A stretch of 64,000 nucleotides of DNA. Origin: an uncultured bacterium (lineage in GTDB: Bacteria; Patescibacteriota; Minisyncoccia; Phycocordibacterales; DATDWN01). This document shows positions 1 to 64,000 of the stretch, piece by piece (position 1 is the stretch's first letter; every line of letters starts with the position of its first letter). Under the pieces are notes generated by a model. The model saw only the letters and a list, made by a program, of their open reading frames with translations, did not search any database and was not told where the DNA came from. The position numbers and the translations under genes were made by a program. The stretch covers positions 133,273 to 197,272 of the forward strand of contig CAIOTC010000020.1 in the NCBI GenBank assembly GCA_903861205.1. The letters are read 5' to 3'.

Positions 1-61
1 ATCAAGTTAATGTCAAACTGTCAATCAGAAAAGATTGCTCACAGGGGTTCGCTCGCCCAGT

Positions 62-197
62 GTTTTTCCTCGGCTCCGCAGGCCTGAAGCTTGGACTTGT
101 CAACGACCCGGAGCGAAGCGCAGGGCTCATTGACAAGTTCAGGCTGAGGATTAGAGACTGCCGTCCGCAGGAGACGGCTGTCGGTCGAGGAAAAATA
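62..197 (+). repeat. family-A structured intergenic element, copy 1
   Basis: Variable closing stem, CCGCAGG, arms CCTGAAGCTTGGACTTGTCAACGACC and GGCTCATTGACAAGTTCAGGC around a variable hairpin, then a 3' hairpin. Confidence 0.6.
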
Positions 198-225
198 CTG
201 GGCGAGCGGACCGTTTTTAAAAATT

Positions 226-1986
226 TTACTCCAGCACCGCTTTGATGCGGCGGACACCCGCAGATACGGCTTCTTCTTTTGTGATGCGGAAGTGGCCGAG
301 AGTGCCGATGTTGTCGACATGCGGACCTCCGCAAAATTCTTTTGAGTGGGCTGTTTCGAGCGAGTCGCCGATGTAATAAATAGAAACTTCGTCGCCATAT
401 TTGTCGCCAAAAATGTGGGCAGCGCCGGTTTTTTCGGCCTCTTCTTTGTTCATTATTATTTTGTGCACCGGAAGTTTCAGCGAAATTTTTTCGTTGACCA
501 AATCTTCCACTTTCTTTTTTTCTTCGTCTGTCATTTTTCGCCCAAAATTAAAATCAAATCGCAGTCGCTCGGCGGTGATGTTACTTCCCTTCTGGGTAAT
601 TTCCGTTTGTAAAATTTCCTCCAGCGCCCGACGCAGTAAATGGGTAGCTGTGTGCAATTTTTTGTTTTCCTCACCCGCATCGGAGAGTCCGCCCTTGAAC
701 ATTCCGGCACTAGATGTTCGAGAAAGTTCCTGGTGTTTCTCCATGTCCTCGAAAAATTTCTTTTCATCAATTTCCACACCCTTTTCTTTTGCCAATTCTT
801 TCGTCATTTCCAGTGGAAAACCGTAAGTAGTAAAAAGTACAAACGGGCTTGTTCCCTTTTCAAATTCTTTCAAACCATTTTCCAAAGTTTTTTCGAATTT
901 TTCTTCTTCTTGGGATAAATTATCAAAAACAAAATTTTTGTTCTTTGAAAGTTCCGGATAAACATCACCAAACATTTCGATGACAACTTCGGCAATATCT
1001 TTGGTAAAAGATTTCATGCCCAGTTGTTTGCCATAACGTACTGCGCGGCGAATCAAGCGGCGTAAAACGTAACCCTGGCCAGTGTTGGACGGCGCGATTC
1101 CTTTTTCGTCGCCCAAAATAAACGTGGCCGCTTTCAAATGATCGGCAATAATGCGCATCGCTTTCACCAAGGTGTCACCTCGGTAAGTTTGTCCGGACAG
1201 CTTTTCAATCTTTTCGATAATCGGCCAGAAAAGTTCTGTGCGGTAATTGTCATCCAGGCCATTGACCACGGCCAAAGTTCTTTCGAGTCCCATTCCGGTG
1301 TCGACATTTTTTTGCGACAGTTGTTCGAATTTTCCGAGAGCGGTTTTATTGTATTGCATGAAAACGTCGTTCCAGATTTCGAGCCAAAGCGAATTATCAT
1401 CGTTGAAACTTTCCGGCACTTTGTCCGGCTCGCCAACCCAATAAAACATTTCCGTGTCCGGTCCGCACGGTCCCGTTTCCCCGGCCGGTCCCCACCAATT
1501 ATTTTTCTTCGGCAGTTTAGCAATTCTTTTTTCCGGAATTCCTAAACTTTTCCATGTTTCAAAAGCTTCATCATCAAAGGGCGCGTCAGAATCGCCCTCA
1601 AAAACAGAAACGGCCAGTCGATTTTTATCCAAGCCCAGCCATTTTGGTGAAGTCAAAAATTCAAAACTGAATTCAATGGCTTCTTTTTTAAAGTATTCTC
1701 CAAGCGACCAGTTGCCGAGCATTTCAAAAAAAGTGTGATGGCAGTAATCGCCGACTTCGTCGATGTCACCTGTTCTGATGCATTTCTGCACGTCGCAAAG
1801 TCGAGCTCCGGCCGGATGTTTTTCACCCAGCAAATATGGCACTAAGGGATGCATTCCAGCAGTGGTAAAAAGAACCGACGGATCATTTTCCGGCACCAAG
1901 GAAGCCGAAGGAATGACGGCGTGACCTTTTTCCTTGAAAAATTGCAGATATTTCTGGCGGATTTCGTTTGATGTCATAACTGACAT
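226..1986 (-). CDS. alaS: alanine--tRNA ligase, short form (catalytic + editing HxxxH/CxxxH domains, lacks long C-terminal C-Ala region)
   Basis: Motifs FTTAGMHPLVPYLLG, CIRTGDIDEVG, HTATHLL and CGGPHV in the 586-aa ORF. Confidence 0.92.
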   Translation of the reverse strand: MSVMTSNEIRQKYLQFFKEKGHAVIPSASLVPENDPSVLFTTAGMHPLVPYLLGEKHPAGARLCDVQKCIRTGDIDEVGDYCHHTFFEMLGNWSLGEYFKKEAIEFSFEFLTSPKWLGLDKNRLAVSVFEGDSDAPFDDEAFETWKSLGIPEKRIAKLPKKNNWWGPAGETGPCGPDTEMFYWVGEPDKVPESFNDDNSLWLEIWNDVFMQYNKTALGKFEQLSQKNVDTGMGLERTLAVVNGLDDNYRTELFWPIIEKIEKLSGQTYRGDTLVKAMRIIADHLKAATFILGDEKGIAPSNTGQGYVLRRLIRRAVRYGKQLGMKSFTKDIAEVVIEMFGDVYPELSKNKNFVFDNLSQEEEKFEKTLENGLKEFEKGTSPFVLFTTYGFPLEMTKELAKEKGVEIDEKKFFEDMEKHQELSRTSSAGMFKGGLSDAGEENKKLHTATHLLRRALEEILQTEITQKGSNITAERLRFDFNFGRKMTDEEKKKVEDLVNEKISLKLPVHKIIMNKEEAEKTGAAHIFGDKYGDEVSIYYIGDSLETAHSKEFCGGPHVDNIGTLGHFRITKEEAVSAGVRRIKAVLE

Positions 1987-2008
1987 TATGACATATTACG
2001 AAAAAAAA

Positions 2009-2416
2009 CTAAACCCCGATTTTCTTTTCTATTTTTAATACCCGCAGATCGATCAATTTCAATTGTTCCCTATTGGCTTTATTATCCGCAATATCATCAA
2101 TCCGTCTTTCAACACCTTGTATTTTATTTGTTAATCTTTCTTCAATATCTTGCAATTCTGTATGCATGTCTTGCATTTCTTTATGCACTTCGCTAAATCC
2201 TCTCGCTGTTGCTATTGCCAAATTATCTATGTCTTTTTTCAACATAACCTCCATTCTATCTGATCTTCTCGCCATCTTCTGGAATTGTAAATCATGCTCA
2301 TTTAATTTCAAATCGATCGAAGTCAGCTTAACATTTACACTATGAAAAACATCATCAATTTTTTCCAAAATAGTTTCTAAAGTTACTTCTTTATTTTTTT
2401 CCTCTTTCTTTTTCAT
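2009..2416 (-). CDS. hypothetical coiled-coil protein
   Basis: 135-aa ORF, heptad-rich, charged, no recognisable motif. Confidence 0.45.
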   Translation of the reverse strand: MKKKEEKNKEVTLETILEKIDDVFHSVNVKLTSIDLKLNEHDLQFQKMARRSDRMEVMLKKDIDNLAIATARGFSEVHKEMQDMHTELQDIEERLTNKIQGVERRIDDIADNKANREQLKLIDLRVLKIEKKIGV

Positions 2417-2456
2417 GTCACTATTTTATCACCTCCCAAACGCGAGTCAACCAAAA

Positions 2457-3065
2457 CTAAATATATTTTTTCAGCACTTGAAAATCTTGGAGCAACGTCG
2501 TTTTGTGCGAACCGTTGTAAAGGGCGACAGCGGGATGATATAGGGGCACGATGTGAATTTCGCCGTAGCTCGTGCTAGCTACGAATTCCTTGCCGTGAAT
2601 TTCACTGATCGGACGGAGCATATCAAAAAGGCCAAATTTGTTCATAACATAACCCATGGAAAATCTGCCCAATGTGGCAATGACTTTCGGCTGGATAATT
2701 TCAATCTGCCTGTCCAGAAACGGCGCATACAAAATAATTTCTTCCGGCAAAGGATCGCGGTTTTCTTGCGGGCGGTCCTTGACCACGTTGGTGATATAAA
2801 CGTCGCTTCTGTTCAGTTTGATCGATTCGAGCATTTCGTCGAGGATTCTGCCGGATTGTCCGCAAAAAGGCCGAGCCGTTTGCGCTTCGTTTTTGCCCGG
2901 AGCTTCGCCGACAAACATGATTTTAGCCATGTGACTTCCCTCTCCGACCACCGGATAATATTTGTTTTCGACGCGATATTTGTAGAGCGGAGAATTTTCG
3001 AAATGCAAAAGTTCCTCGCGAATTTGTTTCAATTTTTCAAATCTTTCTTCAAGGCTAAGGGGCAT
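2457..3065 (-). CDS. uracil-DNA glycosylase, family 4
   Basis: Motifs MFVGEAPGKNE and PFCGQSG typical of family-4 UDG. Confidence 0.82.
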   Translation of the reverse strand: MPLSLEERFEKLKQIREELLHFENSPLYKYRVENKYYPVVGEGSHMAKIMFVGEAPGKNEAQTARPFCGQSGRILDEMLESIKLNRSDVYITNVVKDRPQENRDPLPEEIILYAPFLDRQIEIIQPKVIATLGRFSMGYVMNKFGLFDMLRPISEIHGKEFVASTSYGEIHIVPLYHPAVALYNGSHKTTLLQDFQVLKKYI

Positions 3066-3176
3066 GATGAATTTTTAATTTAAAATTTATAATTTAAAAT
3101 GAATTTAAAATTTTCCAATTTAAAATTTAATCATTGAGAATTCAATAAAAATTCTAAATTAAAAATTGAAAATTTT
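3066..3176. repeat. AT-rich intergenic repeat (aatttttaatttaaaattt...aatgaattt...aaattcatt... family), copy 1
   Basis: Fills the whole gap between consecutive same-strand genes; inverted gaattt/aaattc core. Confidence 0.55.
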
Positions 3177-4064
3177 TCATAGTGCCTTAATTTCTTCCAA
3201 AACTTTTTGTTTTTCATCTTCCGTCAAACCGACAGTATCCAGCAAACCCTGATTTTCGGCGATCGTTTTACAAAGCACAACACCCTGGGCCAAAAGTTCT
3301 TTTTTGGCAAAACCGGAAAGATTGACAAGGCACGTCAATGGGTGAAGTTTGGCCTCCAAAATCATATCGTGCAAATTGCCGTGAACCGGATAGTTCCAGC
3401 CGATCATGACCAAACGATTGCCCTGGTGCGAGCCATATTCAATAGCCGTAGTGGTGAATTTGGTGTTCGTCACCAACCAGCCCTCATCCAGTTTCCTCTC
3501 CTTCCCGCCGTAATTAAATGTCATTTCGCTCAAGTCGTCGAATCTTTCCTTGACGTAAAGTGCGATTTTCAAATCCGATTTTACGCCAAGCTGGTTGTGG
3601 AATTTGGCTTCCACCATGATGAGTTTTTGGTCGTTCCAAGCCACCACGTCGATTTCGTGCTCGACATATTTTCCGCGAACTTTCTGATCAGTTAAAGTCT
3701 CAAAACCTTTTTGCCGAAAAATTTCCGCCACGTAATCCTCGAATGCAAAACCGGACGGCCCGAGCTCCATGATGGCTCGGCGCAGAGAATATGTCACCGA
3801 CATTCTTCGATCTTCCTTGTGCAAAAGCTCGAACGCCCGAATATAAATATCGTGCGTCGTCATGTCGTCGATGATCGAATCTTTTATGTTGCTTATTATC
3901 GCTTCAACTGTGCTACTCGAAGCGCCGGCGTGTTTCAGCGACTGTTCAAGTTTTGTGCTGTCAAACGGCTCGCGCGTTCCATCCGCCTTAATGACAAAAA
4001 TTGATTCACTTTTTGGTTTTAAAATATCGCTTGGTTCAATAACATCTTTTATTTCTGTATCCAT
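3177..4064 (-). CDS. ATP-cone domain protein with C-terminal Mrr/restriction-endonuclease-like domain
   Basis: N-terminal VIKADGTREPFDSTKLEQSL ATP-cone; C-terminal HEIDVVAW...MVEAKFH nuclease-like core. Confidence 0.6.
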   Translation of the reverse strand: MDTEIKDVIEPSDILKPKSESIFVIKADGTREPFDSTKLEQSLKHAGASSSTVEAIISNIKDSIIDDMTTHDIYIRAFELLHKEDRRMSVTYSLRRAIMELGPSGFAFEDYVAEIFRQKGFETLTDQKVRGKYVEHEIDVVAWNDQKLIMVEAKFHNQLGVKSDLKIALYVKERFDDLSEMTFNYGGKERKLDEGWLVTNTKFTTTAIEYGSHQGNRLVMIGWNYPVHGNLHDMILEAKLHPLTCLVNLSGFAKKELLAQGVVLCKTIAENQGLLDTVGLTEDEKQKVLEEIKAL

Positions 4065-4072
4065 ACACTATA

Positions 4073-5233
4073 TTATTGCACAGCATCGATAACTCCGCCA
4101 CCAAGACAAACATCGTTGTCGTACAGCACAGCTGACTGGCCGGGAGCAACACCGTTTTGCGGTTCGTTAAAAAGAATATGCCAGCCATCTGATTCTTTCT
4201 CGATACTGCATTTTTGTTTTTCCTGGCGATAACGGATGCGAACGGAAAATTTCTCTGACACCCGGCGTGAAGTTTCCCAAACACCGGGTGTCGGAGAAAT
4301 TAAATGCAGATCTTTAATGACAACTTCTTTGGTCGAGAAAACCGCCTCACTTTCTGATTCTTTGTTTGCCACTGTGATAGTATTTTTTTCCAAATCTTTT
4401 GCCACCACGAAATACCGCGGATCGTTTGGTGACTTTTTAGTAATTGTAAATCCGTGACGTTCGCCGATGGTGTAAAGAATGGCGCCATCATGAAAACCAA
4501 TGACTTCCCCGTTCGTTTTCAGCACATCACCTTTTTTCGTTTTTATATAATGCGAAAGAAAATCTTTGATGTCCAAATTTTCCAAAAAACAAACGCCCTG
4601 GCTGTCTTTTTTTGTCGCAGTCGACAAACCAAATTTCTTGGCCAATTTTCTGACCTCCGGCTTGGTCAAATCTCCAATTGGAAAAAGTGTGTGAGAAAGT
4701 TGGTCCTGATCTAATGTGTACAGAAAATATGACTGATCTTTGTTTTTATCTTTTCCCTCAAGCAAATTGAAACAGGATTCATGATTCATGATGCATGAAT
4801 GGTGCTGGTTAATTATTCTTGAATCTTGACTCTTGAATCCTGAATCAACCCTTGCGTAGTGCCCCGTAGCCACGAAATCCACGCCAAGATCAAGTGCTTT
4901 TTTCAAAAACACTCCGAATTTCACATATTTGTTGCAAAAAACATCCGGATTTGGCGTTCGTCCGGCGCGATACTCGGCAATCATATAATCCACTACTTCC
5001 TTTTTGTATTCCTTTTCACAATCCAGCGTCATAAAAGGCACACCCAGCGTGGCACAAACCCGCATGGCGCTTCGTCTCTCCTCCTTCCAATCGCATGGCA
5101 ACCACTCCGGATGCCAGACCTTCAAAAACACACCAGTTACGTCATACCCCTGCTTTTTCAGCAACGCCAAAGCCACCGAGCTGTCCACTCCGCCCGAAAC
5201 TCCAACAAGGACTTTTTTGCCTTGACTTTTCAT
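4073..5233 (-). CDS. mnmA: tRNA-specific 2-thiouridylase MnmA (with an internal approx. 45-aa insertion)
   Basis: VLVGVSGGVDSSVA PP-loop, FCNKYVKFG and GHYAR motifs. Confidence 0.9.
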   Translation of the reverse strand: MKSQGKKVLVGVSGGVDSSVALALLKKQGYDVTGVFLKVWHPEWLPCDWKEERRSAMRVCATLGVPFMTLDCEKEYKKEVVDYMIAEYRAGRTPNPDVFCNKYVKFGVFLKKALDLGVDFVATGHYARVDSGFKSQDSRIINQHHSCIMNHESCFNLLEGKDKNKDQSYFLYTLDQDQLSHTLFPIGDLTKPEVRKLAKKFGLSTATKKDSQGVCFLENLDIKDFLSHYIKTKKGDVLKTNGEVIGFHDGAILYTIGERHGFTITKKSPNDPRYFVVAKDLEKNTITVANKESESEAVFSTKEVVIKDLHLISPTPGVWETSRRVSEKFSVRIRYRQEKQKCSIEKESDGWHILFNEPQNGVAPGQSAVLYDNDVCLGGGVIDAVQ

Positions 5234-5270
5234 TTTTGTATAATATACTTATTTTCGGAGGTAAAGGCAA

Positions 5271-5456
5271 ATGACAATTAGAGAATTCCTGGTTTTTATT
5301 TGGACATTGCTTTTTGGTGTTTTTGAAACACTGTATTTTAATCTGACAAAAACGAGTAATACTTCAAAAAATGTATCGCTCGTATCGGGTCTTATTCTGT
5401 ATTTTCTTGTCAGTATTTTGATACTGAAATTTTTCAAAAAAAGTCATAACAAGTGA
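5271..5456 (+). CDS. small membrane protein (hypothetical)
   Basis: 61-aa ORF with two hydrophobic segments, preceded by a GGAGG SD. Confidence 0.3.
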   Translation: MTIREFLVFIWTLLFGVFETLYFNLTKTSNTSKNVSLVSGLILYFLVSILILKFFKKSHNK

Positions 5457-5736
5457 TGGGTAACTTATTCGCGTCGGGTAACCGCCGCGATTTTCTTTTT
5501 CAAAAAATCATAAACGAGTTCGGAACCACACTCGGTGAAGTTGGATTACCAACGTACACCAAGTGAGTTTCCTCCACAACCATCATAATCAGTTCGTTGA
5601 AAAGAATTTCGTCTGGCAAAATTATTATTTCTTTAAAAACAATGGGGTTGGTTTAGTTGTCTGTTGTCATTCCCGCGTATGCGGGAATCTAGGTTTTTAA
5701 GATCTGGATCCCCGCCTGCGCGGGGATGACAAATGC

Positions 5737-6675
5737 CTACTTCAAATACCTCACTTTATTCGCCACATGTTCCGCAAAAGTCACCGCGTAGTGAATCGTG
5801 CCGTCTTTTTCCGTCAAAAAGTACAGATATTTTGTTTTAACTGGCGTAATCGCGGCCAAAATGGAATTTAGCCCAGGATTATTGATCGGCGTCGGCGGCA
5901 AACCTTTATTTATGTACGTATTGTACGGCGAGTCAATTTTTAAATCATCAGCTGTCAGATCGTACGAGTTTTTTTCATTGATATATTTGAACGTCGAATC
6001 AACCTGCAGCGGCATGCCTAGCGCCAGCCTCCTCCACAAAATCCCCGCCACTTTTGGCCTGTCGGCCGGTAATGCTTCGCCCTCCAAAATCGAAGCCATT
6101 TTTATTATATCGCTTTCCGAATGTCCGGAAGCCAAAATTTGTTTTTGCACAGCTGAAATTTTGGCGGCAAAATTATTTTTCATCAGGTCAATAATTTCCT
6201 CCGGTTTGGCGGTAGGCGAAACAAAATATGTGTCCGGAAAAAGATAGCCTTCATTTTTCTCGGCCAATGCTAGAAATTGTTTCTTATCAAATTTTAAAAG
6301 TGTTTTTCCTAAGTAATCAGTAATTTCATATGCGCACCAGCCTTCCGGTATGGTAATTTTGACTGTCTGCAAATGAAACGAACCGTTTATAAGACGATAA
6401 GCCAAAACAAGCGCGTTTTCCTTTTTATCGAGTAAATAATCGCCGGCAATAATTTTGTGTTCCCCGCCCAAAATAATAGCCGAGGTTCTAAACGCAAAAA
6501 CAGATCTGATGACATTTTCATTTTTCAAATTGTTTGAAATTTGCTGGAGCGAATCACCGGCATGAACGGTAAAAACTTCGCCCTGCGGAAAACTGCTCGG
6601 CGGACTGATCAAAAAAATCATGCAAGCAACCAGAATAATTACCGCAAAAAAAATCCAAAATCTTTTTTGGTGCAT
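5737..6675 (-). CDS. mltG: endolytic murein transglycosylase MltG (YceG-like); start is probably the internal Met after the overlap with the upstream gene
   Basis: N-terminal TM segment, YceG-like C-terminus YLYFLTEKDGTIHYAVTFAEH; the long ORF overlaps 6734..7981. Confidence 0.78.
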   Translation of the reverse strand: MHQKRFWIFFAVIILVACMIFLISPPSSFPQGEVFTVHAGDSLQQISNNLKNENVIRSVFAFRTSAIILGGEHKIIAGDYLLDKKENALVLAYRLINGSFHLQTVKITIPEGWCAYEITDYLGKTLLKFDKKQFLALAEKNEGYLFPDTYFVSPTAKPEEIIDLMKNNFAAKISAVQKQILASGHSESDIIKMASILEGEALPADRPKVAGILWRRLALGMPLQVDSTFKYINEKNSYDLTADDLKIDSPYNTYINKGLPPTPINNPGLNSILAAITPVKTKYLYFLTEKDGTIHYAVTFAEHVANKVRYLK

Positions 6676-6733
6676 CAATCCAGACGCATTTATTCGTAGC
6701 CATTCGTAGATTCGAATCATTCGTATATTCGTA

Positions 6734-7981
6734 TTATATCGGCAAGTTTGACGGCGCTTCGGATTTCTTCGAGCCAATGCGTGTGAACGACGGTGAGGTG
6801 GCCAAACCTCCGGCTGGGAAGTGGAAAATCGTCGCTAGTTCCTCAGTGTTCAAAACAAATGACGGTTTTTTGAATTCGTTGTAAAACCAGGCACGATGTT
6901 TATATGAGTTTAACAACTTTCTTTTTTCTTTATCGATTGTTTTCTTTGGCCTTTTTATAAACGGAAAATACTTGTATTCGCCCTCCGGATGCGATTGCGG
7001 TTTAAAACCATTCAAATTGTTTGAGTTGTAATTTTTGAAACCACCCATAATACCAACAGTATTGCCGGCGGAATAAAGGTCTTTGGACGCGGTATATATG
7101 GCACGAATACCGACATCAAAACCAAGTTTAGAAATGCTTCTTTCGATGGCGTGGACAACTTCCTCTTCACCTTTTGTTAAACGTCTAGCTGGCCCCGGCT
7201 TCCCATCTTCGCCCTTCTCGCCTTTTGTTTTTTCAAGAATTTTTTTAATTTCGTCTCCCGCGCCTTTTTCCCACTTTTTATCTATCGGTTTTCCGCCATC
7301 GGGGTTTTTATCTTCCGCTTTGTGTGCACGAATAATAATTTGAATCCATGCTTGGTGTTCTCTGCCGAGAGATCCCATGAATTCTATGAGCGGAGTCATC
7401 GGATCAATTCTGTATTCTTCCTTCGGATCTTTATCCATTCCATAATCAACATATGTTTTTATGGGAAACGGGTCAGGTTTAGTCAGAGCGAACTCTTTGG
7501 CCCACAAACTATTTTTTTCCGGATCATAACTGTAAAGTAAAGTGTAATCCGGCGCTTCATAAACTTCTATGCCGGGAAACTGCGAATACAAACTGGCTTC
7601 GATGACGTTCTTCAAACCTTTGCGAGTCCAAATGAAAAAATGGATCGAGCCATCTATGGAAACAATTTCCAAAGAATACCACGGCCTTGTTTGACCTTTG
7701 AAATTTCTAACCCACCAATCACCCTCCTGGCCTGTTTGGTGCAAACCGTTGAAAAAAATTTCCATGGCCAAAGGCGATTTGAAAATTTCACGCGGGAGTT
7801 TCATTTCCAGCAAAACATATTCTTGCTTGGCAAAAAATTTAGCCCGGACGTATGTAATCCACAACTCCCACAGCAAAATGAAAAGTAGGGCCGGCAACCA
7901 AACAAAAGAGGTTTGGTACAAAATTTTCATCGCCAAAGCAACATGCGGACTTGTGAAAAAGGAGATGAATGGCTGTAACAT
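6734..7981 (-). CDS. hypothetical membrane-anchored protein with Lys/Glu-rich low-complexity segment
   Basis: 415-aa ORF, N-terminal TM helix, no recognisable catalytic motif. Confidence 0.5.
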   Translation of the reverse strand: MLQPFISFFTSPHVALAMKILYQTSFVWLPALLFILLWELWITYVRAKFFAKQEYVLLEMKLPREIFKSPLAMEIFFNGLHQTGQEGDWWVRNFKGQTRPWYSLEIVSIDGSIHFFIWTRKGLKNVIEASLYSQFPGIEVYEAPDYTLLYSYDPEKNSLWAKEFALTKPDPFPIKTYVDYGMDKDPKEEYRIDPMTPLIEFMGSLGREHQAWIQIIIRAHKAEDKNPDGGKPIDKKWEKGAGDEIKKILEKTKGEKGEDGKPGPARRLTKGEEEVVHAIERSISKLGFDVGIRAIYTASKDLYSAGNTVGIMGGFKNYNSNNLNGFKPQSHPEGEYKYFPFIKRPKKTIDKEKRKLLNSYKHRAWFYNEFKKPSFVLNTEELATIFHFPAGGLATSPSFTRIGSKKSEAPSNLPI

Positions 7982-8035
7982 GGTCTAATTATAATACACA
8001 ACAAACAAAAAAGAAAACATGTAAATCTCGTCGAG

Positions 8036-8197
8036 CTCGCATCATTTTCGGAGCATCCGCAGACCTCGAGCATGGTTTTGTCAACGACCCTGTGATATGG
8101 GTGCCCTTTGGGCAATATCACAGGGCTCATTGACAAATTGAGGCCGAGGACAGAGAAAGCCCGTCGCTGGACGGGCTTTCGTCTCCGAAAATGATGT
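8036..8197 (+). repeat. family-A structured intergenic element, copy 2
   Basis: Same architecture; closing stem tcattttcggag/ctccgaaaatga; internal hairpins differ but remain paired. Confidence 0.6.
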
Positions 8198-8220
8198 GAG
8201 TTCGTAAGAGATTTACTCGC

Positions 8221-9270
8221 TTAAGCTACCGCGTATTTGCCTTCTTTTGTTTTCTTGAAATATTTTGGATTCTGGAGATTGACCATGATGGTATTTTCCT
8301 TGACGTATCTTTCTTTCATCACTTTCTCGATAATTTTATCTTTCGGAAGCGGGCCATTTTTCTCCAAAATTTCTTTGATGACATCCTTGACCACACCGCT
8401 CATGTATCCCCACTCTGTCAGCGCGTAAAGTCCTCGGCCAACCAGAACGAATCGCGGATCTTTGATGAGTTCATTGTGTGTCGTGGCCACATGCGCTTTC
8501 TTGCTGAAAAGTTCAGTGATCAGTTTGGCCACTTCGCGGAAATGGATCGGGCTGCCGTGTCGGCGGATAACCAAGTAAGCGTAATCGCGCATGCCTTTTG
8601 CGTTGATGTTCGATGAGCGAGACTTGCCCCATTCGCCGAGCGGATTTTTATCGATCAGCTTGGAAAGTGTCAACCAACGTTTGGCAATTTCCTCGGTTTT
8701 GTATTTGTCGGAAACATCTTTCAAATTTTCCAAAAACTTGGCAACCATGTCTGATTCGAGCAAAATTTCATCGTCTGAAAGGGTACTGTAAAGCTTGCGG
8801 AGCGACTCATGAATTTTCTTTGAAAGCTCTCGGTCCACGTGCCATCGGTGTTTGAATTCGTCATCCTCTTTTTCTTTGATGAATTCTTCGCCGACAACCA
8901 GCATAAAGTGAATATGGTTTTGAGTCGATTTATCTTTGGAAATATGCTTCAAAAAGCTTTCCTCGGAAACCATCGTGCCGAGTTCAACCATGATGTTTTT
9001 GATTTCGTCAAAGGCCGGCTTTTCCTTGGCATATTCTTTCGACTTGCGGATATTGATAATCGAATAGCTTTCGATTTGGCGTACTCTTTCGCGAGTTATT
9101 TTATATTTCTTGCCGATTGCTTCAAGCGTCATACGCTTGGTATCTGCGCCCAAGCCAAAACGTCCGTTAATGACGTCTTGCGCGCGCGCGGAAAGAACGG
9201 ACAGCATCCTCTTCACAACTTGCTTTGGCTTGAATGTTATTGTTGTTTTTTCGCTCATAAAATGTTGCAA
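8221..9270 (-). CDS. DNA-binding protein: sigma-70 region-4-like HTH plus C-terminal HARE-HTH (RpoE-delta-like) domain
   Basis: LSARAQDVINGRFGL...TLEAIGKKYKITRERVRQIE (sigma r4) and FVLVGRGLYALTEWGY (HARE-HTH). Confidence 0.6.
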   Translation of the reverse strand: MQHFMSEKTTITFKPKQVVKRMLSVLSARAQDVINGRFGLGADTKRMTLEAIGKKYKITRERVRQIESYSIINIRKSKEYAKEKPAFDEIKNIMVELGTMVSEESFLKHISKDKSTQNHIHFMLVVGEEFIKEKEDDEFKHRWHVDRELSKKIHESLRKLYSTLSDDEILLESDMVAKFLENLKDVSDKYKTEEIAKRWLTLSKLIDKNPLGEWGKSRSSNINAKGMRDYAYLVIRRHGSPIHFREVAKLITELFSKKAHVATTHNELIKDPRFVLVGRGLYALTEWGYMSGVVKDVIKEILEKNGPLPKDKIIEKVMKERYVKENTIMVNLQNPKYFKKTKEGKYAVA

Positions 9271-9355
9271 AATTATTACTAAGTGCTAATAGTTACAACG
9301 AATGTATGTTATTTGTATCATTATTGACAATTTAAGTCAAGGAGTCACGAAAACC

Positions 9356-9463
9356 GGCTCAAACAATGCTTTTCCGTCGCCAGAATATTTTTCTGCTGAA
9401 AAATTTCTTCCTGCTCGCCTCTTCACGGGCTCCGCAATGCGACGGAAAAGCATTGTTTGAGCC
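9356..9463 (+). repeat. family-B element, copy 1: 66-nt conserved core in the loop of a 25-bp stem
   Basis: Core CGTCGCCAGAATATTTTTCTGCTGAAAAATTTCTTCCTGCTCGCCTCTTCACGGGCTCCGCAATGCGACGG; stem ggctcaaacaatgcttttccg/cggaaaagcattgtttgagcc. Confidence 0.6.
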
Positions 9464-9471
9464 GATTTTTT

Positions 9472-12417
9472 CTAAACTATCACAAAGTTCAGCAACCTAT
9501 CCTGAATATGAATTGTTTTAACAATTTTTTTGCCGGACAGCCACTTATCCACATCCGGCATTTTCTGGGCCAAAGAAACCGCCTCGTCCTGCGTTTGGCC
9601 GGCCGGAACAGTCATTTGGGCTCGCACTTTGCCGTTTATTTGGACGACAAAAGATACTTCGCTTTCTTTCATTTTTTTCGGATCGGCCTTGGGCCATTTT
9701 TGCGCCGATAGAGATTTTTTATTACCAACAACCTGCCACAATTCCTCGGCAATATGCGGAGCAAACGGAGACAGAAGCAAAATCAATTTTTCGTATTGCT
9801 CGCGAGAAACTTTTTCCGCTTTTTCGAATTCATTAACCAAAATCATCATGGCACTAATAGCCGTGTTGAAATGCATCGTCTCGATATCGTCCGTAACTTT
9901 TTGGATTGTTTTGTGGAGTAGAGTTTCTGTCGTAGCTAACGCCTTATTTTTTTCATTGGCAAGGGTGCCCCTTGCCACTTTGAATTGCAGTCGCCACACG
10001 CGTTCCAAAAAGCGTCGCGATCCGGAAATGCTGTTCGTATCCCACGCGATGGCCTGATCAAACGGACCCATAAACATTTCGTAAACGCGCAAAGTATCGG
10101 CGCCGTACATTTTGACAATATCGTCCGGATTTATGACATTTCCGCGCGATTTTGACATTTTTTCGCCATTTTCAGCCAAAATCATGCCGTGCGAGGTGCG
10201 TTTTTGGTAAGGCTCCTTTGTCGGCACGAGTTTCTGATCATACAAAAATTTGTGCCAAAATCGCGAATAAAGCAGATGCAAAGTGGTGTGTTCCATGCCG
10301 CCGTTGTACCAATCAACAGGAGTAAAATATTTTAAATTTTTTGGATCAGCAAATTTTTTGCTATTTTTTGGATCGGCGTAGCGCAGGTAGTACCACGACG
10401 AACCGGCCCAGTTTGGCATTGTGTCCGTTTCTCGCCTGGCTTTGCCGCCACATTGCGGACATTTAGTATTAACCCACGATGAAATGTCAGCCAGCGGAGA
10501 CTCGCCAGTGTCAGTCGGTTTGTAATTTTTCACCTTTGGCAAAACAAGCGGCAAATCTTTTTCCGGAATAGCGATCCAGCCGGGGTTTGCAAGCTCACCT
10601 TCTGAAAATTCTGATTTTGAATTTTTATTGGAAATTGGAAATTGGAAATTGGAAATTCGTTTTTTGCAATTTTCGCAAAAAACGGTCGGTATCGGCTCGC
10701 CCCAATATCTCTGGCGCGAAAAAATCCAATCGCGCAGTTTGAAAGTTTCCACCCATTTTCCTCCGGCGAATTCGGTGATTTTCTTTTTTACATCTTCGCT
10801 AGACAATCCATTGAATTCTCCAGAATTTATCGAAACACCTTCATCGCAAAAAGCATGAACTGGATTATTAAATCGATCGTCCCAAATAAAAAATTCCGCG
10901 CATTTCAAATTTTTGTCTGATTTCAATTCCTGCCAGCTCATCCAAGCGACTTCGTGCTTATTTTTTTCATCTTCAGTCACAATGGCTCTTTTTTCACTAG
11001 CCAACTCGAAAACTATCGTGCTGAAATGTGCCTTTCTGTTTTCATCTTTATGCTCAGCGTAAAAATGACACTCCACCGGACCGCCGAGAGTTTTGATGTA
11101 TTTCAATTCGCTGTAACCTGTCTCCTCCAAAATTTCGCGTCGAGCAGCCTCAATTACGTCTTCACCTCCCTCAACTCCGCCGGTCACAAATGTCGTCCAT
11201 GGAAATTTTTTCCAGCGCAAAGTCAAAATCTTTTTTGTTTTTGGATCGATGATGATGGCGTGAATGGCATTTCTTTCGACGGTTTTTTTGTCCGCTCTCG
11301 GAAGTTCAGTTTGGTCAGTTACTTTTGGCACAATCACTTCGCGAATCGGCAAATTGTACTTTTGGGCAAATTCAAAATCGCGATCATCATGAGCCGGCAC
11401 GGCCATGACGGCACCCGTGCCATAGTCAGCCAAAACGTAGTCGGCAATGAAAATCGGAACCAGCTCACCATTGGCCGGATTTATTACCCTGATGCCTTTC
11501 ATTTCCACGCCGGTTTTTTCTTTCTTGTCATCCATCCTGTCAATGGCCGATTTGGTCGAAACGGATTTTATATAATTTTCGACTTCTTGTCTGTTTTTCA
11601 AAAATTCCAAAAGTTTGCCGACCATTTTGTGTTCGGGAGCCAGCACTATATATGTCACCCCAAAAAGCGTATCAGGGCGCGTGGTAAAAACTTTTATTTT
11701 ATCCTTTTGGCATTGGCAGAAAAAATCAATCTCGGCGCCTTCGCTTCGGCCGATCCAATTTCTCTGCTGCGTTTTTATTTGTGGCAAATAGTCGACGAGG
11801 TCGAGATCCTTGTCCAATCTGTCGGCGTATTTGGTGATAGCCAGCATCCACTGCTCCTTTTCGCGCTTTTCCACCGGCGTGCCGCACCTCTCGCAACAGC
11901 CACCCACCACCTCCTCGTTGGCCAAACCGATTTTATCTTTCGGACACCAATTAATCGACATTTTCTTTTTGTAAGCCAAACCATTTTTGAACATCTGCAG
12001 AAAAATCCACTGCGTCCATTTGTAATATTTTGGGTCAGTCGTGTTTATTTCCCGCGACCAGTCAAAAGACATTCCCAATCCTTTAAATTGTTTTCTGAAA
12101 TTATCGGTATTCGTTTTTGTGACAATGGCTGGTTGAATCCCAGTTTTAATCGCATAATTTTCCGTCGGCAAACCGAAAGCATCCCAACCAATTGGAAAAA
12201 GAACATTAAAATCTTCCATCCTGCGTTTACGAGAGATAACATCCATTGCGGTATAACCGCGAACATGACCGGTGTGAAGTCCGTCACCGGACGGGTACGG
12301 AAATTCCATCAAAGAATAATACTTTTTGCCTTTGCTTTTGGCCTGGAAAGTTTTTTTTCTTTCCCATTCTTTTTGCCATTTTTTTTCAATAGATAGATGG
12401 TTGTACTCTTTTGGCAT
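9472..12417 (-). CDS. leuS: leucine--tRNA ligase carrying an inserted Nudix-hydrolase domain (residues approx. 378-500)
   Basis: HTGHVRGYT (HIGH), TTRPDT editing motif, KMSKS; Nudix box GGVEGGEDVIEAARREILEETGY in the insertion. Confidence 0.93.
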   Translation of the reverse strand: MPKEYNHLSIEKKWQKEWERKKTFQAKSKGKKYYSLMEFPYPSGDGLHTGHVRGYTAMDVISRKRRMEDFNVLFPIGWDAFGLPTENYAIKTGIQPAIVTKTNTDNFRKQFKGLGMSFDWSREINTTDPKYYKWTQWIFLQMFKNGLAYKKKMSINWCPKDKIGLANEEVVGGCCERCGTPVEKREKEQWMLAITKYADRLDKDLDLVDYLPQIKTQQRNWIGRSEGAEIDFFCQCQKDKIKVFTTRPDTLFGVTYIVLAPEHKMVGKLLEFLKNRQEVENYIKSVSTKSAIDRMDDKKEKTGVEMKGIRVINPANGELVPIFIADYVLADYGTGAVMAVPAHDDRDFEFAQKYNLPIREVIVPKVTDQTELPRADKKTVERNAIHAIIIDPKTKKILTLRWKKFPWTTFVTGGVEGGEDVIEAARREILEETGYSELKYIKTLGGPVECHFYAEHKDENRKAHFSTIVFELASEKRAIVTEDEKNKHEVAWMSWQELKSDKNLKCAEFFIWDDRFNNPVHAFCDEGVSINSGEFNGLSSEDVKKKITEFAGGKWVETFKLRDWIFSRQRYWGEPIPTVFCENCKKRISNFQFPISNKNSKSEFSEGELANPGWIAIPEKDLPLVLPKVKNYKPTDTGESPLADISSWVNTKCPQCGGKARRETDTMPNWAGSSWYYLRYADPKNSKKFADPKNLKYFTPVDWYNGGMEHTTLHLLYSRFWHKFLYDQKLVPTKEPYQKRTSHGMILAENGEKMSKSRGNVINPDDIVKMYGADTLRVYEMFMGPFDQAIAWDTNSISGSRRFLERVWRLQFKVARGTLANEKNKALATTETLLHKTIQKVTDDIETMHFNTAISAMMILVNEFEKAEKVSREQYEKLILLLSPFAPHIAEELWQVVGNKKSLSAQKWPKADPKKMKESEVSFVVQINGKVRAQMTVPAGQTQDEAVSLAQKMPDVDKWLSGKKIVKTIHIQDRLLNFVIV
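9957..9979 (-). repeat. in-frame palindromic mini-insert GTGGCAAGGGGCACCCTTGCCA inside leuS (encodes KVARGTLAN)
   Basis: Identical 23-24 nt shared with cysS and recR; perfect 10-bp stem with a 3-nt loop. Confidence 0.75.
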
Positions 12418-12442
12418 TACATTATTCTACACGAAAAATCAT

Positions 12443-13375
12443 CTATTGCAATGGCACCATCGGTACATTTTTATATTGCGAAACTGGAATCGATTCGTCG
12501 AAACAATAATGTCCGGCCGGATGCGCCCACGTATCTCCATTCATGTATGGATATGTCTGAACTTGAACACCGGCGTCTTTCGAATCTTTGTTGAACGTCG
12601 CGCACAACTGATAAGCCTTAGCGCTCTGGCCGATCAAAACGTATTCGTATGGCTTTTGGGTTTGAGAATCAACCGGAATCGAAGAATAATTTACTCCCGA
12701 CAAATCGGAAATTTTATCCGGCAAAGTTCCTTTTGTTTGATAATAATTTTGCACTTGATAATTTATATTTTGCAAATCGGAAACTTTCTGGCTGTCGTAT
12801 TTTATGAGTTGTTGTGAGCGAGGAGAACCAATAATGGCAAATCCCCAAACAATAGAAGCGAGAAGCAAACAAACAGCGCCAACCAACCAAGCTTTTCGCG
12901 ACATCGATGTCAGTTTGTTGCGAATGTCAGAAATATAGAACATGAAAACCATCAAGATGACGACAAAAACAGCCAAAATTTTCATGAGAAAACCGGCGGT
13001 TAATTCCTGGCCATCAAGGAAATAATACAGAACCGTTACCAAATCGCCCGCTAACGTCAATCCGGCGATGAAAAGTGTAATGTAAGTCAGCCAGCGTCGC
13101 ACGCCGAGATTTTTCTTTTCCGGTGCGGTGACATAATCCCTTTCGAGAAGCCACATAAGTAATACGTAAATCGGGAAGAAAATAATGAGCGTAGACAGCG
13201 GAAAACTGATTGAGGCGCTACTACCGTAATAATAAGTGGTGATTTGCGGATAAGCGACATTGATGACAGTGAAAAGCAAATTGAGCAAGGCAATGACTGA
13301 CGTGAATAACGCGACAATGGCGCCAAGATTCAAAAAGAAATCTTTGGCCGATGTTTTTTGTGTTTGTGGTTCCAT
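12443..13375 (-). CDS. hypothetical polytopic membrane protein
   Basis: Multiple hydrophobic helices; probable start MEPQTQK. Confidence 0.5.
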   Translation of the reverse strand: MEPQTQKTSAKDFFLNLGAIVALFTSVIALLNLLFTVINVAYPQITTYYYGSSASISFPLSTLIIFFPIYVLLMWLLERDYVTAPEKKNLGVRRWLTYITLFIAGLTLAGDLVTVLYYFLDGQELTAGFLMKILAVFVVILMVFMFYISDIRNKLTSMSRKAWLVGAVCLLLASIVWGFAIIGSPRSQQLIKYDSQKVSDLQNINYQVQNYYQTKGTLPDKISDLSGVNYSSIPVDSQTQKPYEYVLIGQSAKAYQLCATFNKDSKDAGVQVQTYPYMNGDTWAHPAGHYCFDESIPVSQYKNVPMVPLQ

Positions 13376-13408
13376 AGAATAATAGTTAATTTGTAATAGA
13401 TGTATTAT

Positions 13409-13527
13409 AACACAAAACAAAAACAAACATAATTTTGGAGCACGGATATTTTTCTGCTGAAAAATTCCTCAAGCCTCCGCCCGCCGGCGTCCGGAGTCTC
13501 CAAAATTATGTTTGTTTTTGTTTTGTT
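13409..13527 (+). repeat. family-B element, copy 2 (divergent core, 30-bp perfect stem)
   Basis: Stem aacacaaaacaaaaacaaacataattttggag / ctccaaaattatgtttgtttttgttttgtt; loop keeps ATTTTTCTGCTGAAAAATT. Confidence 0.55.
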
Positions 13528-13528
13528 A

Positions 13529-14566
13529 TCAAATTCTAAACTCCACAACATCACCATCCTTGACCACATACTCCTTCCCTTCCGTTCTCACAAGCCCTTT
13601 TTCGCGGGCCTTCGCGTAGGAGCCGGCAGAGAGCAGTTTGTCCCATTCGATCACTTCGGCACGAATAAATTTGTCGCGGAAGTCGGTGTGAATGGCCATG
13701 CCAGCCACGGGCGCAGTGCTATCGCGAACAATCGTCCAAGCGCGCGACTCGTCCTCACCGGTCGTGAAATATGTCATCAGGTTCAAAGTCTCGTACGCTT
13801 TTTTGATAAGATCGTCAAAACCTTTTTCAAAAATCGGATCAACTTCGACGTACGGCCCGGGAATTCCCGCCTCGTCGGTGGGCAAATTTTCTTTCACTTC
13901 GGTCAAGTTTTTGGCCGCTGCTTCTGAAGCGTTGAGCACATACAAAATTGGCTTCATGCTCAAAAGTTGCAAAAGTTTTACGTATTCGATTTCCTTTTCG
14001 TCCAAACTAGCAAGAACTGTTCTTGCTAGTTTACTGTCCTCTAAAACTTTTTGGATTTTGGCCAGTGCCTCACCCTCTTCGACCGCTTCTTTTTTGTGAG
14101 ATTTGATATCCTTTTGCAGACCGGCGCGGCGTTTTTCCACCGTCTGCAAGTCCGCTAAAATAAGTTCAAGGTTTATGACCTCAATATCGGAGAGCGGATC
14201 GATTTTATTGTGCACGTGAATGATATCTTTGTCCTCGAAAATCCGCACCACCTCAGCGATGGCATCCACCTCACGAATATTCTGCAAAAATTTATTGCCG
14301 AGCCCCTCACCCATCGATGCGCCCTTGACCAGCCCCGCGATGTCGACAAACTCCACCACGGCCGGAATGGTTTTGGCCGACTTGCTGAACTCCGACAATT
14401 TCCACAGTCGATCGTCCGGCACCGGCACAATCCCGACCGACGGATCAATCGTGCAAAAAGGATAATTCTCCGCCGGCACGGCTTTTTTTGTCAGCGCATT
14501 AAAGAGCGTCGACTTGCCGACGTTCGGGAGGCCCACGATTCCTATACTTAGAGCGGAAGACGTCAT
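13529..14566 (-). CDS. ychF: ribosome-binding ATPase YchF (Obg-like)
   Basis: GIVGLPNVGKSTLFNALT G1 motif; TGS-like C-terminus DGDVVEFRI. Confidence 0.92.
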   Translation of the reverse strand: MTSSALSIGIVGLPNVGKSTLFNALTKKAVPAENYPFCTIDPSVGIVPVPDDRLWKLSEFSKSAKTIPAVVEFVDIAGLVKGASMGEGLGNKFLQNIREVDAIAEVVRIFEDKDIIHVHNKIDPLSDIEVINLELILADLQTVEKRRAGLQKDIKSHKKEAVEEGEALAKIQKVLEDSKLARTVLASLDEKEIEYVKLLQLLSMKPILYVLNASEAAAKNLTEVKENLPTDEAGIPGPYVEVDPIFEKGFDDLIKKAYETLNLMTYFTTGEDESRAWTIVRDSTAPVAGMAIHTDFRDKFIRAEVIEWDKLLSAGSYAKAREKGLVRTEGKEYVVKDGDVVEFRI

Positions 14567-16259
14567 TGTTTTTGTTTAAATTATCGTGTTGTGTAGCGTC
14601 CGAGCCATAGCTATATTCAGGACAGAAGAAGACATAAATTTCGCTTAGATTTATTAGACCGTACACTTGCAAGTCATTGGTGCCAGCCAGCACTTTGTTA
14701 ATAACTTGTCTAATAATGGCCTGTTTTGCTTTAAAATTCAAGCCCTTGAGTTTTTGTAATGCTTCCCCTGCAAACATTTTAACCTCGTCTTCGTTCGGTA
14801 ACAGCACATCATCCTTTGTTACGGCTTCCAAATGAGCTTTGTTTATTTGATCTTCAAATGAACGAATTTTTTCTCGCAAGGGTTTTACATATTCTTCAAA
14901 CTTCTCAAGTGTGATAACTTCCTGAGCATATGCTTTGGCAAAGCGGTCCTCTTGCGATCGCAATTTTACGATTTCTTTTTGCGTCAGATCGGTATCAATT
15001 GACATTTTGTTCAGCACATTATTTCCGCGAGTATTTTTCCATCGCTCGATTTGCTCAAGCAGCAAAGTCGGTGAACTCATAACCTCTTTCATTCTTTCCC
15101 ATACAGCCTCGTCGGCAATTCTGGCGTTGATTCCTGGTTGTTTGCATGTCGGAGGAAATGGAAATGTATGGACACGATTGGTGCATCTGTAATAGAGGTG
15201 TTTGCCTTTCTGCACACCTTCCCCTGCCCTTCTGCCACCACAGACACACCAAATCATGCCAGCCAAGAGATATTCGTTTACTTTGTTTCTGCCAAGAGTC
15301 TCAAAATTCTTTTTCAATCGCAATCCAGCCCGTATAAACAAATCTTTGTCTTCGATAATCGCAGGGACTGTTATCGGGTACCATTCAGTTTTTGGTCTCA
15401 TTTTCCTGCTAGTCTTTTTTATTTTCCTGTACTTTTCAAATTTTTTCGGATTTTCTGGAACTACCGCATATGATGCTCCCCAGTATGTCGTGCCGATAAA
15501 AACCTCGTGTCTTAACAATGTGCTGAGAGTGCTTGTACTCCAAACACCTTTAAGACTTTTTCTTGGTTTTATACCAGTTTTTTGCAACTCTCTGACAACA
15601 CCCCTGACAGTCAATCCATCATCAGCAACCATTTTAAATATATTCTTTATAACATTCGCTTCATATTCGTTGATTTCGTAATGACCGACAACATACTCTG
15701 GAGTTCCGCGTTTTCCTTTGTTTGGAATGTAGTTATAGCCGTATGGAGCTTCGCTGGTCAGGACATGGCCATTTTTAACTCTGCTAATTTTTCCTAATCG
15801 AAATCTTTCTTTGATCTTCATGCGTTCATACTCAGCAAAAACACCTCTCATTTTATACATGATGACATCCTCGTCATTTTTTGGTGGAGGTATAGTAACA
15901 AAAAGTACAGGAATCTCCAGCTCCGATAATTCTTCTATTATCAGTTCTTGCCAAGCACCTCGTCTTGCTAATCGATCTGGGTCATAGGTAAGCACGGCAT
16001 CCCAAATTCTCTTTTTTGCATCAATTCGTAACTGATCAAGATCTGGCCGATACAGTATGTCCCCGCTCCATCCCTCGTCTTTGTATGTTTTAACAATTTC
16101 AAAACCGTGTTCTTTGGCATAAGAATTTACTTCTGCTAGTTGGACCTCAATTGTCTGTTGGTCCTCCTGATTTGAGGTTGAGACCCTTGCATACAAGGCT
16201 ACGAATTTGATGTTTTTTTGTGTTAATTCAATCATGGTTTTGTTGTTATATTTTAGCAA
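14499..16259 (-). CDS. large serine recombinase / integrase (resolvase domain + recombinase domain + zinc ribbon); C-terminus overlaps the ychF 5' end by about 68 nt
   Basis: ALYARVSTSNQ catalytic Ser motif; CVCGGRR...YYRCTNR zinc ribbon; long coiled-coil C-terminus. Confidence 0.85.
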   Translation of the reverse strand: MLKYNNKTMIELTQKNIKFVALYARVSTSNQEDQQTIEVQLAEVNSYAKEHGFEIVKTYKDEGWSGDILYRPDLDQLRIDAKKRIWDAVLTYDPDRLARRGAWQELIIEELSELEIPVLFVTIPPPKNDEDVIMYKMRGVFAEYERMKIKERFRLGKISRVKNGHVLTSEAPYGYNYIPNKGKRGTPEYVVGHYEINEYEANVIKNIFKMVADDGLTVRGVVRELQKTGIKPRKSLKGVWSTSTLSTLLRHEVFIGTTYWGASYAVVPENPKKFEKYRKIKKTSRKMRPKTEWYPITVPAIIEDKDLFIRAGLRLKKNFETLGRNKVNEYLLAGMIWCVCGGRRAGEGVQKGKHLYYRCTNRVHTFPFPPTCKQPGINARIADEAVWERMKEVMSSPTLLLEQIERWKNTRGNNVLNKMSIDTDLTQKEIVKLRSQEDRFAKAYAQEVITLEKFEEYVKPLREKIRSFEDQINKAHLEAVTKDDVLLPNEDEVKMFAGEALQKLKGLNFKAKQAIIRQVINKVLAGTNDLQVYGLINLSEIYVFFCPEYSYGSDATQHDNLNKNNDVFRSKYRNRGPPERRQVDAL

Positions 16260-16265
16260 ATAATT

Positions 16266-16481
16266 TTAAATATTGTCTTGTCGACTTATACCCCTATCCT
16301 TCAGCACCTCCTCGAACAGAATGTCAAAAGCGTTATTAATTCGCTCTTCCACATTGTCATCCTCCATCCAATATGTCACATGCAATCCTTGGACCACGGC
16401 AGAATCAAAAGTTACTTTGTCTTTTGCATTTAGCAAATCAACACAGAACACTTCCAACACCTCATTTTCTAAATTACTCAT
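16266..16481 (-). CDS. small acidic hypothetical protein (possible recombination directionality factor)
   Basis: 71-aa ORF immediately upstream of the recombinase. Confidence 0.3.
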   Translation of the reverse strand: MSNLENEVLEVFCVDLLNAKDKVTFDSAVVQGLHVTYWMEDDNVEERINNAFDILFEEVLKDRGISRQDNI

Positions 16482-16559
16482 ATTTTTTTGGTTATTCGCA
16501 GAGTGATTCCTGCCCGCCCGTCGAAAATCAGACGGACAGAGTCACCCCGCGATGGTTTT

Positions 16560-17420
16560 TTAATTTCGGTTGGACTGCCGAGTGTTCCAACTGTCAATGA
16601 ATTCGGCGATTTCGGCGTTGTCCTTCTCCCACCTCGACATCTGGTTTAGGAACAGGTCCATGTCCAGTTTTCGACGGATGGCTTCTTCCAGCCTTTCCGA
16701 TATAATGTTTGGTGGCAGGGCGTCGAGTTCGTACGCGTTTTCAAAGCCGTACCTCTCGACATACTGGCGGGTCCTCGGATCCTTCGGTTTTACTGGATTT
16801 GGCAGCAAATCGTAGTCTGTGATGTCCTCGAAGGTCAGCAGGACTCTTTGAACCTCGACTTCCACATGGAAAACTTCTTCCATCTTGGTTTTGATGTCCC
16901 GTTCAATGTCTAGCCCAGAAGGATCAAAGTCGCCCATGTAGAGAATCACACCTGGCTTGTCCTGCTCCCGTATCCGTTCGGCGGCGTCATACAGAGCCGA
17001 ACTGCTTCGGTAGCCACCGCCAGCCAGCAATGGCACATCGTATTTGTTGATAATATGGCTAATTGCAACGGCTTTTTCGCACCACACTTCCGTATAGTTC
17101 GGTTGTCCTTGCTGTAGGCTTCGTTTGTACGACTGGCCGACAGTCACGAAAAATGACTTTGGGCTTGTCCATGATGGTGTTTTCTCGGGTTGTCGCCTGA
17201 GGTCGATTATACTTTCCCAGGAGACCATTCCTCGCTCGCGAAGCCTCGAAAGCTTGCCCGAGAGGTTAGTGTAGACATTCCTGGCGTTCTTCAGTCCGAT
17301 GGAAACCAGCCGATAGTAGACTTGTCTCAATGTCAGCGGAACGTTGTATTCCGCCAGGATTTTGTTAACTTTTTCCGCCAAATCAACGTTTTTGAACGGA
17401 AATTTATATCGAATTGTCAT
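16560..17420 (-). CDS. stand-alone topoisomerase VI subunit A / Spo11-like protein ('Mini-A'-type)
   Basis: 5Y-CAP motif TLRQVYYRL; Toprim VWCEKAV and MGDFDPSGLDI (DxD). Confidence 0.65.
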   Translation of the reverse strand: MTIRYKFPFKNVDLAEKVNKILAEYNVPLTLRQVYYRLVSIGLKNARNVYTNLSGKLSRLRERGMVSWESIIDLRRQPEKTPSWTSPKSFFVTVGQSYKRSLQQGQPNYTEVWCEKAVAISHIINKYDVPLLAGGGYRSSSALYDAAERIREQDKPGVILYMGDFDPSGLDIERDIKTKMEEVFHVEVEVQRVLLTFEDITDYDLLPNPVKPKDPRTRQYVERYGFENAYELDALPPNIISERLEEAIRRKLDMDLFLNQMSRWEKDNAEIAEFIDSWNTRQSNRN

Positions 17421-17708
17421 AATAGTTTGCAAATTAATGATAATTTTGCGGTCCGTCGCCGCCGATCCAGACTTGTCCAGTTTTTGAAAAAGCAAAAACC
17501 CCATCTATTACGCGGTAGGAATATCCACAGACCTACCACGCAAGAGATGGGGTTCATTGTGGATATTTCCAAAAAAATAGAGAACAATCGCTATTTTGGG
17601 CGTTTTTCGACTAAAATGGTGCCAAAAGTTGCTTTTCCAAAAGAGAACGGTCCGAAGCAGTTTCAGACCTGACCAACACCGAAATAGTTAATATTCATAC
17701 TTGTCATC

Positions 17709-17724
17709 GATTATACTACAGTCC
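17709..17724 (-). promoter_or_regulatory. element-specific promoter motif GGGACTgTAGTATAAT (copy 1), about 290 nt upstream of the Mini-A gene
   Basis: Conserved 16-mer containing a TATAAT -10 box. Confidence 0.45.
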
Positions 17725-17755
17725 CAAAACACTCTCCTAACCAGCTGATTAAGGA

Positions 17756-18130
17756 TTATTTTTCTGAATTTCTGGCCTGAATGTTCGCCAGTTCTTCATA
17801 ACCGAATTTTTCTCGGCATCCGTCGCAGACATTTCGAAGTTCGTCCGTCTGCTTTATTCCCTGTTTGAATAATCCTCGCCAGAAGTGATCAAAACAAAAT
17901 TTTTCTCCACATTCCCAACATTTGGCCAGCGGATTAAGGTAGCTTTGCCTGCTCTTGCATTTTGCACATCGAGAACGCGGTATAGATGCCAGTCTTTGCC
18001 TCTCGCTGACGGTCATTTTCGTTAATACATTTGTCATATGAGTAAAGTTAACTAATTGATAATCTGATTTGAAAATGTTTGTCGGCGGAACGATTTTTTT
18101 AATCAAACTGTCCGCCAACACGATTTTCAT
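17756..18130 (-). CDS. small zinc-ribbon protein (hypothetical)
   Basis: CAKCKS...CWECGEKFC and CDGC Cys pairs. Confidence 0.35.
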   Translation of the reverse strand: MKIVLADSLIKKIVPPTNIFKSDYQLVNFTHMTNVLTKMTVSERQRLASIPRSRCAKCKSRQSYLNPLAKCWECGEKFCFDHFWRGLFKQGIKQTDELRNVCDGCREKFGYEELANIQARNSEK

Positions 18131-18871
18131 AATTTCATTTCATATTTTTCATATTCATTTCCATAGGACGAGCCCCCCTTTCCAGAAAAAAGCTGGAAGT
18201 GGTTATTTTTTCCACGAGATGCCAAACTAGAAAGAAGAGACGCCAAACACGTATGTCGGCTGATTACATTCACATTTGTGCAACCAACACACCTATTGAG
18301 TTCAAAATAGAAATTCTGTGTCCAGCTGGTTGCTTTCACACAATTCCTTTGTTCTTCGTTTTCAAGCAACATCGTTTTATAAATCAAACTCCCATCAACT
18401 CAGTTTCGCATCACTGATCCTTTCCAGCTGTAGTCAAAATCTTGAAAGCGAAGGCACCATTGAAGGTGGACGAAACTTTCAGAAAACCCACTACAAATCC
18501 CGTGTGAAAGCAACGGGCACTTTAACGAAATAGTTGGTCACTTAAATCCCTCACTCTTTAGACTGCCTGGCAGCTTGGGCGACTCGTCGGGGCTCGCTGT
18601 TCCCCAGGCTTTCGCAAGAATGAACGATTCAAATGCTTATGCCATAATTGGCATTTCTTCGATGTTTCAAAGCCACGCTGTTTCTACTGACTTATCCCCA
18701 CCATTTGCAGGACTTTTGATATGGTTGTCCTGATCCATATTTTGAGTTTGAATTGTAAAAAACACATCCACTAAGTCAGCCGAGAAAGCCAACTTTTTTC
18801 TATATAATAGTTAAATATTCATATTTATGGCTTAAACATTGCCTTTTTAGCAAGTTTTACCATTTGGTTTT

Positions 18872-18887
18872 AATTATACTAAAGTCC
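18872..18887 (-). promoter_or_regulatory. promoter motif GGGACTTTAGTATAAT (copy 2), facing a 740-nt ORF-free region
   Basis: Identical 16-mer. Confidence 0.45.
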
Positions 18888-19016
18888 CAAATACTTCTCC
18901 TAATTTTCAGCCAAGCCTGTGGAATTTCAATCCGTGGGAAAGCTAACTGAGACCGATTCGGAGTTTTCCGAGTGATCAAAATAATTCAAAAAACACAAAA
19001 AATTTCAGAATTCGTC

Positions 19017-19577
19017 CTATTTTTCAGACATTCGAGTGATTATGGCCTCCAATGACCGAGCTTCTTCCACAACATCAGTCAAACCGATTTTCAAACAATT
19101 ATTCAGAAACTTTTCGTATCTTTTGGTGTAAACGCTCCGATACCAGATTCTCGAGGTCATTCTTTCTTGTTGGTAAATCAGTTTCAAAATCTTTTTGGCA
19201 CGAATTAAGACTTGTCCTTGTTTGGAATGAGGATTGAAGTTTTGATATTTAATTCCATGACAATTTTTGCAAAGAAAAATATGTCCGTCTGGTAAAAGAA
19301 AAAGCTTGTGGCATCGACAGTCACATTTGTTGCAATGAAAATATGTCCTATCTCCAAAATAGGTTTCCAAAGTTTCGGTTAGGATTTTTTGTGGTGTGTT
19401 TTCACCTACGACTACATTCAAGTAATAATCGTCACCAATCTTTTCATATTGATAATTAATGTCGTGTCGCTCGTAATCTCTGATAATGTTATCGCCAATT
19501 TTTCTTGGTCGAAACCAGCTATCATCAGTGCGTTTTGCTGTAAGGCAAAAACAATTTTCAATATATGGTCCAGTCAT
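19017..19577 (-). CDS. Cys-rich hypothetical protein (zinc-finger-like); start set at the Met 7 nt downstream of a TATAAT box
   Basis: CNKCDCRCHK...CKNCHG; upstream GGGACTTTAGTATAAT motif directly abuts the ATG. Confidence 0.45.
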   Translation of the reverse strand: MTGPYIENCFCLTAKRTDDSWFRPRKIGDNIIRDYERHDINYQYEKIGDDYYLNVVVGENTPQKILTETLETYFGDRTYFHCNKCDCRCHKLFLLPDGHIFLCKNCHGIKYQNFNPHSKQGQVLIRAKKILKLIYQQERMTSRIWYRSVYTKRYEKFLNNCLKIGLTDVVEEARSLEAIITRMSEK

Positions 19578-19584
19578 GCCTAAC

Positions 19585-19600
19585 ATTATACTAAAGTCCC
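19585..19600 (-). promoter_or_regulatory. promoter motif GGGACTTTAGTATAAT (copy 3), 7 nt upstream of the ATG of the Cys-rich gene (leaderless)
   Basis: Identical 16-mer; TATAAT-gttaggc-ATG. Confidence 0.5.
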
Positions 19601-20020
19601 AATATCCGAGAAAAATGTGGAAAATTTGCAGATTGAATTAGAAGTAGCCACCATATCTACACAGGATGATTAGTTCCACCGACGCATGGAGCTTATCCCC
19701 CAGAGCTTTATTCGTCAGTAAAAAAGCTAAAATCTGTCGGAGAATTTTTTTGCCAAAACAATTGTTTACGGCGTGAATAATCCGAGACAACCACCCATGT
19801 TACTTTTCAAATTTGGAGTCGCAGACACAAACGGTACCGCAACCATAGAGGATAACAAATCTCGTATGGTACCAAATAGACCACCCCCCCGCCAGTGCCT
19901 AAGACACTGCGTGACGAGCAAGGGAGCTAAAACTAAGCAGGTGAGAAGTAAAAAATTAAAAATAAAACCAATACTTCTCGCACGACCAGTCATCGTGTGG
20001 TTTTTTTATTATTAATAATT

Positions 20021-20368
20021 ATGATGAAAAGCATAAGCAAAATCATCGAAGATGGTCCTGTCACAGAATATAAAAATTCTCAGGAAACGCTCGCTCTCGT
20101 ATCAGAGCAAATTAAGGCTCGTTGGGGTGAGTCGGAGTTGAAAAACTACGATCCATTCCACAACGCCAGGACATTTCAGTCTTGGCTCAAGTTGGGGTTT
20201 AGGGTCCGCAAAGGTGAGAAAGCCCTTAGGTCGATTACGTATGTGCAAACCACCGATGCTGACGGCAACATAATCAAGAAGTATCGTAGGCCAGTGTACC
20301 TTTTTTATGTAAGGCAGGTCGAGAGAATCGGCGAACGAAAATCATATGAAGAAGACATTGACGATTAG
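20021..20368 (+). CDS. ArdC N-terminal-domain-like (DUF1738-like) ssDNA-binding protein
   Basis: ARTFQSWLKLGFRVRKGEKAL...VYLFYVRQV resembles the ArdC N-terminal domain. Confidence 0.5.
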   Translation: MMKSISKIIEDGPVTEYKNSQETLALVSEQIKARWGESELKNYDPFHNARTFQSWLKLGFRVRKGEKALRSITYVQTTDADGNIIKKYRRPVYLFYVRQVERIGERKSYEEDIDD

Positions 20369-20549
20369 TTACGCCAACCGCTTGTCTGGCACAGGCGGTC
20401 GCAAATACGATTTGTTGCCAGTTCCAAAGGTGCTCCTAGCCAACCACATTTTGAAAAACATAAGTAATTTTTCAATTGGTGACACAGCTACCGTGGAGTA
20501 CTTATTGGACACCATTATCATTCGAAAAATAATCAATTCAAAATTATGA
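20346..20549 (+). CDS. hypothetical small protein
   Basis: 67-aa ORF in the same-strand gene string of the mobile element. Confidence 0.25.
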   Translation: MKKTLTISYANRLSGTGGRKYDLLPVPKVLLANHILKNISNFSIGDTATVEYLLDTIIIRKIINSKL

Positions 20550-21139
20550 ACACTTCTTACAGGCGAGACATTGTCTCGCCGATTCAGTTAAAGAGCAGGC
20601 CGTACGACATCCAAACTAACCGAGCGGTCCAGGATGAAATCAGAAAAAATATTTGCACCCTTCACTTTACCGCAGAATTTGCCGAGGACACGCAGACACT
20701 TCAAGCATTCAAAAACATCCCTGGTGTAGTCGGGTTTATCTGTACTCTGAGAAAAGACGGCAAAGATGGACCGATTTTAGGTTTTGGTCGTGGCATGACA
20801 GTAATCAACAAGCTCAATCGATATCTCGAAAAAACGGTATCATTCGCCGCGAACGCCTCACTGATCGATTCGGTTGTGAGGGCCACAAAAATGTTGGATG
20901 CCCTGCATATCGATTTTACCAAACAAAACACCGCGGCCGAAACGACTGTGACACCAGTTGAGCAAGAAACATACGGTCAGAGAGAAAATGAATTTGTTCC
21001 CATCACACCCAGACAACGCGGATATTTGCTCAAACTTTTGGAAAATATCGGAGCGGATGATTCGGAAATCAACTCGGTCGATGAGATGAGCAAGAGCGAT
21101 GCCGCAGGACGGATTTCTAAACTCGCGGCAACCAGATAA
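20546..21139 (+). CDS. hypothetical protein
   Basis: 197-aa ORF, 4-nt overlap with the upstream ORF (operon-like). Confidence 0.4.
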   Translation: MNTSYRRDIVSPIQLKSRPYDIQTNRAVQDEIRKNICTLHFTAEFAEDTQTLQAFKNIPGVVGFICTLRKDGKDGPILGFGRGMTVINKLNRYLEKTVSFAANASLIDSVVRATKMLDALHIDFTKQNTAAETTVTPVEQETYGQRENEFVPITPRQRGYLLKLLENIGADDSEINSVDEMSKSDAAGRISKLAATR

Positions 21140-21175
21140 CATTACAAATTATCAAAAAATAACTCAAAAACTATC

Positions 21176-21421
21176 ATGATTACAAACACAATGACAGCTA
21201 GTTTTGAAAGCCCAAAAAGAAATTTTGTTTTTCCGCATGTTGATTATGTTGGCAATGACAAACCAATTGATGACAGACAGCGGTCCATTTTACTGGACTT
21301 AATTTTTCAGAAAGCCATTGATTCAACAGAAAGAGAAATGTGGTTAAATCAAGTTGACGGACTATCCAGCGAAGAGGCCGAGTCGTTCATTTTTGCTTTA
21401 ATCACAAATTCCTGGAAGTGA
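21176..21421 (+). CDS. hypothetical small protein
   Basis: 81-aa ORF. Confidence 0.3.
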   Translation: MITNTMTASFESPKRNFVFPHVDYVGNDKPIDDRQRSILLDLIFQKAIDSTEREMWLNQVDGLSSEEAESFIFALITNSWK

Positions 21422-21491
21422 TGGCAAAATAGTCAAACAAAAAGGCGGCACTTCACGGTGTCGTTTTTTTGTGATATTATAATATAGTTTT

Positions 21492-22697
21492 ATGGAAAAT
21501 TTAGAAATCCCCCAAGAACCAATATCGCCAGAAACAATAAAACCACCTATCGTCGAAAAGGAAGTGGCTTTACCACCCACAGAAAGTGCAGAGGAACGAA
21601 AAGAACGCGAGAGCAGAGAATATGAACAATCTTTAGTGGTGGAAAATCCAGAGCTTGTCGGAATAAATTTTGACCAAGATTTTATCGTTGATGCCAGAAA
21701 TTTTTGGCCACAGGAAAAATACCTGCAATACATTCAAGAAAGAGACGGAAATATATCGGAGGAGTTGCAAGCCATCGTCGGAACTAATAAAGCAGAAAAA
21801 ATTATTTCAGAAAACAAAGAAAAAGAAGCTCGCAAAATGACAGAATTTGACGAGTATTTATCTGGCTTTAATGGAAAATTGCAACATGTCAGAATACACC
21901 CAGCTGGTGAATGTTCTCCGCTTACGCCATCTCAAGCTGTCAAAATAAATCCAGACGGAACTTTTGATGTGGCAATATCACCAGAATTCATTGACCAAAT
22001 AAAAAAAGTTGAAGAGCAAACTGATGACATAACCTTAGTGGTCCAATTTTACGACCACCGTCGCGGTAAAGAAAGATCGTCTAATGTGCCAGAAACCCCA
22101 GAACAAACTGAACAATATGTGGCTCTCTGCCAAAAAATTATTGAAAATGCTGGCGAAGGTGTGCAACTTGAAATCGGAAACGAAACAAATATTTCCAGAA
22201 ACACAGCGATAATGTTTGCTGATAAATTACAACACGCCAGCCATGTTAACTCGGTTGAATATGGAAAATTTTTCTTTGACGTGGCCCAAAAAATAAAGGA
22301 GGAAAGTCTTACCACGAAACTTTCAGTTGCTGGCGTTGCTTGTTTTGACCCGACATATTTGAGAGAAGTTTTGGGAGAAATTAAACAATTGCAGGCGGAA
22401 AATAAAATTGAGACACCGCTTGTCGATACAATCAGTTTTCACCCGTACAGGGATAAACCAGAAGGAGGGGCGATTGAAGTAAAAGACGGAAAATTCACGA
22501 TTAGTCAACTGGATTATGACGAACAACTGGAAGAAATGCAAAAAATCGCCTCGGAGTTCGGTGTGAAGTTAAATGTTGGCGAAATAAATTTTCTGTTTTC
22601 TGACCCAGAGCAAGAAACAAAACTTGAAGAAGCGATTTCTTTGACGGCGGAGAAAAAGGTAAAATCTTTCATATATCCCGCTGTTAATGTTCATTAA
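21492..22697 (+). CDS. hypothetical protein, possible TIM-barrel glycoside-hydrolase-like (LEIGNETN motif)
   Basis: QLEIGNETNI resembles the clan GH-A acid/base NE motif; otherwise unassigned. Confidence 0.35.
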   Translation: MENLEIPQEPISPETIKPPIVEKEVALPPTESAEERKERESREYEQSLVVENPELVGINFDQDFIVDARNFWPQEKYLQYIQERDGNISEELQAIVGTNKAEKIISENKEKEARKMTEFDEYLSGFNGKLQHVRIHPAGECSPLTPSQAVKINPDGTFDVAISPEFIDQIKKVEEQTDDITLVVQFYDHRRGKERSSNVPETPEQTEQYVALCQKIIENAGEGVQLEIGNETNISRNTAIMFADKLQHASHVNSVEYGKFFFDVAQKIKEESLTTKLSVAGVACFDPTYLREVLGEIKQLQAENKIETPLVDTISFHPYRDKPEGGAIEVKDGKFTISQLDYDEQLEEMQKIASEFGVKLNVGEINFLFSDPEQETKLEEAISLTAEKKVKSFIYPAVNVH

Positions 22698-22721
22698 ATT
22701 ATTTCAAATGAGTTTTATCAA

Positions 22722-22832
22722 CTATGGGATAATGCTGGGTACCAGTTTTCTGTAAAAGTTTTCGGCGAATGTGGTTTTTCCACGACCAGCATCGCCCAAA
22801 ATCAGAATCTTTTTGTGTTTGTAATCGGACAT
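22722..22832 (-). pseudogene. 36-aa N-terminal remnant of a P-loop NTPase (Walker A GDAGRGKTTFA)
   Basis: MSDYKHKKILILGDAGRGKTTFAENFYRKL then a stop; too short for a functional NTPase. Confidence 0.4.
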
Positions 22833-22839
22833 AAATATG

Positions 22840-23364
22840 TTAGTTCGTTTTCAGTTCCATAATGGCTTTTTCAATAATCGACCTTATAAATTCCGTTTTC
22901 CCTGCATTGTAAGCATCAAAATCCGAGACAAATTTTTCAGCCAGCTGTTTTTTGAGATTTTCGTATTCATTGACTGATTCTGGGTGAGTTTTCAAATAAT
23001 TTCTAAATAAAATATGCTCTTTCCAATATTGACTTGTCGGCTCGGCAAATGATAGGTGATATTTTGGGATATCGTCAATTCTTTTCTGAAAAAATTTTCG
23101 ATCAGGGATTTGTAATTCCAATTCTGGAATGTAAACATATCCAATTTTTTTAAGCGGTTCAACAAAATTCATTACATCGTTCAAATCGTCCGCCATTGCC
23201 ATCATATCGATGACTGGTTTAGCATTTAATCCAGGAACAGAGGTGCTACCAATGTGTTCGATGTTTACATTGCCTGTAACATTTTGGATTACCACCTTTT
23301 CATCGTTGAAAATGGCTGGCCAATTTTCGGAATATTTGTCTACTTGGATTTTTCTATTTTCCAT
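22840..23364 (-). CDS. GrpB family protein (nucleotidyltransferase-fold, UPF0157)
   Basis: NWPAIFNDEK...HIGSTSVPGLNAKPVIDMM. Confidence 0.8.
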   Translation of the reverse strand: MENRKIQVDKYSENWPAIFNDEKVVIQNVTGNVNIEHIGSTSVPGLNAKPVIDMMAMADDLNDVMNFVEPLKKIGYVYIPELELQIPDRKFFQKRIDDIPKYHLSFAEPTSQYWKEHILFRNYLKTHPESVNEYENLKKQLAEKFVSDFDAYNAGKTEFIRSIIEKAIMELKTN

Positions 23365-23366
23365 TT

Positions 23367-24061
23367 TTAGATAGATATTTTCATTCCTGGTCCAATATAT
23401 TCAATTTTGTCACCAACATCCTTTATCGCTTGCCCATCCTGTAATAGATACACCTTCCATGGAAAATCCATTATCGTTTGCAAATATTTTTTTCGCTCAG
23501 TGTATTTTTTCACATTTTCAGATTCGTTACTTTCTTTTTGGTGTGGAAGCAAAATAAAGTCAGTGATTTTTAATCCGACATGGTCAGTTGGATCATTCGG
23601 CTCCCACCAACCAAATCCAATATCTGGCCCAAGTAGACAACTACCAGCACTTGTGCCAATATACACCACACCCTTATCGAGCAAATTTTTCAGATATGTG
23701 TCCAATTTTGATTTCTTCGCCCAGTCAAGCAAATAGTTCACATCGCCACCGCAAACATCGATAATATCCACACTATTCAATTTTTCTTTTATTTTTTCCG
23801 AGTCATCTTTCAAATCTGCAACCACCACATCATATCTTTTTTCTTTTAGTATAAATATTCCTTGCTCGCTTCCACTTTATTTTCGCTGATTAACTTTGCA
23901 ACAAATTTTGTGCTGTCGGTTGAATATGGGCCCCATTCAATAATATCGCCAGCTGTCGGTATTAGTGCGACTTTTAGATTTGTTTTGCCACCAGTGATCT
24001 CTAGAAAGTCTTTTTCCAGAGAGGAACCGATAAAGCCATTTGATGTTAGAAGTAAATTCAT
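23367..24061 (-). pseudogene. pepE: peptidase E / S51 dipeptidase gene split into two ORFs (23846..24061 N-terminal part, 23367..23828 C-terminal part)
   Basis: N-terminal LLLTSNG...ALIPTAG and C-terminal GTSAGS nucleophile motif lie in separate ORFs. Confidence 0.6.
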
Positions 24062-24558
24062 TTATTTAATTTTTCTTTCATCTCCAATGCTCGCTCCACA
24101 AGTCGATCTCCGATTTTTCCCCAGTCAAAATATTTTTTGAAATCTTTTGGATCAATAAGTTTAATTTCTGAAATATCTCCATCTGGATCAGATTCAAAAT
24201 CTCCGTATGGTTCGACGATGGCAAACATTCTAAACTGTCTTTGAATTCTATTTTCTCCTGGTGTCTCGATGTCTTGATAGCCAATACATTCCTGACGGAG
24301 AACTTTCATATTTGATTCTTCTTTTATTTCTCTTACTGAAGCATCCTCGTATGTTTCGCCTTTTTCAATACTTCCACCAGGAGGAGTCCATCTACCATTT
24401 TCATGTCCAACAATTACCAGTTTGTTATTATAAAAACAGAAAGCATGTACGCCATCTAGCATTTTTGGATCTGTTTCAGCGGTTGGCACACCGTCATGAT
24501 AAGTGAAATTGAATATTTTCCCATCATATTCAAATTGTGATTTTATTTCCATATTCAT
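24058..24558 (-). CDS. Nudix hydrolase
   Basis: Nudix box GGSIEKGETYEDASVREIKEESN. Confidence 0.85.
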   Translation of the reverse strand: MNMEIKSQFEYDGKIFNFTYHDGVPTAETDPKMLDGVHAFCFYNNKLVIVGHENGRWTPPGGSIEKGETYEDASVREIKEESNMKVLRQECIGYQDIETPGENRIQRQFRMFAIVEPYGDFESDPDGDISEIKLIDPKDFKKYFDWGKIGDRLVERALEMKEKLNK

Positions 24559-24607
24559 TAGTATAACTTATTATTTTTTGACTTCATAGTTAAACATAGG
24601 TGCTGGC

Positions 24608-24635
24608 TTGACAGAAAGACAAATTCGTGTATAAT
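24608..24635 (+). promoter_or_regulatory. consensus sigma-70-type promoter TTGACA-N16-TATAAT driving the GC-rich cassette
   Basis: cTTGACAgaaagacaaattcgtgTATAATagaca, followed by an SD and an ATG. Confidence 0.55.
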
Positions 24636-24673
24636 AGACATCGGAATAAAAGTTCACCGACATAGGAGATTCA

Positions 24674-24853
24674 ATGCTTAAATACAGGCTTTTCTTGTTG
24701 TTTTGGGTCCTCGTTTGGGGCTGGGTAGCATTTCGTTGCTTCCAAGTTCTGCCCTACAAGACCCCTGGAGTGCTCTGCACGATCAGCGTTTCGCTGGCGA
24801 TGGTGGCATTTGCCATCACTTTTCACAAATCGATGAAGCACCACTTCGACTAA
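24674..24853 (+). CDS. small membrane protein (59 aa, hypothetical)
   Basis: GGAG SD 7 nt upstream; two hydrophobic segments. Confidence 0.35.
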   Translation: MLKYRLFLLFWVLVWGWVAFRCFQVLPYKTPGVLCTISVSLAMVAFAITFHKSMKHHFD

Positions 24854-24866
24854 ACAAGGAGAAACA

Positions 24867-25184
24867 ATGATTCGACTCATAGCGATGCTTTCTTTCTATG
24901 CTGTGGCATTCGTGCCTGGCTGGTTTGCATTCCAGGAGCTTCGTCAGACTTTCTACGAACTCCGTGGCCTGCAAGCTCACTACAGTTTCGCACAAGAGAT
25001 GACCGTTCGTGGTCACATCTTTGCGGCACTGATTCTCATGATAGTCGCCATGGCAATTGCATGGGTCGGCGATCGTGTGAGTGAGACGAAAGAAGAACGC
25101 GAACGCATGAAAAGAATTCGTTTCGAAGAACACGAACGCGAACTTCAAAACTATATGCGTCCTCGGCCACTTCTCCGTAGGTAA
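24867..25184 (+). CDS. hypothetical membrane protein (105 aa)
   Basis: AAGGAGA SD upstream; two TM helices then a charged tail. Confidence 0.4.
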   Translation: MIRLIAMLSFYAVAFVPGWFAFQELRQTFYELRGLQAHYSFAQEMTVRGHIFAALILMIVAMAIAWVGDRVSETKEERERMKRIRFEEHERELQNYMRPRPLLRR

Positions 25185-25330
25185 TGGGTTGAGACCCCAA
25201 GCAACAGTAAAGGAATCTCCAAAACCTGCAACGCAGGTGTCCGACAATCGTCGGACTTCTACCATAGAAAATTTGAAAAAGTTTTCTGCGGTGGGAGCAA
25301 TCCCTTATCTGTTCTTTGAGGAGATAGACG

Positions 25331-25618
25331 ATGAATACGCCGAGTGTCAAAATCAACTTTCGTGGATTCGAGATTTCAATCGGCATGAGCGAATGTTGGG
25401 TCGGTTGCAACATACTGCCCATGCGTCCAGCCATCATGGTTAACAAGGACGGCAAAGAAGTTGCAATGATTTATTCCACTGGCCGTTCCAACACGGACAA
25501 CAATACCACTCTCGAGGTGGATGGCGAAGTACTGTTCGGGGTCATGCGGGAAATCATCAAAAAAGACCCAGTCGGCCCGATTCGGTTGCCTGAAGGTGAT
25601 GGAGCCATCGAGTACTAG
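25331..25618 (+). CDS. hypothetical protein (95 aa)
   Basis: GAGGAG SD upstream; followed by a GGGCGAC/GTCGCCC hairpin terminator. Confidence 0.35.
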   Translation: MNTPSVKINFRGFEISIGMSECWVGCNILPMRPAIMVNKDGKEVAMIYSTGRSNTDNNTTLEVDGEVLFGVMREIIKKDPVGPIRLPEGDGAIEY

Positions 25619-25630
25619 GTGTTCTTTATA

Positions 25631-25660
25631 GGGCGACGCAGTTTGTCGCCCCTTGTATTC
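25631..25660 (+). terminator. intrinsic terminator hairpin gggcgac-gcagttt-gtcgccc
   Basis: 7-bp GC stem immediately after the 25331..25618 stop. Confidence 0.4.
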
Positions 25661-25726
25661 AGATCATAACGAAAGTTGTGATCTGAAATTCAGGAATCAA
25701 GTGTTCTTTCACAAGGAGCTTTAACC

Positions 25727-26116
25727 GTGCGACAAATAGTGACTTTTGATATGGTTCTCATGGCTTGCCAGCTTGAGAGGTTCTACGAGCTGTATCTGCA
25801 CATTCTCGCGGCAACGTGGGCAAATCAAGAGGCCACCTGTCGCAAACTCGGCATGACCGACTATGATCCTCAGTGCATCAAGCTGAGTTACGAGATGGTG
25901 ATCTTCACAATCCGTAAACGTGCTTCTGGTACACTGATGTGGCATGCTTCGCTCGAACGGAGACCCATCCAGCAACCGAGAGGAATAATCATCCTCGGTT
26001 CATCTTCAAAAGATACAATCAGTGAGATTCTGGCGACAATCGAGCCAAGGACGACTGAGCTTGGGATGTTCCTGAAAATGGAGCACTCTGAGGAATCTTC
26101 TGGAGGAATGTACTAG
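25727..26116 (+). CDS. hypothetical protein (129 aa, GTG start)
   Basis: AAGGAG SD 6-7 nt upstream of the GTG. Confidence 0.35.
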   Translation: MRQIVTFDMVLMACQLERFYELYLHILAATWANQEATCRKLGMTDYDPQCIKLSYEMVIFTIRKRASGTLMWHASLERRPIQQPRGIIILGSSSKDTISEILATIEPRTTELGMFLKMEHSEESSGGMY

Positions 26117-26173
26117 TTCGGTTGAACTCGGCGAGCAGTTTTGATACAATTCCAATCAGAAAAAGGAGAGCAC

Positions 26174-26281
26174 ATGGGACAGTTTGGTTCCAAGGGCGGG
26201 CTGGTCAGGTTGGTTCCGCTCAAGAGCAATCGCAAAGAAAAGGATGCCGACAAAAAGGCACCCAAAAAGGCCGCTCAGTAG
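26174..26281 (+). CDS. small peptide (35 aa), paralog of the next ORF; N-terminus MGQFGSKGG
   Basis: AAAGGAGAG SD; shared N-terminal motif with 26292..26420. Confidence 0.35.
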   Translation: MGQFGSKGGLVRLVPLKSNRKEKDADKKAPKKAAQ

Positions 26282-26291
26282 GAGGACTACG

Positions 26292-26420
26292 ATGCCTGGA
26301 TTCGGCTCGAGGGGAGGATTCCGAGACCTAGGGGCTAATGTTAAGCCCACGAGGACGTTTTCTCCGCCCAAACCCGTGCAAAAAGAAACTGCACCGACTA
26401 CTACCAAACCGAAGTCGTAA
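26292..26420 (+). CDS. small peptide (42 aa), N-terminus MPGFGSRGG, Pro/Thr/Lys-rich C-terminus
   Basis: Perfect AGGAGG SD 6 nt upstream; followed by an intrinsic terminator. Confidence 0.35.
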   Translation: MPGFGSRGGFRDLGANVKPTRTFSPPKPVQKETAPTTTKPKS

Positions 26421-26449
26421 CAAATCGGTTGATTCAAAAGAAAGGAGGT

Positions 26450-26481
26450 CCGCCCGCATGTAATGTGCGGGCTTTCGTTTT
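26450..26481 (+). terminator. Rho-independent terminator gcccgca-tgtaatg-tgcgggc + TTTCGTTTT
   Basis: 7-bp GC-rich stem plus U-tract closing the GC-rich cassette. Confidence 0.55.
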
Positions 26482-27202
26482 ATATATTTCCCAAAAATAC
26501 TTTTTCTAAAATTCCAGAATCCATCAAATTTTTAGGCTTGCCTTCAGCCACAATGTTTCCTTTATCCAAAACGTAAGTCCTGTGTGCAATTTCATTTACC
26601 GATTTTAGATTATGCTCAACTATCACAATAGATATTTTACGAGCTTCATTTATGTGTTTTATTTTTTCAAAAACTTCTTTAACAATTTTTGGTGCAAGTC
26701 CGATTGAAGGTTCATCAAGCAGTAGCACTTTTGGATCTGTCATCATTCCACGAGCAATAGCCAACATTTGCTGTTGACCGCCAGAAAGATGTCCTGACAA
26801 TTCTTTCAGTTTTGGTTTGAGTGCTGGAAACAAATCCAAAACTTCCGCGATTCTCTCTTTTATTTCATTTTTTGATTCAACTGTGTAAGCACCGATTTCT
26901 AAATTTTCTTTAACCGTCAAACTGGAGAAAACTCGTCGGCCTTGTGGCACATATGAAATACCTCTGTCTATCATCTCGCGTGTCTCTGGTGAAATTTCCT
27001 TTTCATGCCACAAAACTTTCCCAGAGTGAATTGGAATAAGTCCGAATACAGCTTTCAATATCGTGGATTTACCAGCTCCGTTTGGTCCCATCAATGCCAC
27101 AATTTCACCTTCATCCACAAACATGGAAATACCATCGAGAGCTTTCAAACTTCCGTAGTTCACATGCAAATTATTCAGTTGTAATAATTTTTCTTTGTCC
27201 AT
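26480..27202 (-). CDS. livF: branched-chain amino acid ABC transporter ATP-binding protein LivF
   Basis: GPNGAGKSTILK Walker A, LSGGQQQMLAIARGM signature. Confidence 0.85.
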   Translation of the reverse strand: MDKEKLLQLNNLHVNYGSLKALDGISMFVDEGEIVALMGPNGAGKSTILKAVFGLIPIHSGKVLWHEKEISPETREMIDRGISYVPQGRRVFSSLTVKENLEIGAYTVESKNEIKERIAEVLDLFPALKPKLKELSGHLSGGQQQMLAIARGMMTDPKVLLLDEPSIGLAPKIVKEVFEKIKHINEARKISIVIVEHNLKSVNEIAHRTYVLDKGNIVAEGKPKNLMDSGILEKVFLGNI

Positions 27203-27209
27203 TTCATTT

Positions 27210-27962
27210 TTACTCGCCCAAATAGGCGTCCATGACTTCTCGCTTTGAAAGCACATCATTGGGGATGCCTTCCGCCAAAAGTTTGCCGTTATCCAAAACT
27301 ATTATGTGATCACATAACTCACGAATGATATCTATGTTGTGTTCAACCAAAATCACAGTTTTACCTTGCTCTTTTAGGTGTTGAATCACTCCGATAACAA
27401 TTTTTCTCATCTCTGGAAAAAGCCCAGCAAATGGTTCGTCCAGAAAGAAAATATCACTGTCATCACCGAAGCCGTTGGACATTGCAAGCACCCTGCCTAT
27501 TTCGAGCAGTTTTCTCTGGCCGTATGACAAATTTTTAGCTAGGTCATTTCTCTTTTCCCACAAATCAACTTTTTTCAAAACTTCCTCCGCTCTTTCAAGA
27601 TGGAATTTTTTGTGCGTTTCAAACAGTGAAGAAAAAACATTTCTTTTTGTTAGGACAACAAAAATATTGTCCAAAACGGGCATTTGCTCGAACAATCTAA
27701 CTTCCTGAAATGTTCGTGTTATGCCGTAGTCAGATACCTCGTGAGGCAAGATTTTTGAAATTTCTTCTTTGGATGAAATAACAAACGAACCGCCATCAAT
27801 TTGAATGACGCCAGTCAGCAAATTGATCAGAGTTGATTTGCCAGAGCCATTCGGCCCGATCAATCCAGTGATTTTTCCTTTTTCAAAACCAACCGAAAGC
27901 CCATCGACGGCATATACTCCATCAAAATGTTTCGTTATTTTTTTGGTTTCGAGAATGTTCAT
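27210..27962 (-). CDS. livG: branched-chain amino acid ABC transporter ATP-binding protein LivG
   Basis: GPNGSGKSTLINLLTG, LSYGQRKLLEIGRVLA. Confidence 0.85.
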   Translation of the reverse strand: MNILETKKITKHFDGVYAVDGLSVGFEKGKITGLIGPNGSGKSTLINLLTGVIQIDGGSFVISSKEEISKILPHEVSDYGITRTFQEVRLFEQMPVLDNIFVVLTKRNVFSSLFETHKKFHLERAEEVLKKVDLWEKRNDLAKNLSYGQRKLLEIGRVLAMSNGFGDDSDIFFLDEPFAGLFPEMRKIVIGVIQHLKEQGKTVILVEHNIDIIRELCDHIIVLDNGKLLAEGIPNDVLSKREVMDAYLGE

Positions 27963-28825
27963 AGTTTGTATTCACCAATTAGTCCTTGTGGTCTGTACAA
28001 CATCAATAATATCAAAATTAAGCCATATGTGACTTGTCGCATTTGGGCTGCAATATCGCTCGGAAATCCGACAAAACGTAATGCTTCTGGCAAAATAACC
28101 AGGCAAACCGCTCCTATAACAGCACCTTTATTGTTTGCCAGTCCACCGAGAATGATAATTGCCAAAATGAAAATTGATTCCGAAAGTGCAAAACTTGTTG
28201 GATCAACATATGTGATATAGGATGCAAAAAGTGCACCAGCTATAGACGCAATCATCGCTCCGATAACAAAAATTGTCAGTTTGAAAAACAGCGTGTTGTA
28301 TCCGAAAACTTCAATGGCTTTTTCATCTTCTCGTATGGCTTTGAGCACTCTGCCGAAAGACGAACGGGTGATAAATTGTGAAATAAAGTAAACAAGCAAC
28401 GCGAACACTGCAACCATAATCAGAAAATAAAAGTTATTGCTGAAATCAATATTAAACAAAACTGGCTTTGCGATTCCTGGAATGCCAAGCGGTCCTCGTG
28501 TCAAAGATTGCCAGTTCAAAAATATGCTGTAAACAATAATGTTGAAGCCAAACGAACCGAGAGCAAAATAATCGCCATCAAATTTGGAAAGAACATAGCC
28601 GATGGCCAAACTGACGACACCTGTGATTATCATTCCAATAACAATCGACAGAAAAAAGTTCATGCCGAACGAAGTCAGAAGGATGGCTGTGACATACGCC
28701 CCGATTCCATAAAATGCCGCTTGCGTGATGGAGAGTAGTCCTGTGTAGCCAACGATAAGGTTAAGCGATAATGCCAGTATCGAGTAAATTCCTATTAGGA
28801 TTGCAATGTGTACGAAGTAGTCCAT
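27959..28825 (-). CDS. livM: branched-chain amino acid ABC transporter permease LivM
   Basis: Polytopic permease adjacent to livG with a 4-nt overlap. Confidence 0.8.
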   Translation of the reverse strand: MDYFVHIAILIGIYSILALSLNLIVGYTGLLSITQAAFYGIGAYVTAILLTSFGMNFFLSIVIGMIITGVVSLAIGYVLSKFDGDYFALGSFGFNIIVYSIFLNWQSLTRGPLGIPGIAKPVLFNIDFSNNFYFLIMVAVFALLVYFISQFITRSSFGRVLKAIREDEKAIEVFGYNTLFFKLTIFVIGAMIASIAGALFASYITYVDPTSFALSESIFILAIIILGGLANNKGAVIGAVCLVILPEALRFVGFPSDIAAQMRQVTYGLILILLMLYRPQGLIGEYKL

Positions 28826-28826
28826 G

Positions 28827-29696
28827 TTATTGTTTTTTGCCTAAAATTCCGTTTGGTCTAAACAAAAGGAAAAGTATGAGCACACCGAAAGAAATTGCGT
28901 CTTTCCATTCACCAGATATTTTCCAAATGCCAAAGTTTTCGATAAAGCCGAGCAGAAACGCTCCGATAACTCCGCCATAAATATTGCCAACCCCACCAAT
29001 AATAGAAGCAATCACACCTTTCAGTAGCAGAGAGAAACCCATTGTCGGCTCTATGCCAGTGTCAAAGCCAACTAGGATGCCAGCCAGCCCAGCGATGCAT
29101 GATCCAATGAAAAATACTTTGCTGATAATTCCGTCAGTGTTAATACCAACCATTTTAGCCACTTCAGAATCGTCCGAAACCGCTTTTATTGCTTTGCCAA
29201 ATTTTGTAAATCGTAAAGTCAGGACTAGTCCAAACATGATCAAAATACTGGGTGCAAGTGCAATGAGTTGAACACCAGTAATAACACCGCCGAATATTTG
29301 AAATGTTTGTGTGCTTATGGTTGCAGGAAAAACTTGGAACTGGCTTGAAAACAAAATTGCGATTATCGCCTGTAGTGTGGTCATAACTCCGAGAGCCGCA
29401 ACCATAAAGACCATGCTCGATGCTTTTCTGGCTCGCAGTTTTTTGTAGACCGCTTTTTCAACCAAATATCCGACAAGTCCAGCAATTAAAACTCCGAGCA
29501 AAATGCTGATATAAATATCAAAGCCAAGTGTTCTGGAAAAATAAAAAACGGCATACCCACCAACAGCCGTCAGTACGCCATATCCGAGATCGAAGAATTT
29601 TGCGGTCCCGTAGATGAGGTTGAAACCCAAAGCAACCATTGAGTAAATAGCCCCTGCGATAATACTATTTACTATGAGTTGCGGAATAATGTCCAT
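28827..29696 (-). CDS. livH: branched-chain amino acid ABC transporter permease LivH
   Basis: Polytopic permease, LivH-like. Confidence 0.8.
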   Translation of the reverse strand: MDIIPQLIVNSIIAGAIYSMVALGFNLIYGTAKFFDLGYGVLTAVGGYAVFYFSRTLGFDIYISILLGVLIAGLVGYLVEKAVYKKLRARKASSMVFMVAALGVMTTLQAIIAILFSSQFQVFPATISTQTFQIFGGVITGVQLIALAPSILIMFGLVLTLRFTKFGKAIKAVSDDSEVAKMVGINTDGIISKVFFIGSCIAGLAGILVGFDTGIEPTMGFSLLLKGVIASIIGGVGNIYGGVIGAFLLGFIENFGIWKISGEWKDAISFGVLILFLLFRPNGILGKKQ

Positions 29697-29756
29697 GTGT
29701 ATTTATTATGACATTTTATACAAAATATGTGTAGTGTCATGGATTTAAAGCGACCA

Positions 29757-29785
29757 TTGACATAGCTTATGTAAAGGTGTATAAT
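29757..29785 (+). promoter_or_regulatory. consensus promoter TTGACA-N17-TATAAT, shares the GTGTATAATAGA -10 region with the promoter at 24608
   Basis: cattgacatagcttatgtaaaggtgtataatagaaa followed by an AAGGAGA SD. Confidence 0.55.
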
Positions 29786-29822
29786 AGAAAGTAGAAAAGT
29801 TCAATTTCAAGGAGAATACACA

Positions 29823-30674
29823 ATGAAGATTTTGGCTGAAGAAGGAATCGCTAATACTCTGGGAACCATGTTCTCGGATCTCAACAACAAAGACTTCTAC
29901 ATTGTCCAACTGGAACCAGCGGGTTCTGGCTACAACAGGCAGGACATCCACGGCCTCGACACAACACTCGAAATTGTCGACAAAGGTCTTCCGATCGTCA
30001 TGCTCGGCTGGCTTACACCAGCCATGTACATCGACAAGAAATCCGAGAAGTGGTTTGCGGCGACGGGTTATCCGAATGTGATATTCCTTCGATTACCCGC
30101 AACTTCGGAAGAAGTACTTGCTGCAATCGAGATGGTGAAGACCAGCAACCGCCCCTCTGATCCTCTGGCGATTGCTTTACTCGGCGTTGCTCAAACGAAC
30201 AGCGATATTGGAATTCTGCACCATGACCTCTATTCCGCTGAACGGGATGCTGATCGTATGACGCAGTGGGAAAAGAGGGCACGAAAAGTTTTCGGCGACA
30301 AGAATCAAGCCGAACTCATCTCGCTCGTCATGGAAGCTGCACCGACGCGAAACTCTTCCAGCAAGCTTGCTGGACAGAAATTCCCCGATGTCTGCATTGA
30401 TGTTGAGGGAACAATCCTGACCACTGACGGCCAGATCCGCTCCGAGGTTATCACCATGGCTGAAGAAAAAGCTGACGGCGGTCCGATCACGGTGTGGACT
30501 GGTGGCGACATCCACATACTCTCACAGCAACTTCGCAAAGCTGGCATTCTCTATAAAATCATTTCGAAAGAGATGATGCGAGGTGCCACAGTTCGAGTGG
30601 TGATCGACGACCAACCCGAAGTCGCCTTCAAAAGTGAGTATGGAATCGATTGCGAAGAGTATATTCAAGTCTAG
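29823..30674 (+). CDS. hypothetical protein (283 aa; C-terminal HAD-like DVEGT motif is weak), inserted opposite to the liv operon
   Basis: Own promoter, SD and terminator; GC about 50 % versus about 40 % in the surroundings. Confidence 0.45.
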   Translation: MKILAEEGIANTLGTMFSDLNNKDFYIVQLEPAGSGYNRQDIHGLDTTLEIVDKGLPIVMLGWLTPAMYIDKKSEKWFAATGYPNVIFLRLPATSEEVLAAIEMVKTSNRPSDPLAIALLGVAQTNSDIGILHHDLYSAERDADRMTQWEKRARKVFGDKNQAELISLVMEAAPTRNSSSKLAGQKFPDVCIDVEGTILTTDGQIRSEVITMAEEKADGGPITVWTGGDIHILSQQLRKAGILYKIISKEMMRGATVRVVIDDQPEVAFKSEYGIDCEEYIQV

Positions 30675-30697
30675 AGTTCGTTTCGACGGACTAAAGC

Positions 30698-30735
30698 AAA
30701 GCCCCCAGTTTTTTGCTGAGGGCTTTTTCTTTTAA
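30698..30735 (+). terminator. intrinsic terminator aaagcccccag-ttttttg-ctgagggcttttt
   Basis: Imperfect 10-bp stem + U-tract right after the 29823..30674 stop. Confidence 0.45.
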
Positions 30736-31817
30736 TATACTGCTTTCACGTACTGCTGATTTTTTGCCATCTGAAGTTCAAGCTGATACACGACAGTATG
30801 ATCCTGCAAAAAACTGAAATTGCCGATTGCTGGATTTGTGTATGTGTAATTGAAAACTGCTGTTGTCACATCTTTTCCAGGATTGGCTTCCATAGCTTTG
30901 ACTACATAAGTAGTCATGTCATAACCGAGAGCGGAAACATAGTCGGGAGCTTTGTTGTATTTTGCCGTATACATTGCTGTGTAATTAGCGGAGAATTGAC
31001 TTGGTGCGATGCCAGGAGCAAATGTTCCTTCCGCAAATGTGCCAAACTGCTGCAAGTTTTTGTTATCAACATCGATAAAAGTAATCGCGGTCTCTTTGTA
31101 GCCGAGCTGTCGCAACTCTTTCACTATTTCCAATGCGTCAGTTGGGTTGTCCATCGTCACAAACACCGCATCCGCTTTGCTTGCCACTATTTTCGTAGCG
31201 AAGGTCCTATAGTCACCAGCAGAACTTGGTGCAAGATCGTTATAAACAACAGTGTAGCCAGCAGTTGTTGCCTTTCTTACCATTCCATCACGAGATTGAA
31301 TGCCAAAATCGCTGTTTGCGTCAATCAGTGCCATTGTTTTGATTACTTTCTTTTGAATCATTGGCACAACAGTATCGAGCTGTTTGTCAGCATTCGGATA
31401 ACCACAGAAAACATTTGTCAACGGTTTGAACGAATCGCTACAGAACGAAAAGGAAAATACATCTTTATTTGCTTTCAAAGCCAGCGGAGCAACAGCAATT
31501 GTTTCGTCAGGAGAATATGTACCAATGATCACATCGACTTTATCAACATTCAAAAGTTTTGAAGCGGCGGACACTGCATCCGTTGGTTTTGAGTGACTAT
31601 CCTCAATAACAAACTGCACACCATCCTTTTCCAGTTGAGCTTGTGCTAACTGTTCACCTTGATACAACTTTTCTCCCGTGATGGAGAGATCACCAGTAAG
31701 TGGCAAGATGACACCAATCTTCAAACCTGATGGACTTGTTGGTTTGGAATTTTTGAAAAGAAAAAATCCACCAACAACCACTAAAACAACGACCACCGCA
31801 ATGACTATTTTTTTCAT
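30732..31817 (-). CDS. livJ: branched-chain amino acid ABC transporter substrate-binding protein (LivJ/LivK-like)
   Basis: N-terminal TM/signal, type-I periplasmic binding fold motifs, operon position. Confidence 0.78.
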   Translation of the reverse strand: MKKIVIAVVVVLVVVGGFFLFKNSKPTSPSGLKIGVILPLTGDLSITGEKLYQGEQLAQAQLEKDGVQFVIEDSHSKPTDAVSAASKLLNVDKVDVIIGTYSPDETIAVAPLALKANKDVFSFSFCSDSFKPLTNVFCGYPNADKQLDTVVPMIQKKVIKTMALIDANSDFGIQSRDGMVRKATTAGYTVVYNDLAPSSAGDYRTFATKIVASKADAVFVTMDNPTDALEIVKELRQLGYKETAITFIDVDNKNLQQFGTFAEGTFAPGIAPSQFSANYTAMYTAKYNKAPDYVSALGYDMTTYVVKAMEANPGKDVTTAVFNYTYTNPAIGNFSFLQDHTVVYQLELQMAKNQQYVKAVY

Positions 31818-32411
31818 AAAAATTGATTATTAATAATTTGTAAAATCTGCCATATATTGTAGCAAAATTGTGGTCCGAATATCAAATAGTCGTATCAGTG
31901 CCAAAATTCCAATTCTCCCCTTTTAGAAAACCATAATCCACTCCCCTTTTCATAGGATTTGGAATTTGGACAGTAAATTCAAATGGAATCTGTTTGAAAC
32001 AGTTTTTCAGGCAATCACGGCTAACTTTGGCGTGTTGTCTTGCGTTCGCCCCATTCCAAGATTTAAAGATGCCATGACATAACTATGGCTTTTTTCCACC
32101 TAAAATTCAAGTTCATGTCCTCATTTTGCATTTATTTTTTGGAGGGCTTTTTATCATATTCAGCTAAAGCTGACCATGTCTTTGAATAATAAGAGATCAG
32201 ATCAACAGTATTTTTGCCATATGATTTTATTTTTTTATTTTTCTTTTCTTTCATACTCCCAGTATAATAAATTTTTGAAAAAAAGAAAGCCTCCAGCTTG
32301 TCTTGCGAAACCTTGCGGCAAAGTTTAAAAAAATAAGCGGCTCTAGCCGTACTCTTGTTGGGCGGCTTGTTTTATGTCCTTTTTTGTTATAGCATTGCCA
32401 CCGGAGGCCAC

Positions 32412-32933
32412 ATGCCGAAAGAAGCCATAAGTATATTGGTTCATGATTACAAAGTGAGATTTGGTGGACATGGAGAAAAACCTCATGTCATTATCACTCT
32501 GAACAAAAACGAACCTCAGAATATAAAACTTCTGATCGCCGAATTTACGCTTGGAATGGCCAACGGCCAAACCACAACCAAAATCGCTTTCTCAACCGAC
32601 GGGCTTTTGACGGACAGCGTCGAAAAACTTTCCGTGGTTGTGTCTATCCAGTGTGATGCCACGGAGTATCAAAAAAGAAGTCTCAATATAACTGGCGACG
32701 CAATGGCTGTGTGTTGCATCAGTTCTCAACATCCAGCAAACCTAGTTCGTGCCTTGTACCAAAGTTGTCAGCGTATGATACAGGCAGAGAGTAAAATTCC
32801 TGTGATCATTACAAACCACAAGGAAAAAGCAATCTGTGTTCTCGCTGCCAGTAAAGTATCCGAATTTTCCTGGAAAGATCACTGGCGAGAAATGGAACTT
32901 GCTCGTCACACTGGAAACGAGACCATTAATTGA
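32412..32933 (+). CDS. hypothetical protein
   Basis: GGAGG SD 7 nt upstream of the ATG at 32412; no recognisable domain. Confidence 0.35.
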   Translation: MPKEAISILVHDYKVRFGGHGEKPHVIITLNKNEPQNIKLLIAEFTLGMANGQTTTKIAFSTDGLLTDSVEKLSVVVSIQCDATEYQKRSLNITGDAMAVCCISSQHPANLVRALYQSCQRMIQAESKIPVIITNHKEKAICVLAASKVSEFSWKDHWREMELARHTGNETIN

Positions 32934-33084
32934 AGTTTCTTCGTTAGATCAAAACGCAGTATCGCTCTAGCTTCGGTCAGAGCGATTTTTTTATATTTAT
33001 CCAATAAAATTTTCCATCCCAAACCCACTTCTTTTCAAAACCATTTCAGCATGTTCTAAAAATTTGGTAGCGCTGCCGTGACTA

Positions 33085-33780
33085 TTAATGTCCAGCTAAT
33101 AATATTTTAATGTGGTCGAGGACGTTTTGGGAAGCAGATTGGTAGTCGGAAACAGAGAGTCCCCGCAAGAATGGTTCTTGCGGAAAAAGTTCTTGTGGAA
33201 AAATTGGTTTGCCGATTGTTATGATTACTTTTCTTTGGCGGGTAAAAAATTCTCTCCAGGACATGTGGAAAAATGTATCGATAGCAATGGGCACGACCGT
33301 GGCCTGCGTGGCGTGTGCCAAAAATCCGAGGCCCCCGCGAGCCGGATTCATGTGGCCGTCGCGCGTACATTTACCCTCCGGAAAAATTTGGACAGTACTT
33401 CCTGATTTTAAAGCTACGACAAAATCTGCCAAAGAAACGGAATAATCTTTATACCCGGAATAAACAGAATATCCGCCAAGCACGCTAAAAAAAGCTCCGC
33501 CGTATATGTATCCTCTCCAGCCTATCGTTTTATATTTTTCTTTTGGTTTGGCGACATAATAAATTGGCCACATTGGTGAAAAAAAAGGCAATACCTGCGG
33601 CATCGCCGTTACATCTAGCTCACATGTATGATTTGAAGCCAAAATTATCGGTCCGGTCAAACCTAAAAGATTTTCTCGCCCGCGAATTTCAATGCGAACG
33701 AATATTTTGTACAAAATAAAAAAAACAACATAACCGATTTTCTGAAAAATTATTGGGGAATAATAATGGAAAGATCTCAT
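33085..33780 (-). CDS. plsC: 1-acyl-sn-glycerol-3-phosphate acyltransferase
   Basis: NHTCELD (HxxxxD) and IFPEGKCTRDG motifs. Confidence 0.8.
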   Translation of the reverse strand: MRSFHYYSPIIFQKIGYVVFFILYKIFVRIEIRGRENLLGLTGPIILASNHTCELDVTAMPQVLPFFSPMWPIYYVAKPKEKYKTIGWRGYIYGGAFFSVLGGYSVYSGYKDYSVSLADFVVALKSGSTVQIFPEGKCTRDGHMNPARGGLGFLAHATQATVVPIAIDTFFHMSWREFFTRQRKVIITIGKPIFPQELFPQEPFLRGLSVSDYQSASQNVLDHIKILLAGH

Positions 33781-33874
33781 TAAATTTTTAATTTTTAATT
33801 TAAAATGGATTTTTAAATTTAAAAATTAATAATTGAAAATTCATTTTAAATTTTAAATTCTAAATTTTAAATTA
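33781..33874. repeat. AT-rich intergenic repeat, copy 2
   Basis: Same motif set; sits between plsC and the MacB permease. Confidence 0.55.
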
Positions 33875-35125
33875 TTATTCGTAGCGGAGCGCTTCTATCG
33901 GATCCATCTTTGCTGCCGAGCGTGCCGGAAAAACTCCGAAAAATATTCCGATGACGGCCGAAACACCGAAGCCCAAAACGATAGCATAAAACGGCACGGA
34001 AAATGCCCAGGCCAAATGGGCCGAGGCGGCGGCAATGGAAACCACCCAGCCCAGGAACGCGCCGAAAGCGATGCCAACAATCCCGCCAAAAATTGTCACC
34101 AAAACAGCTTCAAGCAAAAATTCGTTCAAAATGTCCGCTTCTCGCGCGCCAAGCGCTTTTTTGAGTCCGATTTCGGACGTGCGCTCGGTCACCACCACGT
34201 ACATGATGTTCATAATCCCAACTCCGCCGACCAAGAGCGAGATGGCCGCGATGGCGATGAGTAGATACGTGATACCGTTAAAAATGGTGTTAAACGTGTC
34301 CATGGCTTGTGCTTGCGATTGCACGACAAAGTCGTCTTTGGCCGGATCGGTGATGTTGTGATTGTGCTCCATGAGTGAATTTATTTGGGCGATGGTCGAA
34401 TCGGCCGCGTTCAAATCGGACAGTTCCACGATGCCAACTGAAATGTAATCGATGCCGAGCATTTTTCTCTGGGCCGTAACAAGTGGCATAAAAACAATGT
34501 TGTCCGACTCGGAAAGCGCGCCCTGCGTTTCGTAAACGCCGACCACTTGAAAATTTAAATTGCCGAGACGCAAAAGTTTGCCGATCGGATCGTCCTGACC
34601 AAAAAGATCCTTAGCGATCGTAGCCCCGAGAATCACCACTTGCGCGCCACCGGTATCCTCGGCTTGCGTGTAAAAGCGACCCTCGGCTAATTTGGTTTTG
34701 TCGATGTTGAAACGCTCAGCCGACGCGCCGTAATAAATAGTGCTTTTTTTGTTATCGCGATAACTGGCAAGGGCTTGCCCGGTAACAATGCCGTAGTCGT
34801 CAACCACACCGGAAAGTTTTTTGATATCGTCGAGATCGCGCTGTTTGAAACTGCTCACAACCACGCCGGAAAAAGCCGAGGAGAGGCCGGCTTGCGAAGC
34901 CGAGGCGGCCCGATTTTTGGTCGTTGGCGGAACGCGAATTTTGATGAAAAGCGTGTTACTGCCGAAAGCTTCGACTTGCGCGTTGATGAGCGAACGGAAG
35001 CCGGCGCCGGCCGAGAGCACTAAAATAACCGTGCTGATGCCAATGATAATCCCGAGCATGGTCAAAGCCGTCCGACCGGGATTCGAACGCAAGGCTTTGA
35101 TGGATTGTTTCAAGGCGGTAAGCAT
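33875..35125 (-). CDS. ABC transporter permease, MacB/FtsX family
   Basis: N-terminal TM, large periplasmic domain, C-terminal FtsX 3-TM bundle. Confidence 0.85.
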   Translation of the reverse strand: MLTALKQSIKALRSNPGRTALTMLGIIIGISTVILVLSAGAGFRSLINAQVEAFGSNTLFIKIRVPPTTKNRAASASQAGLSSAFSGVVVSSFKQRDLDDIKKLSGVVDDYGIVTGQALASYRDNKKSTIYYGASAERFNIDKTKLAEGRFYTQAEDTGGAQVVILGATIAKDLFGQDDPIGKLLRLGNLNFQVVGVYETQGALSESDNIVFMPLVTAQRKMLGIDYISVGIVELSDLNAADSTIAQINSLMEHNHNITDPAKDDFVVQSQAQAMDTFNTIFNGITYLLIAIAAISLLVGGVGIMNIMYVVVTERTSEIGLKKALGAREADILNEFLLEAVLVTIFGGIVGIAFGAFLGWVVSIAAASAHLAWAFSVPFYAIVLGFGVSAVIGIFFGVFPARSAAKMDPIEALRYE

Positions 35126-35216
35126 GGTGGAAAATTTTTAATTTTTAATTTAAAATTTTTAATGAATTTTTAAATTAAAATTTGATCATTGCAAATTCAT
35201 TTTAAATTTTAAATTG
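35126..35216. repeat. AT-rich intergenic repeat, copy 3
   Basis: Between the two tandem permease genes. Confidence 0.55.
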
Positions 35217-36488
35217 TTATTCATATCTCAGTGCCTCAATCGGATCGAGTTTCGCCGCTTTGTACGACGGATACAAACCGAAAATAACGCCTGTCAAAAT
35301 GGAAACCCCGACAGCAGAAATAATCGACATTGGCGAAATAACAAAAGCCCAATCGTAACCGAGATATTGCATCAAAATGGCCATGAGGAAAGAAACAATC
35401 GCGCCGAGAACAATTCCGATGAATCCTCCGATCGATGTCAGTGTGCCGGCCTCGAGCAAAAATTGGTTTCGGACATTTGAATTCGTCGCGCCAACCGCTT
35501 TGCGCAAACCGATCTCGCGTGTTCTCTCGGCCACCGTCACCAGCATAATATTGAGAATGCCGATACCGCCGACGAGAAGCGCGATGGCCGCCATCGACGT
35601 CAAAAATAAACTCAAAGCCGAGGTGATGGTGGTGAGCAGCGAAACCGCCGTGGCCGTACTGCGCACAGTAAAATCGATATTGTCGATACTTTGAATGTGA
35701 TGTGTCTGCGACAAAACTCTGGTAACGTCGGCAATAGTTTGATCGATATTTTCCGAGGCATCAACTTTCAAATTGATGGCTTGCAAATAATGGATGCCGA
35801 GAAGCTGTCCTTGGCCAATGGCTATTGGCAAAAAAACTTGGTCGTCTTGGTCCTGGAAAAAAACTGTACCGCGAGGAGTGACCACGCCGACAACGCGCAG
35901 TGGAACTCCGCCGGGTTGCGACTGCGAAGCACTGCGAACTTTGACCACTTGTCCAATCGGATCAACACCGGTGCCGGCGAAAAGTTCGTTGGCCACCGTT
36001 GAACCGAGCACGACAACATTGGCTCCCCCGTCAGCGTCTTGCGGCGCCATGAATTGGCCTTCTTGCATCGTAATATTGACCACTTTGGTGTAACCGGAAT
36101 CGGTCCCGACGAAATTTGTGTCCGCGGTTTTGTTTTGCCAAGCCACGGTCACCGTTCCGCGCACCAAGGAGTTGACCGCGACTGAATGCGGAACATTTGT
36201 CGGACTACGCAGAGCGTCGGCGTCAGTGTTAACAAGCGAGGTTGTAATAATTCCGTAAACTTGCGCCGGCGGACCTTTCGGATCGCTCGCGCCCGGTTGG
36301 ATGGAAAGTAAATTCGAACCAAGCTTGTTGACCTGACCAAGCACCAGAGTCTGCGCTCCGGCGCCGAGAGAAATGATAATAATAACTCCAGCCACCCCAA
36401 TAACAATACCGAGCATGGTCAAAAACGACCGGCCCTTGCGCGCCATTAAATTGCGAATGGTCATTTTGATGGTGGAAAGAAAGTTCAT
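35217..36488 (-). CDS. ABC transporter permease, MacB/FtsX family (tandem paralog)
   Basis: Same architecture as 33875..35125; C-terminus KLDPIEALRYE shared. Confidence 0.85.
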   Translation of the reverse strand: MNFLSTIKMTIRNLMARKGRSFLTMLGIVIGVAGVIIIISLGAGAQTLVLGQVNKLGSNLLSIQPGASDPKGPPAQVYGIITTSLVNTDADALRSPTNVPHSVAVNSLVRGTVTVAWQNKTADTNFVGTDSGYTKVVNITMQEGQFMAPQDADGGANVVVLGSTVANELFAGTGVDPIGQVVKVRSASQSQPGGVPLRVVGVVTPRGTVFFQDQDDQVFLPIAIGQGQLLGIHYLQAINLKVDASENIDQTIADVTRVLSQTHHIQSIDNIDFTVRSTATAVSLLTTITSALSLFLTSMAAIALLVGGIGILNIMLVTVAERTREIGLRKAVGATNSNVRNQFLLEAGTLTSIGGFIGIVLGAIVSFLMAILMQYLGYDWAFVISPMSIISAVGVSILTGVIFGLYPSYKAAKLDPIEALRYE

Positions 36489-36605
36489 AAATACAAATTT
36501 TTAATTTAAAATTTAGAATTTAGAATGAATTTAAAATGACAAAATTTAAAAATTTAAAATTCTAAATTTATTTTAAATTATAAATTCTAAATTTTAAATT
36601 GTATT
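36489..36605. repeat. AT-rich intergenic repeat, copy 4
   Basis: Between the permease and the ABC ATPase. Confidence 0.55.
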
Positions 36606-37322
36606 TTACTTCTTCAACACTCCATCAGCCGTGGCGATTGTGCGCTTGGTCACTTTTTCATCGCCGACAATCATGCCGTCTTTGATGTGAATGATGCGTT
36701 TGGCGTGATTGGCCGTGTCCATTTCGTGAGTGACCAATATAATAGTGTGTCCTTTGTTGTTGAGCTCCTGCAAAATGGACAACACGGAATTGCCGGATTT
36801 CGAATCAAGATTTCCTGTCGGTTCGTCGGCAAAAATAACGGCCGGGTCGCACACGAGAGCGCGAGCGATGGCCACGCGCTGTTTTTCGCCGCCGGAAATT
36901 TGGTTGGTGAAAAATTCCAAACGATGCGACAGCCCGACAGCCGCCAGCGCTTTTTTGGCCAAGTCTTCCTGGTTTAATTTTTTGCTGTAAATGAGTGGCA
37001 ACCGGACGTTGTCAAGAACTGTCGTGCGTGGTAAAAGGTTGAACGATTGGAAAACGAAACCAATACGCTCGTTGCGGAGTTTGGCCAAATAATCTTTGTC
37101 GAAATTTTTGGTGTCGCGGCCTTCAAACTCAAAAAGTCCGGATGTCGGCCGATCGAGAAAACTCAAAATGTGCATCAAGGTCGATTTGCCGGATCCGGAC
37201 GGTCCCATGATGGCCACGAATTCACCGAGCTCCATGTTGAAATCGACGCCGTGCAAAACCGGAGTCAAAACTCCTTCGTTCTCGTAATCCTTTTTCAGAT
37301 TTTCTACGTGGATTAAACTCAT
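36606..37322 (-). CDS. ABC transporter ATP-binding protein (MacB/LolD-type)
   Basis: [39 protein letters not shown]. Confidence 0.9.
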
Positions 37323-37449
37323 AAGTATACTAATCTGCGAATAATTCTCCCTTTCCTAAAGGGAGTGGCCGAAGGCCGAGGGATTTTTTAATTTCAAAAT
37401 CCTCCGCCCTGCGGGCACCTCCTTTAAAAAAGGAGGAGTGATGCTGTGT

Positions 37450-39000
37450 TTATTTAATATATGTGACTATTTCCTGACCTTCCGTCAACCCAGACAAAAC
37501 TTCCGTAAATCCGCCATCCGCTTCCAGCCCGGTCGTCACTTCCACTTCGTGGTAAGTTTTCTTTTTCGGATCATCGATCACTTTGACATAACGTTTTTCA
37601 GATCGATTAACGATCGCTCCGGACGGAATAGCCAGAACACCTTTTTTCTCCGCCACCAAAATAGTCATGTTGGCGGTCATGCCCGGTTTGACTTGCGGAA
37701 TATTTTCGAGCGAGCCGGTCACTTTGTAATCAACCACGCCAGAAATAACAGTTGAGGCCGGATTGACGGTCAGAACTGTGCTTTTGAAATGCTGGTACGG
37801 ACCGAGCGCGTCGAACGTGTTGTCGATCGTCTGTCCGACGCCGACGGAGGCAATGTCCGCTTCGCTGACCAGTGCTTCGGTGTGCAACTGTCCGACATTT
37901 TGAAGCTTCATCGCTTCTTTCATGGCTTGAGCTTGTTCGCCGAGTTTGACATCCACCTGCGTAATCGTTCCGTTTGCCGGCGCGACCAAAACGGTGTTGT
38001 CCAAAATAACTTGAGCGGCTTGAACTTGCGCCGCCGCAATATCGACATCTTCCTGCCTGGCCGGCGCTTGCTTCAAAGATAACGCCGCCTGCGCCTGACT
38101 CAAGCTGGCCTGCGCGCTTTTAACCGCCTGACTGTAGGTTGTGACGGCCGTGTAAGCAGCGTCCACAGTTGATTTGCCAGAAACAACCGAGGCGGCATCG
38201 GACGAAACAGTCGCTTGACTACCACCGGAAGTGACCTGTGTGTACGATGTTAAAAGACTGATGACGTCCGTCATGTAATTACTCACAGCAAAAAGATTGG
38301 CGAGCGAATCCGTTGTCACTTTGTCAACGCTGCTTTCGGACAAAGTGGAAATTTCTGTCTGCCATAAAACCAGAGACGAATTGATCGCCGCTCTTTCACT
38401 ATTCACGCTACTTGCCAATTGCTGATTGGTTATAACCGTGCCGGGAATGCCGAACTGCGGATTGGATGATTGAGAGTTCGAAAACAAAGCGTTCGTGTTG
38501 GACAGTACGGCCGTGTTGGCGTTGTTGTATGCAGTGGAAAGCCCATTAAACAAATTTTGTTTGGCATTCGAAAGCGCGGTTGTCGCGGTGTCAACGGCAG
38601 CCTGACTAACAGCCACGTCCTGCGGAGTCGCGGCCGCTTTCACTTTTTCATAACTCGCTTTGGCCGAGGCCAGAGAGGCCAGGGCGCTGCTTTGATCGAG
38701 CACGGCCAGCGTTTCCCCCGCCCCCACTTTATCGCCTTCTTTGACGTTGATTCGTCTGACAATTCCGCCCGTCTGGAAGCCCAAATCGAGGTCGGTCGAG
38801 CTGACAACCTGTCCGGTGGTCAAAACGGTTTTCTCGATGTCCATTCGCTTGACAAAATCAGTCTGAATGTTACCGCCGGCTGATTTTCGGCCAAATAAAA
38901 ACCACCCTCCAAAAAGGACGAGAAGTATAATTACGGTCCAAATTATTTTTTTTCTGGTAAAAAAAGCCTTAACTCGTTCAATAAATGTTTGTAGTTGCAT
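37450..39000 (-). CDS. efflux periplasmic adaptor subunit (HlyD/MacA-like) with long Ser/Ala/Thr-rich coiled-coil hairpin
   Basis: N-terminal TM, lipoyl/beta-barrel motifs, very long alpha-helical insertion. Confidence 0.72.
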   Translation of the reverse strand: MQLQTFIERVKAFFTRKKIIWTVIILLVLFGGWFLFGRKSAGGNIQTDFVKRMDIEKTVLTTGQVVSSTDLDLGFQTGGIVRRINVKEGDKVGAGETLAVLDQSSALASLASAKASYEKVKAAATPQDVAVSQAAVDTATTALSNAKQNLFNGLSTAYNNANTAVLSNTNALFSNSQSSNPQFGIPGTVITNQQLASSVNSERAAINSSLVLWQTEISTLSESSVDKVTTDSLANLFAVSNYMTDVISLLTSYTQVTSGGSQATVSSDAASVVSGKSTVDAAYTAVTTYSQAVKSAQASLSQAQAALSLKQAPARQEDVDIAAAQVQAAQVILDNTVLVAPANGTITQVDVKLGEQAQAMKEAMKLQNVGQLHTEALVSEADIASVGVGQTIDNTFDALGPYQHFKSTVLTVNPASTVISGVVDYKVTGSLENIPQVKPGMTANMTILVAEKKGVLAIPSGAIVNRSEKRYVKVIDDPKKKTYHEVEVTTGLEADGGFTEVLSGLTEGQEIVTYIK

Positions 39001-39016
39001 GAAAAAAGTATAACAT

Positions 39017-39415
39017 TTATTTTAATCCTTTACAATTCGCTGCTGGGGAATAACCCTTGGCCTTAGCCGCCTCCACTGAGGCGAAGGTGACGATATTTTC
39101 CGGTTTGATATTTTTGACACCACCGCACCACGGAAAATAATATTTAGTGCCATTTTTGGAAGCGACGACTTGGCCGGATTCTCCGGCTTGTGCCGAATCA
39201 TTTCCCAAAGGGGTCCCCTTTGGGAAAACAGCGGAAACTGCACTGGCCGCCTGTCCATTTTCCGGCTGAATTATGCGAATCGGAGTATGTCTATCCTCTA
39301 TGGCAGACAGCCGGCCCAAACAGAAGAAAATACCGGCAATTACCAGGCAAAGTATGAGCGTATAAAACGGCGCCACCCGAGACTTTACATTTTCCACCAA
39401 ATCGTTTATACTCAT
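39017..39415 (-). CDS. hypothetical membrane-anchored protein with C-terminal Cys-containing small domain
   Basis: TM helix, then YYFPWCGG...FASVEAAKAKGYSPAANC. Confidence 0.4.
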   Translation of the reverse strand: MSINDLVENVKSRVAPFYTLILCLVIAGIFFCLGRLSAIEDRHTPIRIIQPENGQAASAVSAVFPKGTPLGNDSAQAGESGQVVASKNGTKYYFPWCGGVKNIKPENIVTFASVEAAKAKGYSPAANCKGLK

Positions 39416-39450
39416 GTGGTTACATTTTAACAAAAAATTTCTTACGAGCC

Positions 39451-39540
39451 AACACTTTTCCGTCGCCAGAATAATTTTCTGCTGAAAATTTTCTTCCTCC
39501 TCGCCTCTTCACGGGCTCCGGAATGCGCCGTAAAAGTGTT
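39451..39540 (+). repeat. family-B element, copy 3, between divergent genes 39017..39415 and rpmA
   Basis: Near-identical core; stem aacacttttccg/cgtaaaagtgtt. Confidence 0.55.
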
Positions 39541-39582
39541 ACCTCGACAAAATTTTTATTTTTCAAATATAACTTATTTACC

Positions 39583-39855
39583 ATGGCACATAAAAAGTCA
39601 GCTGGAACAACAAAAAACGGGCGAGATTCCGGACCAAAATATCTCGGCGTCAAAATCACTGAAGGAGACAAAGCTCTGGCAGGCTCTGTTATTATTCGCC
39701 AGCGCGGAACGGATGTTTTGGCCGGCAAAAATGTCGGCATGGGCAAGGATCACACCCTTTTCGCACTCGCCGCAGGCACCGTCAAATTCTCCACAAAACG
39801 CAAAACTCATTTCGACTCGTCAGTCAAAACCAAAAAAGTCGTCAGCGTTGTCTAA
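39583..39855 (+). CDS. rpmA: 50S ribosomal protein L27
   Basis: [24 protein letters not shown]. Confidence 0.9.
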
Positions 39856-39881
39856 AACATTCCCCGAAAGGGGTTTGTTTT

Positions 39882-41123
39882 TTACAAAAACAGCAAATTA
39901 CGATCCACTTCGTCGGCTTCGGTGCCTTTGACTTTGCGCTTCAACGCTTTGTGAGTGGAAGCGAGGTAAACAACGCGCTTGCCGAATTTGTCTTCAAGCG
40001 AGTCGATCTGTTTGTGGATTGTTTCGAACTTTCGCGCCTTGTCCGTTTCGCCAAACAAATCCGCCTGCGAGACAGACTCCGGGGCAAGCTCCTGCAAAGT
40101 GACACCAGCTGTCCGGTACAAAACGCCGGGTCGGTGCATTTTGGAAAAATATTTGCGTGCCAAAGAAATCAGAGTTTCCGGAGCATTTGTCGGCGATGAA
40201 AGAACGGCCGAAAAAGCGTCGTACCTGAAATTTTGGGTTTTGAGAAAAAAAGAAATTTTGCGCGGAACCAGTTTATAATGCCGAGCCTTGGCGCAAGCTT
40301 CCTCGATATGTTTCGAAAGTTGTGAAAGCAAAAAATTTTTGTCGTTTGTTGGCGGATGAAATGTCCGTGTTTTTTGAACCGATGAATAAACGGTTTTCGG
40401 CTCCGGATCGATTTCCAAAACGTAAACGCCGTTGAGCTCCAACCAAATGATTTCGTACGGCTTGGAAAGATTTTCTTTGACCCATGAAATATTTTTTCCA
40501 ACGAAGTCCTGGGCCGTGACAATCCCCCTACTTTTCAAAAATTTGGAAGTTTGCGGACCGATGCCCCAGATTTTTTCGATCGGCGTTTTGGACAGAAATT
40601 CCGGCGCTGTCTTTTTTTCAATGACAGAAAGTCCGTCCGGCTTTTTCCATTTCGACGCCACCTTGGCCAAAACTTTTGTCGGCGCCAATCCCACCGAAAC
40701 CGACAAACCGAGCTCGCTGACCACTTCGCGTTTAATCCGCTCGGCGATTTGCAAATATGTCATACGAAGCGTTCGATCGAGACCCGTTAGCTCGGCAAAA
40801 CATTCGTCGATGCTATATTCCTCGACATCATCCGCGTATCGGCGAACGATCTGGAACATGTCGTTCGAATATTTTGCGTACGAAGCGTAATCCCCCGGCA
40901 AAATCAATACGTTGGGAAATTCTTTTTTCAATTTAAATATTGGCATTCCGCGCACAATACCGAGTGCCTTGGCTTCGTATGAAAGCGCCGAAACGATTCC
41001 GCGTTCCTCGCCTGTCACCACCGTTCGTCCGCGCAAAGCCGGATTTTTGGCCACCTCGCAAGCCACGAAAAAAGCGTCGCCATCCATGTGGAAAATAACT
41101 TTGTCTCGCGGGATAGTTTTCAT
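39882..41123 (-). CDS. dinB: DNA polymerase IV (Y-family)
   Basis: FHMDGDAFFVACE, SIDECFAELTG catalytic motifs. Confidence 0.9.
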   Translation of the reverse strand: MKTIPRDKVIFHMDGDAFFVACEVAKNPALRGRTVVTGEERGIVSALSYEAKALGIVRGMPIFKLKKEFPNVLILPGDYASYAKYSNDMFQIVRRYADDVEEYSIDECFAELTGLDRTLRMTYLQIAERIKREVVSELGLSVSVGLAPTKVLAKVASKWKKPDGLSVIEKKTAPEFLSKTPIEKIWGIGPQTSKFLKSRGIVTAQDFVGKNISWVKENLSKPYEIIWLELNGVYVLEIDPEPKTVYSSVQKTRTFHPPTNDKNFLLSQLSKHIEEACAKARHYKLVPRKISFFLKTQNFRYDAFSAVLSSPTNAPETLISLARKYFSKMHRPGVLYRTAGVTLQELAPESVSQADLFGETDKARKFETIHKQIDSLEDKFGKRVVYLASTHKALKRKVKGTEADEVDRNLLFL

Positions 41124-41202
41124 CCCTCTATTATAGGTGAACTATCGTTCACCGTCAAAACCTCTTCACTTTGTTTTAATATCCAATTCTCCCATTTGCA
41201 AA

Positions 41203-41228
41203 ATCATTCGCCGTTGATGGCGAATGAT
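41203..41228. promoter_or_regulatory. palindrome ATCATTCGCC-N6-GGCGAATGAT followed by T5 (copy 1)
   Basis: Same palindrome flanks the ArsR-family gene at both ends. Confidence 0.4.
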
Positions 41229-41251
41229 TTTTGATTTAATTTTATTGATTT

Positions 41252-41515
41252 TTATTTTTTCCAGCGTTCGAGCATCGGAATTCGGCTAGTATAGAACCAT
41301 GCCATGAATCGGCCGTAGCCCATTTCACGCAATTTCTTTTTGCAAAATTCTTGCATTTGCGGCGCTGTGCAATCCGTCCAAGTAAACGCGCCGTTTTGAT
41401 AACAATAACTGCAATACATCGTCGATTTACTTCCGTCGGCGTTCGTTCCCCCGCCGGCCGGATCTTTTTCCAAAGGCATGTCACAGCTTTGGCAATTTTT
41501 GTATGTTTTTTCCAT
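41252..41515 (-). CDS. putative zinc-ribbon domain protein
   Basis: CQSCDMPL...YCSYCYQNGAF. Confidence 0.6.
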   Translation of the reverse strand: MEKTYKNCQSCDMPLEKDPAGGGTNADGSKSTMYCSYCYQNGAFTWTDCTAPQMQEFCKKKLREMGYGRFMAWFYTSRIPMLERWKK

Positions 41516-41552
41516 ACTATTATTTATTAGTTGCTAATTACTAACAATAATT

Positions 41553-42116
41553 TTACCTCGTCTCGTAACCCTGCACAAGCTCGCCGATTTCCATATTTTT
41601 TTCGTCCAAATGAACCCAGATGCTTTTCCCGAGCGACGGTTGAACAGCAAAACTCTCGCCTGGATTTCTGTCAGCGTAGTTAACCACCGCTACGCCTTTT
41701 TGAATTTCGATATTTTGCGGAGCGATTCTGTCGCCGACAAACATGGCGTTTGTCCCTTTGTACACACCGCCTTTATTTATTGCCTCAACCACGTAAAAAA
41801 ATGTTCCGCTGCCACCAGAGTTCTCGGTCAAATACATCACTGCGTCACTCACTCCATCGCCATTTAGGTCGCCGTAAACCGGCTGGCCGAAAACCGCCAC
41901 ATTATCTTTTTCCGCTTTGCCGTTTACCAGCCTAAAATATTTTCCGGCAACATTGTAAGTGATATTGAGCGGATCGTTTTTGACCGTTTTCGTTTTGTCA
42001 TATTTCAAAATAAAATTGACCACATTCCCAACCCACAATTTCTGCGTGGCTAAAAGTCCGAGCCCGATGATTATCAAAACCAAAAGCACGATTTGAAGCG
42101 TTTTGTTGTTTGTCAT
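41553..42116 (-). CDS. hypothetical membrane-anchored protein
   Basis: N-terminal TM, soluble beta-rich domain. Confidence 0.45.
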   Translation of the reverse strand: MTNNKTLQIVLLVLIIIGLGLLATQKLWVGNVVNFILKYDKTKTVKNDPLNITYNVAGKYFRLVNGKAEKDNVAVFGQPVYGDLNGDGVSDAVMYLTENSGGSGTFFYVVEAINKGGVYKGTNAMFVGDRIAPQNIEIQKGVAVVNYADRNPGESFAVQPSLGKSIWVHLDEKNMEIGELVQGYETR

Positions 42117-42299
42117 GCGAGTATTATATCACATCCAAACCGCAACCATCGTGAGTAAAATTTTTCAAATATTCATCGCAGAAATTTTCTCTTTCGTCGC
42201 CTTTCAAAAAGTCCGGAGCAAAAACTTTTATTTTGTAAGGCATTATGGTCAGTTTGGTTTTGCTTCCGTCAAATTCAACTCCAACGACGACTTCTCGTA

Positions 42300-43030
42300 C
42301 CCTGTCGAGGCCTGATTCTCTCGGTGCGGCCTGCATTAATCCCCACCACGACGATTCTGGCCGGCGTGCACGGCTCCTACAACGCCGTCTGGGTGAAGGG
42401 CGTTTACGGGGAAGATACGTTCTACTATGGCCGCGGCGCGGGATCGCGGCCCACCGGTGTAGCGGTGGCGAGCGACCTGATGCGGGTGGCGCGCGAGATT
42501 CGCAACGGCAGCCCGCAGCGCGTCTCGCCGTTCGCGCACGAGCGGCTGGGCGAATACAAGCCCGTCCCGGTGACGGTGCAGCGGCGCGGCCGCCGGCCCG
42601 GCAACGCGCGCGAGCTGCGCAACGCGGTGGCGCCTTCCCGGCCGCTGCACACCTGTGCCGGACAATCACACCGGCCTCGCGGCAAGCGGCCTGATTTCAG
42701 TAGTTTAGAATGTGGAATCGCGGTTGCATCACAGGCCGCAACGGCGAGCCAGCCGCGCGCGATACGCTCGTCGGTGCGGCTGGTGACCGGGTAAGACGAG
42801 GCCTCCCCGCGCGTGCCGTCGGCGCGGCTGTATCGCACGGTCGCCGTGAAGGTGCGGTGGCGGGCTTGATATCGCGGTGCACGATGCCGCGGCCAAGCCG
42901 CACCTGGCGCCGTCAGCGATCCGGCTGCCCGGCGGGCGCAGCGACGGGTTGTTGGTGAAAGCCAGGTCGGTATTCGAGCTCGCCGCCAGGCTTGGGCGAG
43001 GGTGGCGTCGTCCGCCATTACAGCCCACTC
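42300..43030. other. approx. 0.7-kb foreign DNA segment with about 70 % GC embedded in a 40 % GC genome
   Basis: Abrupt composition shift; long spurious ORFs on both strands typical of high-GC DNA. Confidence 0.7.
42324..42500 (+). pseudogene. C-terminal catalytic-domain fragment of a homoserine dehydrogenase from a high-GC donor (70 % GC)
   Basis: ILAGVHGSYNAVWVKGVYGEDTFYYGRGAGSRPTGVAVASDLMRVAREI matches the HSD FYGRGAG..PTA.AV..D region; no ACT domain follows. Confidence 0.45.
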
Positions 43031-43186
43031 ACTACCCGCCCATATTCCATTGCCAAAGTATACGCTCTTTGTTTGTAATGAAGAACATAAGTCCACCGGC
43101 TGCTGCGCAGAAGCAGAAACAACAACGCAGAAAGTAAGGCCAGCCCGCAAGAATAGTGATGTGCACATGTAATAGTTCTCCACTAG

Positions 43187-44047
43187 CTAATTGGATAGAG
43201 TATCCATATTGAACGAACACGCCGTATTTTGAATGTTGTCTGGTAGTAGGGTAAACACTTGTCCGTTGGTGCGAGCAGCTGCCGTGTCATGAGCTTTGAT
43301 TCTGTCGGTGGTATTAAGCATCTGTGCTAGCACTTGTCTCCAAATTCCCTGGTTACGTTTTCCCAGATAGTCTAAGCACTCAATTGAGTCGATCTCTGCT
43401 ACACCCGCATCAGTTGCCTGTTGATCAGTCTGCGAAAGTAACGCATGTTGGATAGCCACGGCCTGCTCTTTCAGTGCCTCTCGGTGACGAGCAGAATCCG
43501 GCGCCGAAAAGATAATCAGTCGCTGAACATCATCCCTCACGCCATCACCGTCTGAGTCTATACCGGCAATGGTCGCTTTTCCCGCCACGCCAGGATCGGG
43601 TGGAAGCACGACTGGAATGGTCGTCGGTGCCAAGGCAGCAAACTGAAGGACTGGCGACAACACTCGCTTCAATTGTCCTGGAAAGGCGGCGGACACTTGA
43701 AAGTTGAAGGAGGCCGGCTGAGCCTCGTTGAGCGTGAGGACAGCTGTGAAGACCTTATCCCCAGCCTTCACATCCCCTGCTTTCCCGTTATCCCCCATCG
43801 TGGCGACAATGGTCTGTACGCCGGCTGAGTTAAGCCGAAGCAGATTAACGCCCGTAGGGATAGCAGACGGCGTGCCGGAAAGATCCACGGTGAACGTCAC
43901 TTGAGTCGGCGTGTTAACCACGACAAGACCGGGCGTTGCGATTGGCGCAGCAATCGTGGGCGGATTTTGCCCATACAGCAGAATCCCGCCCAGCACGAGG
44001 CAAGCGACAAGACCGCACCCGAAGAATAGAACAGATTTGTATTTCAT
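43187..44047 (-). CDS. hypothetical secreted protein (signal peptide; about 55 % GC)
   Basis: MKYKSVLFFGCGLVACLVLGG signal/TM; composition differs from the host. Confidence 0.5.
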   Translation of the reverse strand: MKYKSVLFFGCGLVACLVLGGILLYGQNPPTIAAPIATPGLVVVNTPTQVTFTVDLSGTPSAIPTGVNLLRLNSAGVQTIVATMGDNGKAGDVKAGDKVFTAVLTLNEAQPASFNFQVSAAFPGQLKRVLSPVLQFAALAPTTIPVVLPPDPGVAGKATIAGIDSDGDGVRDDVQRLIIFSAPDSARHREALKEQAVAIQHALLSQTDQQATDAGVAEIDSIECLDYLGKRNQGIWRQVLAQMLNTTDRIKAHDTAAARTNGQVFTLLPDNIQNTACSFNMDTLSN

Positions 44048-44051
44048 ATTC

Positions 44052-44327
44052 TTAAGGAGTAAATGCCCGTTGCCGGGCTGCTACCGCGACCGCGGTAAGC
44101 ATGGTTAGTAATAAAACAATGGACGACGGTTCCGGCACCGTTGTTATCGTGGCGTCATCCATTACAAATGAGTTGCCTACGTCCGGAGCTCCCGTAATCA
44201 TAACACTGGAGATTCCGTTTGCGAAATCCACAGACAAAAACTCGTTCGGGGTGCCGCCAGTGTCGGATGATGTGAAGTTGCTGTCGAACGCCGAGACACA
44301 TGACACAGTCAAGCAAGCCAACGCCAC
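44052..44327 (-). CDS. PEP-CTERM sorting-signal protein (possibly 5'-truncated; GTG start, no good signal peptide)
   Basis: C-terminus TVPEPSSIVLLLTMLTAVAVAARQR = PEP motif + TM + basic tail. Confidence 0.45.
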   Translation of the reverse strand: MALACLTVSCVSAFDSNFTSSDTGGTPNEFLSVDFANGISSVMITGAPDVGNSFVMDDATITTVPEPSSIVLLLTMLTAVAVAARQRAFTP

Positions 44328-44508
44328 AATGAAAAACGCCAGGAAGGCTATGGGAAAGCTGAATAATGTTCAGCAGGTCGCCGTTCTCGCCGGCCCAGGT
44401 CTCATGGTTGCCGGCTTCGTCGCCGGTTCAATGTCAGCCAAAGTGACTAAACCGGAGGATCTGCCATAGTCCAGGCCGTCCCAACCGCCCCGCGCCCGTC
44501 ACCAGACG

Positions 44509-44575
44509 GACCCCGCGGGGCTTTTTCAATTTTAAAAAAACCCGCCCTGCGACAGGTTCTGTCAAAGCGGGCGGT
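44509..44575. terminator. convergent terminator pair: ccccgcgggg+TTTTT (plus strand) and cccgccctgcgacaggttctgtcaaagcgggcgg preceded by A7 (minus strand)
   Basis: GC-rich hairpins with a U-tract on each strand downstream of 44592..45203. Confidence 0.5.
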
Positions 44576-44591
44576 CAATTATTTATAGGTG

Positions 44592-45203
44592 TTACAACCC
44601 AAATTTTTTCAGTCGTGAACGAATAGCGCCGGGGTTGCGGCCGAACATAACAGAAAGTTCCTTTATTGTCTTACTTTTCTCAATTCCTAGTTTTTCCAAC
44701 TCAATATCCTCCTCACCCGTCCATGGTTTGTAAGCGTTTTGATACTTCGCTCGTTGCTTTTCCAAAATTTCAAAAAATTTTTTAGGTAGAAACGTATTCA
44801 TAATTTTAATATTGCCTTCCAATATTATAGGAGTCATGCCGCGAATTTCGTCGGCAAAAATACAGTCAGGAATAGGGTTGTAAAGAAAAATTTTTTTATT
44901 CAGCAAAAAAGCGTTATGGATCTCCAGAAAAGTTGCGCCTCCGATATAATTCTGAATCCCTTTCTTTTCTAAATTTAAAACCAAAATCGCATCATGTCGA
45001 GAAATTATCTCGTAATCTTTTTTGAGCATTTCCTTTTTCCAATTTTCACTTTCCTCTTTACTTTTATTTTTCATTTCCTCTTCCATTCCCGGGGAATCAT
45101 AACCGTTCGGCATAGTTAGTTTATGCCCCATGGATTCAAGCTCCGGAACAATTTCCGGTATTTTGTGGTAATGATATTTGCTGGCACAAATAAAAATTTT
45201 CAT
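44592..45203 (-). CDS. nucleoside 2-deoxyribosyltransferase-like (Rossmann) domain protein with C-terminal HTH-like tail
   Basis: IGGATFLEIHNAF resembles the NDT DSGTxFExG motif; C-terminal TIKELSVMFGRNPGAIRSRLKKFG. Confidence 0.4.
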   Translation of the reverse strand: MKIFICASKYHYHKIPEIVPELESMGHKLTMPNGYDSPGMEEEMKNKSKEESENWKKEMLKKDYEIISRHDAILVLNLEKKGIQNYIGGATFLEIHNAFLLNKKIFLYNPIPDCIFADEIRGMTPIILEGNIKIMNTFLPKKFFEILEKQRAKYQNAYKPWTGEEDIELEKLGIEKSKTIKELSVMFGRNPGAIRSRLKKFGL

Positions 45204-45267
45204 AAATATATTTTATCACACCTGGATTAAAGGTATCTGACTACGTTTTCCGAGGTGTTCATTAATT

Positions 45268-45984
45268 TTAAAACATCAGACTGGATCTGTGCAAAAAATT
45301 AATATTATAAAAGATTTCAAGAAAAGATATGAACGATGTGATATGTGATTTTATTTGTTCTCTTGAAATTTTCGGACCTACTACGGATTTTTCAAATAGT
45401 TTTGGAAAATCTTCTATAAACCCCGGGTGTAATTTATCAAATTCAAACATCCCCATTTGTCCACAAATTTCCAAAAATACTCCGGCAACCCCGACAGAAT
45501 CAAGTGTGGTTCTTTTATCTAATTTTAAATTTTTTACATATTTATCATACTTTGGCATAACTTCATCAAACGCCCATTTCATATAACCATCCAGATTTTT
45601 CTCAGCATATTCAAAATGTTGCTTGAACATTTTTTCTTGTTCTGTAAGTTTTGATTCATCCACATTTTCTTCCAATTCTCCGTCTTTTACACCTTCAAAA
45701 AATTTATCTTGAGGCGAAGCACCTTTTAAAATTTTCTGGGGAAAAGCATTCCACGCATCATTAAAAAGCATCATAGCTTTTTCAAAATCTTTTTCGTTTA
45801 TTTCCGCCGGCAACTTATTCATCATAAACTGAAAATAATCTTTTGAAATAGAGCTGGTTGGTTTATCAAAATTAAAAATAAAATCTTTCAGCCATTCTAC
45901 CGAAACACCTTTTATTTTAATTTTACTTAAAAAAACCGCCAAATCTTTCTCAACTTTTTTAGGATTTAATTTTTCAAATTTCAT
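45268..45984 (-). CDS. hypothetical protein
   Basis: About 238-aa ORF, no recognisable motif. Confidence 0.4.
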   Translation of the reverse strand: MKFEKLNPKKVEKDLAVFLSKIKIKGVSVEWLKDFIFNFDKPTSSISKDYFQFMMNKLPAEINEKDFEKAMMLFNDAWNAFPQKILKGASPQDKFFEGVKDGELEENVDESKLTEQEKMFKQHFEYAEKNLDGYMKWAFDEVMPKYDKYVKNLKLDKRTTLDSVGVAGVFLEICGQMGMFEFDKLHPGFIEDFPKLFEKSVVGPKISREQIKSHITSFISFLEIFYNINFLHRSSLMF

Positions 45985-46135
45985 ATTTAGACAATTTTTT
46001 CTATCCAATCATCCCCCGCCAAATTCTCAATCATTTCCGTCCCCAAATCATCCAGAATCCCCGCATCCGTAAATGCACCCCTCACCGCCCGCATTTTGTA
46101 TTTGGTTTCAGGCATATTGGCATAAATCATACATT

Positions 46136-46447
46136 TTAATCATCAAGCTCACTATCTGTAAACTGGCTTTTGATTACCGCTTTTCTATATTTTAAAATTT
46201 CTAACTCTTTTTTATATTCAGAATTTTTGTTTTCCTCCATTGTTATCATATTTTCCAAAGCTAAAATCGAATATTTAAAATCCTCTTTTAGATTTTCTTT
46301 TATATCATCCATACTTAAAGATCTATTTTCAACTTTTAGTTTTGCGTTTAAGATTTCAAGTTCTTCATCAGACTCCTTGATTTCCCGATCCTTGTTGATA
46401 ATTTCTTTTTCAGTGTCATCAATAAATTGTTGTTTGATATTTTTCAT
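46136..46447 (-). CDS. hypothetical coiled-coil protein
   Basis: 103-aa, Lys/Glu-rich heptads. Confidence 0.35.
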   Translation of the reverse strand: MKNIKQQFIDDTEKEIINKDREIKESDEELEILNAKLKVENRSLSMDDIKENLKEDFKYSILALENMITMEENKNSEYKKELEILKYRKAVIKSQFTDSELDD

Positions 46448-46480
46448 GTATTTAAAATTAATAATTTATCATTGATATTT

Positions 46481-47572
46481 TTATTTTCCTGATTTTCTTC
46501 GGTTGCAATCCTTGCACAACATCTGACAATTTTCGGAAATCGTTTTTCCACCCTCGTGCCATGGTGTTATGTGATCCGCTTCCATTTCTCCTATTTCAAA
46601 ATGTTCTCTGCATTTTACACAAATTCCTTTTTGTTTTTCATATGCTTCCCTCTTTTGGTTTGGAGTAAAGTCACGAATTGAAAGATATTTTTCCTGTCTC
46701 GTTAAAACATAAGGATAAATACCGGATTTTTTAGTCACATCTTCGTCCTGCATTAATTTAATAATTTCTTTTTCAAGTTTCTTTAGATCAAGTTTCTTGT
46801 CCTTGAATTGGTTGTATAGTTCACCCCAATTCACACCCGCCATTTCCCTTCGATAATTTACAAACATTTTCCGTACCCACGCAATTACATTTTGAAAGTA
46901 TTGCCATAGTTCGTCAGAGTTTTTATTGTGCTGATGTTTTGCCATGTAGTCGGCCACATTACCATTATTGATCCACAATAGTGCGGTCTCCAAATATTCT
47001 TGCCTGATTGGTGAGCCGGTCACTAATTGCCCGCCATCACTGGCCAATAGGTATGCCGCGCAGTTTGATTTACTAAATTTGAGCTTTGCGTCAGAAAGCC
47101 ACGGACCAGTATAGACTGCATTCAAAAGCTCCTGTGGTGTAAGCTTTTCACCTGCCGTATTAATCACTTCAAACCAGTCAATTCTCTCTTTATCAGTACC
47201 ATCACAAAAATAGATCATCAATTCGTAATCCAAAATCAGATTCTGTTCTTCTTTTGTGAGATTGTGAAAAAAACGATCGTGTATGGAAAAGTCGCCGTTG
47301 ACATACTGACAAATACTTAGAGTGCGTTGCTGACCATCGAGGAGCTCATAACTTCCGGAACTGTTTTCTATCCAATACATAACATTGAGTGGAAACTTAT
47401 GACTCACAGTCTTTATTACGGCATTGCGTTGCTCCGGTTTGTAGACAAATTCGCGCTGATATTTTGGTCGGATATCAAGCTTGCCTTTGTAGGCGACGAC
47501 ACCCTCCTCATCACTATCTTTGTAGCCAGCAAATACCTCACGAACAGTAATTTTGTGTAGGTTAATTTTCAT
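46481..47572 (-). CDS. DUF262 (ParB-like, DGQQR) + HNH endonuclease fusion; GmrSD-like type IV restriction-type nuclease
   Basis: SYELLDGQQRTLSI; C-terminal EADHITPWHEGGKTISENCQMLCKDCNRRK. Confidence 0.75.
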   Translation of the reverse strand: MKINLHKITVREVFAGYKDSDEEGVVAYKGKLDIRPKYQREFVYKPEQRNAVIKTVSHKFPLNVMYWIENSSGSYELLDGQQRTLSICQYVNGDFSIHDRFFHNLTKEEQNLILDYELMIYFCDGTDKERIDWFEVINTAGEKLTPQELLNAVYTGPWLSDAKLKFSKSNCAAYLLASDGGQLVTGSPIRQEYLETALLWINNGNVADYMAKHQHNKNSDELWQYFQNVIAWVRKMFVNYRREMAGVNWGELYNQFKDKKLDLKKLEKEIIKLMQDEDVTKKSGIYPYVLTRQEKYLSIRDFTPNQKREAYEKQKGICVKCREHFEIGEMEADHITPWHEGGKTISENCQMLCKDCNRRKSGK

Positions 47573-48126
47573 TAGTTTCCCTTATGCAAATCCTCTTCTT
47601 CGTAATAGTACGATTGCTCAATGCCCTTCATGTAAACTTCGCGATCGTCTATTTTGTCAGTCAAAGAGCCGCGCAGAAGTTCGCGGATTTCCAAACTGTT
47701 AATGGGACTGCGTTGCATGGCGTTCAGATAATCCTGTTTGTCAACTTTGGCCCAATCGACGCACTTCTTCAGATTCTTTTTCAAAATCAAATCCAACCAA
47801 ATCCGCATGCTTCGGCCGTTGCCCTCCATAAAAGGATGTGCGATGTTCATTTCCACGTATTTGACCACTATCTCTTCAAAGGTATGCTCGGGCATTTTCT
47901 CTACCTTAGCCAAACTTTCCACCAGATATAAATGAGAGGCAAAGCGAAAACCGCCCTTGCTCAAATCTTTATCGCGAATTTCTCCAGCAAAGCCATACAG
48001 ACCGCCAAAGAGATGGGTATGGATCTGTTGCAAGCCCCTGGTGGTGCCGACTTCAAAACTATCGATCTCCCGACTGCCAAAAAGTTTTATAGCTCGCTCT
48101 TTACTGATTGCATCAATATTTTCCAT
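47572..48126 (-). CDS. Fic/Doc family protein (AMPylation-type Fic domain)
   Basis: [12 protein letters not shown] = HPFx(D/E)GNGR Fic motif. Confidence 0.85.
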
Positions 48127-48166
48127 AGTTTAATTATACCATATTTACACCTCCTCTGCCACTTCG

Positions 48167-48198
48167 CGAACAGTAATTTTGTGTGGGTTGATTTTCAT
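48167..48198 (-). repeat. duplicate of the 5' end (first 12 codons) of the DUF262-HNH gene, giving a 17-codon dead-end ORF upstream of fic
   Basis: cgaacagtaattttgtgtGggttGattttcat vs cgaacagtaattttgtgtAggttAattttcat at 47541-47572. Confidence 0.7.
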
Positions 48199-48204
48199 GT
48201 TATT

Positions 48205-48720
48205 TTATTTCACAATCTTAACTAGGTCATTTTGATCTTTTACAGATTTCAAAATACCAAATAAAACATCTAAATATTTCTTAATTTCTTTATATTCATT
48301 ACCATAAATCATTCGCATTTTCCCAAAAATATAGTCATACCTGATATCTATAAAGTCTTCTATCCTTATTTCTGTATCTTTTGTAGTTTCCATTATATAT
48401 TGAGTATCACTTTTAGTAATTTTTTTAATTCCTATTTTCAACAATTCATTGTCACCCAATTATTTTTTAATATTTAATAAATTATGAGACAAACTTGTTA
48501 GCTTCTTTTTCAGATCGTTCTCATTTAAAAACGATCCCAACATAACAACTCTTGATTTCAAAAATAATTCAACATTGTAAGAAAGTAGGATATAGATTGA
48601 TCTTATAAAAGCGGGGTCTGTTTCCTGATTATCATATAGATAATCTTGAAGAAATGTTAAGCCTGTAGATGATCCTGTTGTTAGCCGAAAAGCTATTTTA
48701 TATTTTTCTTCATTACTCAT
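48205..48720 (-). pseudogene. about 170-codon AT-rich reading frame interrupted by one in-frame TAA (annotated ORFs 48460..48720 and 48205..48459)
   Basis: Both ORFs share a frame and abut with no gap; the second uses a TTG start right after the stop. Confidence 0.3.
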
Positions 48721-48724
48721 AAAA

Positions 48725-49792
48725 TTATTTTTTTACTTTCTTATTTCGTATTAAAATTCTTGCGAACGGATGTTTACCTAATACAGTTTCATCTTTACCA
48801 CCACCGTTCAAAAAACCCAACAATTTAAACTGCTCTGGATTATACTTATCAATAAAGGTTTTTGGAACTGCGATTGCCCCGTCATAATCTAATGGTATTT
48901 CTGCAACCTTTGAAACCTCAATAATATCTTGGTAGTCATACTTCGGATATTCTTTAGTTGTATATTTTTTATAAAGTATTAGTTTTTCATGACGCTTTGA
49001 AGTATCAAGATTTGTAAACCAAACTATGCTACCCATACTAAAAAACTTCGTGCCCTTTTCAATTTTTATTCTTGACTCTGTCTCAATATCATAATCATCA
49101 GGAACCTGAAACCACTTTGTGCCACCATTATCATAACCAAGCCACAACTTATTTTCTTGGATAAGTTTGAAAGTTTCTTTGTATGTGATAGCGTTCTGGC
49201 TACCTAAAATCAAAAACTTTTTATCATATTCCACCAACTGCGCGACATATTCCCGAAACAAAGAAAATGGTGGATTTGTCACCACAATGTCAGCCTGTTT
49301 TAGCAGTTCTATACTTTCTTTACTTCTAAAGTCCCCTTCACCCTCCAATGGAGTCCACTCATTATTTTTATTCGCCTTGAGTTGTTCGGCAATATCACGC
49401 AAGTCAAATGCGCCGTCGCCATCCATATCATCCACCTCACTCACAATGAATTTGTTCGCGGTTACTTTAGGACGACCTTTGGGCGTATCTAATACCTTGT
49501 CGTCGCCGAATAGTCCGAGTTGTGTGTTGGCAATGGGAGATGGTTTGTAGCTAGTAGCGATAAGTTTTTTTAATCCGAGAGCGTTGAATTTTGAAGCGAA
49601 GTATTTGAAAAAATTACTCTCAAATGGGTCATCACAGTTGCAATACACCACCTTGCCGCGAAATTGTTCTTTGTAATGTTTTAGCTCCTTTTCAATATCA
49701 ACAAGCTGGGTATAAAACTCATCTTTCTTTGCAACGTTTGCTTTGTGCAGGTTGTTATTTAATGATTTCTTTTCCATAAATTTCATGTCCAA
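48725..49792 (-). CDS. adenine-specific DNA methyltransferase (NPPF motif; EcoRI-methylase-like family), orphan
   Basis: DEFYTQL, VVTNPPFS (motif IV), DYDGAIAVPKTF. Confidence 0.6.
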   Translation of the reverse strand: MDMKFMEKKSLNNNLHKANVAKKDEFYTQLVDIEKELKHYKEQFRGKVVYCNCDDPFESNFFKYFASKFNALGLKKLIATSYKPSPIANTQLGLFGDDKVLDTPKGRPKVTANKFIVSEVDDMDGDGAFDLRDIAEQLKANKNNEWTPLEGEGDFRSKESIELLKQADIVVTNPPFSLFREYVAQLVEYDKKFLILGSQNAITYKETFKLIQENKLWLGYDNGGTKWFQVPDDYDIETESRIKIEKGTKFFSMGSIVWFTNLDTSKRHEKLILYKKYTTKEYPKYDYQDIIEVSKVAEIPLDYDGAIAVPKTFIDKYNPEQFKLLGFLNGGGKDETVLGKHPFARILIRNKKVKK

Positions 49793-49889
49793 ACTCTACC
49801 ACTTTTAACCTAATCATTCAATATGCAAATTAAAAGTTAGGGCCTTAACTTTTAATTTGGTGAGTGTCTATTAAAAGTTTTAGATCTTT

Positions 49890-49957
49890 CAGATTCACGC
49901 AGAAAGCCAAAAATCGCGTGAATTTGGGTCAAAAGTGACCCAAATTCACGCTTTTTT
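49890..49957. terminator. bidirectional terminator: perfect 16-bp palindrome gcgtgaatttgggtca-aaag-tgacccaaattcacgc with U-tracts on both sides
   Basis: TTTTTTC follows the plus-strand hairpin; GATTTTTGG follows on the minus strand, downstream of the 50010..50306 gene. Confidence 0.6.
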
Positions 49958-50009
49958 CAAAACAAAAAGCCCTCGTCCGTTCGGATTTGGGCCTAATAAA
50001 CATTTTGTT

Positions 50010-50306
50010 TTACGGTTCTGGAATAAGTTCGCAAACATCTCTTTTAAAAACAAGGTAGTGACCAAGAGTCAACTGTTTCCAAAATGCAGCGGCGGAAATT
50101 CTTTCTGCCGATTTGAGAGCTTCAATAGCCTTGCTAGTTAGAACCATGTAACCGCCCCTGTTAGCGGAACCAATGCCTAATTCGGATGGCGGATTTTTAG
50201 AAATATCCCTGTTTGTTGCAAGCGGAATTTCAATACCGACCCATTGTTCCCTTATACTCAGCGGAGCAAACCCCGGCGGGACGGCTACTATTCGAATTCG
50301 AGCCAT
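50010..50306 (-). CDS. hypothetical protein (98 aa)
   Basis: Preceded by the conserved leader AGTGGTAGAGTTCTGGGCGGAAAGGGG. Confidence 0.4.
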   Translation of the reverse strand: MARIRIVAVPPGFAPLSIREQWVGIEIPLATNRDISKNPPSELGIGSANRGGYMVLTSKAIEALKSAERISAAAFWKQLTLGHYLVFKRDVCELIPEP

Positions 50307-50315
50307 TTTCGTATT

Positions 50316-50342
50316 CCCCTTTCCGCCCAGAACTCTACCACT
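50316..50342 (-). promoter_or_regulatory. conserved 27-nt leader AGTGGTAGAGTTCTGGGCGGAAAGGGG upstream of the 50010..50306 gene
   Basis: Identical copy at 51412-51438 upstream of the next Cys-rich gene; GGAAAGGGG may act as an RBS. Confidence 0.45.
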
Positions 50343-50410
50343 CCGTCAGCACAAAATCAAGAAACATTTTCAAAAATAAAACCGCCCTGATTGATGTCAG
50401 AACGGCCGAT

Positions 50411-50866
50411 TCATTCTCTTATCTTCTTTGCCAGAACAGCTAGTTTATTGTCGTCTTCTTTTTTGTAGTCGTGTGAGGAAATATAACCTTCATATTTTTC
50501 GAAATATTTGTCCACATTTGATTTAACCGGTTTCCATTCACCCATATTTGCCGTGCCGTGCATCGGAAAAAGTTTGGCATGAATATGGTCAATCCCAAAT
50601 CCCTCAAAGATCATGCCCGTTCTTCCAACATCATCAAGTTTTGAATCAATCAGTTTTGCAACTTTTCTGGCCGCAATAACCAGATCTGCCAAAACTTGGT
50701 CTGGCAAATCAAACGCGTAACTCGGATAGTGTTCCTTGGTGATTACAACCGAAAATCCTTCGGTGTTTGGATTTCGAGAAAGAAAAGCCATATGCTTTTC
50801 ATCTTCCCAAACTTTATGACAAGGCAATTCACCTCTCACAATTTTACAAAATGTACAATTTTCCAT
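50411..50866 (-). CDS. HIT family (histidine triad) hydrolase
   Basis: CTFCKIVRGELP, HIHAKLFP histidine triad. Confidence 0.8.
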   Translation of the reverse strand: MENCTFCKIVRGELPCHKVWEDEKHMAFLSRNPNTEGFSVVITKEHYPSYAFDLPDQVLADLVIAARKVAKLIDSKLDDVGRTGMIFEGFGIDHIHAKLFPMHGTANMGEWKPVKSNVDKYFEKYEGYISSHDYKKEDDNKLAVLAKKIRE

Positions 50867-50963
50867 ACTTTTAATATACCACCTTTTCCTCCTTTTTTCA
50901 ACTACAAACAAAAAGGGCGCTGTGGGCGGCCCTTGGATTTCGCGGGTGGGGAAAATAGAAAAG

Positions 50964-51407
50964 TTAGACTCGACAAATCAAACACTCGCATGTTTTTTCT
51001 TTTTTCACCCAATCGATTATGTGCTCGATACTGACTTTGTCCCTTATTGCTCTGCTTGCGACAAAACGCAAAATAGCGATGTCTTCGCTGCTTCCCGTCA
51101 CTTGTGCAGAAACTTTTGCAGACCTTCTAAGGCGCTTCCGATCGTACTCATCTATGGAATTTTTTACCTTCTCCGCCACTTCATTCGCTCTCCTATGCTC
51201 AAACTTTACAAGCTCCTCTATGCAAAAAAGACAAGCTGTGGTTTGATCCTCAAAACCAACACACGGCACATTATGCCTTTCGCAGTACAAGCCGTTCTTT
51301 TTCGAGCAATCAACACAAGAAAACACGGCCAGACCACCATCCGGCGACCGAACCGGCACCAAAATTGCACGACTCATGTCTCCGTTATTGCAAAAATGGC
51401 AATTCAT
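50964..51407 (-). CDS. Cys-rich hypothetical protein
   Basis: CHFCNNG, CVDCSKK, CLFC, CECLIC pairs; same conserved leader upstream. Confidence 0.4.
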   Translation of the reverse strand: MNCHFCNNGDMSRAILVPVRSPDGGLAVFSCVDCSKKNGLYCERHNVPCVGFEDQTTACLFCIEELVKFEHRRANEVAEKVKNSIDEYDRKRLRRSAKVSAQVTGSSEDIAILRFVASRAIRDKVSIEHIIDWVKKEKTCECLICRV

Positions 51408-51411
51408 ACGT

Positions 51412-51438
51412 CCCCTTTCCGCCCAGAACTCTACCACT
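51412..51438 (-). promoter_or_regulatory. conserved 27-nt leader AGTGGTAGAGTTCTGGGCGGAAAGGGG upstream of the 50964..51407 gene
   Basis: Second copy, ending 4 nt before ATGAATTGC. Confidence 0.45.
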
Positions 51439-51515
51439 AACCCGACTTTCAGTCAAAAGTTTCAAACAGAAGTTTTTACCATAATTTATATTTATAATAC
51501 TGATATTCCCTTATT

Positions 51516-51539
51516 TCATTCGCCTTGGACGGCGAATGA
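51516..51539. promoter_or_regulatory. palindrome TCATTCGCC-N6-GGCGAATGA just downstream of the ArsR-family gene stop
   Basis: Copy 2. Confidence 0.4.
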
Positions 51540-51543
51540 AATT

Positions 51544-51822
51544 TTAGAAATTTGAGATAATTGCACGAGTAGTTACTGATAGGTCATCAGATATTTTATA
51601 TAACACGAAATGACCGTCGTATTGGCGATTCAAAATTCCCTTTTTTGCGAGAAATAGCAAATGTTTTGAAATAGCTTTGAATGATGCACCTGTGCCGTCT
51701 GCTATTTCGCCGACCGATCCGCTTTTCTTTTCCTTCAGAAATTTCAAAATTGTTAGCCGATGTTCATTGGCGAAAATTTCAAATATTTCTTTCAGTTCTT
51801 TAACTTCTTTAGAAATCATCAC
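51544..51822 (-). CDS. ArsR/SmtB family transcriptional regulator
   Basis: FANEHRLTILKFL...GSVGEIADGTGASFKAISKHLLFLAKKGIL wHTH. Confidence 0.8.
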   Translation of the reverse strand: MMISKEVKELKEIFEIFANEHRLTILKFLKEKKSGSVGEIADGTGASFKAISKHLLFLAKKGILNRQYDGHFVLYKISDDLSVTTRAIISNF

Positions 51823-51826
51823 ACAT

Positions 51827-51852
51827 TTAATATAACATCATTCGCCGTCTAC
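51827..51852. promoter_or_regulatory. palindrome ATCATTCGCC-N4-GGCGAATGAT immediately upstream of the ArsR-family gene start (candidate operator)
   Basis: Copy 3; 5 nt from the start codon. Confidence 0.45.
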
Positions 51853-51912
51853 GGCGAATGATGTTTGTGGGGGAAAATTGTCTGTCACTTGTCACCTGCC
51901 ATCTGCGATCTA

Positions 51913-52317
51913 CTATCTGTTCAGATATGTGACAGTTAGTTGCAGTACCGTGGCGAAAGAAACCCAGAGGAGATATGGGATTTGCATGTAGGCAATCCAC
52001 GGGATGATGGGAAAAATTGCGAATGTTGCCCAGATGAGAGTGGCAAGAACAAGCAAAACATCCGCGGCGGCGAGATAATAATTTTTGAGACCAAACAGAA
52101 AGTAAGTGAAGGAAAAGTTGAAAACAAGATTGAGAACGAACGGCAATGCTATGGTTGCCGGAATTTGATGTGCCAGAGTTTTGTAAAAAACCGCGCCGAA
52201 CGAAATGGCAATAAGACAATATAGAAACGTCCAAACCGGACCAAAGATCCACGCCGGCGGCGCCCACGACGGCTTTTTAAATTCTCTGTAAGATTCGTAC
52301 GTTTTCATTCCTTTCAC
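51913..52317 (-). CDS. tspO: TspO/MBR family tryptophan-rich sensory protein
   Basis: PSWAPPAWIFGPVWTFLY, 5 TM helices. Confidence 0.82.
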   Translation of the reverse strand: MKGMKTYESYREFKKPSWAPPAWIFGPVWTFLYCLIAISFGAVFYKTLAHQIPATIALPFVLNLVFNFSFTYFLFGLKNYYLAAADVLLVLATLIWATFAIFPIIPWIAYMQIPYLLWVSFATVLQLTVTYLNR

Positions 52318-52682
52318 TTATTTTTAAGATTTTTTTTGTTTTGGAATAGAAGAACGATAAAATAGATAACTGAAAATAGTGATGATAACACCAGAGCCAT
52401 GAGTGTGCGATCAAAGCAAACTATACCAGAGCATAGAGGTTCAACCTTTGATAATAAAATAAAATCTATAACACCAAAAATTATAACTGTTAAAAAAACT
52501 AACTTGGGTTTGATGTTTTTCAAAAAACCAGCCAAGAACAACAATAATGTTAGTGGTAGTAAAGTCCCAAACATCGGATGAAATAATTCTGTGTTATAGA
52601 TGCTAAAATAACTAATGTTTAAATAAATAACTAACATAACTAAAACAAACAACATTGTGGGAAAAATAAATATTTTTTTCAT
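52314..52682 (-). CDS. hypothetical small membrane protein
   Basis: Three hydrophobic helices. Confidence 0.4.
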   Translation of the reverse strand: MKKIFIFPTMLFVLVMLVIYLNISYFSIYNTELFHPMFGTLLPLTLLLFLAGFLKNIKPKLVFLTVIIFGVIDFILLSKVEPLCSGIVCFDRTLMALVLSSLFSVIYFIVLLFQNKKNLKNK

Positions 52683-52683
52683 A

Positions 52684-55314
52684 TCAACTTAAATTATCTA
52701 ATAATCCATTCAATAAATCAAGCAGAAGTTGTGCATCGGTTTTTGATAATCGTTTTGGTTTCGGTTTTTTTGGATCAGGTTTTGACAATTTATTTTCCAA
52801 AACAGTTTTGAATCTGTCAGCTTTCAGTTTAGCTTTGTCCACTTTTCCTTTTTGGATTGACTTGATTATGTTATCAACTCTTTTATCAAAAGCGTTCTTT
52901 TTGGTTTGAGTCAGATCCAGGGAATCAATTGTAGTCTGCATGATTTGCAAATATGTAATTGGATCAAAAGTGGAATTTGGAGTGAGAGTGAAATCTGTTT
53001 TACCATCTCCAGTCACATCCAGGGTCATCTGTGGCACGCCATTCTGGCTTTCAGTTATTTCCGCTTGCGTTTGTGTGGTTACTGGAATATCGATAAATGA
53101 AGATGTACTGGACTGTCCATTTGGACTTACAGTTTCTGCATCAAAAGTAAACGTCCCGACATCCGTGCCTTGAATTATTATTTTTTGCACACCATCTTGA
53201 GGAATATTGAGATACTTGCCCTCGCCAAATTCGTAATATCCGGAGTTTGGTATATTTTCTTCCGTGTAGCAAATATCCGTTGTTGGCGGACACACTTTGC
53301 CCGTGTGATTTCCACTTGCGTCGTATGCATCAAGCGTTACCGGCGAATGAACCGAGAGACGAAGGCGGTTTTTTATATCAATCGGAGAAGTGGTACTTAG
53401 ATATGTAGAAGATATTTTAGTAGATTGAATTATACTTGAAACAAAATCAAGGAGTGGCTGGACTTCTAAAATATTCTTGTGTTCATTTTTTGGATCAAGC
53501 GGAAATTTATCGTTGTTGTATTTAAACATATTCACCCACCACCTCTCCCCTTCCATTCCCAACGCACTCGGGGTCACCACAGTCTTGTCACCGTCAGATG
53601 TAAAGATTGGTTTTTCATCAAGAATAAATTTTCCGGTACATCCATTGTCGGTCGCATATGAACAAGTCGTGCTTGCGTTGTATTGAAAACCGGCAATGGT
53701 ATCCAACCCCCAACCGGCTATTTGAATAAGACGAATATTTGATGGCAAAGTCATCTTGTCAATCCGGTTATGTGTAGCATCTGCTTGTGTCAAAAAATTC
53801 GTGCCGAGTTTGATGGGCTTCAAAGTATCAAGCGTGCCTGGATTTGTTCTGCCGTCGCTACCAGCCAAAAAACTGTTTTCGGAATCATAATCTGAAATAC
53901 TCTGACCATACCACTTGATATCATTTGTCATATATGGATCAAGGGTGTTCGGCACAAAATATGTGACCGGTGTGGAAACATGATTGTAATATTCTCGACT
54001 GGGCAAGAGTGTATAACCCCCGGGCATGTTGCGACCCAGCTCGCGAGCAGTCGGAGTGTTGAGAAGCAAACCAAGTCCCAAGTCCTGATCATATCCGTGG
54101 AGAAGCGCGGGAATAGCCGTCGGTGTGCCAAACTGAGGCACTGCCACAAGCATGACGGTATCGATGTGATCTATCAAACTATTTCTCCCGGCTATTTTGT
54201 CATCCTCAAGTTTTTTCAAAAGTAATTTCGCGACAATACCGCCGTTACTGTGCGCCACGATCGTGACCTTGCCGGTATTTGACGAATTTACCAACGACTG
54301 CAACGTATCCAAAAGAGAAATCTCGCTAGCAATATCATCCGGACTTTGCCGCCAATCATAGGCAAAAGCTCGCCACTCCGCCATCTTTTTTGACGAGGTC
54401 GTCTCCACTAAACTATCCATCGTTTTGGCAAAACTTTTATAAATATTCTGACCCAAAAATCCCATCCAAAACGGCACATTTGATTCTAGTATAATATCTC
54501 GCGTGTAAATATTTGGATTTATACTTTGACCGGAAGAGTTTAGGTACAGATCAACCCCATCGCTATTCCAGTTTGGCTCCCACAGTTGGTCCTCGATAGG
54601 CACACCTAAAATGGTTTTTGTTGTATACAACCGACTGGCCTCGAGGCCAGGCAAAAAGAGCACATTGGAGTAACCTGTCACAGGCGGTGTGTACTGACCA
54701 GTCAGCGTGGCCGAGACGGTTATTTTGTTTTGCACGACAGCGTACGCAACATTTTGGTCAAATAATTTCTTAACCAAAACGGGCGGATCGACGGAATACA
54801 CAGAAATATTGCAAGTAAATGTTTGGCCCTTGAGCGATTGCGGAAGCGGATCACCGTTTATTTCCGGATTGTAGTCTGCCGGGCACTGGCCTTCGAAACA
54901 CGGTGAAGTGATGGTAATGTTCCAATTGTCGGAAGTGTCACTCGCGCCATTTATTTCACCTGTTGCGTCTGTGTTGTAAAAATCACTGGCATTTTGTTCA
55001 AAACCGATTTCGGTCGACTCTTCATTTTTCGGCGACAAAGATATGTAGGGACAAAGATCGTTATCGTAATAATTTGAACGGCTGATGCGATATTTTGCTC
55101 CGCCTATTGCATAGTTAAAATACGGAATATATTTTGGATCGAGAGAAATGGAAAACGGCGTAGTGGTGCTTTGAAGCGAGTCAAGATAGAGACCGCCAAT
55201 AGACGAAATATTAACGACATAGTTCGCAAAAAACGCAGTGGCAAACGGCGCAACAAAGAAAAATATGAGGATCGAAAAAATCACATAGGCCAACCTCAAA
55301 TACAACTTTTTCAT
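52684..55314 (-). CDS. large secreted protein with alpha/beta-hydrolase (lipase/PGAP1-like GxSxG) domain
   Basis: N-terminal TM/signal; VTIVAHSNGGIVAKLLL nucleophile elbow. Confidence 0.55.
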   Translation of the reverse strand: MKKLYLRLAYVIFSILIFFFVAPFATAFFANYVVNISSIGGLYLDSLQSTTTPFSISLDPKYIPYFNYAIGGAKYRISRSNYYDNDLCPYISLSPKNEESTEIGFEQNASDFYNTDATGEINGASDTSDNWNITITSPCFEGQCPADYNPEINGDPLPQSLKGQTFTCNISVYSVDPPVLVKKLFDQNVAYAVVQNKITVSATLTGQYTPPVTGYSNVLFLPGLEASRLYTTKTILGVPIEDQLWEPNWNSDGVDLYLNSSGQSINPNIYTRDIILESNVPFWMGFLGQNIYKSFAKTMDSLVETTSSKKMAEWRAFAYDWRQSPDDIASEISLLDTLQSLVNSSNTGKVTIVAHSNGGIVAKLLLKKLEDDKIAGRNSLIDHIDTVMLVAVPQFGTPTAIPALLHGYDQDLGLGLLLNTPTARELGRNMPGGYTLLPSREYYNHVSTPVTYFVPNTLDPYMTNDIKWYGQSISDYDSENSFLAGSDGRTNPGTLDTLKPIKLGTNFLTQADATHNRIDKMTLPSNIRLIQIAGWGLDTIAGFQYNASTTCSYATDNGCTGKFILDEKPIFTSDGDKTVVTPSALGMEGERWWVNMFKYNNDKFPLDPKNEHKNILEVQPLLDFVSSIIQSTKISSTYLSTTSPIDIKNRLRLSVHSPVTLDAYDASGNHTGKVCPPTTDICYTEENIPNSGYYEFGEGKYLNIPQDGVQKIIIQGTDVGTFTFDAETVSPNGQSSTSSFIDIPVTTQTQAEITESQNGVPQMTLDVTGDGKTDFTLTPNSTFDPITYLQIMQTTIDSLDLTQTKKNAFDKRVDNIIKSIQKGKVDKAKLKADRFKTVLENKLSKPDPKKPKPKRLSKTDAQLLLDLLNGLLDNLS

Positions 55315-55400
55315 GTTGTATTAATTTTAACAAACAAAAAACTTCATGAAAATGAAGCTTTTTGTTTGACTGTGGATAACAATATTGAAAACGCGTCAAA

Positions 55401-55844
55401 TTATTCCGCTTCAATAATTACTGTCACTTCAGCTCTTTTGCCCAGAGCTTCGACTGTCACTTTGTGTTCTCCTACAGTTTTGAGCGGCTTTTCCAAAACA
55501 ACCGTTTCCGGATCGAGGTTCAAGTGTGTTTGTTTGAAAATTTCTTCAATCAAAGTTTCCTTGCCGATGCCGGCGAACAAGTGGCCTTTTTCGTTGGCCT
55601 TGCCTTTAATGGTCACCGTCGCAGCGCGCAAAGCGTCCAAACTTTTGACCAAAAGTTCCGCCTGAATTTTTTTCTCGGCGCCTTCTTTTGATTTCATCTG
55701 TTCGATTTTTTGGATCGACTGCGGAGTAGCCGCCTCCACCAATCCGCGCGGAATGAGAAAATTGAGCGCGTGTCCGTCGGAAACGTCTTTAATATCGTAC
55801 TTGTGACCAAGTTTAGGAACTTCTTTGAGTAATATGACTTTCAT
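55401..55844 (-). CDS. rplI: 50S ribosomal protein L9
   Basis: MKVILLKEVPKLG...ALNFLIPRGLA. Confidence 0.9.
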   Translation of the reverse strand: MKVILLKEVPKLGHKYDIKDVSDGHALNFLIPRGLVEAATPQSIQKIEQMKSKEGAEKKIQAELLVKSLDALRAATVTIKGKANEKGHLFAGIGKETLIEEIFKQTHLNLDPETVVLEKPLKTVGEHKVTVEALGKRAEVTVIIEAE

Positions 55845-55957
55845 AATATTAGGAATAATTTTTAATTTTTAATTTAGAATTTTTAATGAATTTTTAATTT
55901 TTAAGTTTTGTCATTTTAAATTCATTTTAAATTAAAAATTTTAAATTTTAAATTATT
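55845..55957. repeat. AT-rich intergenic repeat, copy 5
   Basis: Between rplI and ctpA. Confidence 0.55.
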
Positions 55958-57310
55958 TTACTTATCTAATATTTCCACCGCTTTTTCCATCTGCGTATCT
56001 TCCCCTTTCAAAAACTTTGCCTCGTCCAACTTGACCACCACGTCCGGCGTCAAACCTTGGTGTGAAATCGAAATGCCGTTCGGTGTCAGCCATTTAGCGA
56101 TGGTTACTTTGAGTGATGTGTTGTCGGTGATCGACACCAATTCCTGGACCGAACCTTTGCCGAACGATTGCTCGCCGACTAAAGTGGCCACGCCATTGTC
56201 ATGCAAAGCGCCAGCCAAAATTTCCGAAGCGCTGGCCGATCCACCGTCGATGAGCACTACCAATTTGAGTTGGTCGCTGAAAATGTTGTAACCTTTGCTG
56301 CGATAAACGGTGTTGTCGGTGTTGTTGCGGAAGTCCTCGCTGACAACCGTCTTGCCCGCCGGCAAAAACCAGCTGGCCATATCGATCGCCGCTTCCAAAT
56401 ATCCGCCGGGGTTGCCACGCAAGTCGATAATCAGTTTTGATTTGCCCGACTCGACAAACGATCGCAAAGAGTTGCGAAAAAGATCAGGAGAAATAGCGTT
56501 GAAACTGTACAAATGAATAACATACACGTCGCCAGTGTTGTCCGGACTCTTTCCGGACGCGCCAGAGTTGCTTGACAGTGCGCCTTTGGTTTCGGTGTCG
56601 ATGGTTGGCAGGTCGATAACATCGCGAACGATGGAAATTTCAAACGGATCTGCCACACCGTCGCGAACGATGAGTAGTTTGACAGTCGTGCCTTTTGGAC
56701 CACGAATCAGTTTGATGGAATCTTCGGTGGAAAGTTTAGCTGTCGGCGTTTTGTCAACCTGAACCACTTTGTCGCCCGCTTTCACTCCGGCTTTTTGGGC
56801 CGGCGAACCTTTCAGCGGAGAAATGACGGTGAGGACGTTGTCGCGAATGCCGACTTCCATGCCAACACCCTCGAAGTTACCGCTGATTTCTTCATTGAAA
56901 TTTTTGTTTTCAACGGGCGGGAAAAAAGTTGTGTAAGGATCGCCCAGAGAATCCACCATGCCGGAAATCGCGCCCCAAACGCGGGCTTGATCATCCACGT
57001 TAGTTGTGGTCGTGCTGTTTGTTGGTACATATTTTTCGTTGATCGTCTGCCAAGCTTTCCAAAACGGCGCAAAGTCAACATTGGTCACGCCATTTGCGTC
57101 TTTGTCAGTTACATTCGCTACTTTCGCTTCGGCCGGTGTGTAATCGCGTCCCAGAAAAAAACCGGAGGAAAAAATGGCAAGCACCACAACCGCGCCAACA
57201 AAATATTTCGGCTGTTTCGCCAACCCCCAAACTTTCAACGCACCATTTTTAATTTTCGCTTTTATATTCTGCATTCCGTTCATTATCGCAAAGTTTAACG
57301 AAGTGGTCAA
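55958..57310 (-). CDS. ctpA: carboxyl-terminal processing protease (S41 family)
   Basis: PDZ (GVKAGDKVVQVD), DLRGNPGGYL, LIDGGSASASEI. Confidence 0.85.
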   Translation of the reverse strand: MTTSLNFAIMNGMQNIKAKIKNGALKVWGLAKQPKYFVGAVVVLAIFSSGFFLGRDYTPAEAKVANVTDKDANGVTNVDFAPFWKAWQTINEKYVPTNSTTTTNVDDQARVWGAISGMVDSLGDPYTTFFPPVENKNFNEEISGNFEGVGMEVGIRDNVLTVISPLKGSPAQKAGVKAGDKVVQVDKTPTAKLSTEDSIKLIRGPKGTTVKLLIVRDGVADPFEISIVRDVIDLPTIDTETKGALSSNSGASGKSPDNTGDVYVIHLYSFNAISPDLFRNSLRSFVESGKSKLIIDLRGNPGGYLEAAIDMASWFLPAGKTVVSEDFRNNTDNTVYRSKGYNIFSDQLKLVVLIDGGSASASEILAGALHDNGVATLVGEQSFGKGSVQELVSITDNTSLKVTIAKWLTPNGISISHQGLTPDVVVKLDEAKFLKGEDTQMEKAVEILDK

Positions 57311-57326
57311 ACTTTAACTTACAACA

Positions 57327-57444
57327 CAAAATCAGAAAGAATCACTTTTCCGTCGCCAGAATAATTTTCTGCTGAAAATTTTCTTCCTGCTCATGTCTTC
57401 ACGCATTCCGCAATGCGCCGGAAAAGTGATTCTTTCTGATTTTG
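57327..57444 (+). repeat. family-B element, copy 4
   Basis: Core about 95 % identical to copy 1; stem caaaatcagaaagaatcacttttccg/cggaaaagtgattctttctgattttg. Confidence 0.6.
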
Positions 57445-57568
57445 TTAGTGGTGATTTTGTATTCGTATTTCAAAGTTTAACCTTGAAAAAAGTTGTCACA
57501 GAAAAACCCGCTCACCGTAGTGGCAGGAATTCCTGTCGCTGGTGGGCGGGGGGTCATATAACGATGAG

Positions 57569-57796
57569 CTACTTATTACGATGTCGGCGTGGGAGGATGG
57601 TATACACAACCACGCGTACAATTTTTGGACCAGGACAACAACCCAAATCGAATTGATGACCTTCGCCATCGTTAATATACTTGTCCGCCAATGAATGAAT
57701 TGTGATGTTGCCCAATCCATTCACCTGGTCGTCCAAATATTCCAACGACTCGGTCAATCCGTTTGCTACCCCAACTTTAAAACTCTTTACTCTCAT
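57569..57796 (-). CDS. small hypothetical protein (75 aa) lying between two inverted family-B repeat copies
   Basis: GGTGGAGG SD 7 nt upstream of the ATG. Confidence 0.3.
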   Translation of the reverse strand: MRVKSFKVGVANGLTESLEYLDDQVNGLGNITIHSLADKYINDGEGHQFDLGCCPGPKIVRVVVYTILPRRHRNK

Positions 57797-57950
57797 GACT
57801 ACGCCTCCACCTATAATCATACACCATGTAGTGTAAAAAAGTCAACCCGCTTAAACAAATTCCAAAGGTCTGGCCTTTGGTGCCCAATTTCCCAAGGCCA
57901 GACCTTGGGTGCGAATCCGAAATCACCACTAAGCAAATTTTGTTGAGGAA

Positions 57951-58037
57951 ATTCATTTTGGGCGCATTGCGGAGCCCGTGAAGAGGCGAGCAGGAAGAAA
58001 TTTTTCAGCAGAAAAATATTCTGGCGACCAAAATGAG
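57951..58037 (-). repeat. family-B element, copy 5 (reverse orientation; inverted relative to copy 4, about 500 bp away)
   Basis: Reverse complement is identical to the copy-1 core over about 70 nt. Confidence 0.6.
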
Positions 58038-58107
58038 TTTCCTCGTAAGAAATTTGCGGTATCGAAGTAGTTTGCGGAAACGGTACGAGACAATATATAA
58101 TGTATTT

Positions 58108-59022
58108 ATGCTAAACACATACAAATACAACGGCGAAACGTGGGTTGATATTGACAACGGCACAGCGGAAGAAATCCGCGAAATCGTGGACCGCTACAAA
58201 ATCCACCCATTCGTGGCTCGCGAACTTTCGGCCGGCACACGCAAACCGCGCATCGAATTCCACAACAATTATATTTATTGCATTCTCCACTTCCCCGCCT
58301 GGAAACACAGCCATGGTAAGGAACAAAACCAGGAAGTCGACTTCATCATCGGCAAAAATTTACTCATCACCGCGCGATACGACACCATCGACGCCTTGCA
58401 CAAATTCAGCAAAACTTTGGAGGTCAAGGAAATTTTGGAAAAGGAAAATGCGGAGACGGGCAGTCACATTATTTTTGTGAACATGCTTCGCGAACTTTAC
58501 GCCGGACTTTTTGACGAGTTGGAATACATTGAGGATTTGACCGACGACATCACAGCGCAGATTTTTCACGGCAAGGAGCGCGATATGGTTGTTTCCATTT
58601 CCGAAGTCACTCGCACACTGCTCAACTTCAAACGCGTGACGGAACTCCACCGCGAAGTGCTCGAAGCTCTCCACCGCCACGGCGAAACGGTTTTCGGAAA
58701 TGATTTTGCGCGAGACATTGAATCAATCACCTTGGAATACATGAGGATCAATTCCGCCATCAGATCAAACTTGGAAGTTTTGCACGAACTGCGCGACACC
58801 AACGATTCGCTCCTTTCCACCAAGCAGAACGAGACGATAAAACAGCTAACCATTTTGGGCGCGGTCATTTTGCCGCTGACCATCATCAGCCAGCTTTTCG
58901 GAATGAGCATCAAAAATTTTCCGCTTCAGAACAACCCGAACGCTTTTTGGATTATTCTGGCGCTGATGTGTACGGTCGGGCTTATTACGGCGGTTTACGC
59001 GAGACATAAAAAGTGGATATGA
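58108..59022 (+). CDS. CorA-family divalent cation transporter (GMN motif variant GMS)
   Basis: C-terminal two TM helices with LFGMSIKNFP; annotated ORF start at 58033 overlaps a repeat. Confidence 0.7.
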   Translation: MLNTYKYNGETWVDIDNGTAEEIREIVDRYKIHPFVARELSAGTRKPRIEFHNNYIYCILHFPAWKHSHGKEQNQEVDFIIGKNLLITARYDTIDALHKFSKTLEVKEILEKENAETGSHIIFVNMLRELYAGLFDELEYIEDLTDDITAQIFHGKERDMVVSISEVTRTLLNFKRVTELHREVLEALHRHGETVFGNDFARDIESITLEYMRINSAIRSNLEVLHELRDTNDSLLSTKQNETIKQLTILGAVILPLTIISQLFGMSIKNFPLQNNPNAFWIILALMCTVGLITAVYARHKKWI

Positions 59023-59133
59023 TCGCTTCGCTCAAATTTTTAATTTAAAATTTAGAATTTAAATTGAATTTAAAATTTCTAAATTTTGAAATTGAAAATT
59101 AATTGCAAAATTTTAAATTCTAAATTTTAAATT
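59023..59133. repeat. AT-rich intergenic repeat, copy 6
   Basis: Between the CorA-like gene and cysS. Confidence 0.55.
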
Positions 59134-60564
59134 ATGTCTGAACTATATTTACACAACACCTTAACAGGAAAGAAAGATAAATTTACTCCCATCACCGATG
59201 GCTTCGTCGGCATTTATTCCTGCGGGCCGACGGTGTATTGGAACCAGCACATCGGGCACATGTACGCTTACGTTCAGTGGGATTGTTTGGTGCGTTCGCT
59301 GAATTACCTCGGTTACAAAACAAAATGGGTCATGAACTTGACCGATGTCGGACACCTGACCGGCGACAATCTCGGCGATGCCGACACCGGCGAAGACAAA
59401 ATGGAAAAAGGGGCCGAGCGAGAAGGCAAAACTGTTTGGGAAATTGCTGACAAATATATTGCGCAATTTAAAGAGAGTATGACGCTTCTCAACATCACCA
59501 CGCCTGATGTTTTGTGCCGTGCCACCGAACACATTCCCGAGCAGATCGAACTCATCAAAAAAATCGATAAAAACGGTTTTGCTTATCCGACCAAAACCGG
59601 ACTTGTTTTCGACACGCAAAAATTTCCCAGCTACGCTGATTTCGCTCATTTGAATCTGGAGGACCAGCACGCCGGCAGCCGCGTGGAAGTCGACGAAGAA
59701 AAGAAAAAGCCGTGGGATTTTTTGCTTTGGATTACCAACCAGCCGAATCACATTATGAAATGGGAATCGCCGTGGGGCGTCGGCTTTCCCGGCTGGCACA
59801 TCGAGTGCACGGCCATGTCGACCAAGTACCTCGGCGATACTTTTGATATTCACACCGGAGGCAAGGAACACATTCCAGTCCATCACACCAACGAAATCAC
59901 CCAAGCTTTTGGAGCGTTCGGACATGGAACGGCCAACTACTGGCTACACAACGAATGGATGAATATTGACGGACAAAAAATCAGCAAATCGCTCGGCAAT
60001 TCCATTTTGGTTTCGGATTTGATGGCGCGCGGATTCGATCCACTTTCCTTGCGATATTTAATAATGACCACGCACTACAAAACCGGCCTCAATTTCACTT
60101 GGGAAAGTTTGGAAGCGGCGCAGACAGCGTATTTCAAATTGCGCGATTTTGTTGCTGATTTGAAAGACGAAGTGGCAAGGGGCACCCTTGCCACAAATAC
60201 TGAAGTTTTTGAAAAAAATAAAAAAGATTTTTCGGAATGCCTCGCCGATGATTTAAACATCGCCAAAGGCATCGGGATTGTCTGGCAAATCGTCAAGTCA
60301 AAAGAAATCGACGACAAAACAAAACTGGATTTGATTTTAGATTTCGACAAAGTACTGGGACTTAAGCTAGACGAAGCAAGTTTACGACACTTAGTGTCGT
60401 ATAATGTAGAAATTCCAGCTGAGGTTGCCACACTCGTTTCCGCCCGCGACAACGCCCGCGCCGAAAAAGATTTTGCCAAAAGCGACGAGTTGCGCGCCAA
60501 AATCGAATCACTTGGATTTGAAGTAAAAGATACTCCGGAAGGAACAAGAGTTAAAAAAATATGA
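59134..60564 (+). CDS. cysS: cysteine--tRNA ligase
   Basis: [14 protein letters not shown] (HIGH), KISKSLGN (KMSKS), Zn-binding Cys. Confidence 0.93.
60171..60194 (+). repeat. in-frame palindromic mini-insert inside cysS (encodes EVARGTLAT)
   Basis: agtggcaaggggcacccttgccac. Confidence 0.75.
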
Positions 60565-60565
60565 C

Positions 60566-60934
60566 TCAGCGTTTGCTGAGTCTTTTTTTACCGCCGAACT
60601 TTTTATGTTCTCTGAATTCAATACAGCCCTTTGGTAGAACAGTAATCAATTCTCTTTTTACTTCACAATAAACGATCGGCAAAGGAACAACGATACCATT
60701 TCTGTTTGTATGATTAACCATAACACACGTTGGTATGCAGCCATCACGCTTGACGGCGCACATCGAGCCACAATGTTTTCTGTTTCTGGCAATAACGAAG
60801 TACCTCCCTTTTTCAATCCGACTGACTATTTTCCTGGCGTCTGATGGATCCAGAACTAGTCTGTGATGTTCCAGAGCTCTTTTGATAAAATGCTCCAAAT
60901 GCGTTTCCGGGAAATTCACTTGATTATCCGCCAT
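60566..60934 (-). CDS. hypothetical protein
   Basis: 122-aa ORF with several Cys and a basic C-terminus. Confidence 0.4.
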   Translation of the reverse strand: MADNQVNFPETHLEHFIKRALEHHRLVLDPSDARKIVSRIEKGRYFVIARNRKHCGSMCAVKRDGCIPTCVMVNHTNRNGIVVPLPIVYCEVKRELITVLPKGCIEFREHKKFGGKKRLSKR

Positions 60935-61037
60935 AAAACCTCCTTAATATAGGCTACGCTTTTCTCCCCAGCTTGTCCACCCATTTTGCACTTCTGTCTA
61001 GTGGCGCGGGAAAATCCGGGCGTGGTAGAATGCTTGC

Positions 61038-62429
61038 ATGGTTCAGACAATCAACTCGTTTCAAATGGGAAATCCACGACTGCGAATTCCGCCGCAAAAC
61101 CTCGAGGCAGAGATGGCTTTTCTCGGCTCGGTCATGTTGCGGCCCGAAGCGCTTTACGACGTGACCGATATCGTCTCGCCGGATTCTTTTTACTCCGACA
61201 AACATCGCATCATTTTCGAAACAATGATGGAACTTTTCAGCAAGCACGCACCGATCGACATGCTTTCCGTTTCAGCCAAGCTTTCCGAAAAAGGTTGGCT
61301 CGATCAAATCGGTGGCAACACTTATTTGACCGAGTTGGTTTCCGTCGTGCCATCATCCGCCAACATCGCCTATTACGCCCAGATCATTCAGAAAAAATAT
61401 ATGATGCGCCGGTTGATCGAAGCTTCCGATCATATCAACCAAATCGGCTACGATGAAAATCAGGAACTCGAGGAGTCACTGGACCAAGCCGAGAAAAAAC
61501 TTTTCGAGGTGACCAACTTTACCACCTCGCACAAATTTACTCCGCTCAAGGACGAACTTGACGAAGCCTGGGAACGCCTCGACAGATTGCACAACGACAC
61601 AGGCGGCATGCGCGGAATTTCCACCGGTTTTGCAGAACTGGACAACAAACTTTCCGGATTTCAGAAATCGGATTTGATTATTTTGGCGGCCAGACCTTCG
61701 ATGGGAAAAACTTCGTTGGCTCTCGATATCGCTCGCCAGAGCGCGGTCAACCACAACACTTCCGTCGGTATTTTTTCGCTCGAAATGAGTTCGCAGCAGC
61801 TCGTTGACCGCATGATGGCCGCACAAGCCAACGTTGACGCTTGGAAAATGCGCACAGGAAAACTTTCCATTCAAACGGACTTCGAACCGATCCGCGAAGC
61901 GATGAATAAACTCTCGGCCGCGCCGATTTATATCGACGACCAGCCGGGAAATAATATTTTGAAAATGCGCTCCATTGCCCGCCGTTTGAAAAGCGAAAAG
62001 AGTTTGGATTTGATCATTGTCGACTACCTTCAACTAATGGTTCCGCAAACCAAAAACGACAACGTCGTTCAGCAAATTACTGAGATTTCCCACTCGCTCA
62101 AAAATCTGGCGCGCGAGTTGAACATTCCGGTGCTGGCGCTTTCCCAACTTTCTCGAGCCGTCGAACAACGCGGCGGCCGTCCTCGTCTGTCCGACTTGCG
62201 CGACTCCGGATCCATCGAGCAAGATGCCGACATCGTCATGTTTATTCATCGCGAGGATAAATATAAAGAGGAAAGCGAAAAAACAAACATCGCCGAAATT
62301 TTGATCGAGAAGCACCGCAACGGCGAGACGGGTAAAGTGGATTTGTATTTCAACGACAAAAAGGCGACGTTTCAGAGTATGGATAAAAGTAAGTATGGCG
62401 GCGCGGAGAAGGAGTTTTCGGAGTTCTAG
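61038..62429 (+). CDS. dnaB: replicative DNA helicase DnaB
   Basis: LPPQNLEAEMAFLGSVM, GARPSMGKTSLALD Walker A, RecA-like motifs. Confidence 0.92.
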   Translation: MVQTINSFQMGNPRLRIPPQNLEAEMAFLGSVMLRPEALYDVTDIVSPDSFYSDKHRIIFETMMELFSKHAPIDMLSVSAKLSEKGWLDQIGGNTYLTELVSVVPSSANIAYYAQIIQKKYMMRRLIEASDHINQIGYDENQELEESLDQAEKKLFEVTNFTTSHKFTPLKDELDEAWERLDRLHNDTGGMRGISTGFAELDNKLSGFQKSDLIILAARPSMGKTSLALDIARQSAVNHNTSVGIFSLEMSSQQLVDRMMAAQANVDAWKMRTGKLSIQTDFEPIREAMNKLSAAPIYIDDQPGNNILKMRSIARRLKSEKSLDLIIVDYLQLMVPQTKNDNVVQQITEISHSLKNLARELNIPVLALSQLSRAVEQRGGRPRLSDLRDSGSIEQDADIVMFIHREDKYKEESEKTNIAEILIEKHRNGETGKVDLYFNDKKATFQSMDKSKYGGAEKEFSEF

Positions 62430-62431
62430 AC

Positions 62432-62597
62432 GGCACAAATTTTTGAAAAAGTATTTTATTTTTGTCGCCACTCGCTCTCTCCTGCGGAGAGCTCGTTCTC
62501 GTCCTCGGCCTGAACTTGTCAATGAGCCAGGCTCCAAAAGCCTGGTCGTTGACAAGTCCAAGCTTCAGGCCTGCGGATGCGCCAAAAATAAAATACT
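62432..62597 (-). repeat. family-A structured intergenic element, copy 3 (reverse orientation) between dnaB and recR
   Basis: Reverse complement matches copies 1 and 2; closing stem aagtattttatttttg/caaaaataaaatactt. Confidence 0.6.
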
Positions 62598-62642
62598 TTT
62601 TCAAAAATTTGCTTAGTGGTTAATTTTAACTATAATCATCTC

Positions 62643-63278
62643 ATGGACAGCACCGCCAAACTTATCGAACTATTCAAAGAATTTCCGGGGATTGGGCCGA
62701 GGCAGGCTAAACGGTTTGTTTATTTTTTGCTTACGAGACCGAATGGTTATGCCAGTGAGCTTTCAAAGCTGATTGGCGAGGTTAAGTCGCATGTAGTGTG
62801 TTGCGACACATGTTTTAGATTTTTTGCCAGAAATGGAAATCCGGTGACAACATGCCCTGTCTGCCGAGATGAAAAACGAGACGGAAAAACTTTGATGATT
62901 GTTTCGCACGATGTCGATTTTGAAAATATTGAAAAAACCGGAAGTTACAACGGCTACTATTTCATTCTCGGCGGAACAGTGCCGATCCTGGAAAAAAATC
63001 CGGAAAAAAGAATCCGTCAAAAAGATTTGCTGGAATTGATTGAAAAAAAAGTGGCAAGGGGCACCCTTGCCACTGAAGGACTTTCGGAAATTATTATTGC
63101 CTTGAATTACAATCCTGAAGGCGAAAATACTCTGACTTACCTTTCGCAAATTTTGCGACCACTGGCCGAAAAACACAACATCAAAATTTCCACCCTCGGC
63201 CGCGGACTTTCTACCGGCACCGAGTTGGAATACTCCGACTCCGACACCATCAAAAACGCCCTGAAAAACCGCCAATAA
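62643..63278 (+). CDS. recR: recombination protein RecR
   Basis: HhH (FPGIGPRQAKR), C4 zinc finger CDTC...CPVC, Toprim. Confidence 0.9.
   Translation: MDSTAKLIELFKEFPGIGPRQAKRFVYFLLTRPNGYASELSKLIGEVKSHVVCCDTCFRFFARNGNPVTTCPVCRDEKRDGKTLMIVSHDVDFENIEKTGSYNGYYFILGGTVPILEKNPEKRIRQKDLLELIEKKVARGTLATEGLSEIIIALNYNPEGENTLTYLSQILRPLAEKHNIKISTLGRGLSTGTELEYSDSDTIKNALKNRQ
63050..63073 (+). repeat. in-frame palindromic mini-insert inside recR (encodes KVARGTLAT)
   Basis: agtggcaaggggcacccttgccac. Confidence 0.75.
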
Positions 63279-63382
63279 AATCCGTCGCTAATAATAAGGC
63301 TCTTTTTCGTTGACACCCGGTGTCCAAAAACTGGGTTGTTTTTTGGGTGAAAATGTGTAATCTTATCTGCAGGAGGTTCTTT

Positions 63383-63598
63383 ATGGCACGACAATTGACC
63401 CCTTGGGAGATTGCGCGAAAAAAACAGCAGGACGATGAGCAGGAAAGATTACGGCAACAAAAAAGAAAGGAATTCGCCGAAAAATGGAAATCTCTTCCTC
63501 CTGAGGAACAAGCAGGAATTATATTCGATATCATGGAAGATGTTGGAAGAGCCAGAAGTAGCGCCGCACGAGCAAATCTATACCACATGAGATTTTAG
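63383..63598 (+). CDS. small hypothetical protein
   Basis: GGAGG SD upstream of MARQLTPWEI. Confidence 0.3.
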   Translation: MARQLTPWEIARKKQQDDEQERLRQQKRKEFAEKWKSLPPEEQAGIIFDIMEDVGRARSSAARANLYHMRF

Positions 63599-63646
63599 TA
63601 CCAAAATGCACTCCCCGCGGAGTGCAATTTTTTTACAAATTTGAGA

Positions 63647-63964
63647 TTATTTAATGCTCTCAATCGTTACTTTGAACCATGGTTGGCGATGACCATTCTT
63701 CTTGAAATAGCGGGATTTTTGTTTGTATTTGATGACCTCAACCGTCTTGTTTCGGCCGATTTCGGAGAGTGTTCCGGCCACTTTTGCGCCAGTGATGAAT
63801 GGAGTACCGATGGTTGTGTCTTTGCCGTCTTCCACGAGCAGAACCTGGTCGAAAGTTACCTTGTCGCCCACCTTCAAATCGCCCTTGATTTTCTCAATTT
63901 TAACCGTGTCCCCTTTTGAGACTTTGTATTGCTTGCCGCCTGTTGCTATTATTGCAAATTCCAT
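63647..63964 (-). CDS. rplU: 50S ribosomal protein L21
   Basis: MEFAIIATGGKQYKVSKGD... Confidence 0.9.
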   Translation of the reverse strand: MEFAIIATGGKQYKVSKGDTVKIEKIKGDLKVGDKVTFDQVLLVEDGKDTTIGTPFITGAKVAGTLSEIGRNKTVEVIKYKQKSRYFKKNGHRQPWFKVTIESIK

Positions 63965-64000
63965 AGTTTCTACATAGTAGCGAAAATCACAGGAAATTGC

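Follow-up and report, generated by a model that had tools for sequence, protein, structure and literature searches.

We found that a single 23-nucleotide palindrome lies in frame within leuS, cysS and recR, three unrelated genes of the 64-kb stretch of DNA analysed here (the window), and that the same hairpin flanks genes for RAYT transposases in other contigs. This palindrome is probably a REP-type hairpin cognate to a RAYT (TnpA-REP) transposase of the Y1 HUH class and a selfish repeat spread by that enzyme. We assign it to this known kind of selfish repeat because the same hairpin elsewhere flanks a RAYT transposase gene. The hairpin family is widespread in Patescibacteria (Parcubacteria/Paceibacteria, near Zambryskibacteria).

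Palindromes within genes of the window

The three host genes were identified by PDB sequence matches with E values of 1e-31 to 1e-104, and the genome is compact, at about 89% coding.

9472-12417, minus strand: leuS open reading frame (LeuRS by PDB sequence match)
59134-60564, plus strand: cysS open reading frame (CysRS by PDB sequence match)
62616-63278, plus strand: recR open reading frame, with the gene at 62643-63278 (RecR by PDB sequence match; 211-residue product, P0001)
9956-9978, minus strand: REP-like palindrome type A in leuS; sense strand GTGGCAAGGGGCACCCTTGCCAA, 9-bp stem, loop GCA, peptide VARGTLA(N)
60172-60194, plus strand: REP-like palindrome type A in cysS; GTGGCAAGGGGCACCCTTGCCAC, 10-bp stem, peptide VARGTLAT
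63051-63073, plus strand: REP-like palindrome type A in recR; GTGGCAAGGGGCACCCTTGCCAC, 11-bp stem including the flanks (63050-63074), peptide VARGTLAT
14007-14029, minus strand: type-B palindrome CTAGCAAGAACTGTTCTTGCTAG in ychF; 11-bp stem, in frame, peptide LARTVLA
33163-33183, minus strand: type-B-like palindrome CCGCAAGAATGGTTCTTGCGG in an acyltransferase open reading frame (PF01553); 9-bp stem, peptide PQEPFLR
39201-39227, minus strand: type-C palindrome TTTCCCAAAGGGGTCCCCTTTGGGAAA in a 138-residue open reading frame; 12-bp stem, in frame, peptide FPKGTPLGN

The type-A palindrome, GTGGCAAGGGGCACCCTTGCCA(C/A), occurs three times and encodes VARGTLA each time. Its copies share 22-23 of 23 bases and are spaced 2.9-50 kb apart; those in cysS and recR match GTGGCAAGGGGCACCCTTGCCAC exactly, and the leuS copy has one mismatch, its last base being A. 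The arms, TGGCAAGGG and CCCTTGCCA, are separated by GCA or TGC, and the loop on the sense strand is GCA in all three genes. The initial annotation had described an identical palindrome of 23-24 nucleotides with a 10-bp stem and a 3-nucleotide loop. Its coordinates and strings match the sequence, as does the loop; the 10-bp stem applies to cysS, whereas the recR stem is one base pair longer (11 bp) and the leuS stem one shorter (9 bp). When dinucleotide-preserving shuffles of the window were searched with three mismatches allowed, no match was obtained (mean 0.00, maximum 0), compared with the three copies in the window. We found no fourth copy of the exact type-A stem in the window.

All three copies lie in codon phase 0, and the shared orientation, frame and VARGTLA peptide reported earlier are correct for them. 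Elsewhere the pattern breaks down, as other contigs read the same palindrome in all three frames (for example, WQGxPLP and GKGxPCH). The shared frame and orientation are weak evidence, because there are only three copies, the palindrome is free of stop codons in all six frames, and other frames are used elsewhere. RNA folding, a check that the initial annotation had suggested, gave -20 to -22 kcal/mol for the type-A hairpins in 63-nucleotide segments (z -2.5 to -4.0). Searching the window for tRNAs and, at gathering thresholds, for Rfam families gave no match, which places the hairpins outside described RNA families. A CRISPR repeat was rejected for want of an array. We also rejected a spliced intervening sequence, as the elements are always a multiple of three in length, contain no stops and show no bulge-helix-bulge.

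The leuS palindrome encodes residues 814-821, within the hypervariable loop that joins the catalytic core to the anticodon-binding domain. The cysS palindrome encodes residues 347-354, in a variable loop at which four related genomes carry four different REP variants. In recR, a structure model places the palindrome in a loop, modelled with low confidence, that links a helix to a Toprim beta-strand.

The initial annotation had allowed that further copies might have been missed, and three related in-frame hairpins are indeed present in ychF, the acyltransferase frame and the 138-residue frame. The ychF palindrome is of the same type as TGCGCAAGAACGGTTCTTGCGCA, the recR insert of the orthologue P0035, and a near-identical variant of type C occupies the cysS site of a relative (L086); the hairpin at 33163-33183 is assigned to the type-B-like family tentatively. 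All six window hairpins are intragenic, whereas classical REPs are extragenic, and all are singlets, with no inverted doublets among them.

Hairpins beside RAYT transposase genes

Scanning metagenomes with TGGCAAGGGNNNCCCTTGCCA identified 73 loci. By tblastn, an IS200-like transposase gene lay within about 130 nucleotides of the palindrome at L083, L022, L026, L075, L029/L051 and L064, and likewise at L007, a contig from the genome scan that carries a truncated RAYT gene surrounded by related palindromes. That scan of genome contigs, run with the loop as NNN, gave only seven matches, and a scan of viral contigs gave two, neither of them informative. In L083, the RAYT gene (726-1352, minus strand) has inverted copies on both sides, at 705-725 (loop GCA) and 1378-1398 (loop TGC), and the downstream copy, AGTGGCAAGGGGCACCCTTGCCACT, is identical to the window recR copy over 25 of 25 bases. 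The RAYT gene of L022 is flanked by doublets on both sides. Additionally, RAYT genes in L089 and L090 lie in the same layout between sister-type hairpins, TGTCAAAGG...CCTTTGACA, a type also found in frame in recR and cysS of relatives. The GTGG head is present in L083 and in the window copies, where it is itself base-paired as part of the stem; in L022 and L026 the first four bases are ATGG or CTGG instead.

The candidate RAYT proteins scored 47.1 and 35.1 bits against Pfam Y1_Tnp (PF01797; cut-off 23). Their sole NCBIfam match was REP_Tyr_transpos (E values of 4e-17 and 1e-15), with scores of 62.5 and 57.8 bits that do not reach the equivalog cut-off of 80 for NF047646. Both the HUH motif (NHFHLL) and the YIHxNP motif (YIHMNP) are visible, and the PDB entry that they match best is E. 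coli TnpA-REP (4er8). They have more than 6700 homologues, of which many carry the name RayT (JGI) or come from Zambryskibacteria and Parcubacteria. In other contigs the transposase gene adjoins gyrA in a syntenic position and seems to be a single-copy gene, not a mobile one. A tblastn search of the 64-kb window found neither a RAYT-like open reading frame nor gyrA.

As an alternative to a selfish element, the initial annotation had proposed a recognition site for a nuclease or recombinase that was copied into genes, and the hairpins beside genes for a Y1/HUH nuclease-transposase in related contigs support this. Since the hairpin is a REP-type repeat flanking RAYT genes, the two readings describe the same thing.

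In the established REP/RAYT model, the enzyme binds, cuts and rejoins DNA at a single-stranded hairpin (PMC2817692, PMC3333891, PMC8266576), although RAYT-driven transposition of REPs has never been demonstrated in vivo in any system and how REPs spread is still unresolved (PMC8266576). Applied to the window, this model predicts that RAYT would bind the hairpin folded in single-stranded DNA and would cut and rejoin beside it, so that single hairpins, or inverted doublets (REPINs), could reach new sites. Intragenic copies would survive only where they alter the length of the gene by a net multiple of three, introduce no stop and add their eight residues to a loop that tolerates them. We infer that a RAYT moved the three window copies, that the source genome encodes such an enzyme and that the inserts are translated.

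Occupied and empty sites among relatives

Close RecR orthologues vary in the presence of the palindrome. Most orthologues at 70-87% identity lack it and have EKK-IKN-GL at the site. The closest, P0003 and P0007, have no hairpin, and on the RecR tree the hairpin-free state comes out as ancestral. In scattered lineages the recR site is occupied, in the same codon register, by perfect palindromes of other sequences, including doublets such as VPRMPLGENTPRGILGT. Compared with its closest empty relative, the window recR shows a net gain of 18 nucleotides, and between P0035 and P0082, whose DNA is 92% identical, a 23-nucleotide perfect palindrome is exchanged for 4-5 nucleotides with no intermediates. 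Neither of these pairs shows a target-site duplication at the junctions, which are replacements rather than clean insertions. Published RAYT chemistry does not predict replacement junctions of this form (23 nucleotides in, 4-5 out). A MITE, with terminal inverted repeats and a target-site duplication, was rejected, as the occupied and empty junctions contain no duplication.

The earlier proposal that these segments are insertions holds in part: on alignment, recR has a true net insertion (+18 nucleotides) and leuS likely has one (+6 residues relative to its nearest relatives), whereas in cysS the hairpin fills a variable loop with no net gain in length. The ychF palindrome also brings little or no net gain. 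REPIN-like inverted doublets occur in recR of L008 and L086 and in cysS of L009 (two) and L084, in addition to the RAYT flanks of L022. Other contigs carry in-frame palindromes in further hosts, namely RecJ, DprA, ArgRS and Fmt.

Could the hairpin instead be functional in its host genes and selected at the same loops across lineages, for example by influencing the stability or processing of the mRNA, by making translation pause, or by serving at the DNA level as a target of gyrase or a nucleoid protein? The strong RNA folds fit such a role, as do the stems in recR and cysS of different genomes: their sequences differ, yet each stem pairs perfectly and keeps the codon register, which resembles covariation. 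REPs of other bacteria are also documented to act on mRNA stability and to bind gyrase (cited in PMC3733652). However, the ancestral empty state of recR, the hairpin-free closest orthologues and a decaying copy in L087 argue against maintenance by selection, and identity among unrelated genes of one genome is explained by copying and not by site-specific selection. We regard a functional hairpin as improbable; it would in any case be compatible with a REP origin and not an alternative to one.

It is still less probable that the palindrome resembles an uptake signal or a conversion-driven motif, built without transposition by substitution and biased recombination wherever its peptide was tolerated. 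Patescibacteria probably rely on taking up DNA. Such an origin would suit the junctions, which are replacements without target duplication, and the small or absent net gain in cysS and ychF; moreover, TAKGDVAA of E. coli LeuRS aligns opposite VARGTLAN of the window LeuRS, and MIRSV of Haemophilus influenzae YchF opposite LARTVLA. By contrast, a density of 3 per 64 kb is far under that of known uptake sequences (DUS/USS, about 1 per kb), the clean +18-nucleotide difference in recR and the absence of intermediates between 92%-identical genes do not suggest gradual construction, and this origin leaves no room for the tight association of the hairpin with RAYT genes, on either side of which it is found.

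Local and repeated creation of perfect palindromes by template switching (snap-back or quasi-palindrome correction), with no mobile element, might account for one site being hit repeatedly, for perfect palindromes without target duplication and for A-rich, slippage-prone flanks. The arms of the inserted palindromes, however, do not resemble the sequence in and around the empty site, three unrelated genes have 22-23 identical bases in common, and the same sequence flanks RAYT genes of other organisms; identity between genes and between contigs largely refutes this origin, which we consider very improbable. The shared peptide is all that speaks for a motif at the protein level or for an error of sequencing or assembly, and the probability of either is negligible: nucleotide identity across non-homologous genes (the argument of the initial annotation), the lack of the palindrome in most RecR orthologues and the use of other codons elsewhere refute a protein motif, and the hairpin family recurs in frame in independent JGI, ENA and NCBI assemblies.

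If the palindromes are RAYT-linked REP hairpins, one doubtful but conceivable extension is that they are directed repeatedly to a few loops in recR, cysS and leuS, with different variants arriving in the same register, and do not scatter randomly with later filtering. On this reading the variants of separate lineages would always bring a net gain of 18 nucleotides and no target duplication. Were it true, it would point to site-directed or conversion-type insertion, such as RAYT-mediated replacement, with A-rich runs of lysine codons or pre-existing hairpins as candidate targets, or alternatively to a selected role of intragenic hairpins. In that case, the pairs of occupied and empty alleles would document how REPs disseminate in nature.

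Relation to known repeats

Our literature searches turned up no relevant account of REPs or palindromes from Patescibacteria or other members of the candidate phyla radiation. Work on REPs and RAYTs has concentrated almost wholly on Proteobacteria, whose REPs are extragenic. The large RAYT family of Patescibacteria offers a different setting, in which cognate 23-nucleotide hairpins are tolerated in frame in tRNA synthetases, RecR, RecJ, DprA and YchF, and in which near-identical occupied and empty alleles give the exact junctions of insertion events, a 23-nucleotide palindrome for 4-5 nucleotides. Conserved proteins gain 6-20 residues from these hairpins, and alignments can be misled. Pairs of hairpin copies may further favour loss of the DNA that separates them, by deletion or by collapse during assembly, as in the CysRS of L009 and L008, which differ by 47 residues.

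The palindrome resembles group-3 REPs and their REPtrons, for example those of Stenotrophomonas maltophilia. REPs have been defined by a GT(A/G)G head, with group-3 members being 23-nucleotide palindromes with a 3-nucleotide loop, and the rayt gene is flanked by inverted REPs. The hairpin described here is likewise a perfect palindrome of 23 nucleotides with a 3-nucleotide loop; the GTGG head of the window and L083 copies may fit this consensus. As a dispersed hairpin of 20-40 nucleotides repeated in one genome, it is represented by three copies with stems of 9-11 bp in 64 kb, REPs often exceeding 100 copies per genome. It lies on both sides of a Y1/HUH transposase gene, in inverted orientation in L083; relatives carry inverted doublets, genomes contain several hairpin types, and the transposase gene is syntenic. 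It differs in its host (Patescibacteria rather than Proteobacteria), in the intragenic, in-frame location of all window copies, in a head that is base-paired here and missing from some RAYT-flanking copies, and in a protein that scores under the NCBIfam RAYT cut-off.

In-frame intragenic REPs and REP dimers were reported in 2013 in Opitutus terrae and, as RPE-4 and RPE-6, in Rickettsia conorii, in conserved proteins and notably in DNA repair or recombination genes and tRNA synthetases (PMC3733652). Because such repeats were already described, the palindrome belongs to a known kind, and what is new is its occurrence in Patescibacteria. Like the REPs of Di Nocera et al. (2013), those described here are in frame, with RecR, LeuRS and CysRS as hosts in the window and RecJ, DprA, ArgRS and Fmt elsewhere; lineage and hairpin sequence differ, and here a single codon position holds different variants across lineages.

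Insertion sequences of the IS200/IS605 family, such as IS608, share the Y1 HUH fold, the recognition of subterminal hairpins as single-stranded DNA and the lack of target-site duplication, whereas the hairpins here are dispersed without a transposase gene. The initial annotation had likened the palindrome to Rickettsia palindromic elements. The comparison is apt in that both are selfish palindromic repeats that a reduced genome tolerates in frame within its essential genes, and recR and leuS are conserved reading frames whose inserts are absent from orthologues. It fails on size: the RPE-1 type, which Ogata et al. reportedly described in 2000, is said to span roughly 100-150 bp and to add tens of residues, whereas the element here is REP-like, at 23 nucleotides, and adds 6-8. 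To our knowledge, RPE-1 has no link to a transposase, in contrast to the RAYT-linked hairpin described here.

Palindromes inside genes of the window

A string search of the window with the 23-nt palindrome GTGGCAAGGGGCACCCTTGCCAC returned two exact copies and one with a single mismatch, in ORFs assigned to CysRS, RecR and LeuRS by PDB sequence search. The report in the initial annotation of one string in these genes is borne out; dinucleotide-preserving shuffles gave 0 matches even with three mismatches allowed. All three copies lie in codon phase 0, encode VARGTLA and carry the loop GCA on the sense strand, so the shared peptide and orientation described there also held. The leuS, cysS and recR hairpins have stems of 9, 10 and 11 bp and fold as RNA at about -20 to -22 kcal/mol in a 63-nt context, and the palindrome contains no stop codon in any frame. 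We found no further copies of this stem within the 64-kb window, in agreement with the three seen by eye; a broader hairpin scan revealed three related perfect palindromes, all intragenic.

Palindromes in the window
9956-9978, minus strand: GTGGCAAGGGGCACCCTTGCCAC with one mismatch (last base A), in leuS (9472..12417, minus strand)
60172-60194, plus strand: GTGGCAAGGGGCACCCTTGCCAC, exact, in cysS (59134..60564, plus strand)
63051-63073, plus strand: GTGGCAAGGGGCACCCTTGCCAC, exact, in recR (62616..63278, plus strand)
14007-14029: CTAGCAAGAACTGTTCTTGCTAG, in ychF, peptide LARTVLA
33163-33183: CCGCAAGAATGGTTCTTGCGG, in an acyltransferase ORF
39201-39227: TTTCCCAAAGGGGTCCCCTTTGGGAAA, in a small ORF

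The same palindrome, with various loops, occurs in-frame in other contigs in the genes for RecJ (VARGTLAT), ArgRS (GKGNPCH), DprA (WQGVPLP; six contigs), Fmt and TsaE. All three reading frames are used, and the common frame is therefore true of the window copies without being a property of the element. In four further loci (L024, L030, L074 in a MutY-like ORF and L042 in an aldo-keto reductase-like ORF), the palindrome core coincides with native-looking conserved peptides (LARAPLAKVL, LARGALAKGLL), which suggests that, for some copies, the host sequence at the site was similar to the hairpin-encoded peptide beforehand.

Other repeats and candidate gene islands are present in the window. An intergenic element of ~87 nt occurs in four copies of 85-92% identity (9364-9450, 39450-39536, 57340-57426, direct; 57950-58033, inverted); its terminal inverted repeats, CTTTTCCGTCGC...GCGACGGAAAAG, are perfect over 12 bp, and it contains a palindrome internally. 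It resembles a MITE or a long hairpin RNA. The 3' end of leuS directly adjoins one of the copies, and two inverted copies bracket ~520 nt at 57.4-57.95 kb. AT-rich intergenic repeats of ~100 nt with TTTAAAATTT-type periodic motifs (3067-3184, 33780-33883, 35136-35239, 36500-36603, 55861-55964 and 59039-59142, one just upstream of cysS) may be promoter or bent-DNA regions, and three AAAATCATTCGCC-N4-GGCGAATGATTTT hairpins at gene ends (41200-41233, 51512-51545, 51834-51867) are probably intrinsic terminators with a common stem. A large serine recombinase (Resolvase, Recombinase and Zn_ribbon_recom; 14499-16259, minus strand) adjoins ychF; after it come numerous short ORFs with no evident function (neighbourhood 16-25 kb), and this region may be an integrated element. 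The stretch at 44000-52000 is low in GC (0.38 versus 0.43-0.51) and probably represents a defence island, with genes for a GmrSD_N+HNH endonuclease (46481-47572) and for an adenine methyltransferase of EcoRI type (48725-49792). The window DnaB (61038-62429, 463 aa) lacks the intein with LAGLIDADG endonuclease of several close relatives (865-883 aa; L086:2622-5219, L087:3990-6641 and the P0006 contig).

Occupied and empty sites in orthologues

Judged by the source names of close hits, RecR homologues place the window in Patescibacteria (Parcubacteria/Paceibacteria, near Zambryskibacteria). The window RecR, P0001, is encoded on a contig of 231,850 nt. At the palindrome site the window RecR is ~9 residues longer than the Thermoanaerobacter RecR structure, and most of 120 orthologues (70-87% identity) are empty there, reading EKK-IKN-GL. 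Occupied sequences fell at no fewer than five or six separate positions of a neighbour-joining tree, with empty sisters. Their peptides differ (VARGTLAT in the window; VSRSDLDT, VSRLTLDT, VSRVTLDT or CARTVLAQ in others; longer forms such as VPRMPLGENTPRGILGT), each encoded by its own perfect palindrome. At the DNA level all recR palindromes share one codon register, NNN NCR AGR ... CTY GNN, as in the window (GTGGCAAGGGGCACCCTTGCCAC), L008 (GTACCGAGGATGCCCCTCGG-10 nt-CCGAGGGGCATCCTCGGTAC), L010 (ATGGCAAGGATGCCCCTTGCCA then GTGTCAAGGTCGAACCTTGACAC), L086 (GTGTCAAGGGTGACCTTTGGC-8 nt-GCCAAGGGTCACCCTTGACAC) and L091 (TGCGCAAGAACGGTTCTTGCGCA). In the cleanest pair, the 92%-identical genes of P0082 (empty) and P0035 (occupied), GAGAAAAAA/ATAA/AAGAT corresponds to GAGAAAAAA/TGCGCAAGAACGGTTCTTGCGC/AAGAT: a palindrome of ~23 nt stands in place of 4-5 nt, a net gain of 18 nt without target duplication. 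The window recR likewise shows net +18 nt against L088, its closest empty relative. An AlphaFold model (mean pLDDT 68; <50 at residues 140-143) places the insert at a predicted helix end and the next loop, ahead of a Toprim strand.

In LeuRS the palindrome lies in a hypervariable loop, in which the window protein exceeds its nearest relatives by 6 residues; palindrome-like peptides, LARTVLA among them, occur there in other orthologues. In CysRS, each of four related genomes has a different hairpin in one and the same loop (a singlet in the window, doublets TGTCAAGG... in L009 and AGAGAAGG... in L084, and TTTCCCAAAGGGCTGCCCTTGGGGGAAA in L086), and the loop of L085 has no hairpin. The window CysRS loop is no longer than those of other genomes. 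Of the in-frame insertions proposed in the initial annotation, a net gain is therefore shown for recR and likely for leuS, and the comparisons do not show one for cysS or ychF.

The CysRS of L009 (3308-4753; 481 aa) contains a REP doublet twice, in nearly identical form and at a spacing of 47 residues, and that of L008 (6593-7897; 434 aa), from another sample with an identical RecR, lacks the intervening segment, reflecting either recombination between repeats or assembly collapse. The window LeuRS (981 aa) has a complete NUDIX hydrolase domain (residues 382-501; PF00293, E 2e-16) inserted directly behind its editing domain.

Linkage to RAYT genes and possible mechanism

A genome scan identified a Kaiserbacteria contig, L007, with a truncated ORF that bears the IS200/RAYT signature YHIYNRGN...IF...DY..FL and has four related palindromes around it. 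Scanning metagenomes for TGGCAAGGGNNNCCCTTGCCA gave 73 loci, and tblastn with RAYT sequences located a full transposase gene at most ~130 nt from the palindrome in L083, L022, L026, L075, L029/L051 and L064. The L083 gene (726..1352, minus strand) has palindromes 1 nt beyond its stop and 26 nt ahead of its start, with opposite loops (GCA versus TGC), which makes the two copies inverted relative to each other; the one downstream, AGTGGCAAGGGGCACCCTTGCCACT, matches the window recR copy at 25/25 bases. In L022, the RAYT gene has doublets on both sides, built as TGGCAAGGGTGCCCCTTTCCA-12 nt-TGGCAAGGG(TGC/GCA)CCCTTGCCA. The palindrome-linked transposases match Pfam Y1_Tnp above cut-off and contain HUH and YIHxNP motifs; their sole NCBIfam match, 'REP-associated tyrosine transposase', is below the model's cut-off, and their best PDB match, E. 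coli TnpA-REP, is weak. The family has >6700 members, many named RayT or from Zambryskibacteria, Nomurabacteria or Parcubacteria.

The RAYT gene adjoins gyrA in L083, L026, L089 and L090, an arrangement suggestive of synteny and vertical inheritance. TGTCAAAGG...CCTTTGACA hairpins flank the genes of L089 and L090, and this type also occurs in-frame in recR and cysS of relatives of the window, within whose 64 kb no RAYT gene was found. L090 (14615-15293 and 17003-17343) also has a second, weaker Y1_Tnp ORF beside a different perfect hairpin, ACCACTTGGCGGTTTAACCGCCAAGTGGT, and shares the further hairpin families GACGGAAGC...GCTTCCGTC and CCCCTCCTTAG..AAGGAGGGG with L089 (3386-3474); it seems that several hairpin/transposase pairs are present in these genomes.

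The window palindrome is likely to be a REP-type hairpin that belongs to a RAYT family. The selfish in-frame palindromic element envisaged in the initial annotation is supported by the same hairpin flanking RAYT genes in other contigs and by its absence from most RecR orthologues. By analogy with TnpA-REP enzymes (PMC3333891, PMC8266576), RAYT would act on single-stranded DNA, recognising the folded hairpin and then cleaving and rejoining beside it; genic copies would be kept only where the frame is preserved, no stop is created and the added residues fall in a loop that tolerates them. No published RAYT reaction predicts junctions like those seen here (replacement, net +18 nt, no duplication). 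Repeated use of the same codon position could reflect preferential targeting of A-rich lysine-codon runs, older REPs attracting new ones (as the two REP types in tandem in L010 might indicate), replacement through gene conversion or strong selective filtering.

Selection of the hairpin for an RNA or DNA function is compatible with a REP origin but not needed; the hairpin is missing from most orthologues, and one of the copies is in decay. Uptake signals or conversion would suit the replacement junctions and the cases without net insertion, but such a model is at odds with the low density of the motif, with a clean indel separating genes that are 92% identical and with the linkage to RAYT. Local template switching fails to account for the identity between genes and between organisms. 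A protein motif is excluded by the different peptides and palindromes of orthologues and their absence from most, in line with the earlier argument against protein-level conservation; an artefact is also excluded.

Comparison with known REP systems

By its published definition, a REP/RAYT system has a rayt gene with a short palindrome on either side, in inverted orientation, and further copies of this palindrome scattered through the genome. A GT(A/G)G head and, in group 3, 23-nt perfect palindromes with 3-nt loops belong to the definition as well. We found no description of REP/RAYT hairpins in Patescibacteria in the literature searched, and same-site recurrence with different REP variants appears not to have been described before. 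The inverted doublets in relatives correspond to REPINs or BIMEs. REPs inside genes were reported by Di Nocera et al. 2013 (PMC3733652), often as dimers encoding 20-30 residues, notably in replication/repair genes and tRNA synthetases, and R. conorii RPE-4 and RPE-6 were equated with them; the phenomenon itself is therefore already known.

Follow-up and report, generated by a model that had tools for sequence, protein, structure and literature searches.

Why does a leucyl-tRNA synthetase (LeuRS) carry what looks like an entire Nudix hydrolase within its own polypeptide chain, and are the two tied functionally or do they merely share a gene? The leuS gene raising this question occupies 9472..12417 (minus strand, as do all of the leuS features given below) of the 64,000-nucleotide stretch of DNA analyzed here, hereafter the window, and, as judged by its open reading frame and the whole-protein NCBIfam profile TIGR00396 (leuS_bact; 989 bits against a cut-off of 548.4), it encodes a complete bacterial-type LeuRS of 981 aa, nested Nudix module included. 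An assembly chimera or a frameshift can be ruled out, as the reading frame is unbroken, an identical protein (P0003) is found in NCBI/ENA, and more than 100 homologues show the same architecture. The AF2 model of the protein (pLDDT 87.6, pTM 0.78), whose top Foldseek matches are the LeuRS of T. thermophilus (Tth) and E. coli (E ~1e-80), shares its overall fold with these canonical bacterial enzymes (1H3N/2BTE and 4AQ7/4ARC, respectively; TM 0.82–0.86 normalised to target), as well as the HIGH and KMSKS motifs, the CP1 editing domain with its threonine-rich motif and catalytic Asp, the anticodon-binding domain and the C-terminal domain. What sets it apart from them is a 158-aa Nudix module in place of a CP1 loop (Tth 363–374), the absence of the leucine-specific domain (Tth 585–636) and an extra 28-aa disordered loop (aa 585–612).

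The class I HIGH motif reads HTGH (aa 48–51; 12265..12276), with H48, G50 and H51 invariant in the homologue alignment, and the KMSKS motif is seen in the translation at aa 753–757 (10147..10161). The editing-site threonine-rich motif TTRPDT (aa 245–250; 11668..11685), also read from the translation, is kept in 118–119 of 120 homologues, except for P248 (100/120), and D344 within GTGAVMAVPAHD (11386..11388), which corresponds to the universally conserved editing Asp of LeuRS, is invariant (120/120). With its synthetic and editing-site motifs intact, the protein is predicted to be active in both leucylation and editing. Rfam and tRNA scans of the 64-kb window gave no matches, and a word search with a short query yielded just two fragments.

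Where exactly does the module sit? The first-pass annotation had marked 10918..11286 (exactly LeuRS aa 378–500) as a Nudix domain inserted between CP1 and the second half of the catalytic core, a placement that does not hold. Since aa 4–362 align to Tth 3–362 and aa 521–584 to Tth 375–442, aa 363–520 (158 aa; 10858..11331), this being the extent of the whole inserted module according to the alignments to Tth LeuRS and to two insert-less relatives (P0017 and P0093), replace the 12-residue Tth 363–374 loop. The editing-domain model PF13603 (219 bits) is matched over positions 1–154 of 185 ahead of the insert (the N-terminal part of CP1, aa 219–362, 11332..11763, aligning to Tth 221–362), the C-terminal part of CP1 (approximately aa 521–560, 10738..10857, leading into the LRDWIFSRQRYWGEPIP core motif) aligns within Tth 375–442, and both parts are contiguous in P0017 and P0093, with the model running uninterrupted over positions 1–183 in the former. 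Going by these alignments, the Nudix module is nested inside the CP1 editing domain, in a surface loop, with some 40 CP1 residues following it.

The flanking segments named in the first pass, GTGAVMAVPAHDDRDFEFA upstream and LRDWIFSRQRYWGEPIP downstream, are the correct ones. The editing domain, however, is not about 60 residues shorter than that of E. coli, as had been claimed, and corresponds essentially 1:1 to both the Tth and the E. coli one up to the insert; the residues that are missing from this LeuRS are those of the leucine-specific domain, elsewhere in the protein. The initial interpretation is, hence, partly supported: the embedded Nudix domain stands, and its placement and the shortened CP1 do not. 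Other identities of the insert were also considered. A known LeuRS-specific domain was rejected, as the leucine-specific domain belongs elsewhere in LeuRS and is missing here; a recent foreign insertion was rejected because of the insert GC content (0.42 vs. 0.434 for the gene) and the insert being common to the clade; and an intein was rejected given no Hint/intein Pfam match and junctions (EVI/VPK ... NPV/HAF) that, as translated, seem to be devoid of splice-site residues.

The Pfam NUDIX profile (PF00293) matches aa 382–501 (10915..11274) over profile positions 3–122 of 134 with 60.6 bits (E=2e-16) against a gathering threshold of 21.1, which is far beyond a chance motif match and bears out the embedded Nudix domain with a canonical box that had been proposed. 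The box, GGVEGGEDVIEAARREILEETGY (G413-x5-E419-x7-R427-E428-I-L-E431-E432-T-G434-Y435; 11113..11181, from the translation), which is the metal-binding and catalytic motif, fits Gx5Ex7REUxEExGU completely. At 158 aa, the module is as large as Nudix proteins that occur on their own, has an N-terminal "P..(G/D)KK.VER" extension and a C-terminal helix, and is spanned over the same stretch by free-standing homologues of 155–190 aa; it shows the alpha/beta/alpha sandwich fold of the Nudix superfamily and folds autonomously, as a separate module.

Among the 118 domain-carrying homologues, the box residues are present in 118 (G413), 113 (E419), 114 (R427), 118 (E428), 116 (E431) and 117 (E432) of the sequences, while G434 is found in 119 of all 120 aligned ones. 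Since these residues are kept in 113–118 of 118 sequences despite an identity of only ~46% to the window protein over the Nudix domain (76–77% over the catalytic core), the catalytic motif seems to be under purifying selection. No positions of the domain are better conserved than the catalytic Glu and Arg, the full canonical box is found in the window copy and in 174 of 200 copies at the insertion site of the window, PF00293 matches 35/35 family members scanned, and the family further conserves a set of basic/aromatic residues (R382, K403, K457, R461, W402, W407 and W492). Such an anatomy makes it very probable that the module is catalytically competent, its hydrolase activity being a prediction from sequence.

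The survey of related LeuRS for the same insertion, as had been suggested, found PF00293 in 118 of the 120 closest homologues and the insert in at least 150 clusters at 50% identity; all 150 listed representatives of these clusters (E<=1e-30) fit a LeuRS with the insert, most of them showing one continuous match over the insert and both LeuRS flanks. Among the matches listed from a GTDB scan, Patescibacteria loci, including one from a Magasanikbacteria genome, carry the insert, whereas Firmicutes LeuRS are without it. Most of the closest Patescibacteria LeuRS thus have the Nudix insert, and its presence is lineage-wide. The "unusual" label given to it initially stands in comparison to every characterised aminoacyl-tRNA synthetase, yet a Nudix domain in LeuRS is common in this Patescibacteria-type lineage and by no means peculiar to this genome.

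The module is, at the same time, not a fixture. P0017 and P0093 are LeuRS 76–77% identical over the shared columns from which the module is cleanly absent, the loop KSEIDSDK standing in its place in P0017, and their loci have the same YchF-DUF5671-leuS-sigma synteny, which makes the module dispensable for LeuRS. Members of the same Nudix family are found at three LeuRS sites (that of the window and two others) in up to three copies; the copies before the CP1 linker are 62–69% identical to window-site copies in other LeuRS, and in two proteins (P0126 and L098) the only Nudix domain lies at one of the alternative sites. There is also a paralogous type whose box is degenerate (E to Q, RE to AE), found as the second copy within a LeuRS or encoded by a gene of its own. 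The module has a history of gain, loss and relocation among the three LeuRS sites, and some genomes encode it separately, right upstream of leuS.

In syntenic loci whose leuS has no insert, a free-standing canonical-box Nudix gene directly precedes leuS, with a gap of 579 bp in one locus (L081) and of just 2 nt in two others (L091 and L092). The free-standing Patescibacteria proteins P0271, P0263 and P0287 (161–163 aa) are 39–47% identical to the window module over 125–136 aligned residues, which take in most of the module, all have the canonical box, as the window module does, and an N-terminal "NPP..GKK.VxR" extension is common to the first two, with only its "ER" recognisable in P0287; the genes of P0271 and P0287 share the YchF...leuS neighbourhood, where each adjoins leuS on its upstream side. 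Unlike the window module, they are separate polypeptides, and the LeuRS they adjoin is insert-less. When metagenomes were scanned with the free-standing proteins as seeds, 9/9 strong matches, among the matches listed, were embedded in LeuRS, and the only Pfam architectures found for this Nudix type are the Nudix domain by itself and its combination with the LeuRS editing domain. Other free-standing members adjoin nucleotide-metabolism genes rather than leuS (NDK/ADK/GMK, nucleoside deoxyribosyltransferase, UDG and HAD). The family is Patescibacteria-specific and resides mostly in or next to leuS. A second Nudix ORF of the window (24061..24567) was rejected as a same-family partner, as its score against the family profile is just 19.9 bits and the similarity does not extend beyond the surroundings of the box.

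What, then, is the module for? Our leading explanation, offered tentatively, is a bifunctional LeuRS in which a complete Nudix pyrophosphohydrolase, nested in a CP1 loop and tied to LeuRS, clears adenine-nucleotide by-products. The module would act as a second, independent active site riding on the mobile editing domain, and, because the association is kept whatever the position, it would be co-localisation or stoichiometric co-expression with LeuRS that matters, not precise channelling. The chemistry would most likely be an Mg2+-dependent cleavage of the pyrophosphate bond in such by-products of the synthetase, the best candidate substrates being dinucleoside polyphosphates (e.g., Ap4A or Ap3A, from Leu-AMP and ATP or ADP), and the resulting reusable mononucleotides would suit an organism presumably living on salvaged nucleotides.

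The functional tie to LeuRS, towards which we lean only slightly, has a serious rival, namely a passenger housecleaning enzyme: a general nucleotide-pool sanitiser or salvage pyrophosphatase (for NTP/dNTP, oxidised nucleotides or nucleotide sugars), mechanistically unconnected to leucylation and sitting in CP1 loops that tolerate insertions, where fusion would do no more than secure constitutive co-expression in a small genome. The otherwise unchanged insert-less relatives would be expected if this were so, as would the nucleotide-metabolism neighbours of some free-standing members; relocation between sites implies that no fixed geometry is needed, and the occurrence of three unrelated hydrolase families (Nudix, serine hydrolase and HAD) in several loops suggests that LeuRS may be a permissive carrier. 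The canonical-box type is, however, overwhelmingly found in or directly upstream of leuS (down to the 2-nt gaps, and in all nine of the strong metagenome matches listed), and an association retained over at least 150 clusters and through repeated relocation is more than random permissive insertion predicts, so that we consider a mere passenger a real, although rather unlikely, possibility.

The substrate of a Nudix enzyme tied to LeuRS is harder to name. Synthetases are known to produce Ap4A, e.g., LysU (PMC9437257). Named NCBIfam subfamily models stay far under their cut-offs: 21.6–26.3 vs. 116–118 for RppH (PRK00714 models), and, among the equivalogs, 26.6 vs. 95 for NudI, 25.6 vs. 103 for NudB, 21.1 vs. 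154 for YtkD and 20.1 vs. 169 for NudE. LeuRS is not known to be among the strongest Ap4A producers. When the family profile was compared to PDB sequences, the AvrM14 mRNA-decapping effector came out best (2.9e-9), with NUDT12 and NudC also high, and the ApnA hydrolases (lupin Ap4A hydrolase 1f3y at 1.4e-8, Aquifex 3i7u at 3e-6 and human 3u53 at 1.7e-4) are scattered among decapping, NADH, DIPP and ADP-ribose enzymes. The Nudix dinucleoside-polyphosphate hydrolases (lupin 1F3Y, human NUDT2 3U53, Aquifex 3I7U and T. thermophilus Ndx1) are 15–25% identical to the module and free-standing, fusion to a synthetase not being known for them. The closest structure, 2azw, is an E. faecalis MutT/nudix family protein from a structural-genomics entry, which is 19% identical, free-standing and comes without substrate information.

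In ApnA hydrolases, a conserved Tyr ~16–18 residues past the Nudix box stacks on adenine; in the window module, F452 and Y453 are at +17 and +18, positions always aromatic in the family (F65/Y48 and F72/Y42), and an hhalign comparison with human NUDT2 (NUDT2 sequence entered by hand) gave a 93% probability, indicating a shared fold, and placed Y453 opposite NUDT2 Y87. As the subfamily models miss their cut-offs and 2azw is uncharacterised, the substrate assignment is weak, and an ApnA-type substrate is best called possible, yet doubtful; among the putative substrates brought up in the first pass, Ap4A-type ones are the most defensible and aminoacyl-AMP the least.

The prominence of AvrM14, NUDT12 and NudC could also point to an RNA-end pyrophosphohydrolase or decapping module (RppH/NudC/AvrM14-like) acting on LeuRS-held RNA, e.g., stripping tRNA(Leu) precursors or other transcripts of a 5'-triphosphate, NAD cap or Np4A cap, for which the conserved basic/aromatic residues and a location on the domain handling the tRNA acceptor end could likewise be invoked. 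These similarities are, however, at the level of the generic Nudix fold, the RppH models are missed by a wide margin, the 5'-monophosphate of mature tRNA is made by RNase P, and the movement between three sites and to a separate gene speaks against a precise RNA-docking geometry, all of which renders this improbable. Still less can be said for a pre-transfer editing aid, as envisaged at first, in which the Nudix domain would hydrolyse misactivated aminoacyl-adenylates (e.g., Nva-AMP or Ile-AMP) released by LeuRS: the module does reside in the editing domain of, specifically, an editing synthetase, but, with the canonical CP1 hydrolytic site fully conserved, editing lacks nothing that the module would have to supply; LeuRS can do without the module, which can also change its position; and an aminoacyl-AMP, as an acyl-phosphate mixed anhydride, does not belong to the nucleoside diphosphate-X compounds, with the known aminoacyl-AMP hydrolases being HIT proteins. 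Equally far-fetched is a non-catalytic Nudix fold retained only as a ligand sensor, dimerisation surface or RNA-binding surface, as, even if the degenerate-box paralogues imply that non-catalytic use occurs in the wider family, the window copy and most window-site copies have the full canonical box, with the catalytic Glu/Arg conserved best of all.

No description of a LeuRS–Nudix fusion was found in the literature searched, and no curated NCBIfam model for such a LeuRS was matched. The nearest parallel is an IleRS with an N-acetyltransferase domain (NCBIfam NF040702), likewise a class Ia synthetase with an added small-molecule-modifying enzyme domain, although it is unlike the present case in its synthetase, its added fold and its chemistry, and the window protein scores 74 bits against a cut-off of 1999. 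Aminoacyl-tRNA synthetases are among the best-studied enzymes, and added catalytic domains (e.g., editing domains) each revealed a new quality-control step; the upkeep of the Nudix module across much of the candidate phyla radiation and its repeated re-association with leuS suggest an unrecognised need in the leucylation or nucleotide economy of ultra-small symbiotic bacteria. Natural LeuRS that have the insert, lack it or are accompanied by a separate Nudix gene make up a ready experimental system on synthetase by-products and their clearance in vivo, and, even if the module is only a passenger, it is still a clear example of domain nesting leading to co-expression in reduced genomes.

Other intact hydrolases are inserted in the LeuRS of relatives, namely a serine hydrolase (GHSLG) and a HAD (DFDGV). 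Could Patescibacteria LeuRS be a platform for cis-acting hydrolase modules, comprising the leuS-dedicated Nudix and, in some lineages, an RBBP9/YdeN-like serine hydrolase or a HAD phosphatase? We regard this as speculative and rather unlikely; were it so, the modules together would add a hitherto unrecognised tier of by-product clearance or proofreading to the synthetase, with the Nudix domain destroying ApnA or other adenylate-derived products, and the esterase and the phosphatase acting on aminoacyl esters and nucleotide monophosphates. An aminoacyl-tRNA synthetase would thereby have acquired a new kind of quality control or salvage function. CP1, in any case, has several insertion-tolerant loops, which are useful for engineering.

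The gene leuS (9472..12417, minus strand) encodes a leucyl-tRNA synthetase (LeuRS) of 981 aa that reaches 989 bits with the NCBIfam equivalog for bacterial leuS (cut-off 548), and within this protein Pfam NUDIX is matched at aa 382-501 over profile positions 3-122 of 134 (E=2e-16; 60.6 bits vs. a gathering score of 21.1). Host and guest alike are genuine, the one a bacterial LeuRS, the other a Nudix fold. The first-pass annotation, which had called a canonical Nudix box here and proposed the Pfam search, was right in this respect: the span it indicated (10918..11286) corresponds exactly to aa 378-500, and the box itself (GGVEGGEDVIEAARREILEETGY; 11113..11181, minus strand) satisfies every position of Gx5Ex7REUxEExGU. 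Its placement of the domain between the CP1 editing domain and the catalytic core, however, has to be revised, as aa 4-362 align to residues 3-362 of the T. thermophilus (Tth) LeuRS and aa 521-584 to Tth 375-442, which means that aa 363-520 (the whole inserted module; 10858..11331, minus strand) replace a 12-residue loop inside CP1. The Pfam editing-domain model is matched ahead of the insert over its positions 1-154, and, in the insert-less relative P0017, contiguously (1-183 of 185). Nor does CP1 fall some 60 residues short of its E. coli counterpart, as had also been suggested, the alignment being essentially 1:1 up to the insert, with Tth too. Both this anatomy and the catalytic competence of the module can be put forward with high confidence.

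As far as can be judged from its sequence, the window's LeuRS is still a normal LeuRS: the HIGH motif (HTGH, aa 48-51), the KMSKS motif (aa 753-757), the threonine-rich editing-site motif TTRPDT and the catalytic editing-site aspartate (D344) are all present, the residues of the latter two being kept in 118-120 of 120 homologues (with the exception of P248, kept in 100/120), and there is no sign of the Nudix domain substituting for a lost editing function. The full-length AF2 model is confident (pLDDT 87.6, pTM 0.78; the Nudix region averaging 86-95 per block) and superposes on the Tth and E. coli LeuRS (Foldseek E about 1e-80). Unlike Tth LeuRS, the window's enzyme has no counterpart of the leucine-specific domain (Tth 585-636), the gap lying at about 10160 (minus strand) between aa 752 and 753, and this absence may be what had been perceived as a “shorter” enzyme. 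A 28-aa extra segment (KKRISNFQFPISNKNSKSEFSEGELANP; 10582..10665, minus strand; aa 585-612), missing from the close homologues P0004, P0005, P0017 and P0093, is modelled as disordered (pLDDT <50 at aa 594-601) and lies near the variable region that follows the YWGEPIP...C motif, with the HAD domain of the homologue P0023 about 50 residues further on. The 480-aa ORF antisense to leuS (10954..12396, plus strand) is almost certainly a shadow of the conserved leuS frame and not a gene.

The family context of the Nudix domain in LeuRS is more interesting than this single gene; the fusion is real and widespread in one radiation. The survey of related LeuRS that had been proposed found PF00293 in 118 of the best 120 homologues from a full-length search (51-72% identity), the annotation of those with a name being Patescibacteria, Parcubacteria or Paceibacter. 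A 251-aa stretch (the insert and its LeuRS flanks), searched exhaustively against 1.84 billion cluster representatives, returned at least 150 of them at E<=1e-30; among the matches listed, all fit a LeuRS with the insert, and in most the match ran in one piece through the insert into both flanks. Across GTDB species genomes, the leuS-embedded domain was found, among the matches listed, in Patescibacteria loci (including one Magasanikbacteria genome), and the Firmicutes LeuRS listed from the same scan carried no Nudix domain. Nudix-box residues are close to invariant in the 118 domain carriers (G413 in 118, E419 in 113, R427 in 114, E428 in 118, E431 in 116, E432 in 117), and other, family-specific residues are conserved as well (R382, W402, K403, W407, H456, K457, N460, R461, E484, H488, W492), while the Nudix domain shares on average 46% identity with that of the window, the anticodon-binding and C-terminal region 47% and the catalytic core 76-77%; a near-invariant box in a domain that has otherwise drifted is the signature of an enzyme selected for catalysis. 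A recent foreign insertion was considered and rejected, as the GC content of the insert (0.42) is like that of the gene (0.434).

The fusion is apparently undescribed: a full-text literature search found no description of the architecture, Nudix goes unmentioned in a 2022 review of synthetase diversification, and in public databases Nudix-bearing LeuRS bear no annotation beyond leucine--tRNA ligase or “class I tRNA ligase family protein”. NCBIfam has an exception model for an “IleRS with GNAT domain”, whereas no LeuRS-with-Nudix model matched the window's LeuRS.

Most is to be learnt from the way in which the association has evolved. P0017 and P0093, both insert-less, are 76-77% identical to the window's LeuRS over shared columns, above any Nudix-bearing homologue, and P0017 has the gene order of the window (YchF - DUF5671 - leuS - sigma70_r4/HARE-HTH); their insertion point is only a short loop (“IHQVIK SEIDSDK AYTGEG” in P0017), which shows the module to be cleanly dispensable. 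Modules of one and the same Nudix family occupy three LeuRS sites, namely after “KYNLPI.EVI” (the window's site), ahead of the CP1 N-terminal linker “QRNWIGRSEG”, and just past that linker, before “VFTTRPDT”, with two or three copies in some proteins. Canonical-box copies before the linker share 62-69% identity with window-site copies of other LeuRS, and P0126 and the LeuRS of locus L098 have the module at an alternative site only; it has therefore moved inside LeuRS with the association retained. The leuS-associated family resides at any of three LeuRS sites or in a gene just upstream, and degenerate copies, serine-hydrolase or HAD modules can accompany it.

Free-standing relatives in Patescibacteria (155-190 aa; 170-192 bits against the profile of the LeuRS-embedded family) fall, together with the embedded copies, into two paralogous types, one with the canonical box, as in the window, and one with a degenerate box (Gx5Q...AE..EE in place of Gx5E...RE..EE), the latter being the source of most second copies in LeuRS; it could serve as a pseudo-dimer partner of the canonical type. 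The degenerate type was seen in the LeuRS homologues P0008, P0042, P0123 and P0126 and in the free-standing P0272, P0277, P0283 and P0284. Syntenic loci exist in which leuS has no insert and is directly preceded by a free-standing canonical-box gene. At L081 (order YchF ... Nudix - leuS - sigma - DUF8128 - YceG), P0271, 47% identical to the window's module, precedes leuS by 579 bp, the sigma protein shares 67% identity with that of the window and YchF 63%, and the window's minus strand has the same order (YceG - 415-aa ORF - sigma - leuS - DUF5671 - YchF). The insert-less LeuRS of that locus (GCA_040384245.1; leuS at 7071..9494) is merely 45-46% identical to the window's. The low value points to accelerated divergence of leuS, or else to its displacement by a different lineage, with the Nudix retained as a separate upstream gene. 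At L091 and L092, P0287 ends 2 nt ahead of the leuS start codon, and YchF and DUF5671 lie upstream, a few short ORFs away. A metagenome scan seeded with free-standing canonical-box proteins gave nine strong relatives among the matches listed, 9/9 of them embedded in LeuRS, so that in the sampled data the canonical-box family is mostly in or adjoining leuS. A fusion combined with conservation of the neighbourhood classically indicates that the partners are functionally linked, or at the least that their co-expression is under selection, and we lean, if only slightly, towards a functional tie between the Nudix domain and LeuRS.

The computational comparisons assign no substrate to the Nudix domain. 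Against the NCBIfam models it falls below the cut-offs for RppH, NudI, NudB, YtkD and NudE, with no named subfamily model coming near its cut-off (e.g., RppH 26 vs. 116, NudI 27 vs. 95, NudB 26 vs. 103). The best PDB sequence hits of the family profile were the AvrM14 decapping effector (2.9e-9) and the lupin Ap4A hydrolase (1.4e-8), with 2azw, NUDT12 and NudC (NADH/NAD-cap enzymes), NudB, and the Aquifex and human Ap4A hydrolases also among them. A tyrosine 16-18 residues after the Nudix box is a hallmark of ApnA hydrolases, and hhalign against the human NUDT2 (93% probability) put the conserved aromatic Y453 of the family, 18 residues past the box and followed by a basic hairpin, opposite NUDT2 Y87, a correspondence that hints at ApnA. 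Synthetases convert the aminoacyl-adenylate to Ap4A and Ap3A (described for LysU; PMC9437257), and clearance of such ApnA-type by-products is therefore ranked first. In the model favoured here the protein is bifunctional, its Nudix part being a Mg2+-dependent pyrophosphatase that works independently while tethered to the mobile editing domain and that is, by tethering or operonic coupling, kept stoichiometric with LeuRS, most likely turning adenine dinucleoside polyphosphates or related adenylate-derived products into mononucleotides; the ApnA substrate itself is proposed tentatively.

Another possible, similarly doubtful, reading is that the Nudix is a co-expressed housecleaning passenger, with LeuRS a permissive carrier for housekeeping nucleotide hydrolases. 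Both other inserts and gene neighbours fit this: some LeuRS relatives hold other hydrolases with intact catalytic motifs in their loops, namely an RBBP9/YdeN-type serine hydrolase (PF06821/PF00561), its GHSLG nucleophile elbow conserved, or, in the loop region that holds the 28-aa disordered segment in the window, a HAD phosphatase with DFDGV, while free-standing genes adjoin a HAD gene (L084, L085) or NDK/ADK/GMK (L087) when degenerate-box, and a nucleoside deoxyribosyltransferase (L093) or UDG (L088) when canonical-box. The serine hydrolase, seen in P0006, P0020, P0034, P0045 and P0074, is inserted just past the CP1 N-terminal linker, its elbow being GHSLG in 4/5 and AHSLG in P0034; in P0034 and P0074, which are 1336-1351 aa long, it occurs alongside two Nudix copies. 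An RppH/NudC-like RNA-end hydrolase, towards which the decapping and NAD-cap enzymes among the PDB hits would point, is improbable given the RppH score. Aid in pre-transfer editing of aminoacyl-AMP, an idea of the first-pass annotation, is very unlikely, its chemistry being atypical of Nudix enzymes and the CP1 site being intact, which makes it unnecessary, and a non-catalytic module is hardly credible beside the conservation of the box.

Several other features of the window deserve mention. A second Nudix ORF (24061..24567, minus strand; 169 aa; canonical box GGSIEKGETYEDASVREIKEESNM; Pfam NUDIX 50 bits) scores only 19.9 bits against the LeuRS-type profile and is an unrelated Nudix. The alanyl-tRNA synthetase ORF (226..1986, minus strand) is only 586 aa long and comprises the class II catalytic domain and, at the very C-terminus, a tRNA_SAD motif; as a typical bacterial AlaRS has about 870 aa, the C-terminal C-Ala region is apparently missing or separately encoded. 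A large serine recombinase (14499..16259, minus strand; 586 aa; Resolvase, Recombinase and Zn ribbon), whose ORF as listed shares 68 nt with the start of ychF, may be where an integrated element beside the leuS neighbourhood has its edge. GC content spikes at 42001..44000 (0.567 vs. 0.43 for the window) over two ORFs (42425..43183 and 43187..44047, minus strand), neither with a Pfam match, near a Y-family polymerase (IMS) gene (39882..41123). Finally, the ORF at 3177..4064 (minus strand), flanked by a UDG gene (2457..3065) and mnmA (4073..5233), has two domains not commonly found together, an ATP-cone and the catalytic domain of an Mrr-type restriction endonuclease.

What the first reader, a model, noticed from the sequence alone, without database searches (positions are those of the whole stretch)
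14499..24600. Integrated mobile element adjacent to and overlapping ychF: serine integrase, stand-alone Topo-VI-A/Spo11-like 'Mini-A', ArdC-N-like protein, Cys-rich ORFans
The large serine recombinase (14499..16259) ends 68 nt inside the ychF start, which suggests integration at the ychF 5' end. Downstream lies a 286-aa protein (16560..17420) with the Topo VI-A/Spo11 catalytic tyrosine motif RQVYYRL and Toprim motifs CEKAV and DFDPSG. There is no B subunit and no JetABC/Mks partners nearby. It therefore matches the small stand-alone 'Mini-A' Topo-VI-A homologs reported from mobile elements, whose function is unknown. The element also encodes an ArdC-N/DUF1738-like ssDNA-binding protein, several zinc-ribbon/Cys-rich small proteins, a possible glycoside-hydrolase-like protein and an about 900-bp ORF-free stretch (18130-19017). 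Genes further right (P-loop remnant, GrpB, split pepE, Nudix) look like decaying cargo. The right boundary and the att sites are undefined.
Basis: partly seen in the sequence, partly recalled or inferred. Interest (0 to 1): 0.68.

Follow-up and report, generated by a model that had tools for sequence, protein, structure and literature searches.

The report
Integrated Mini-A element at ychF
A small mobile DNA element, about 8 kb long, sits at the start codon of the housekeeping gene ychF in a candidate-phyla-radiation bacterium; it carries a serine integrase, a stand-alone topoisomerase-VI-A-like 'Mini-A' protein of unknown function and a sugar-cleaving enzyme, so it is a new member of known kinds of element rather than a new kind.

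Summary

**Integrase and site.** ORF 14499..16259(-) is a complete large serine recombinase, and its frame runs 68 nt into ychF. Homologous recombinases (60-63% identical) overlap ychF by the same 68 nt in two distant Paceibacteria. Remnants occupy the site in two more. Three closer relatives (YchF 81-83%) have no recombinase there. This supports site-specific integration, not ancestry.

**Mini-A.** The protein at 16560..17420(-) is a bona fide Mini-A:
- RQVYY, E115, DFDPSG and ELDAL are invariant or near-invariant.
- The AlphaFold2 model has pLDDT 94.
- No B subunit or JetABC lies nearby.

**New points.**
- In all 11 related Paceibacteria loci with flank, Mini-A lies within 3.5 kb of an integrase (nine serine, two tyrosine).
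- A covarying structured leader with a terminator-like hairpin precedes Mini-A.
- Three copies of one promoter motif occur in the element.
- The 401-aa protein has a PslG/GH39-like fold and is element cargo.
- The best right end is about 22722, which gives an element of about 8.1 kb.

**Weaker claims.** ArdC-N similarity is sub-threshold. GrpB, pepE and Nudix are not shown to be cargo. The att cores and Mini-A's function remain unknown.

The parts
13529..14566 (-). ychF, the target gene. It is intact, with an extended 'MTSSALSIG' N-terminus.
   Evidence: Pfam MMR_HSR1 and YchF-GTPase_C. Element-free relatives start MKSLSIG, MNLSIG or MQLSIG. Element-bearing or scarred genomes start MSSCxLSIG.
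14543..14652 (-). Left junction. Two homologous 41-nt segments lie 69 nt apart (14652..14612 and 14583..14543). Each holds the last int codons plus an ATG and eight ychF-like codons.
   Evidence: 28 of 41 positions are identical; 0 of 2000 shuffles reach that score. Alignment with L086, L006 and L038 shows a 69-nt insert unique to the window.
14499..16235 (-). Large serine recombinase (integrase). The conserved sequence ends ...NLSEIYV at 14633. The remaining 43 residues are a read-through tail; the last 22 codons plus the stop are ychF sequence in another frame.
   Evidence: The protein is 63% identical to the L086 recombinase and 60% to the L191 one. Both of those also overlap ychF by 68 nt.
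16266..16481 (-). s71, a small acidic protein immediately upstream of int. It is a candidate recombination directionality factor, by position only.
   Evidence: Homologs (50-55% identical) sit at the same position only next to this recombinase clade: L086, L189 and L191. No family match.
16560..17420 (-). Mini-A, a stand-alone Topo VI-A/Spo11-like protein of 286 aa.
17421..17740 (-). Mini-A leader. It holds promoter copy P3 (17740..17710), the box ATGAATATTAACTAT, a small hairpin (17669..17649) and a 23-bp terminator-like hairpin with a U tract (17568..17485).
   Evidence: RNAfold z = -6.3. The hairpin is conserved in L086, L187 and L191. 97% of cells pair, and 4 pairs show compensatory changes. 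The covariance model scores 94 bits on the sense strand and 41 on the antisense strand.
17756..18130 (-). Cys-rich 124-aa protein (zinc-finger-like).
   Evidence: Weak FYVE and AN1 matches below threshold. No homolog in related loci.
18127..18387 (-). Small ORF of 81-86 aa that overlaps the start of the 124-aa gene.
   Evidence: Called as an 81-aa gene on contig L005. No homologs.
18388..18903 (-). Promoter copy P2 (18903..18873) and a leader of about 490 nt with no ORF over 50 aa.
   Evidence: Folding z = -2.5. No Rfam match.
19017..19615 (-). Cys189, a zinc-ribbon protein and family core gene (probable start 19577), with promoter copy P1 (19615..19585).
   Evidence: Homologs in L003, L086, L186 and L191, 28-57% identical. 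Promoter motif.
20021..20368 (+). Small conserved protein with sub-threshold ArdC-N similarity.
   Evidence: Pfam ArdcN E = 6e-4, 20.4 bits against a 22.6 cutoff, over 31 residues. PDB profile search found nothing. Homologs in six related elements.
20346..21421 (+). o67, o197 and o81, a conserved accessory module of unknown function.
   Evidence: Homologs in L003, L086, L089, L186, L187 and L191, in the same order.
21428..22722 (+). Cargo module: a terminator, a promoter and a 401-aa PslG/GH39-like glycoside hydrolase (21492..22697).
22722..22832 (-). 36-codon stump of a P-loop NTPase gene. It marks the probable right end of the element.
   Evidence: Homology to L263 stops at its stop codon.

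Best explanation
Window ~14.6-22.72 kb is an integrative element of about 8.1 kb. It belongs to a family confined, in the data fetched, to Paceibacteria (candidate phyla radiation).

**Integration (shown).** Its large serine recombinase placed it at the very start of ychF. The conserved integrase sequence ends ...EIYV with the codons TAT-GTC. In L086 and L191 the ATG inside those codons is the ychF start, and the integrase frame then reads 68 nt of ychF out of frame. In the window a 69-nt insert separates this integrase-end ATG (14635) from the live ychF start (14566). The integrase frame reads through the insert and then the same 68 nt of ychF.

**Gene layout (shown by comparison).**
- Mini-A, s71 and int form one co-oriented block at the element edge.
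- A conserved structured leader precedes the block. It ends in an intrinsic-terminator-like hairpin.
- Three copies of one promoter motif (GGGACTnTAGTATAAT) head the three leftward transcription units.
- A conserved module (ArdC-N-like, o67, o197, o81) and a PslG-like glycoside hydrolase cargo gene run rightward.

**Mechanism (inferred).**
- The hairpin attenuates transcription into Mini-A-s71-int, which keeps the integrated state quiet.
- On induction, Int and probably s71 (as directionality factor) excise a circle.
- Mini-A cuts and reseals DNA through Tyr36. It works as an Mg2+-dependent, ATP-independent Top6A-like homodimer and serves replication or topological processing of the excised element.
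- The hydrolase acts on a surface polysaccharide during transfer or colonisation.
For: **Integrase.** Domains and integrase family matches are.

**Same site in other genomes.**
- L086 (Nomurabacteria MAG) and L191 carry Int 63% and 60% identical. They also carry Mini-A 68% and 63% and s71 50% and 53% identical. Both show the same 68-nt overlap with ychF.
- Integrase 3' remnants abut ychF in L006 and L038.
- Relatives with 81-83% identical YchF (L179, L181-184, L266) lack any recombinase upstream. For L179, conserved downstream synteny was confirmed. Their YchF N-termini are shorter.

**Mini-A.**

**Integrase linkage.** The window and all 10 other CPR-clade loci with enough flank have an integrase within 3.5 kb of Mini-A. 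Serine recombinases occur in the window, L003, L086, L089, L092, L186, L189, L191 and L192. Tyrosine recombinases occur in L185 and L187. The 80 IMG/VR loci show no serine recombinase near Mini-A.

**Leader and promoters.** See for the leader. The promoter motif occurs three times against 0.09 expected.

**Cargo and right end.**
Against: - No attR or shared core could be identified. A systematic dyad-symmetry reconstruction gave only noise, as did local-alignment searches.
- The left junction carries two diverged copies of the int-end/ychF-start segment. A single attP x attB exchange does not predict this.
- The right flank is a truncated gene whose other half is missing, so the element may no longer be able to excise.
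- No recognisable replication, packaging or transfer gene is present. Relatives carry an RCR Rep (L003) or a Prim-Pol (L089).
- Integrase divergence between elements (60-65%) is similar to host YchF and LeuRS divergence. Sequence identity alone therefore does not exclude long residence.
- Every functional statement about Mini-A, s71 and the hairpin is inference. No biochemical function for Mini-A has been published.
Confidence: 0.7

Rival explanations
1. The element is an immobilised, decaying remnant rather than an active element. It integrated long ago, lost attR by a flanking deletion, and survives only because ychF now depends on it for its start region.
For: - A truncated P-loop gene sits at the right end.
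- The left junction is duplicated and scarred.
- No att core was found.
- A frameshifted Mini-A variant occurs in another sample.
- Decayed relatives exist: L006 keeps only an integrase tail, and L263 keeps a recombinase stump plus o81 and the hydrolase.
Against: - In the window, all family core genes are full length: Int with all three domains, Mini-A with all catalytic residues, s71, Cys189 and the ArdC-N-like/o197/o81 module.
- The three promoter copies are intact.
- The leader hairpin is intact.
Confidence: 0.3
2. It is a small temperate virus or virus satellite. Mini-A proteins were described as viral, and the hydrolase would be a depolymerase.
For: - Mini-A was defined from free and integrated viruses (PMC7671362).
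- 423 IMG/VR stretches and 79 phage genomes encode relatives.
- PslG-like hydrolases resemble phage depolymerases in role (general knowledge).
Against: - No capsid, portal, terminase or tail match in Pfam, PHROGs or NCBIfam for any element protein.
- The element is only about 8 kb.
- The CPR clade of Mini-A (over 60% identity) was not found in IMG/VR. The best viral match is 43%.
Confidence: 0.15
3. Mini-A here is a defence or exclusion nuclease in the manner of JetD/MksG. The element carries it to destroy competing plasmids or phages, not to process its own DNA.
For: - Weak JetD and DUF2399 HMM matches.
- Mobile elements often carry defence genes (general knowledge).
Against: - No SMC or kleisin partners are present.
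- The RQxYY catalytic tyrosine motif is invariant. This fits Top6A/Spo11-style covalent chemistry.
- Mini-A is the most conserved gene of the family (62-72%) and keeps a fixed position beside the integrase. Both features are typical of a core life-cycle gene.
Confidence: 0.1
4. The recombinase/ychF arrangement is ancestral and vertically inherited. It would be a domesticated recombinase, not an insertion.
For: The integrase/ychF overlap recurs in lineages whose YchF is only 58-72% identical. Integrase identity (60-65%) parallels host divergence.
Against: - Closer relatives (81-83% YchF) lack it.
- The accessory content and gene order differ between elements.
- The same Mini-A module occurs with other integrases at secA, prfB and tRNA-Leu sites.
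Confidence: 0.05

Closest known systems
Mini-A subfamily of type IIB topoisomerase A subunits (Takahashi et al. 2019/2020, PMC7671362)
   Same: About 290 aa. [quoted passage not shown] The Toprim domain has E and DxDxxG. A C-terminal (Y/V)ELDAL box corresponds to the published xWELDAL signature. No B subunit is present. It is encoded on a mobile element. Full-length homologs (32-35% identical) occur in Listeria, Salmonella, Pseudomonas, Xylella and Flavobacterium phages.
   Different: It belongs to a tight CPR clade (60-72% identity) that was not recovered from IMG/VR. It sits in small integrative elements with no viral hallmark genes. It is always next to an integrase and preceded by a structured leader.
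Large-serine-recombinase integrative elements and prophages (phiC31, Bxb1, A118, SCCmec Ccr type)
   Same: Three-domain recombinase of about 550 aa at the element edge, adjacent to the attachment site. It inserts into a conserved host gene. A small ORF beside int may act as directionality factor.
   Different: The target is the first codons of ychF. The integrase stop codon is supplied by host ychF sequence, so the C-terminal tail of about 20 aa is host-encoded in the integrated state. The att cores are undefined.
Topo VI A / Spo11 and the JetD/MksG nucleases
   Different: There is no Top6B/GHKL partner and no SMC complex. The protein is shorter and stand-alone.
PslG / GH39 exopolysaccharide hydrolases
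   Different: No Pfam or PDB sequence-level match. It has an extra N-terminal region of about 125 aa. It is carried as a cassette on mobile elements.

Membership tests
Mini-A (type IIB topoisomerase A-like) | About 300 residues, lacking the N-terminal half of 5Y-CAP that binds Top6B | tested here: met
Mini-A (type IIB topoisomerase A-like) | Catalytic RxxY/FY motif | tested here: met
   R32-Q33-V-Y35-Y36. R32, Q33 and Y36 are invariant in 46 sequences.
Mini-A (type IIB topoisomerase A-like) | Toprim metal-binding E and DxDxxG | tested here: met
   E115 and D164-F-D166-P-S-G169 are invariant.
Mini-A (type IIB topoisomerase A-like) | C-terminal T2BI box xWELDAL | tested here: met
   The window has A-Y-E231-L-D233-A-L. 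The family consensus is AVELDALPP. D233 is invariant; E231, L232, A234 and L235 are conserved in at least 90% of sequences. The W position is Y or V here (definition).
Mini-A (type IIB topoisomerase A-like) | No adjacent B (GHKL ATPase) subunit; encoded on a mobile element | tested here: met
   No such domain in any neighbouring ORF. The element context is shown.
Mini-A (type IIB topoisomerase A-like) | DNA cleavage or relaxation activity | not testable with these tools
   No biochemistry is published for any Mini-A.
Large serine recombinase | N-terminal resolvase catalytic domain with the serine nucleophile | tested here: met
   PF00239 at 6.7e-28, residues 20-165. The motif YARVSTSNQ is present.
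Large serine recombinase | Recombinase domain plus zinc ribbon | tested here: met
   PF07508 at 2.3e-14 and PF13408 at 2.6e-8. CcrB and XisF are the nearest NCBIfam models, below equivalog cutoffs.
Large serine recombinase | Defined attL/attR with a shared central dinucleotide and an empty attB in relatives | tested here: inconclusive
   Site recurrence and element-free relatives are shown. No core or attR was identified.
ArdC N-terminal (DUF1738) ssDNA-binding domain | Match to PF08401 above the gathering score | tested here: not met
   20.4 bits against a cutoff of 22.6; only 31 of 123 profile positions matched. A profile of four homologs finds no ArdC in PDB sequences.
Glycoside hydrolase clan GH-A (PslG/GH39-like) | (beta/alpha)8 barrel with an acid/base Glu after strand 4 (NE) and a nucleophile Glu after strand 7 | tested here: met
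Wadjet/MksBEFG (JetD/MksG effector) | Operon with SMC-like JetC/MksB, kleisin JetA/MksF and JetB/MksE | tested here: not met
   PADLOC gives only weak partial JetD matches (E about 1e-3) to Mini-A and nothing for the neighbours.
Topoisomerase VI | A2B2 enzyme with an adjacent Top6B gene | tested here: not met
   No GHKL or transducer domain in the neighbourhood.

The most novel reading that the evidence does not exclude
In this family the attachment site lies at the very 3' end of int, so integration swaps the integrase's C-terminal tail of about 20 aa for one encoded out of frame by host ychF. In L086 and L191, integration also places the ychF start codon inside the int reading frame. This could be an integration-dependent switch. 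The integrated and excised forms would make different integrases, differing in stability or directionality. An essential host GTPase would become transcriptionally and translationally coupled to the Mini-A-s71-int operon and its attenuator. Mini-A would then be the core enzyme that processes the excised circle, which would be the first function assigned to any Mini-A.
Probability: 0.12. Interest if true: 0.7.

Novelty: new member of a known kind. Interest (0 to 1): 0.45.

Why it matters
**Mini-A.** Mini-A is a large family. A profile search finds about 4,000 clusters at 50% identity with E below 1e-30. Its function is unknown, and it is related to Spo11 and Topo VI-A. This locus and its relatives give a compact and repeatedly sampled context: Mini-A, a small ORF and an integrase behind a conserved attenuator. 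That context narrows the hypotheses to the excision, replication or maintenance cycle of small integrative elements. It also offers testable partners and cis elements.

**Mobile elements of candidate-phyla-radiation bacteria.** Such elements are poorly catalogued. This work documents a family of them, with ychF, secA, prfB and tRNA-Leu as integration sites and a mobile PslG-like hydrolase cassette as cargo.

**Limits.** None of this overturns current knowledge. The components belong to known families.

Tried and rejected
**Contig ends as evidence for the junction.** L001 and L002 both stop at 14682. The two assemblies may come from the same read set, which was not checked. Other contig ends on the right side are scattered. 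I treat this evidence as weak.

**A displaced ychF 5' copy at the other end.**
- tblastn with the YchF N-terminus found nothing.
- A degenerate IGIVGLPNVGKS-coding pattern has one copy per locus.
- The crossover must therefore lie upstream of codon 8.

**Direct or inverted repeats linking the left junction to a right end.** Only noise-level hits were found. A 21/24 match inside L086 had p of about 0.03 and lies in a coding region.

**Systematic attB/attP reconstruction by dyad symmetry.** No outlier appeared.

**Other approaches that led nowhere.**
- Composition (GC and tetranucleotides) does not delimit the element.
- An element-borne ychF 5' part, tested by segmental identity: the N-terminal bias is the same in all relatives.
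- Orthology of the window Nudix to the L006 Nudix: only 27% identity.
- Single-protein scans of IMG/VR for Mini-A and Int found nothing.
- Rfam has no match in 13-33 kb.
- The ORF-poor regions next to Cys189 show no nucleotide conservation across elements.
- A literature search for Patescibacteria, serine recombinase and integrative elements returned no papers.

Full report
**Organism and setting**

YchF, LeuRS and neighbouring proteins find their best relatives in Parcubacteria/Paceibacteria MAGs, so the window comes from a candidate-phyla-radiation bacterium. Downstream of ychF the gene order is DUF5671 membrane protein, LeuRS, sigma factor and so on. This order is conserved in dozens of relatives. 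The upstream side is different in every relative examined. The ychF 5' side is therefore a synteny break point.

**The observation**

- ORF 14499..16259(-) is a complete large serine recombinase. It has Resolvase, Recombinase and zinc-ribbon domains. It matches phrog_95 integrase at 7e-87. CcrB and XisF are the nearest NCBIfam models. Alignment with homologs puts its start at the ATG at 16235.
- The protein at 16560..17420(-) carries RQVYY, CEK and DFDPSG. No B subunit, SMC or kleisin gene lies within 10 kb.

**Is it an insertion?**

Several lines say yes.

- *The same arrangement recurs.* A Nomurabacteria MAG (L086-88) and a JGI contig (L191) share the window's order of Mini-A, s71, integrase and ychF. 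A short contig (L189) carries Mini-A, s71 and the integrase start. In L086 and L191 the integrase is 63% and 60% identical, Mini-A 68% and 63%, and s71 50% and 53%. In both, the integrase frame runs exactly 68 nt into ychF.
- *The three integrases stop being alike at the same place.* Their similarity ends at ...NL(S/N/G)EIYV. In L086 and L191 the ychF ATG is embedded in the codons TAT-GTC at that point. The tails beyond are ychF read in another frame.
- *Two further relatives keep only scars.* L006 has a frameshifted integrase 3' fragment (aa 455 to about 545) abutting ychF. The L038 contig starts inside such a tail.
- *Closer relatives lack the element.* L179/180, L181-184 and L266-269 have YchF 81-83% identical. 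For L179, conserved downstream synteny was confirmed. None has a recombinase upstream of ychF, and each has different neighbours.
- *YchF N-termini differ.* Element-free genomes start MKSLSIG, MNLSIG, MQLSIG or MSLSIG. Element-bearing or scarred genomes start MSSC(K/S)LSIG, MSHSSLSIG or MTSSALSIG. This suggests that the element supplies the ATG and the first few codons.
- *No displaced ychF copy exists.* No second copy of the IGIVGLPNVGKS-coding segment occurs in any element-bearing locus. The crossover therefore lies upstream of codon 8.

Together these results fit recurrent, site-specific integration at the ychF start.

**Peculiarity of the left junction**

Relative to L086, L006 and L038, the window has an extra 69 nt. 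Two homologous 41-nt segments lie 69 nt apart: 14652..14612 and 14583..14543. They share 28 of 41 positions, and 0 of 2000 shuffles score as well.

- The upstream copy continues the live integrase, but its ychF-like frame stops after 19 codons.
- The downstream copy is the live ychF start. It resembles the L006 scar.
- The 28 nt between the copies are not duplicated, so this is not a simple tandem duplication.

It looks as if a new element arm abuts an older attL-type scar. A single attP x attB exchange does not predict that, and I leave it unexplained.

**The right end**

Family core genes extend to o81 (21176..21421). Homologs of Cys189, the ArdC-N-like protein, o67, o197 and o81 occur in L003, L086, L089, L186, L187 and L191.

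The next gene, the 401-aa ORF, first looked like a host gene, because a JGI contig carries an 89% identical copy. Three findings changed that view.

- The nucleotide homology (88.6%) is confined to 21428..22722: terminator, promoter, gene and 25 nt beyond.
- In that other genome the cassette is again preceded by an o81-like ORF and by a recombinase stump. The 3' end of the stump overlaps tRNA-Leu(gag).
- That stump belongs to the recombinase clade that sits next to Mini-A in L192.

The hydrolase is therefore element cargo. The L263 locus is a decayed relative of the element.

In the window, the homology ends at 22722. That position is the stop codon of a 36-codon P-loop gene stump that follows GrpB. 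My best estimate of the right end is thus about 22722, which makes the element about 8.1 kb.

GrpB, the split pepE, Nudix and the small ORFs up to livF have no homolog in any related element. I do not count them as cargo.

No att core could be found by repeats, local alignment or dyad-symmetry reconstruction.

**Mini-A**

*Sequence evidence.*
- phrog_6247 'DNA topoisomerase' matches at 1.6e-55.
- There are 406 word-index homologs.
- A profile search of 1.84 billion representatives finds 4,060 clusters at E up to 1e-30.
- Across 46 diverse members, R32, Q33, Y36, E115, K116, G163, D164, D166, P167, G169 and D233 are invariant. ELDAL is nearly invariant.

*Fit to the published definition.* Takahashi et al. 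defined Mini-A by these features: about 300 aa, RxxY/FY, E plus DxDxxG, xWELDAL, no B subunit, and location on a mobile element. All are met here.

*Structural evidence.*
- The AlphaFold2 model is confident, with pLDDT 93.7 and pTM 0.87.
- Foldseek's best PDB matches (ranks 1-5) are Top6A chains.
- By sequence alone, the link to Top6A is weak (E = 0.02 with a profile).

*Known relatives.* Cultured phages of Listeria, Flavobacterium, Pseudomonas, Salmonella and Xylella encode full-length homologs at 32-35% identity. These are the hosts named in the original paper.

*State of knowledge.* A review from late 2024 still calls the role of Mini-A unexplored.

**What is new about the context**

*Integrase linkage.* The CPR clade of Mini-A (60-72% identity) was not found in IMG/VR. 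The window and all 10 other CPR loci with enough flank have an integrase within 3.5 kb of Mini-A.
- Serine recombinases of at least four clades occur in the window, L003, L086, L089, L092, L186, L189, L191 and L192.
- Tyrosine recombinases occur in L185 and L187.
- In 80 IMG/VR loci, Mini-A instead sits among SNF2 helicases, tyrosine integrases and replication or recombination genes. No serine recombinase cluster appears there.
- Mini-A is the best conserved protein of the family.

*Leader.* A conserved leader precedes the gene in the window, L086, L187 and L191. Its parts, in order, are:
- a promoter motif GGGACTnT(A/G)(G/C)TA(T/G)AAT;
- the box ATGAATATwAAyTAT;
- a small hairpin;
- a hairpin of 22-24 bp followed by a U tract, 65-100 nt before the start codon.

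The window leader folds far better than shuffles (z = -6.3). On the four-sequence alignment, 97% of cells pair, against about 50% when the partner is slid. Four pairs show compensatory changes.

The 5' flank is complementary to the hairpin loop, and that complementarity covaries between elements. The arrangement is interleaved (a-b-a'-b').

Many G.U pairs are present, and the covariance model scores 94 bits on the sense strand against 41 on the antisense strand. Both facts point to an RNA-level element. It is most simply a conditional terminator that guards the Mini-A-s71-int block.

*Promoters.* The same promoter motif occurs three times in the window, and only there: 17710, 18873 and 19585. 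The expectation is 0.09. The three copies head the Mini-A unit, the o86-Cys124 unit with its 490-nt leader (the 'ORF-free' stretch), and Cys189.

**Other proteins**

- The ArdC-N label is not established.
- s71 is conserved only beside this integrase clade. By position it is a candidate directionality factor.
- Cys124 and o86 have no homologs in the fetched loci.

**Mechanism: shown and inferred**

*Shown or strongly supported.*
- The element is integrative, and a serine recombinase gene abuts the target.
- The target is the ychF start.
- The element is modular and mosaic, with exchangeable integrases and cargo.
- Mini-A keeps every catalytic residue of Top6A/Spo11.
- A structured leader precedes Mini-A.

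*Inferred.*
- The leader attenuates transcription of Mini-A-s71-int.
- s71 assists excision.
- Mini-A cuts and rejoins DNA through Tyr36 without ATP, in the service of the excised circle.
- The hydrolase acts on a surface glycan.

No replication or transfer gene is recognisable. attR is not identified and the flank is truncated. The copy in this window may therefore be immobilised; I give that reading about 0.3.

**Verdict**

The finding is real and was read largely correctly. It is a new member of known kinds: Mini-A proteins, and serine-recombinase integrative elements. The useful new context lies in the integrase linkage, the leader RNA, ychF-start targeting and the mobile PslG-like cassette. 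Interest is moderate.

Noticed in passing
window 9472-12417 (-): LeuRS carries a NUDIX domain (aa 382-501, Pfam 2e-16) inserted after the editing domain. The LeuRS of the Nomurabacteria relative L086 has the same insertion.
   Followed up: partly
window 24608-26472: A perfect sigma-70 consensus (TTGACA-16-TATAAT, 24608-24635, + strand) faces four small ORFs with no family match. GC is raised to 0.45-0.49. Terminator-like hairpins lie at 25631-25651 and 26452-26472. No homologs occur in any fetched locus.
   Followed up: partly
window 13412-13440 / 13498-13526: A 29-nt perfect inverted repeat lies just downstream of ychF. Two short metagenome contigs end near it.
   Followed up: no
window 45268-49792: A low-GC block (0.32-0.36) holds a GmrSD-like DUF262+HNH nuclease, a Fic/DOC protein and an EcoRI-type adenine methylase. 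This is probably a defence island. An adjacent high-GC block at 41-44 kb encodes ORFans.
   Followed up: partly
L005 position 1643 = window 16786: A contig from another sample is identical to window 14971-18428 except for a 1-nt deletion that frameshifts Mini-A. This is either a natural variant or an assembly error.
   Followed up: partly
L263 8421-11231 (also L264, L265): A decayed relative of the element sits next to rplS. A recombinase stump (447 aa, no catalytic domain) overlaps tRNA-Leu(gag) by 20 nt. An o81-like ORF follows, and then the same hydrolase cassette at 88.6% nucleotide identity.
   Followed up: yes
L185 1616-2509; L187 3342-4298: Two related Mini-A elements use a tyrosine recombinase instead of a serine one. 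The L187 element lies upstream of prfB-ftsE-ftsX.
   Followed up: partly
L186 4555-5958: A reverse transcriptase (RVT_1, 2e-26) and a divergently oriented 116-aa ORF lie next to a Mini-A element. This may be a retroelement or diversity-generating cassette.
   Followed up: no
L185 and L186, upstream of Mini-A: A second type of structured leader is shared by these two loci. A long-range stem encloses a small terminator-like hairpin (z = -3.3 to -3.5). It is unrelated in sequence to the window's leader.
   Followed up: no
window 19978-20000 (+): A terminator-like hairpin with a T run lies immediately upstream of the start of the ArdC-N-like gene. Its placement echoes the hairpin-before-gene layout of Mini-A.
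   Followed up: no
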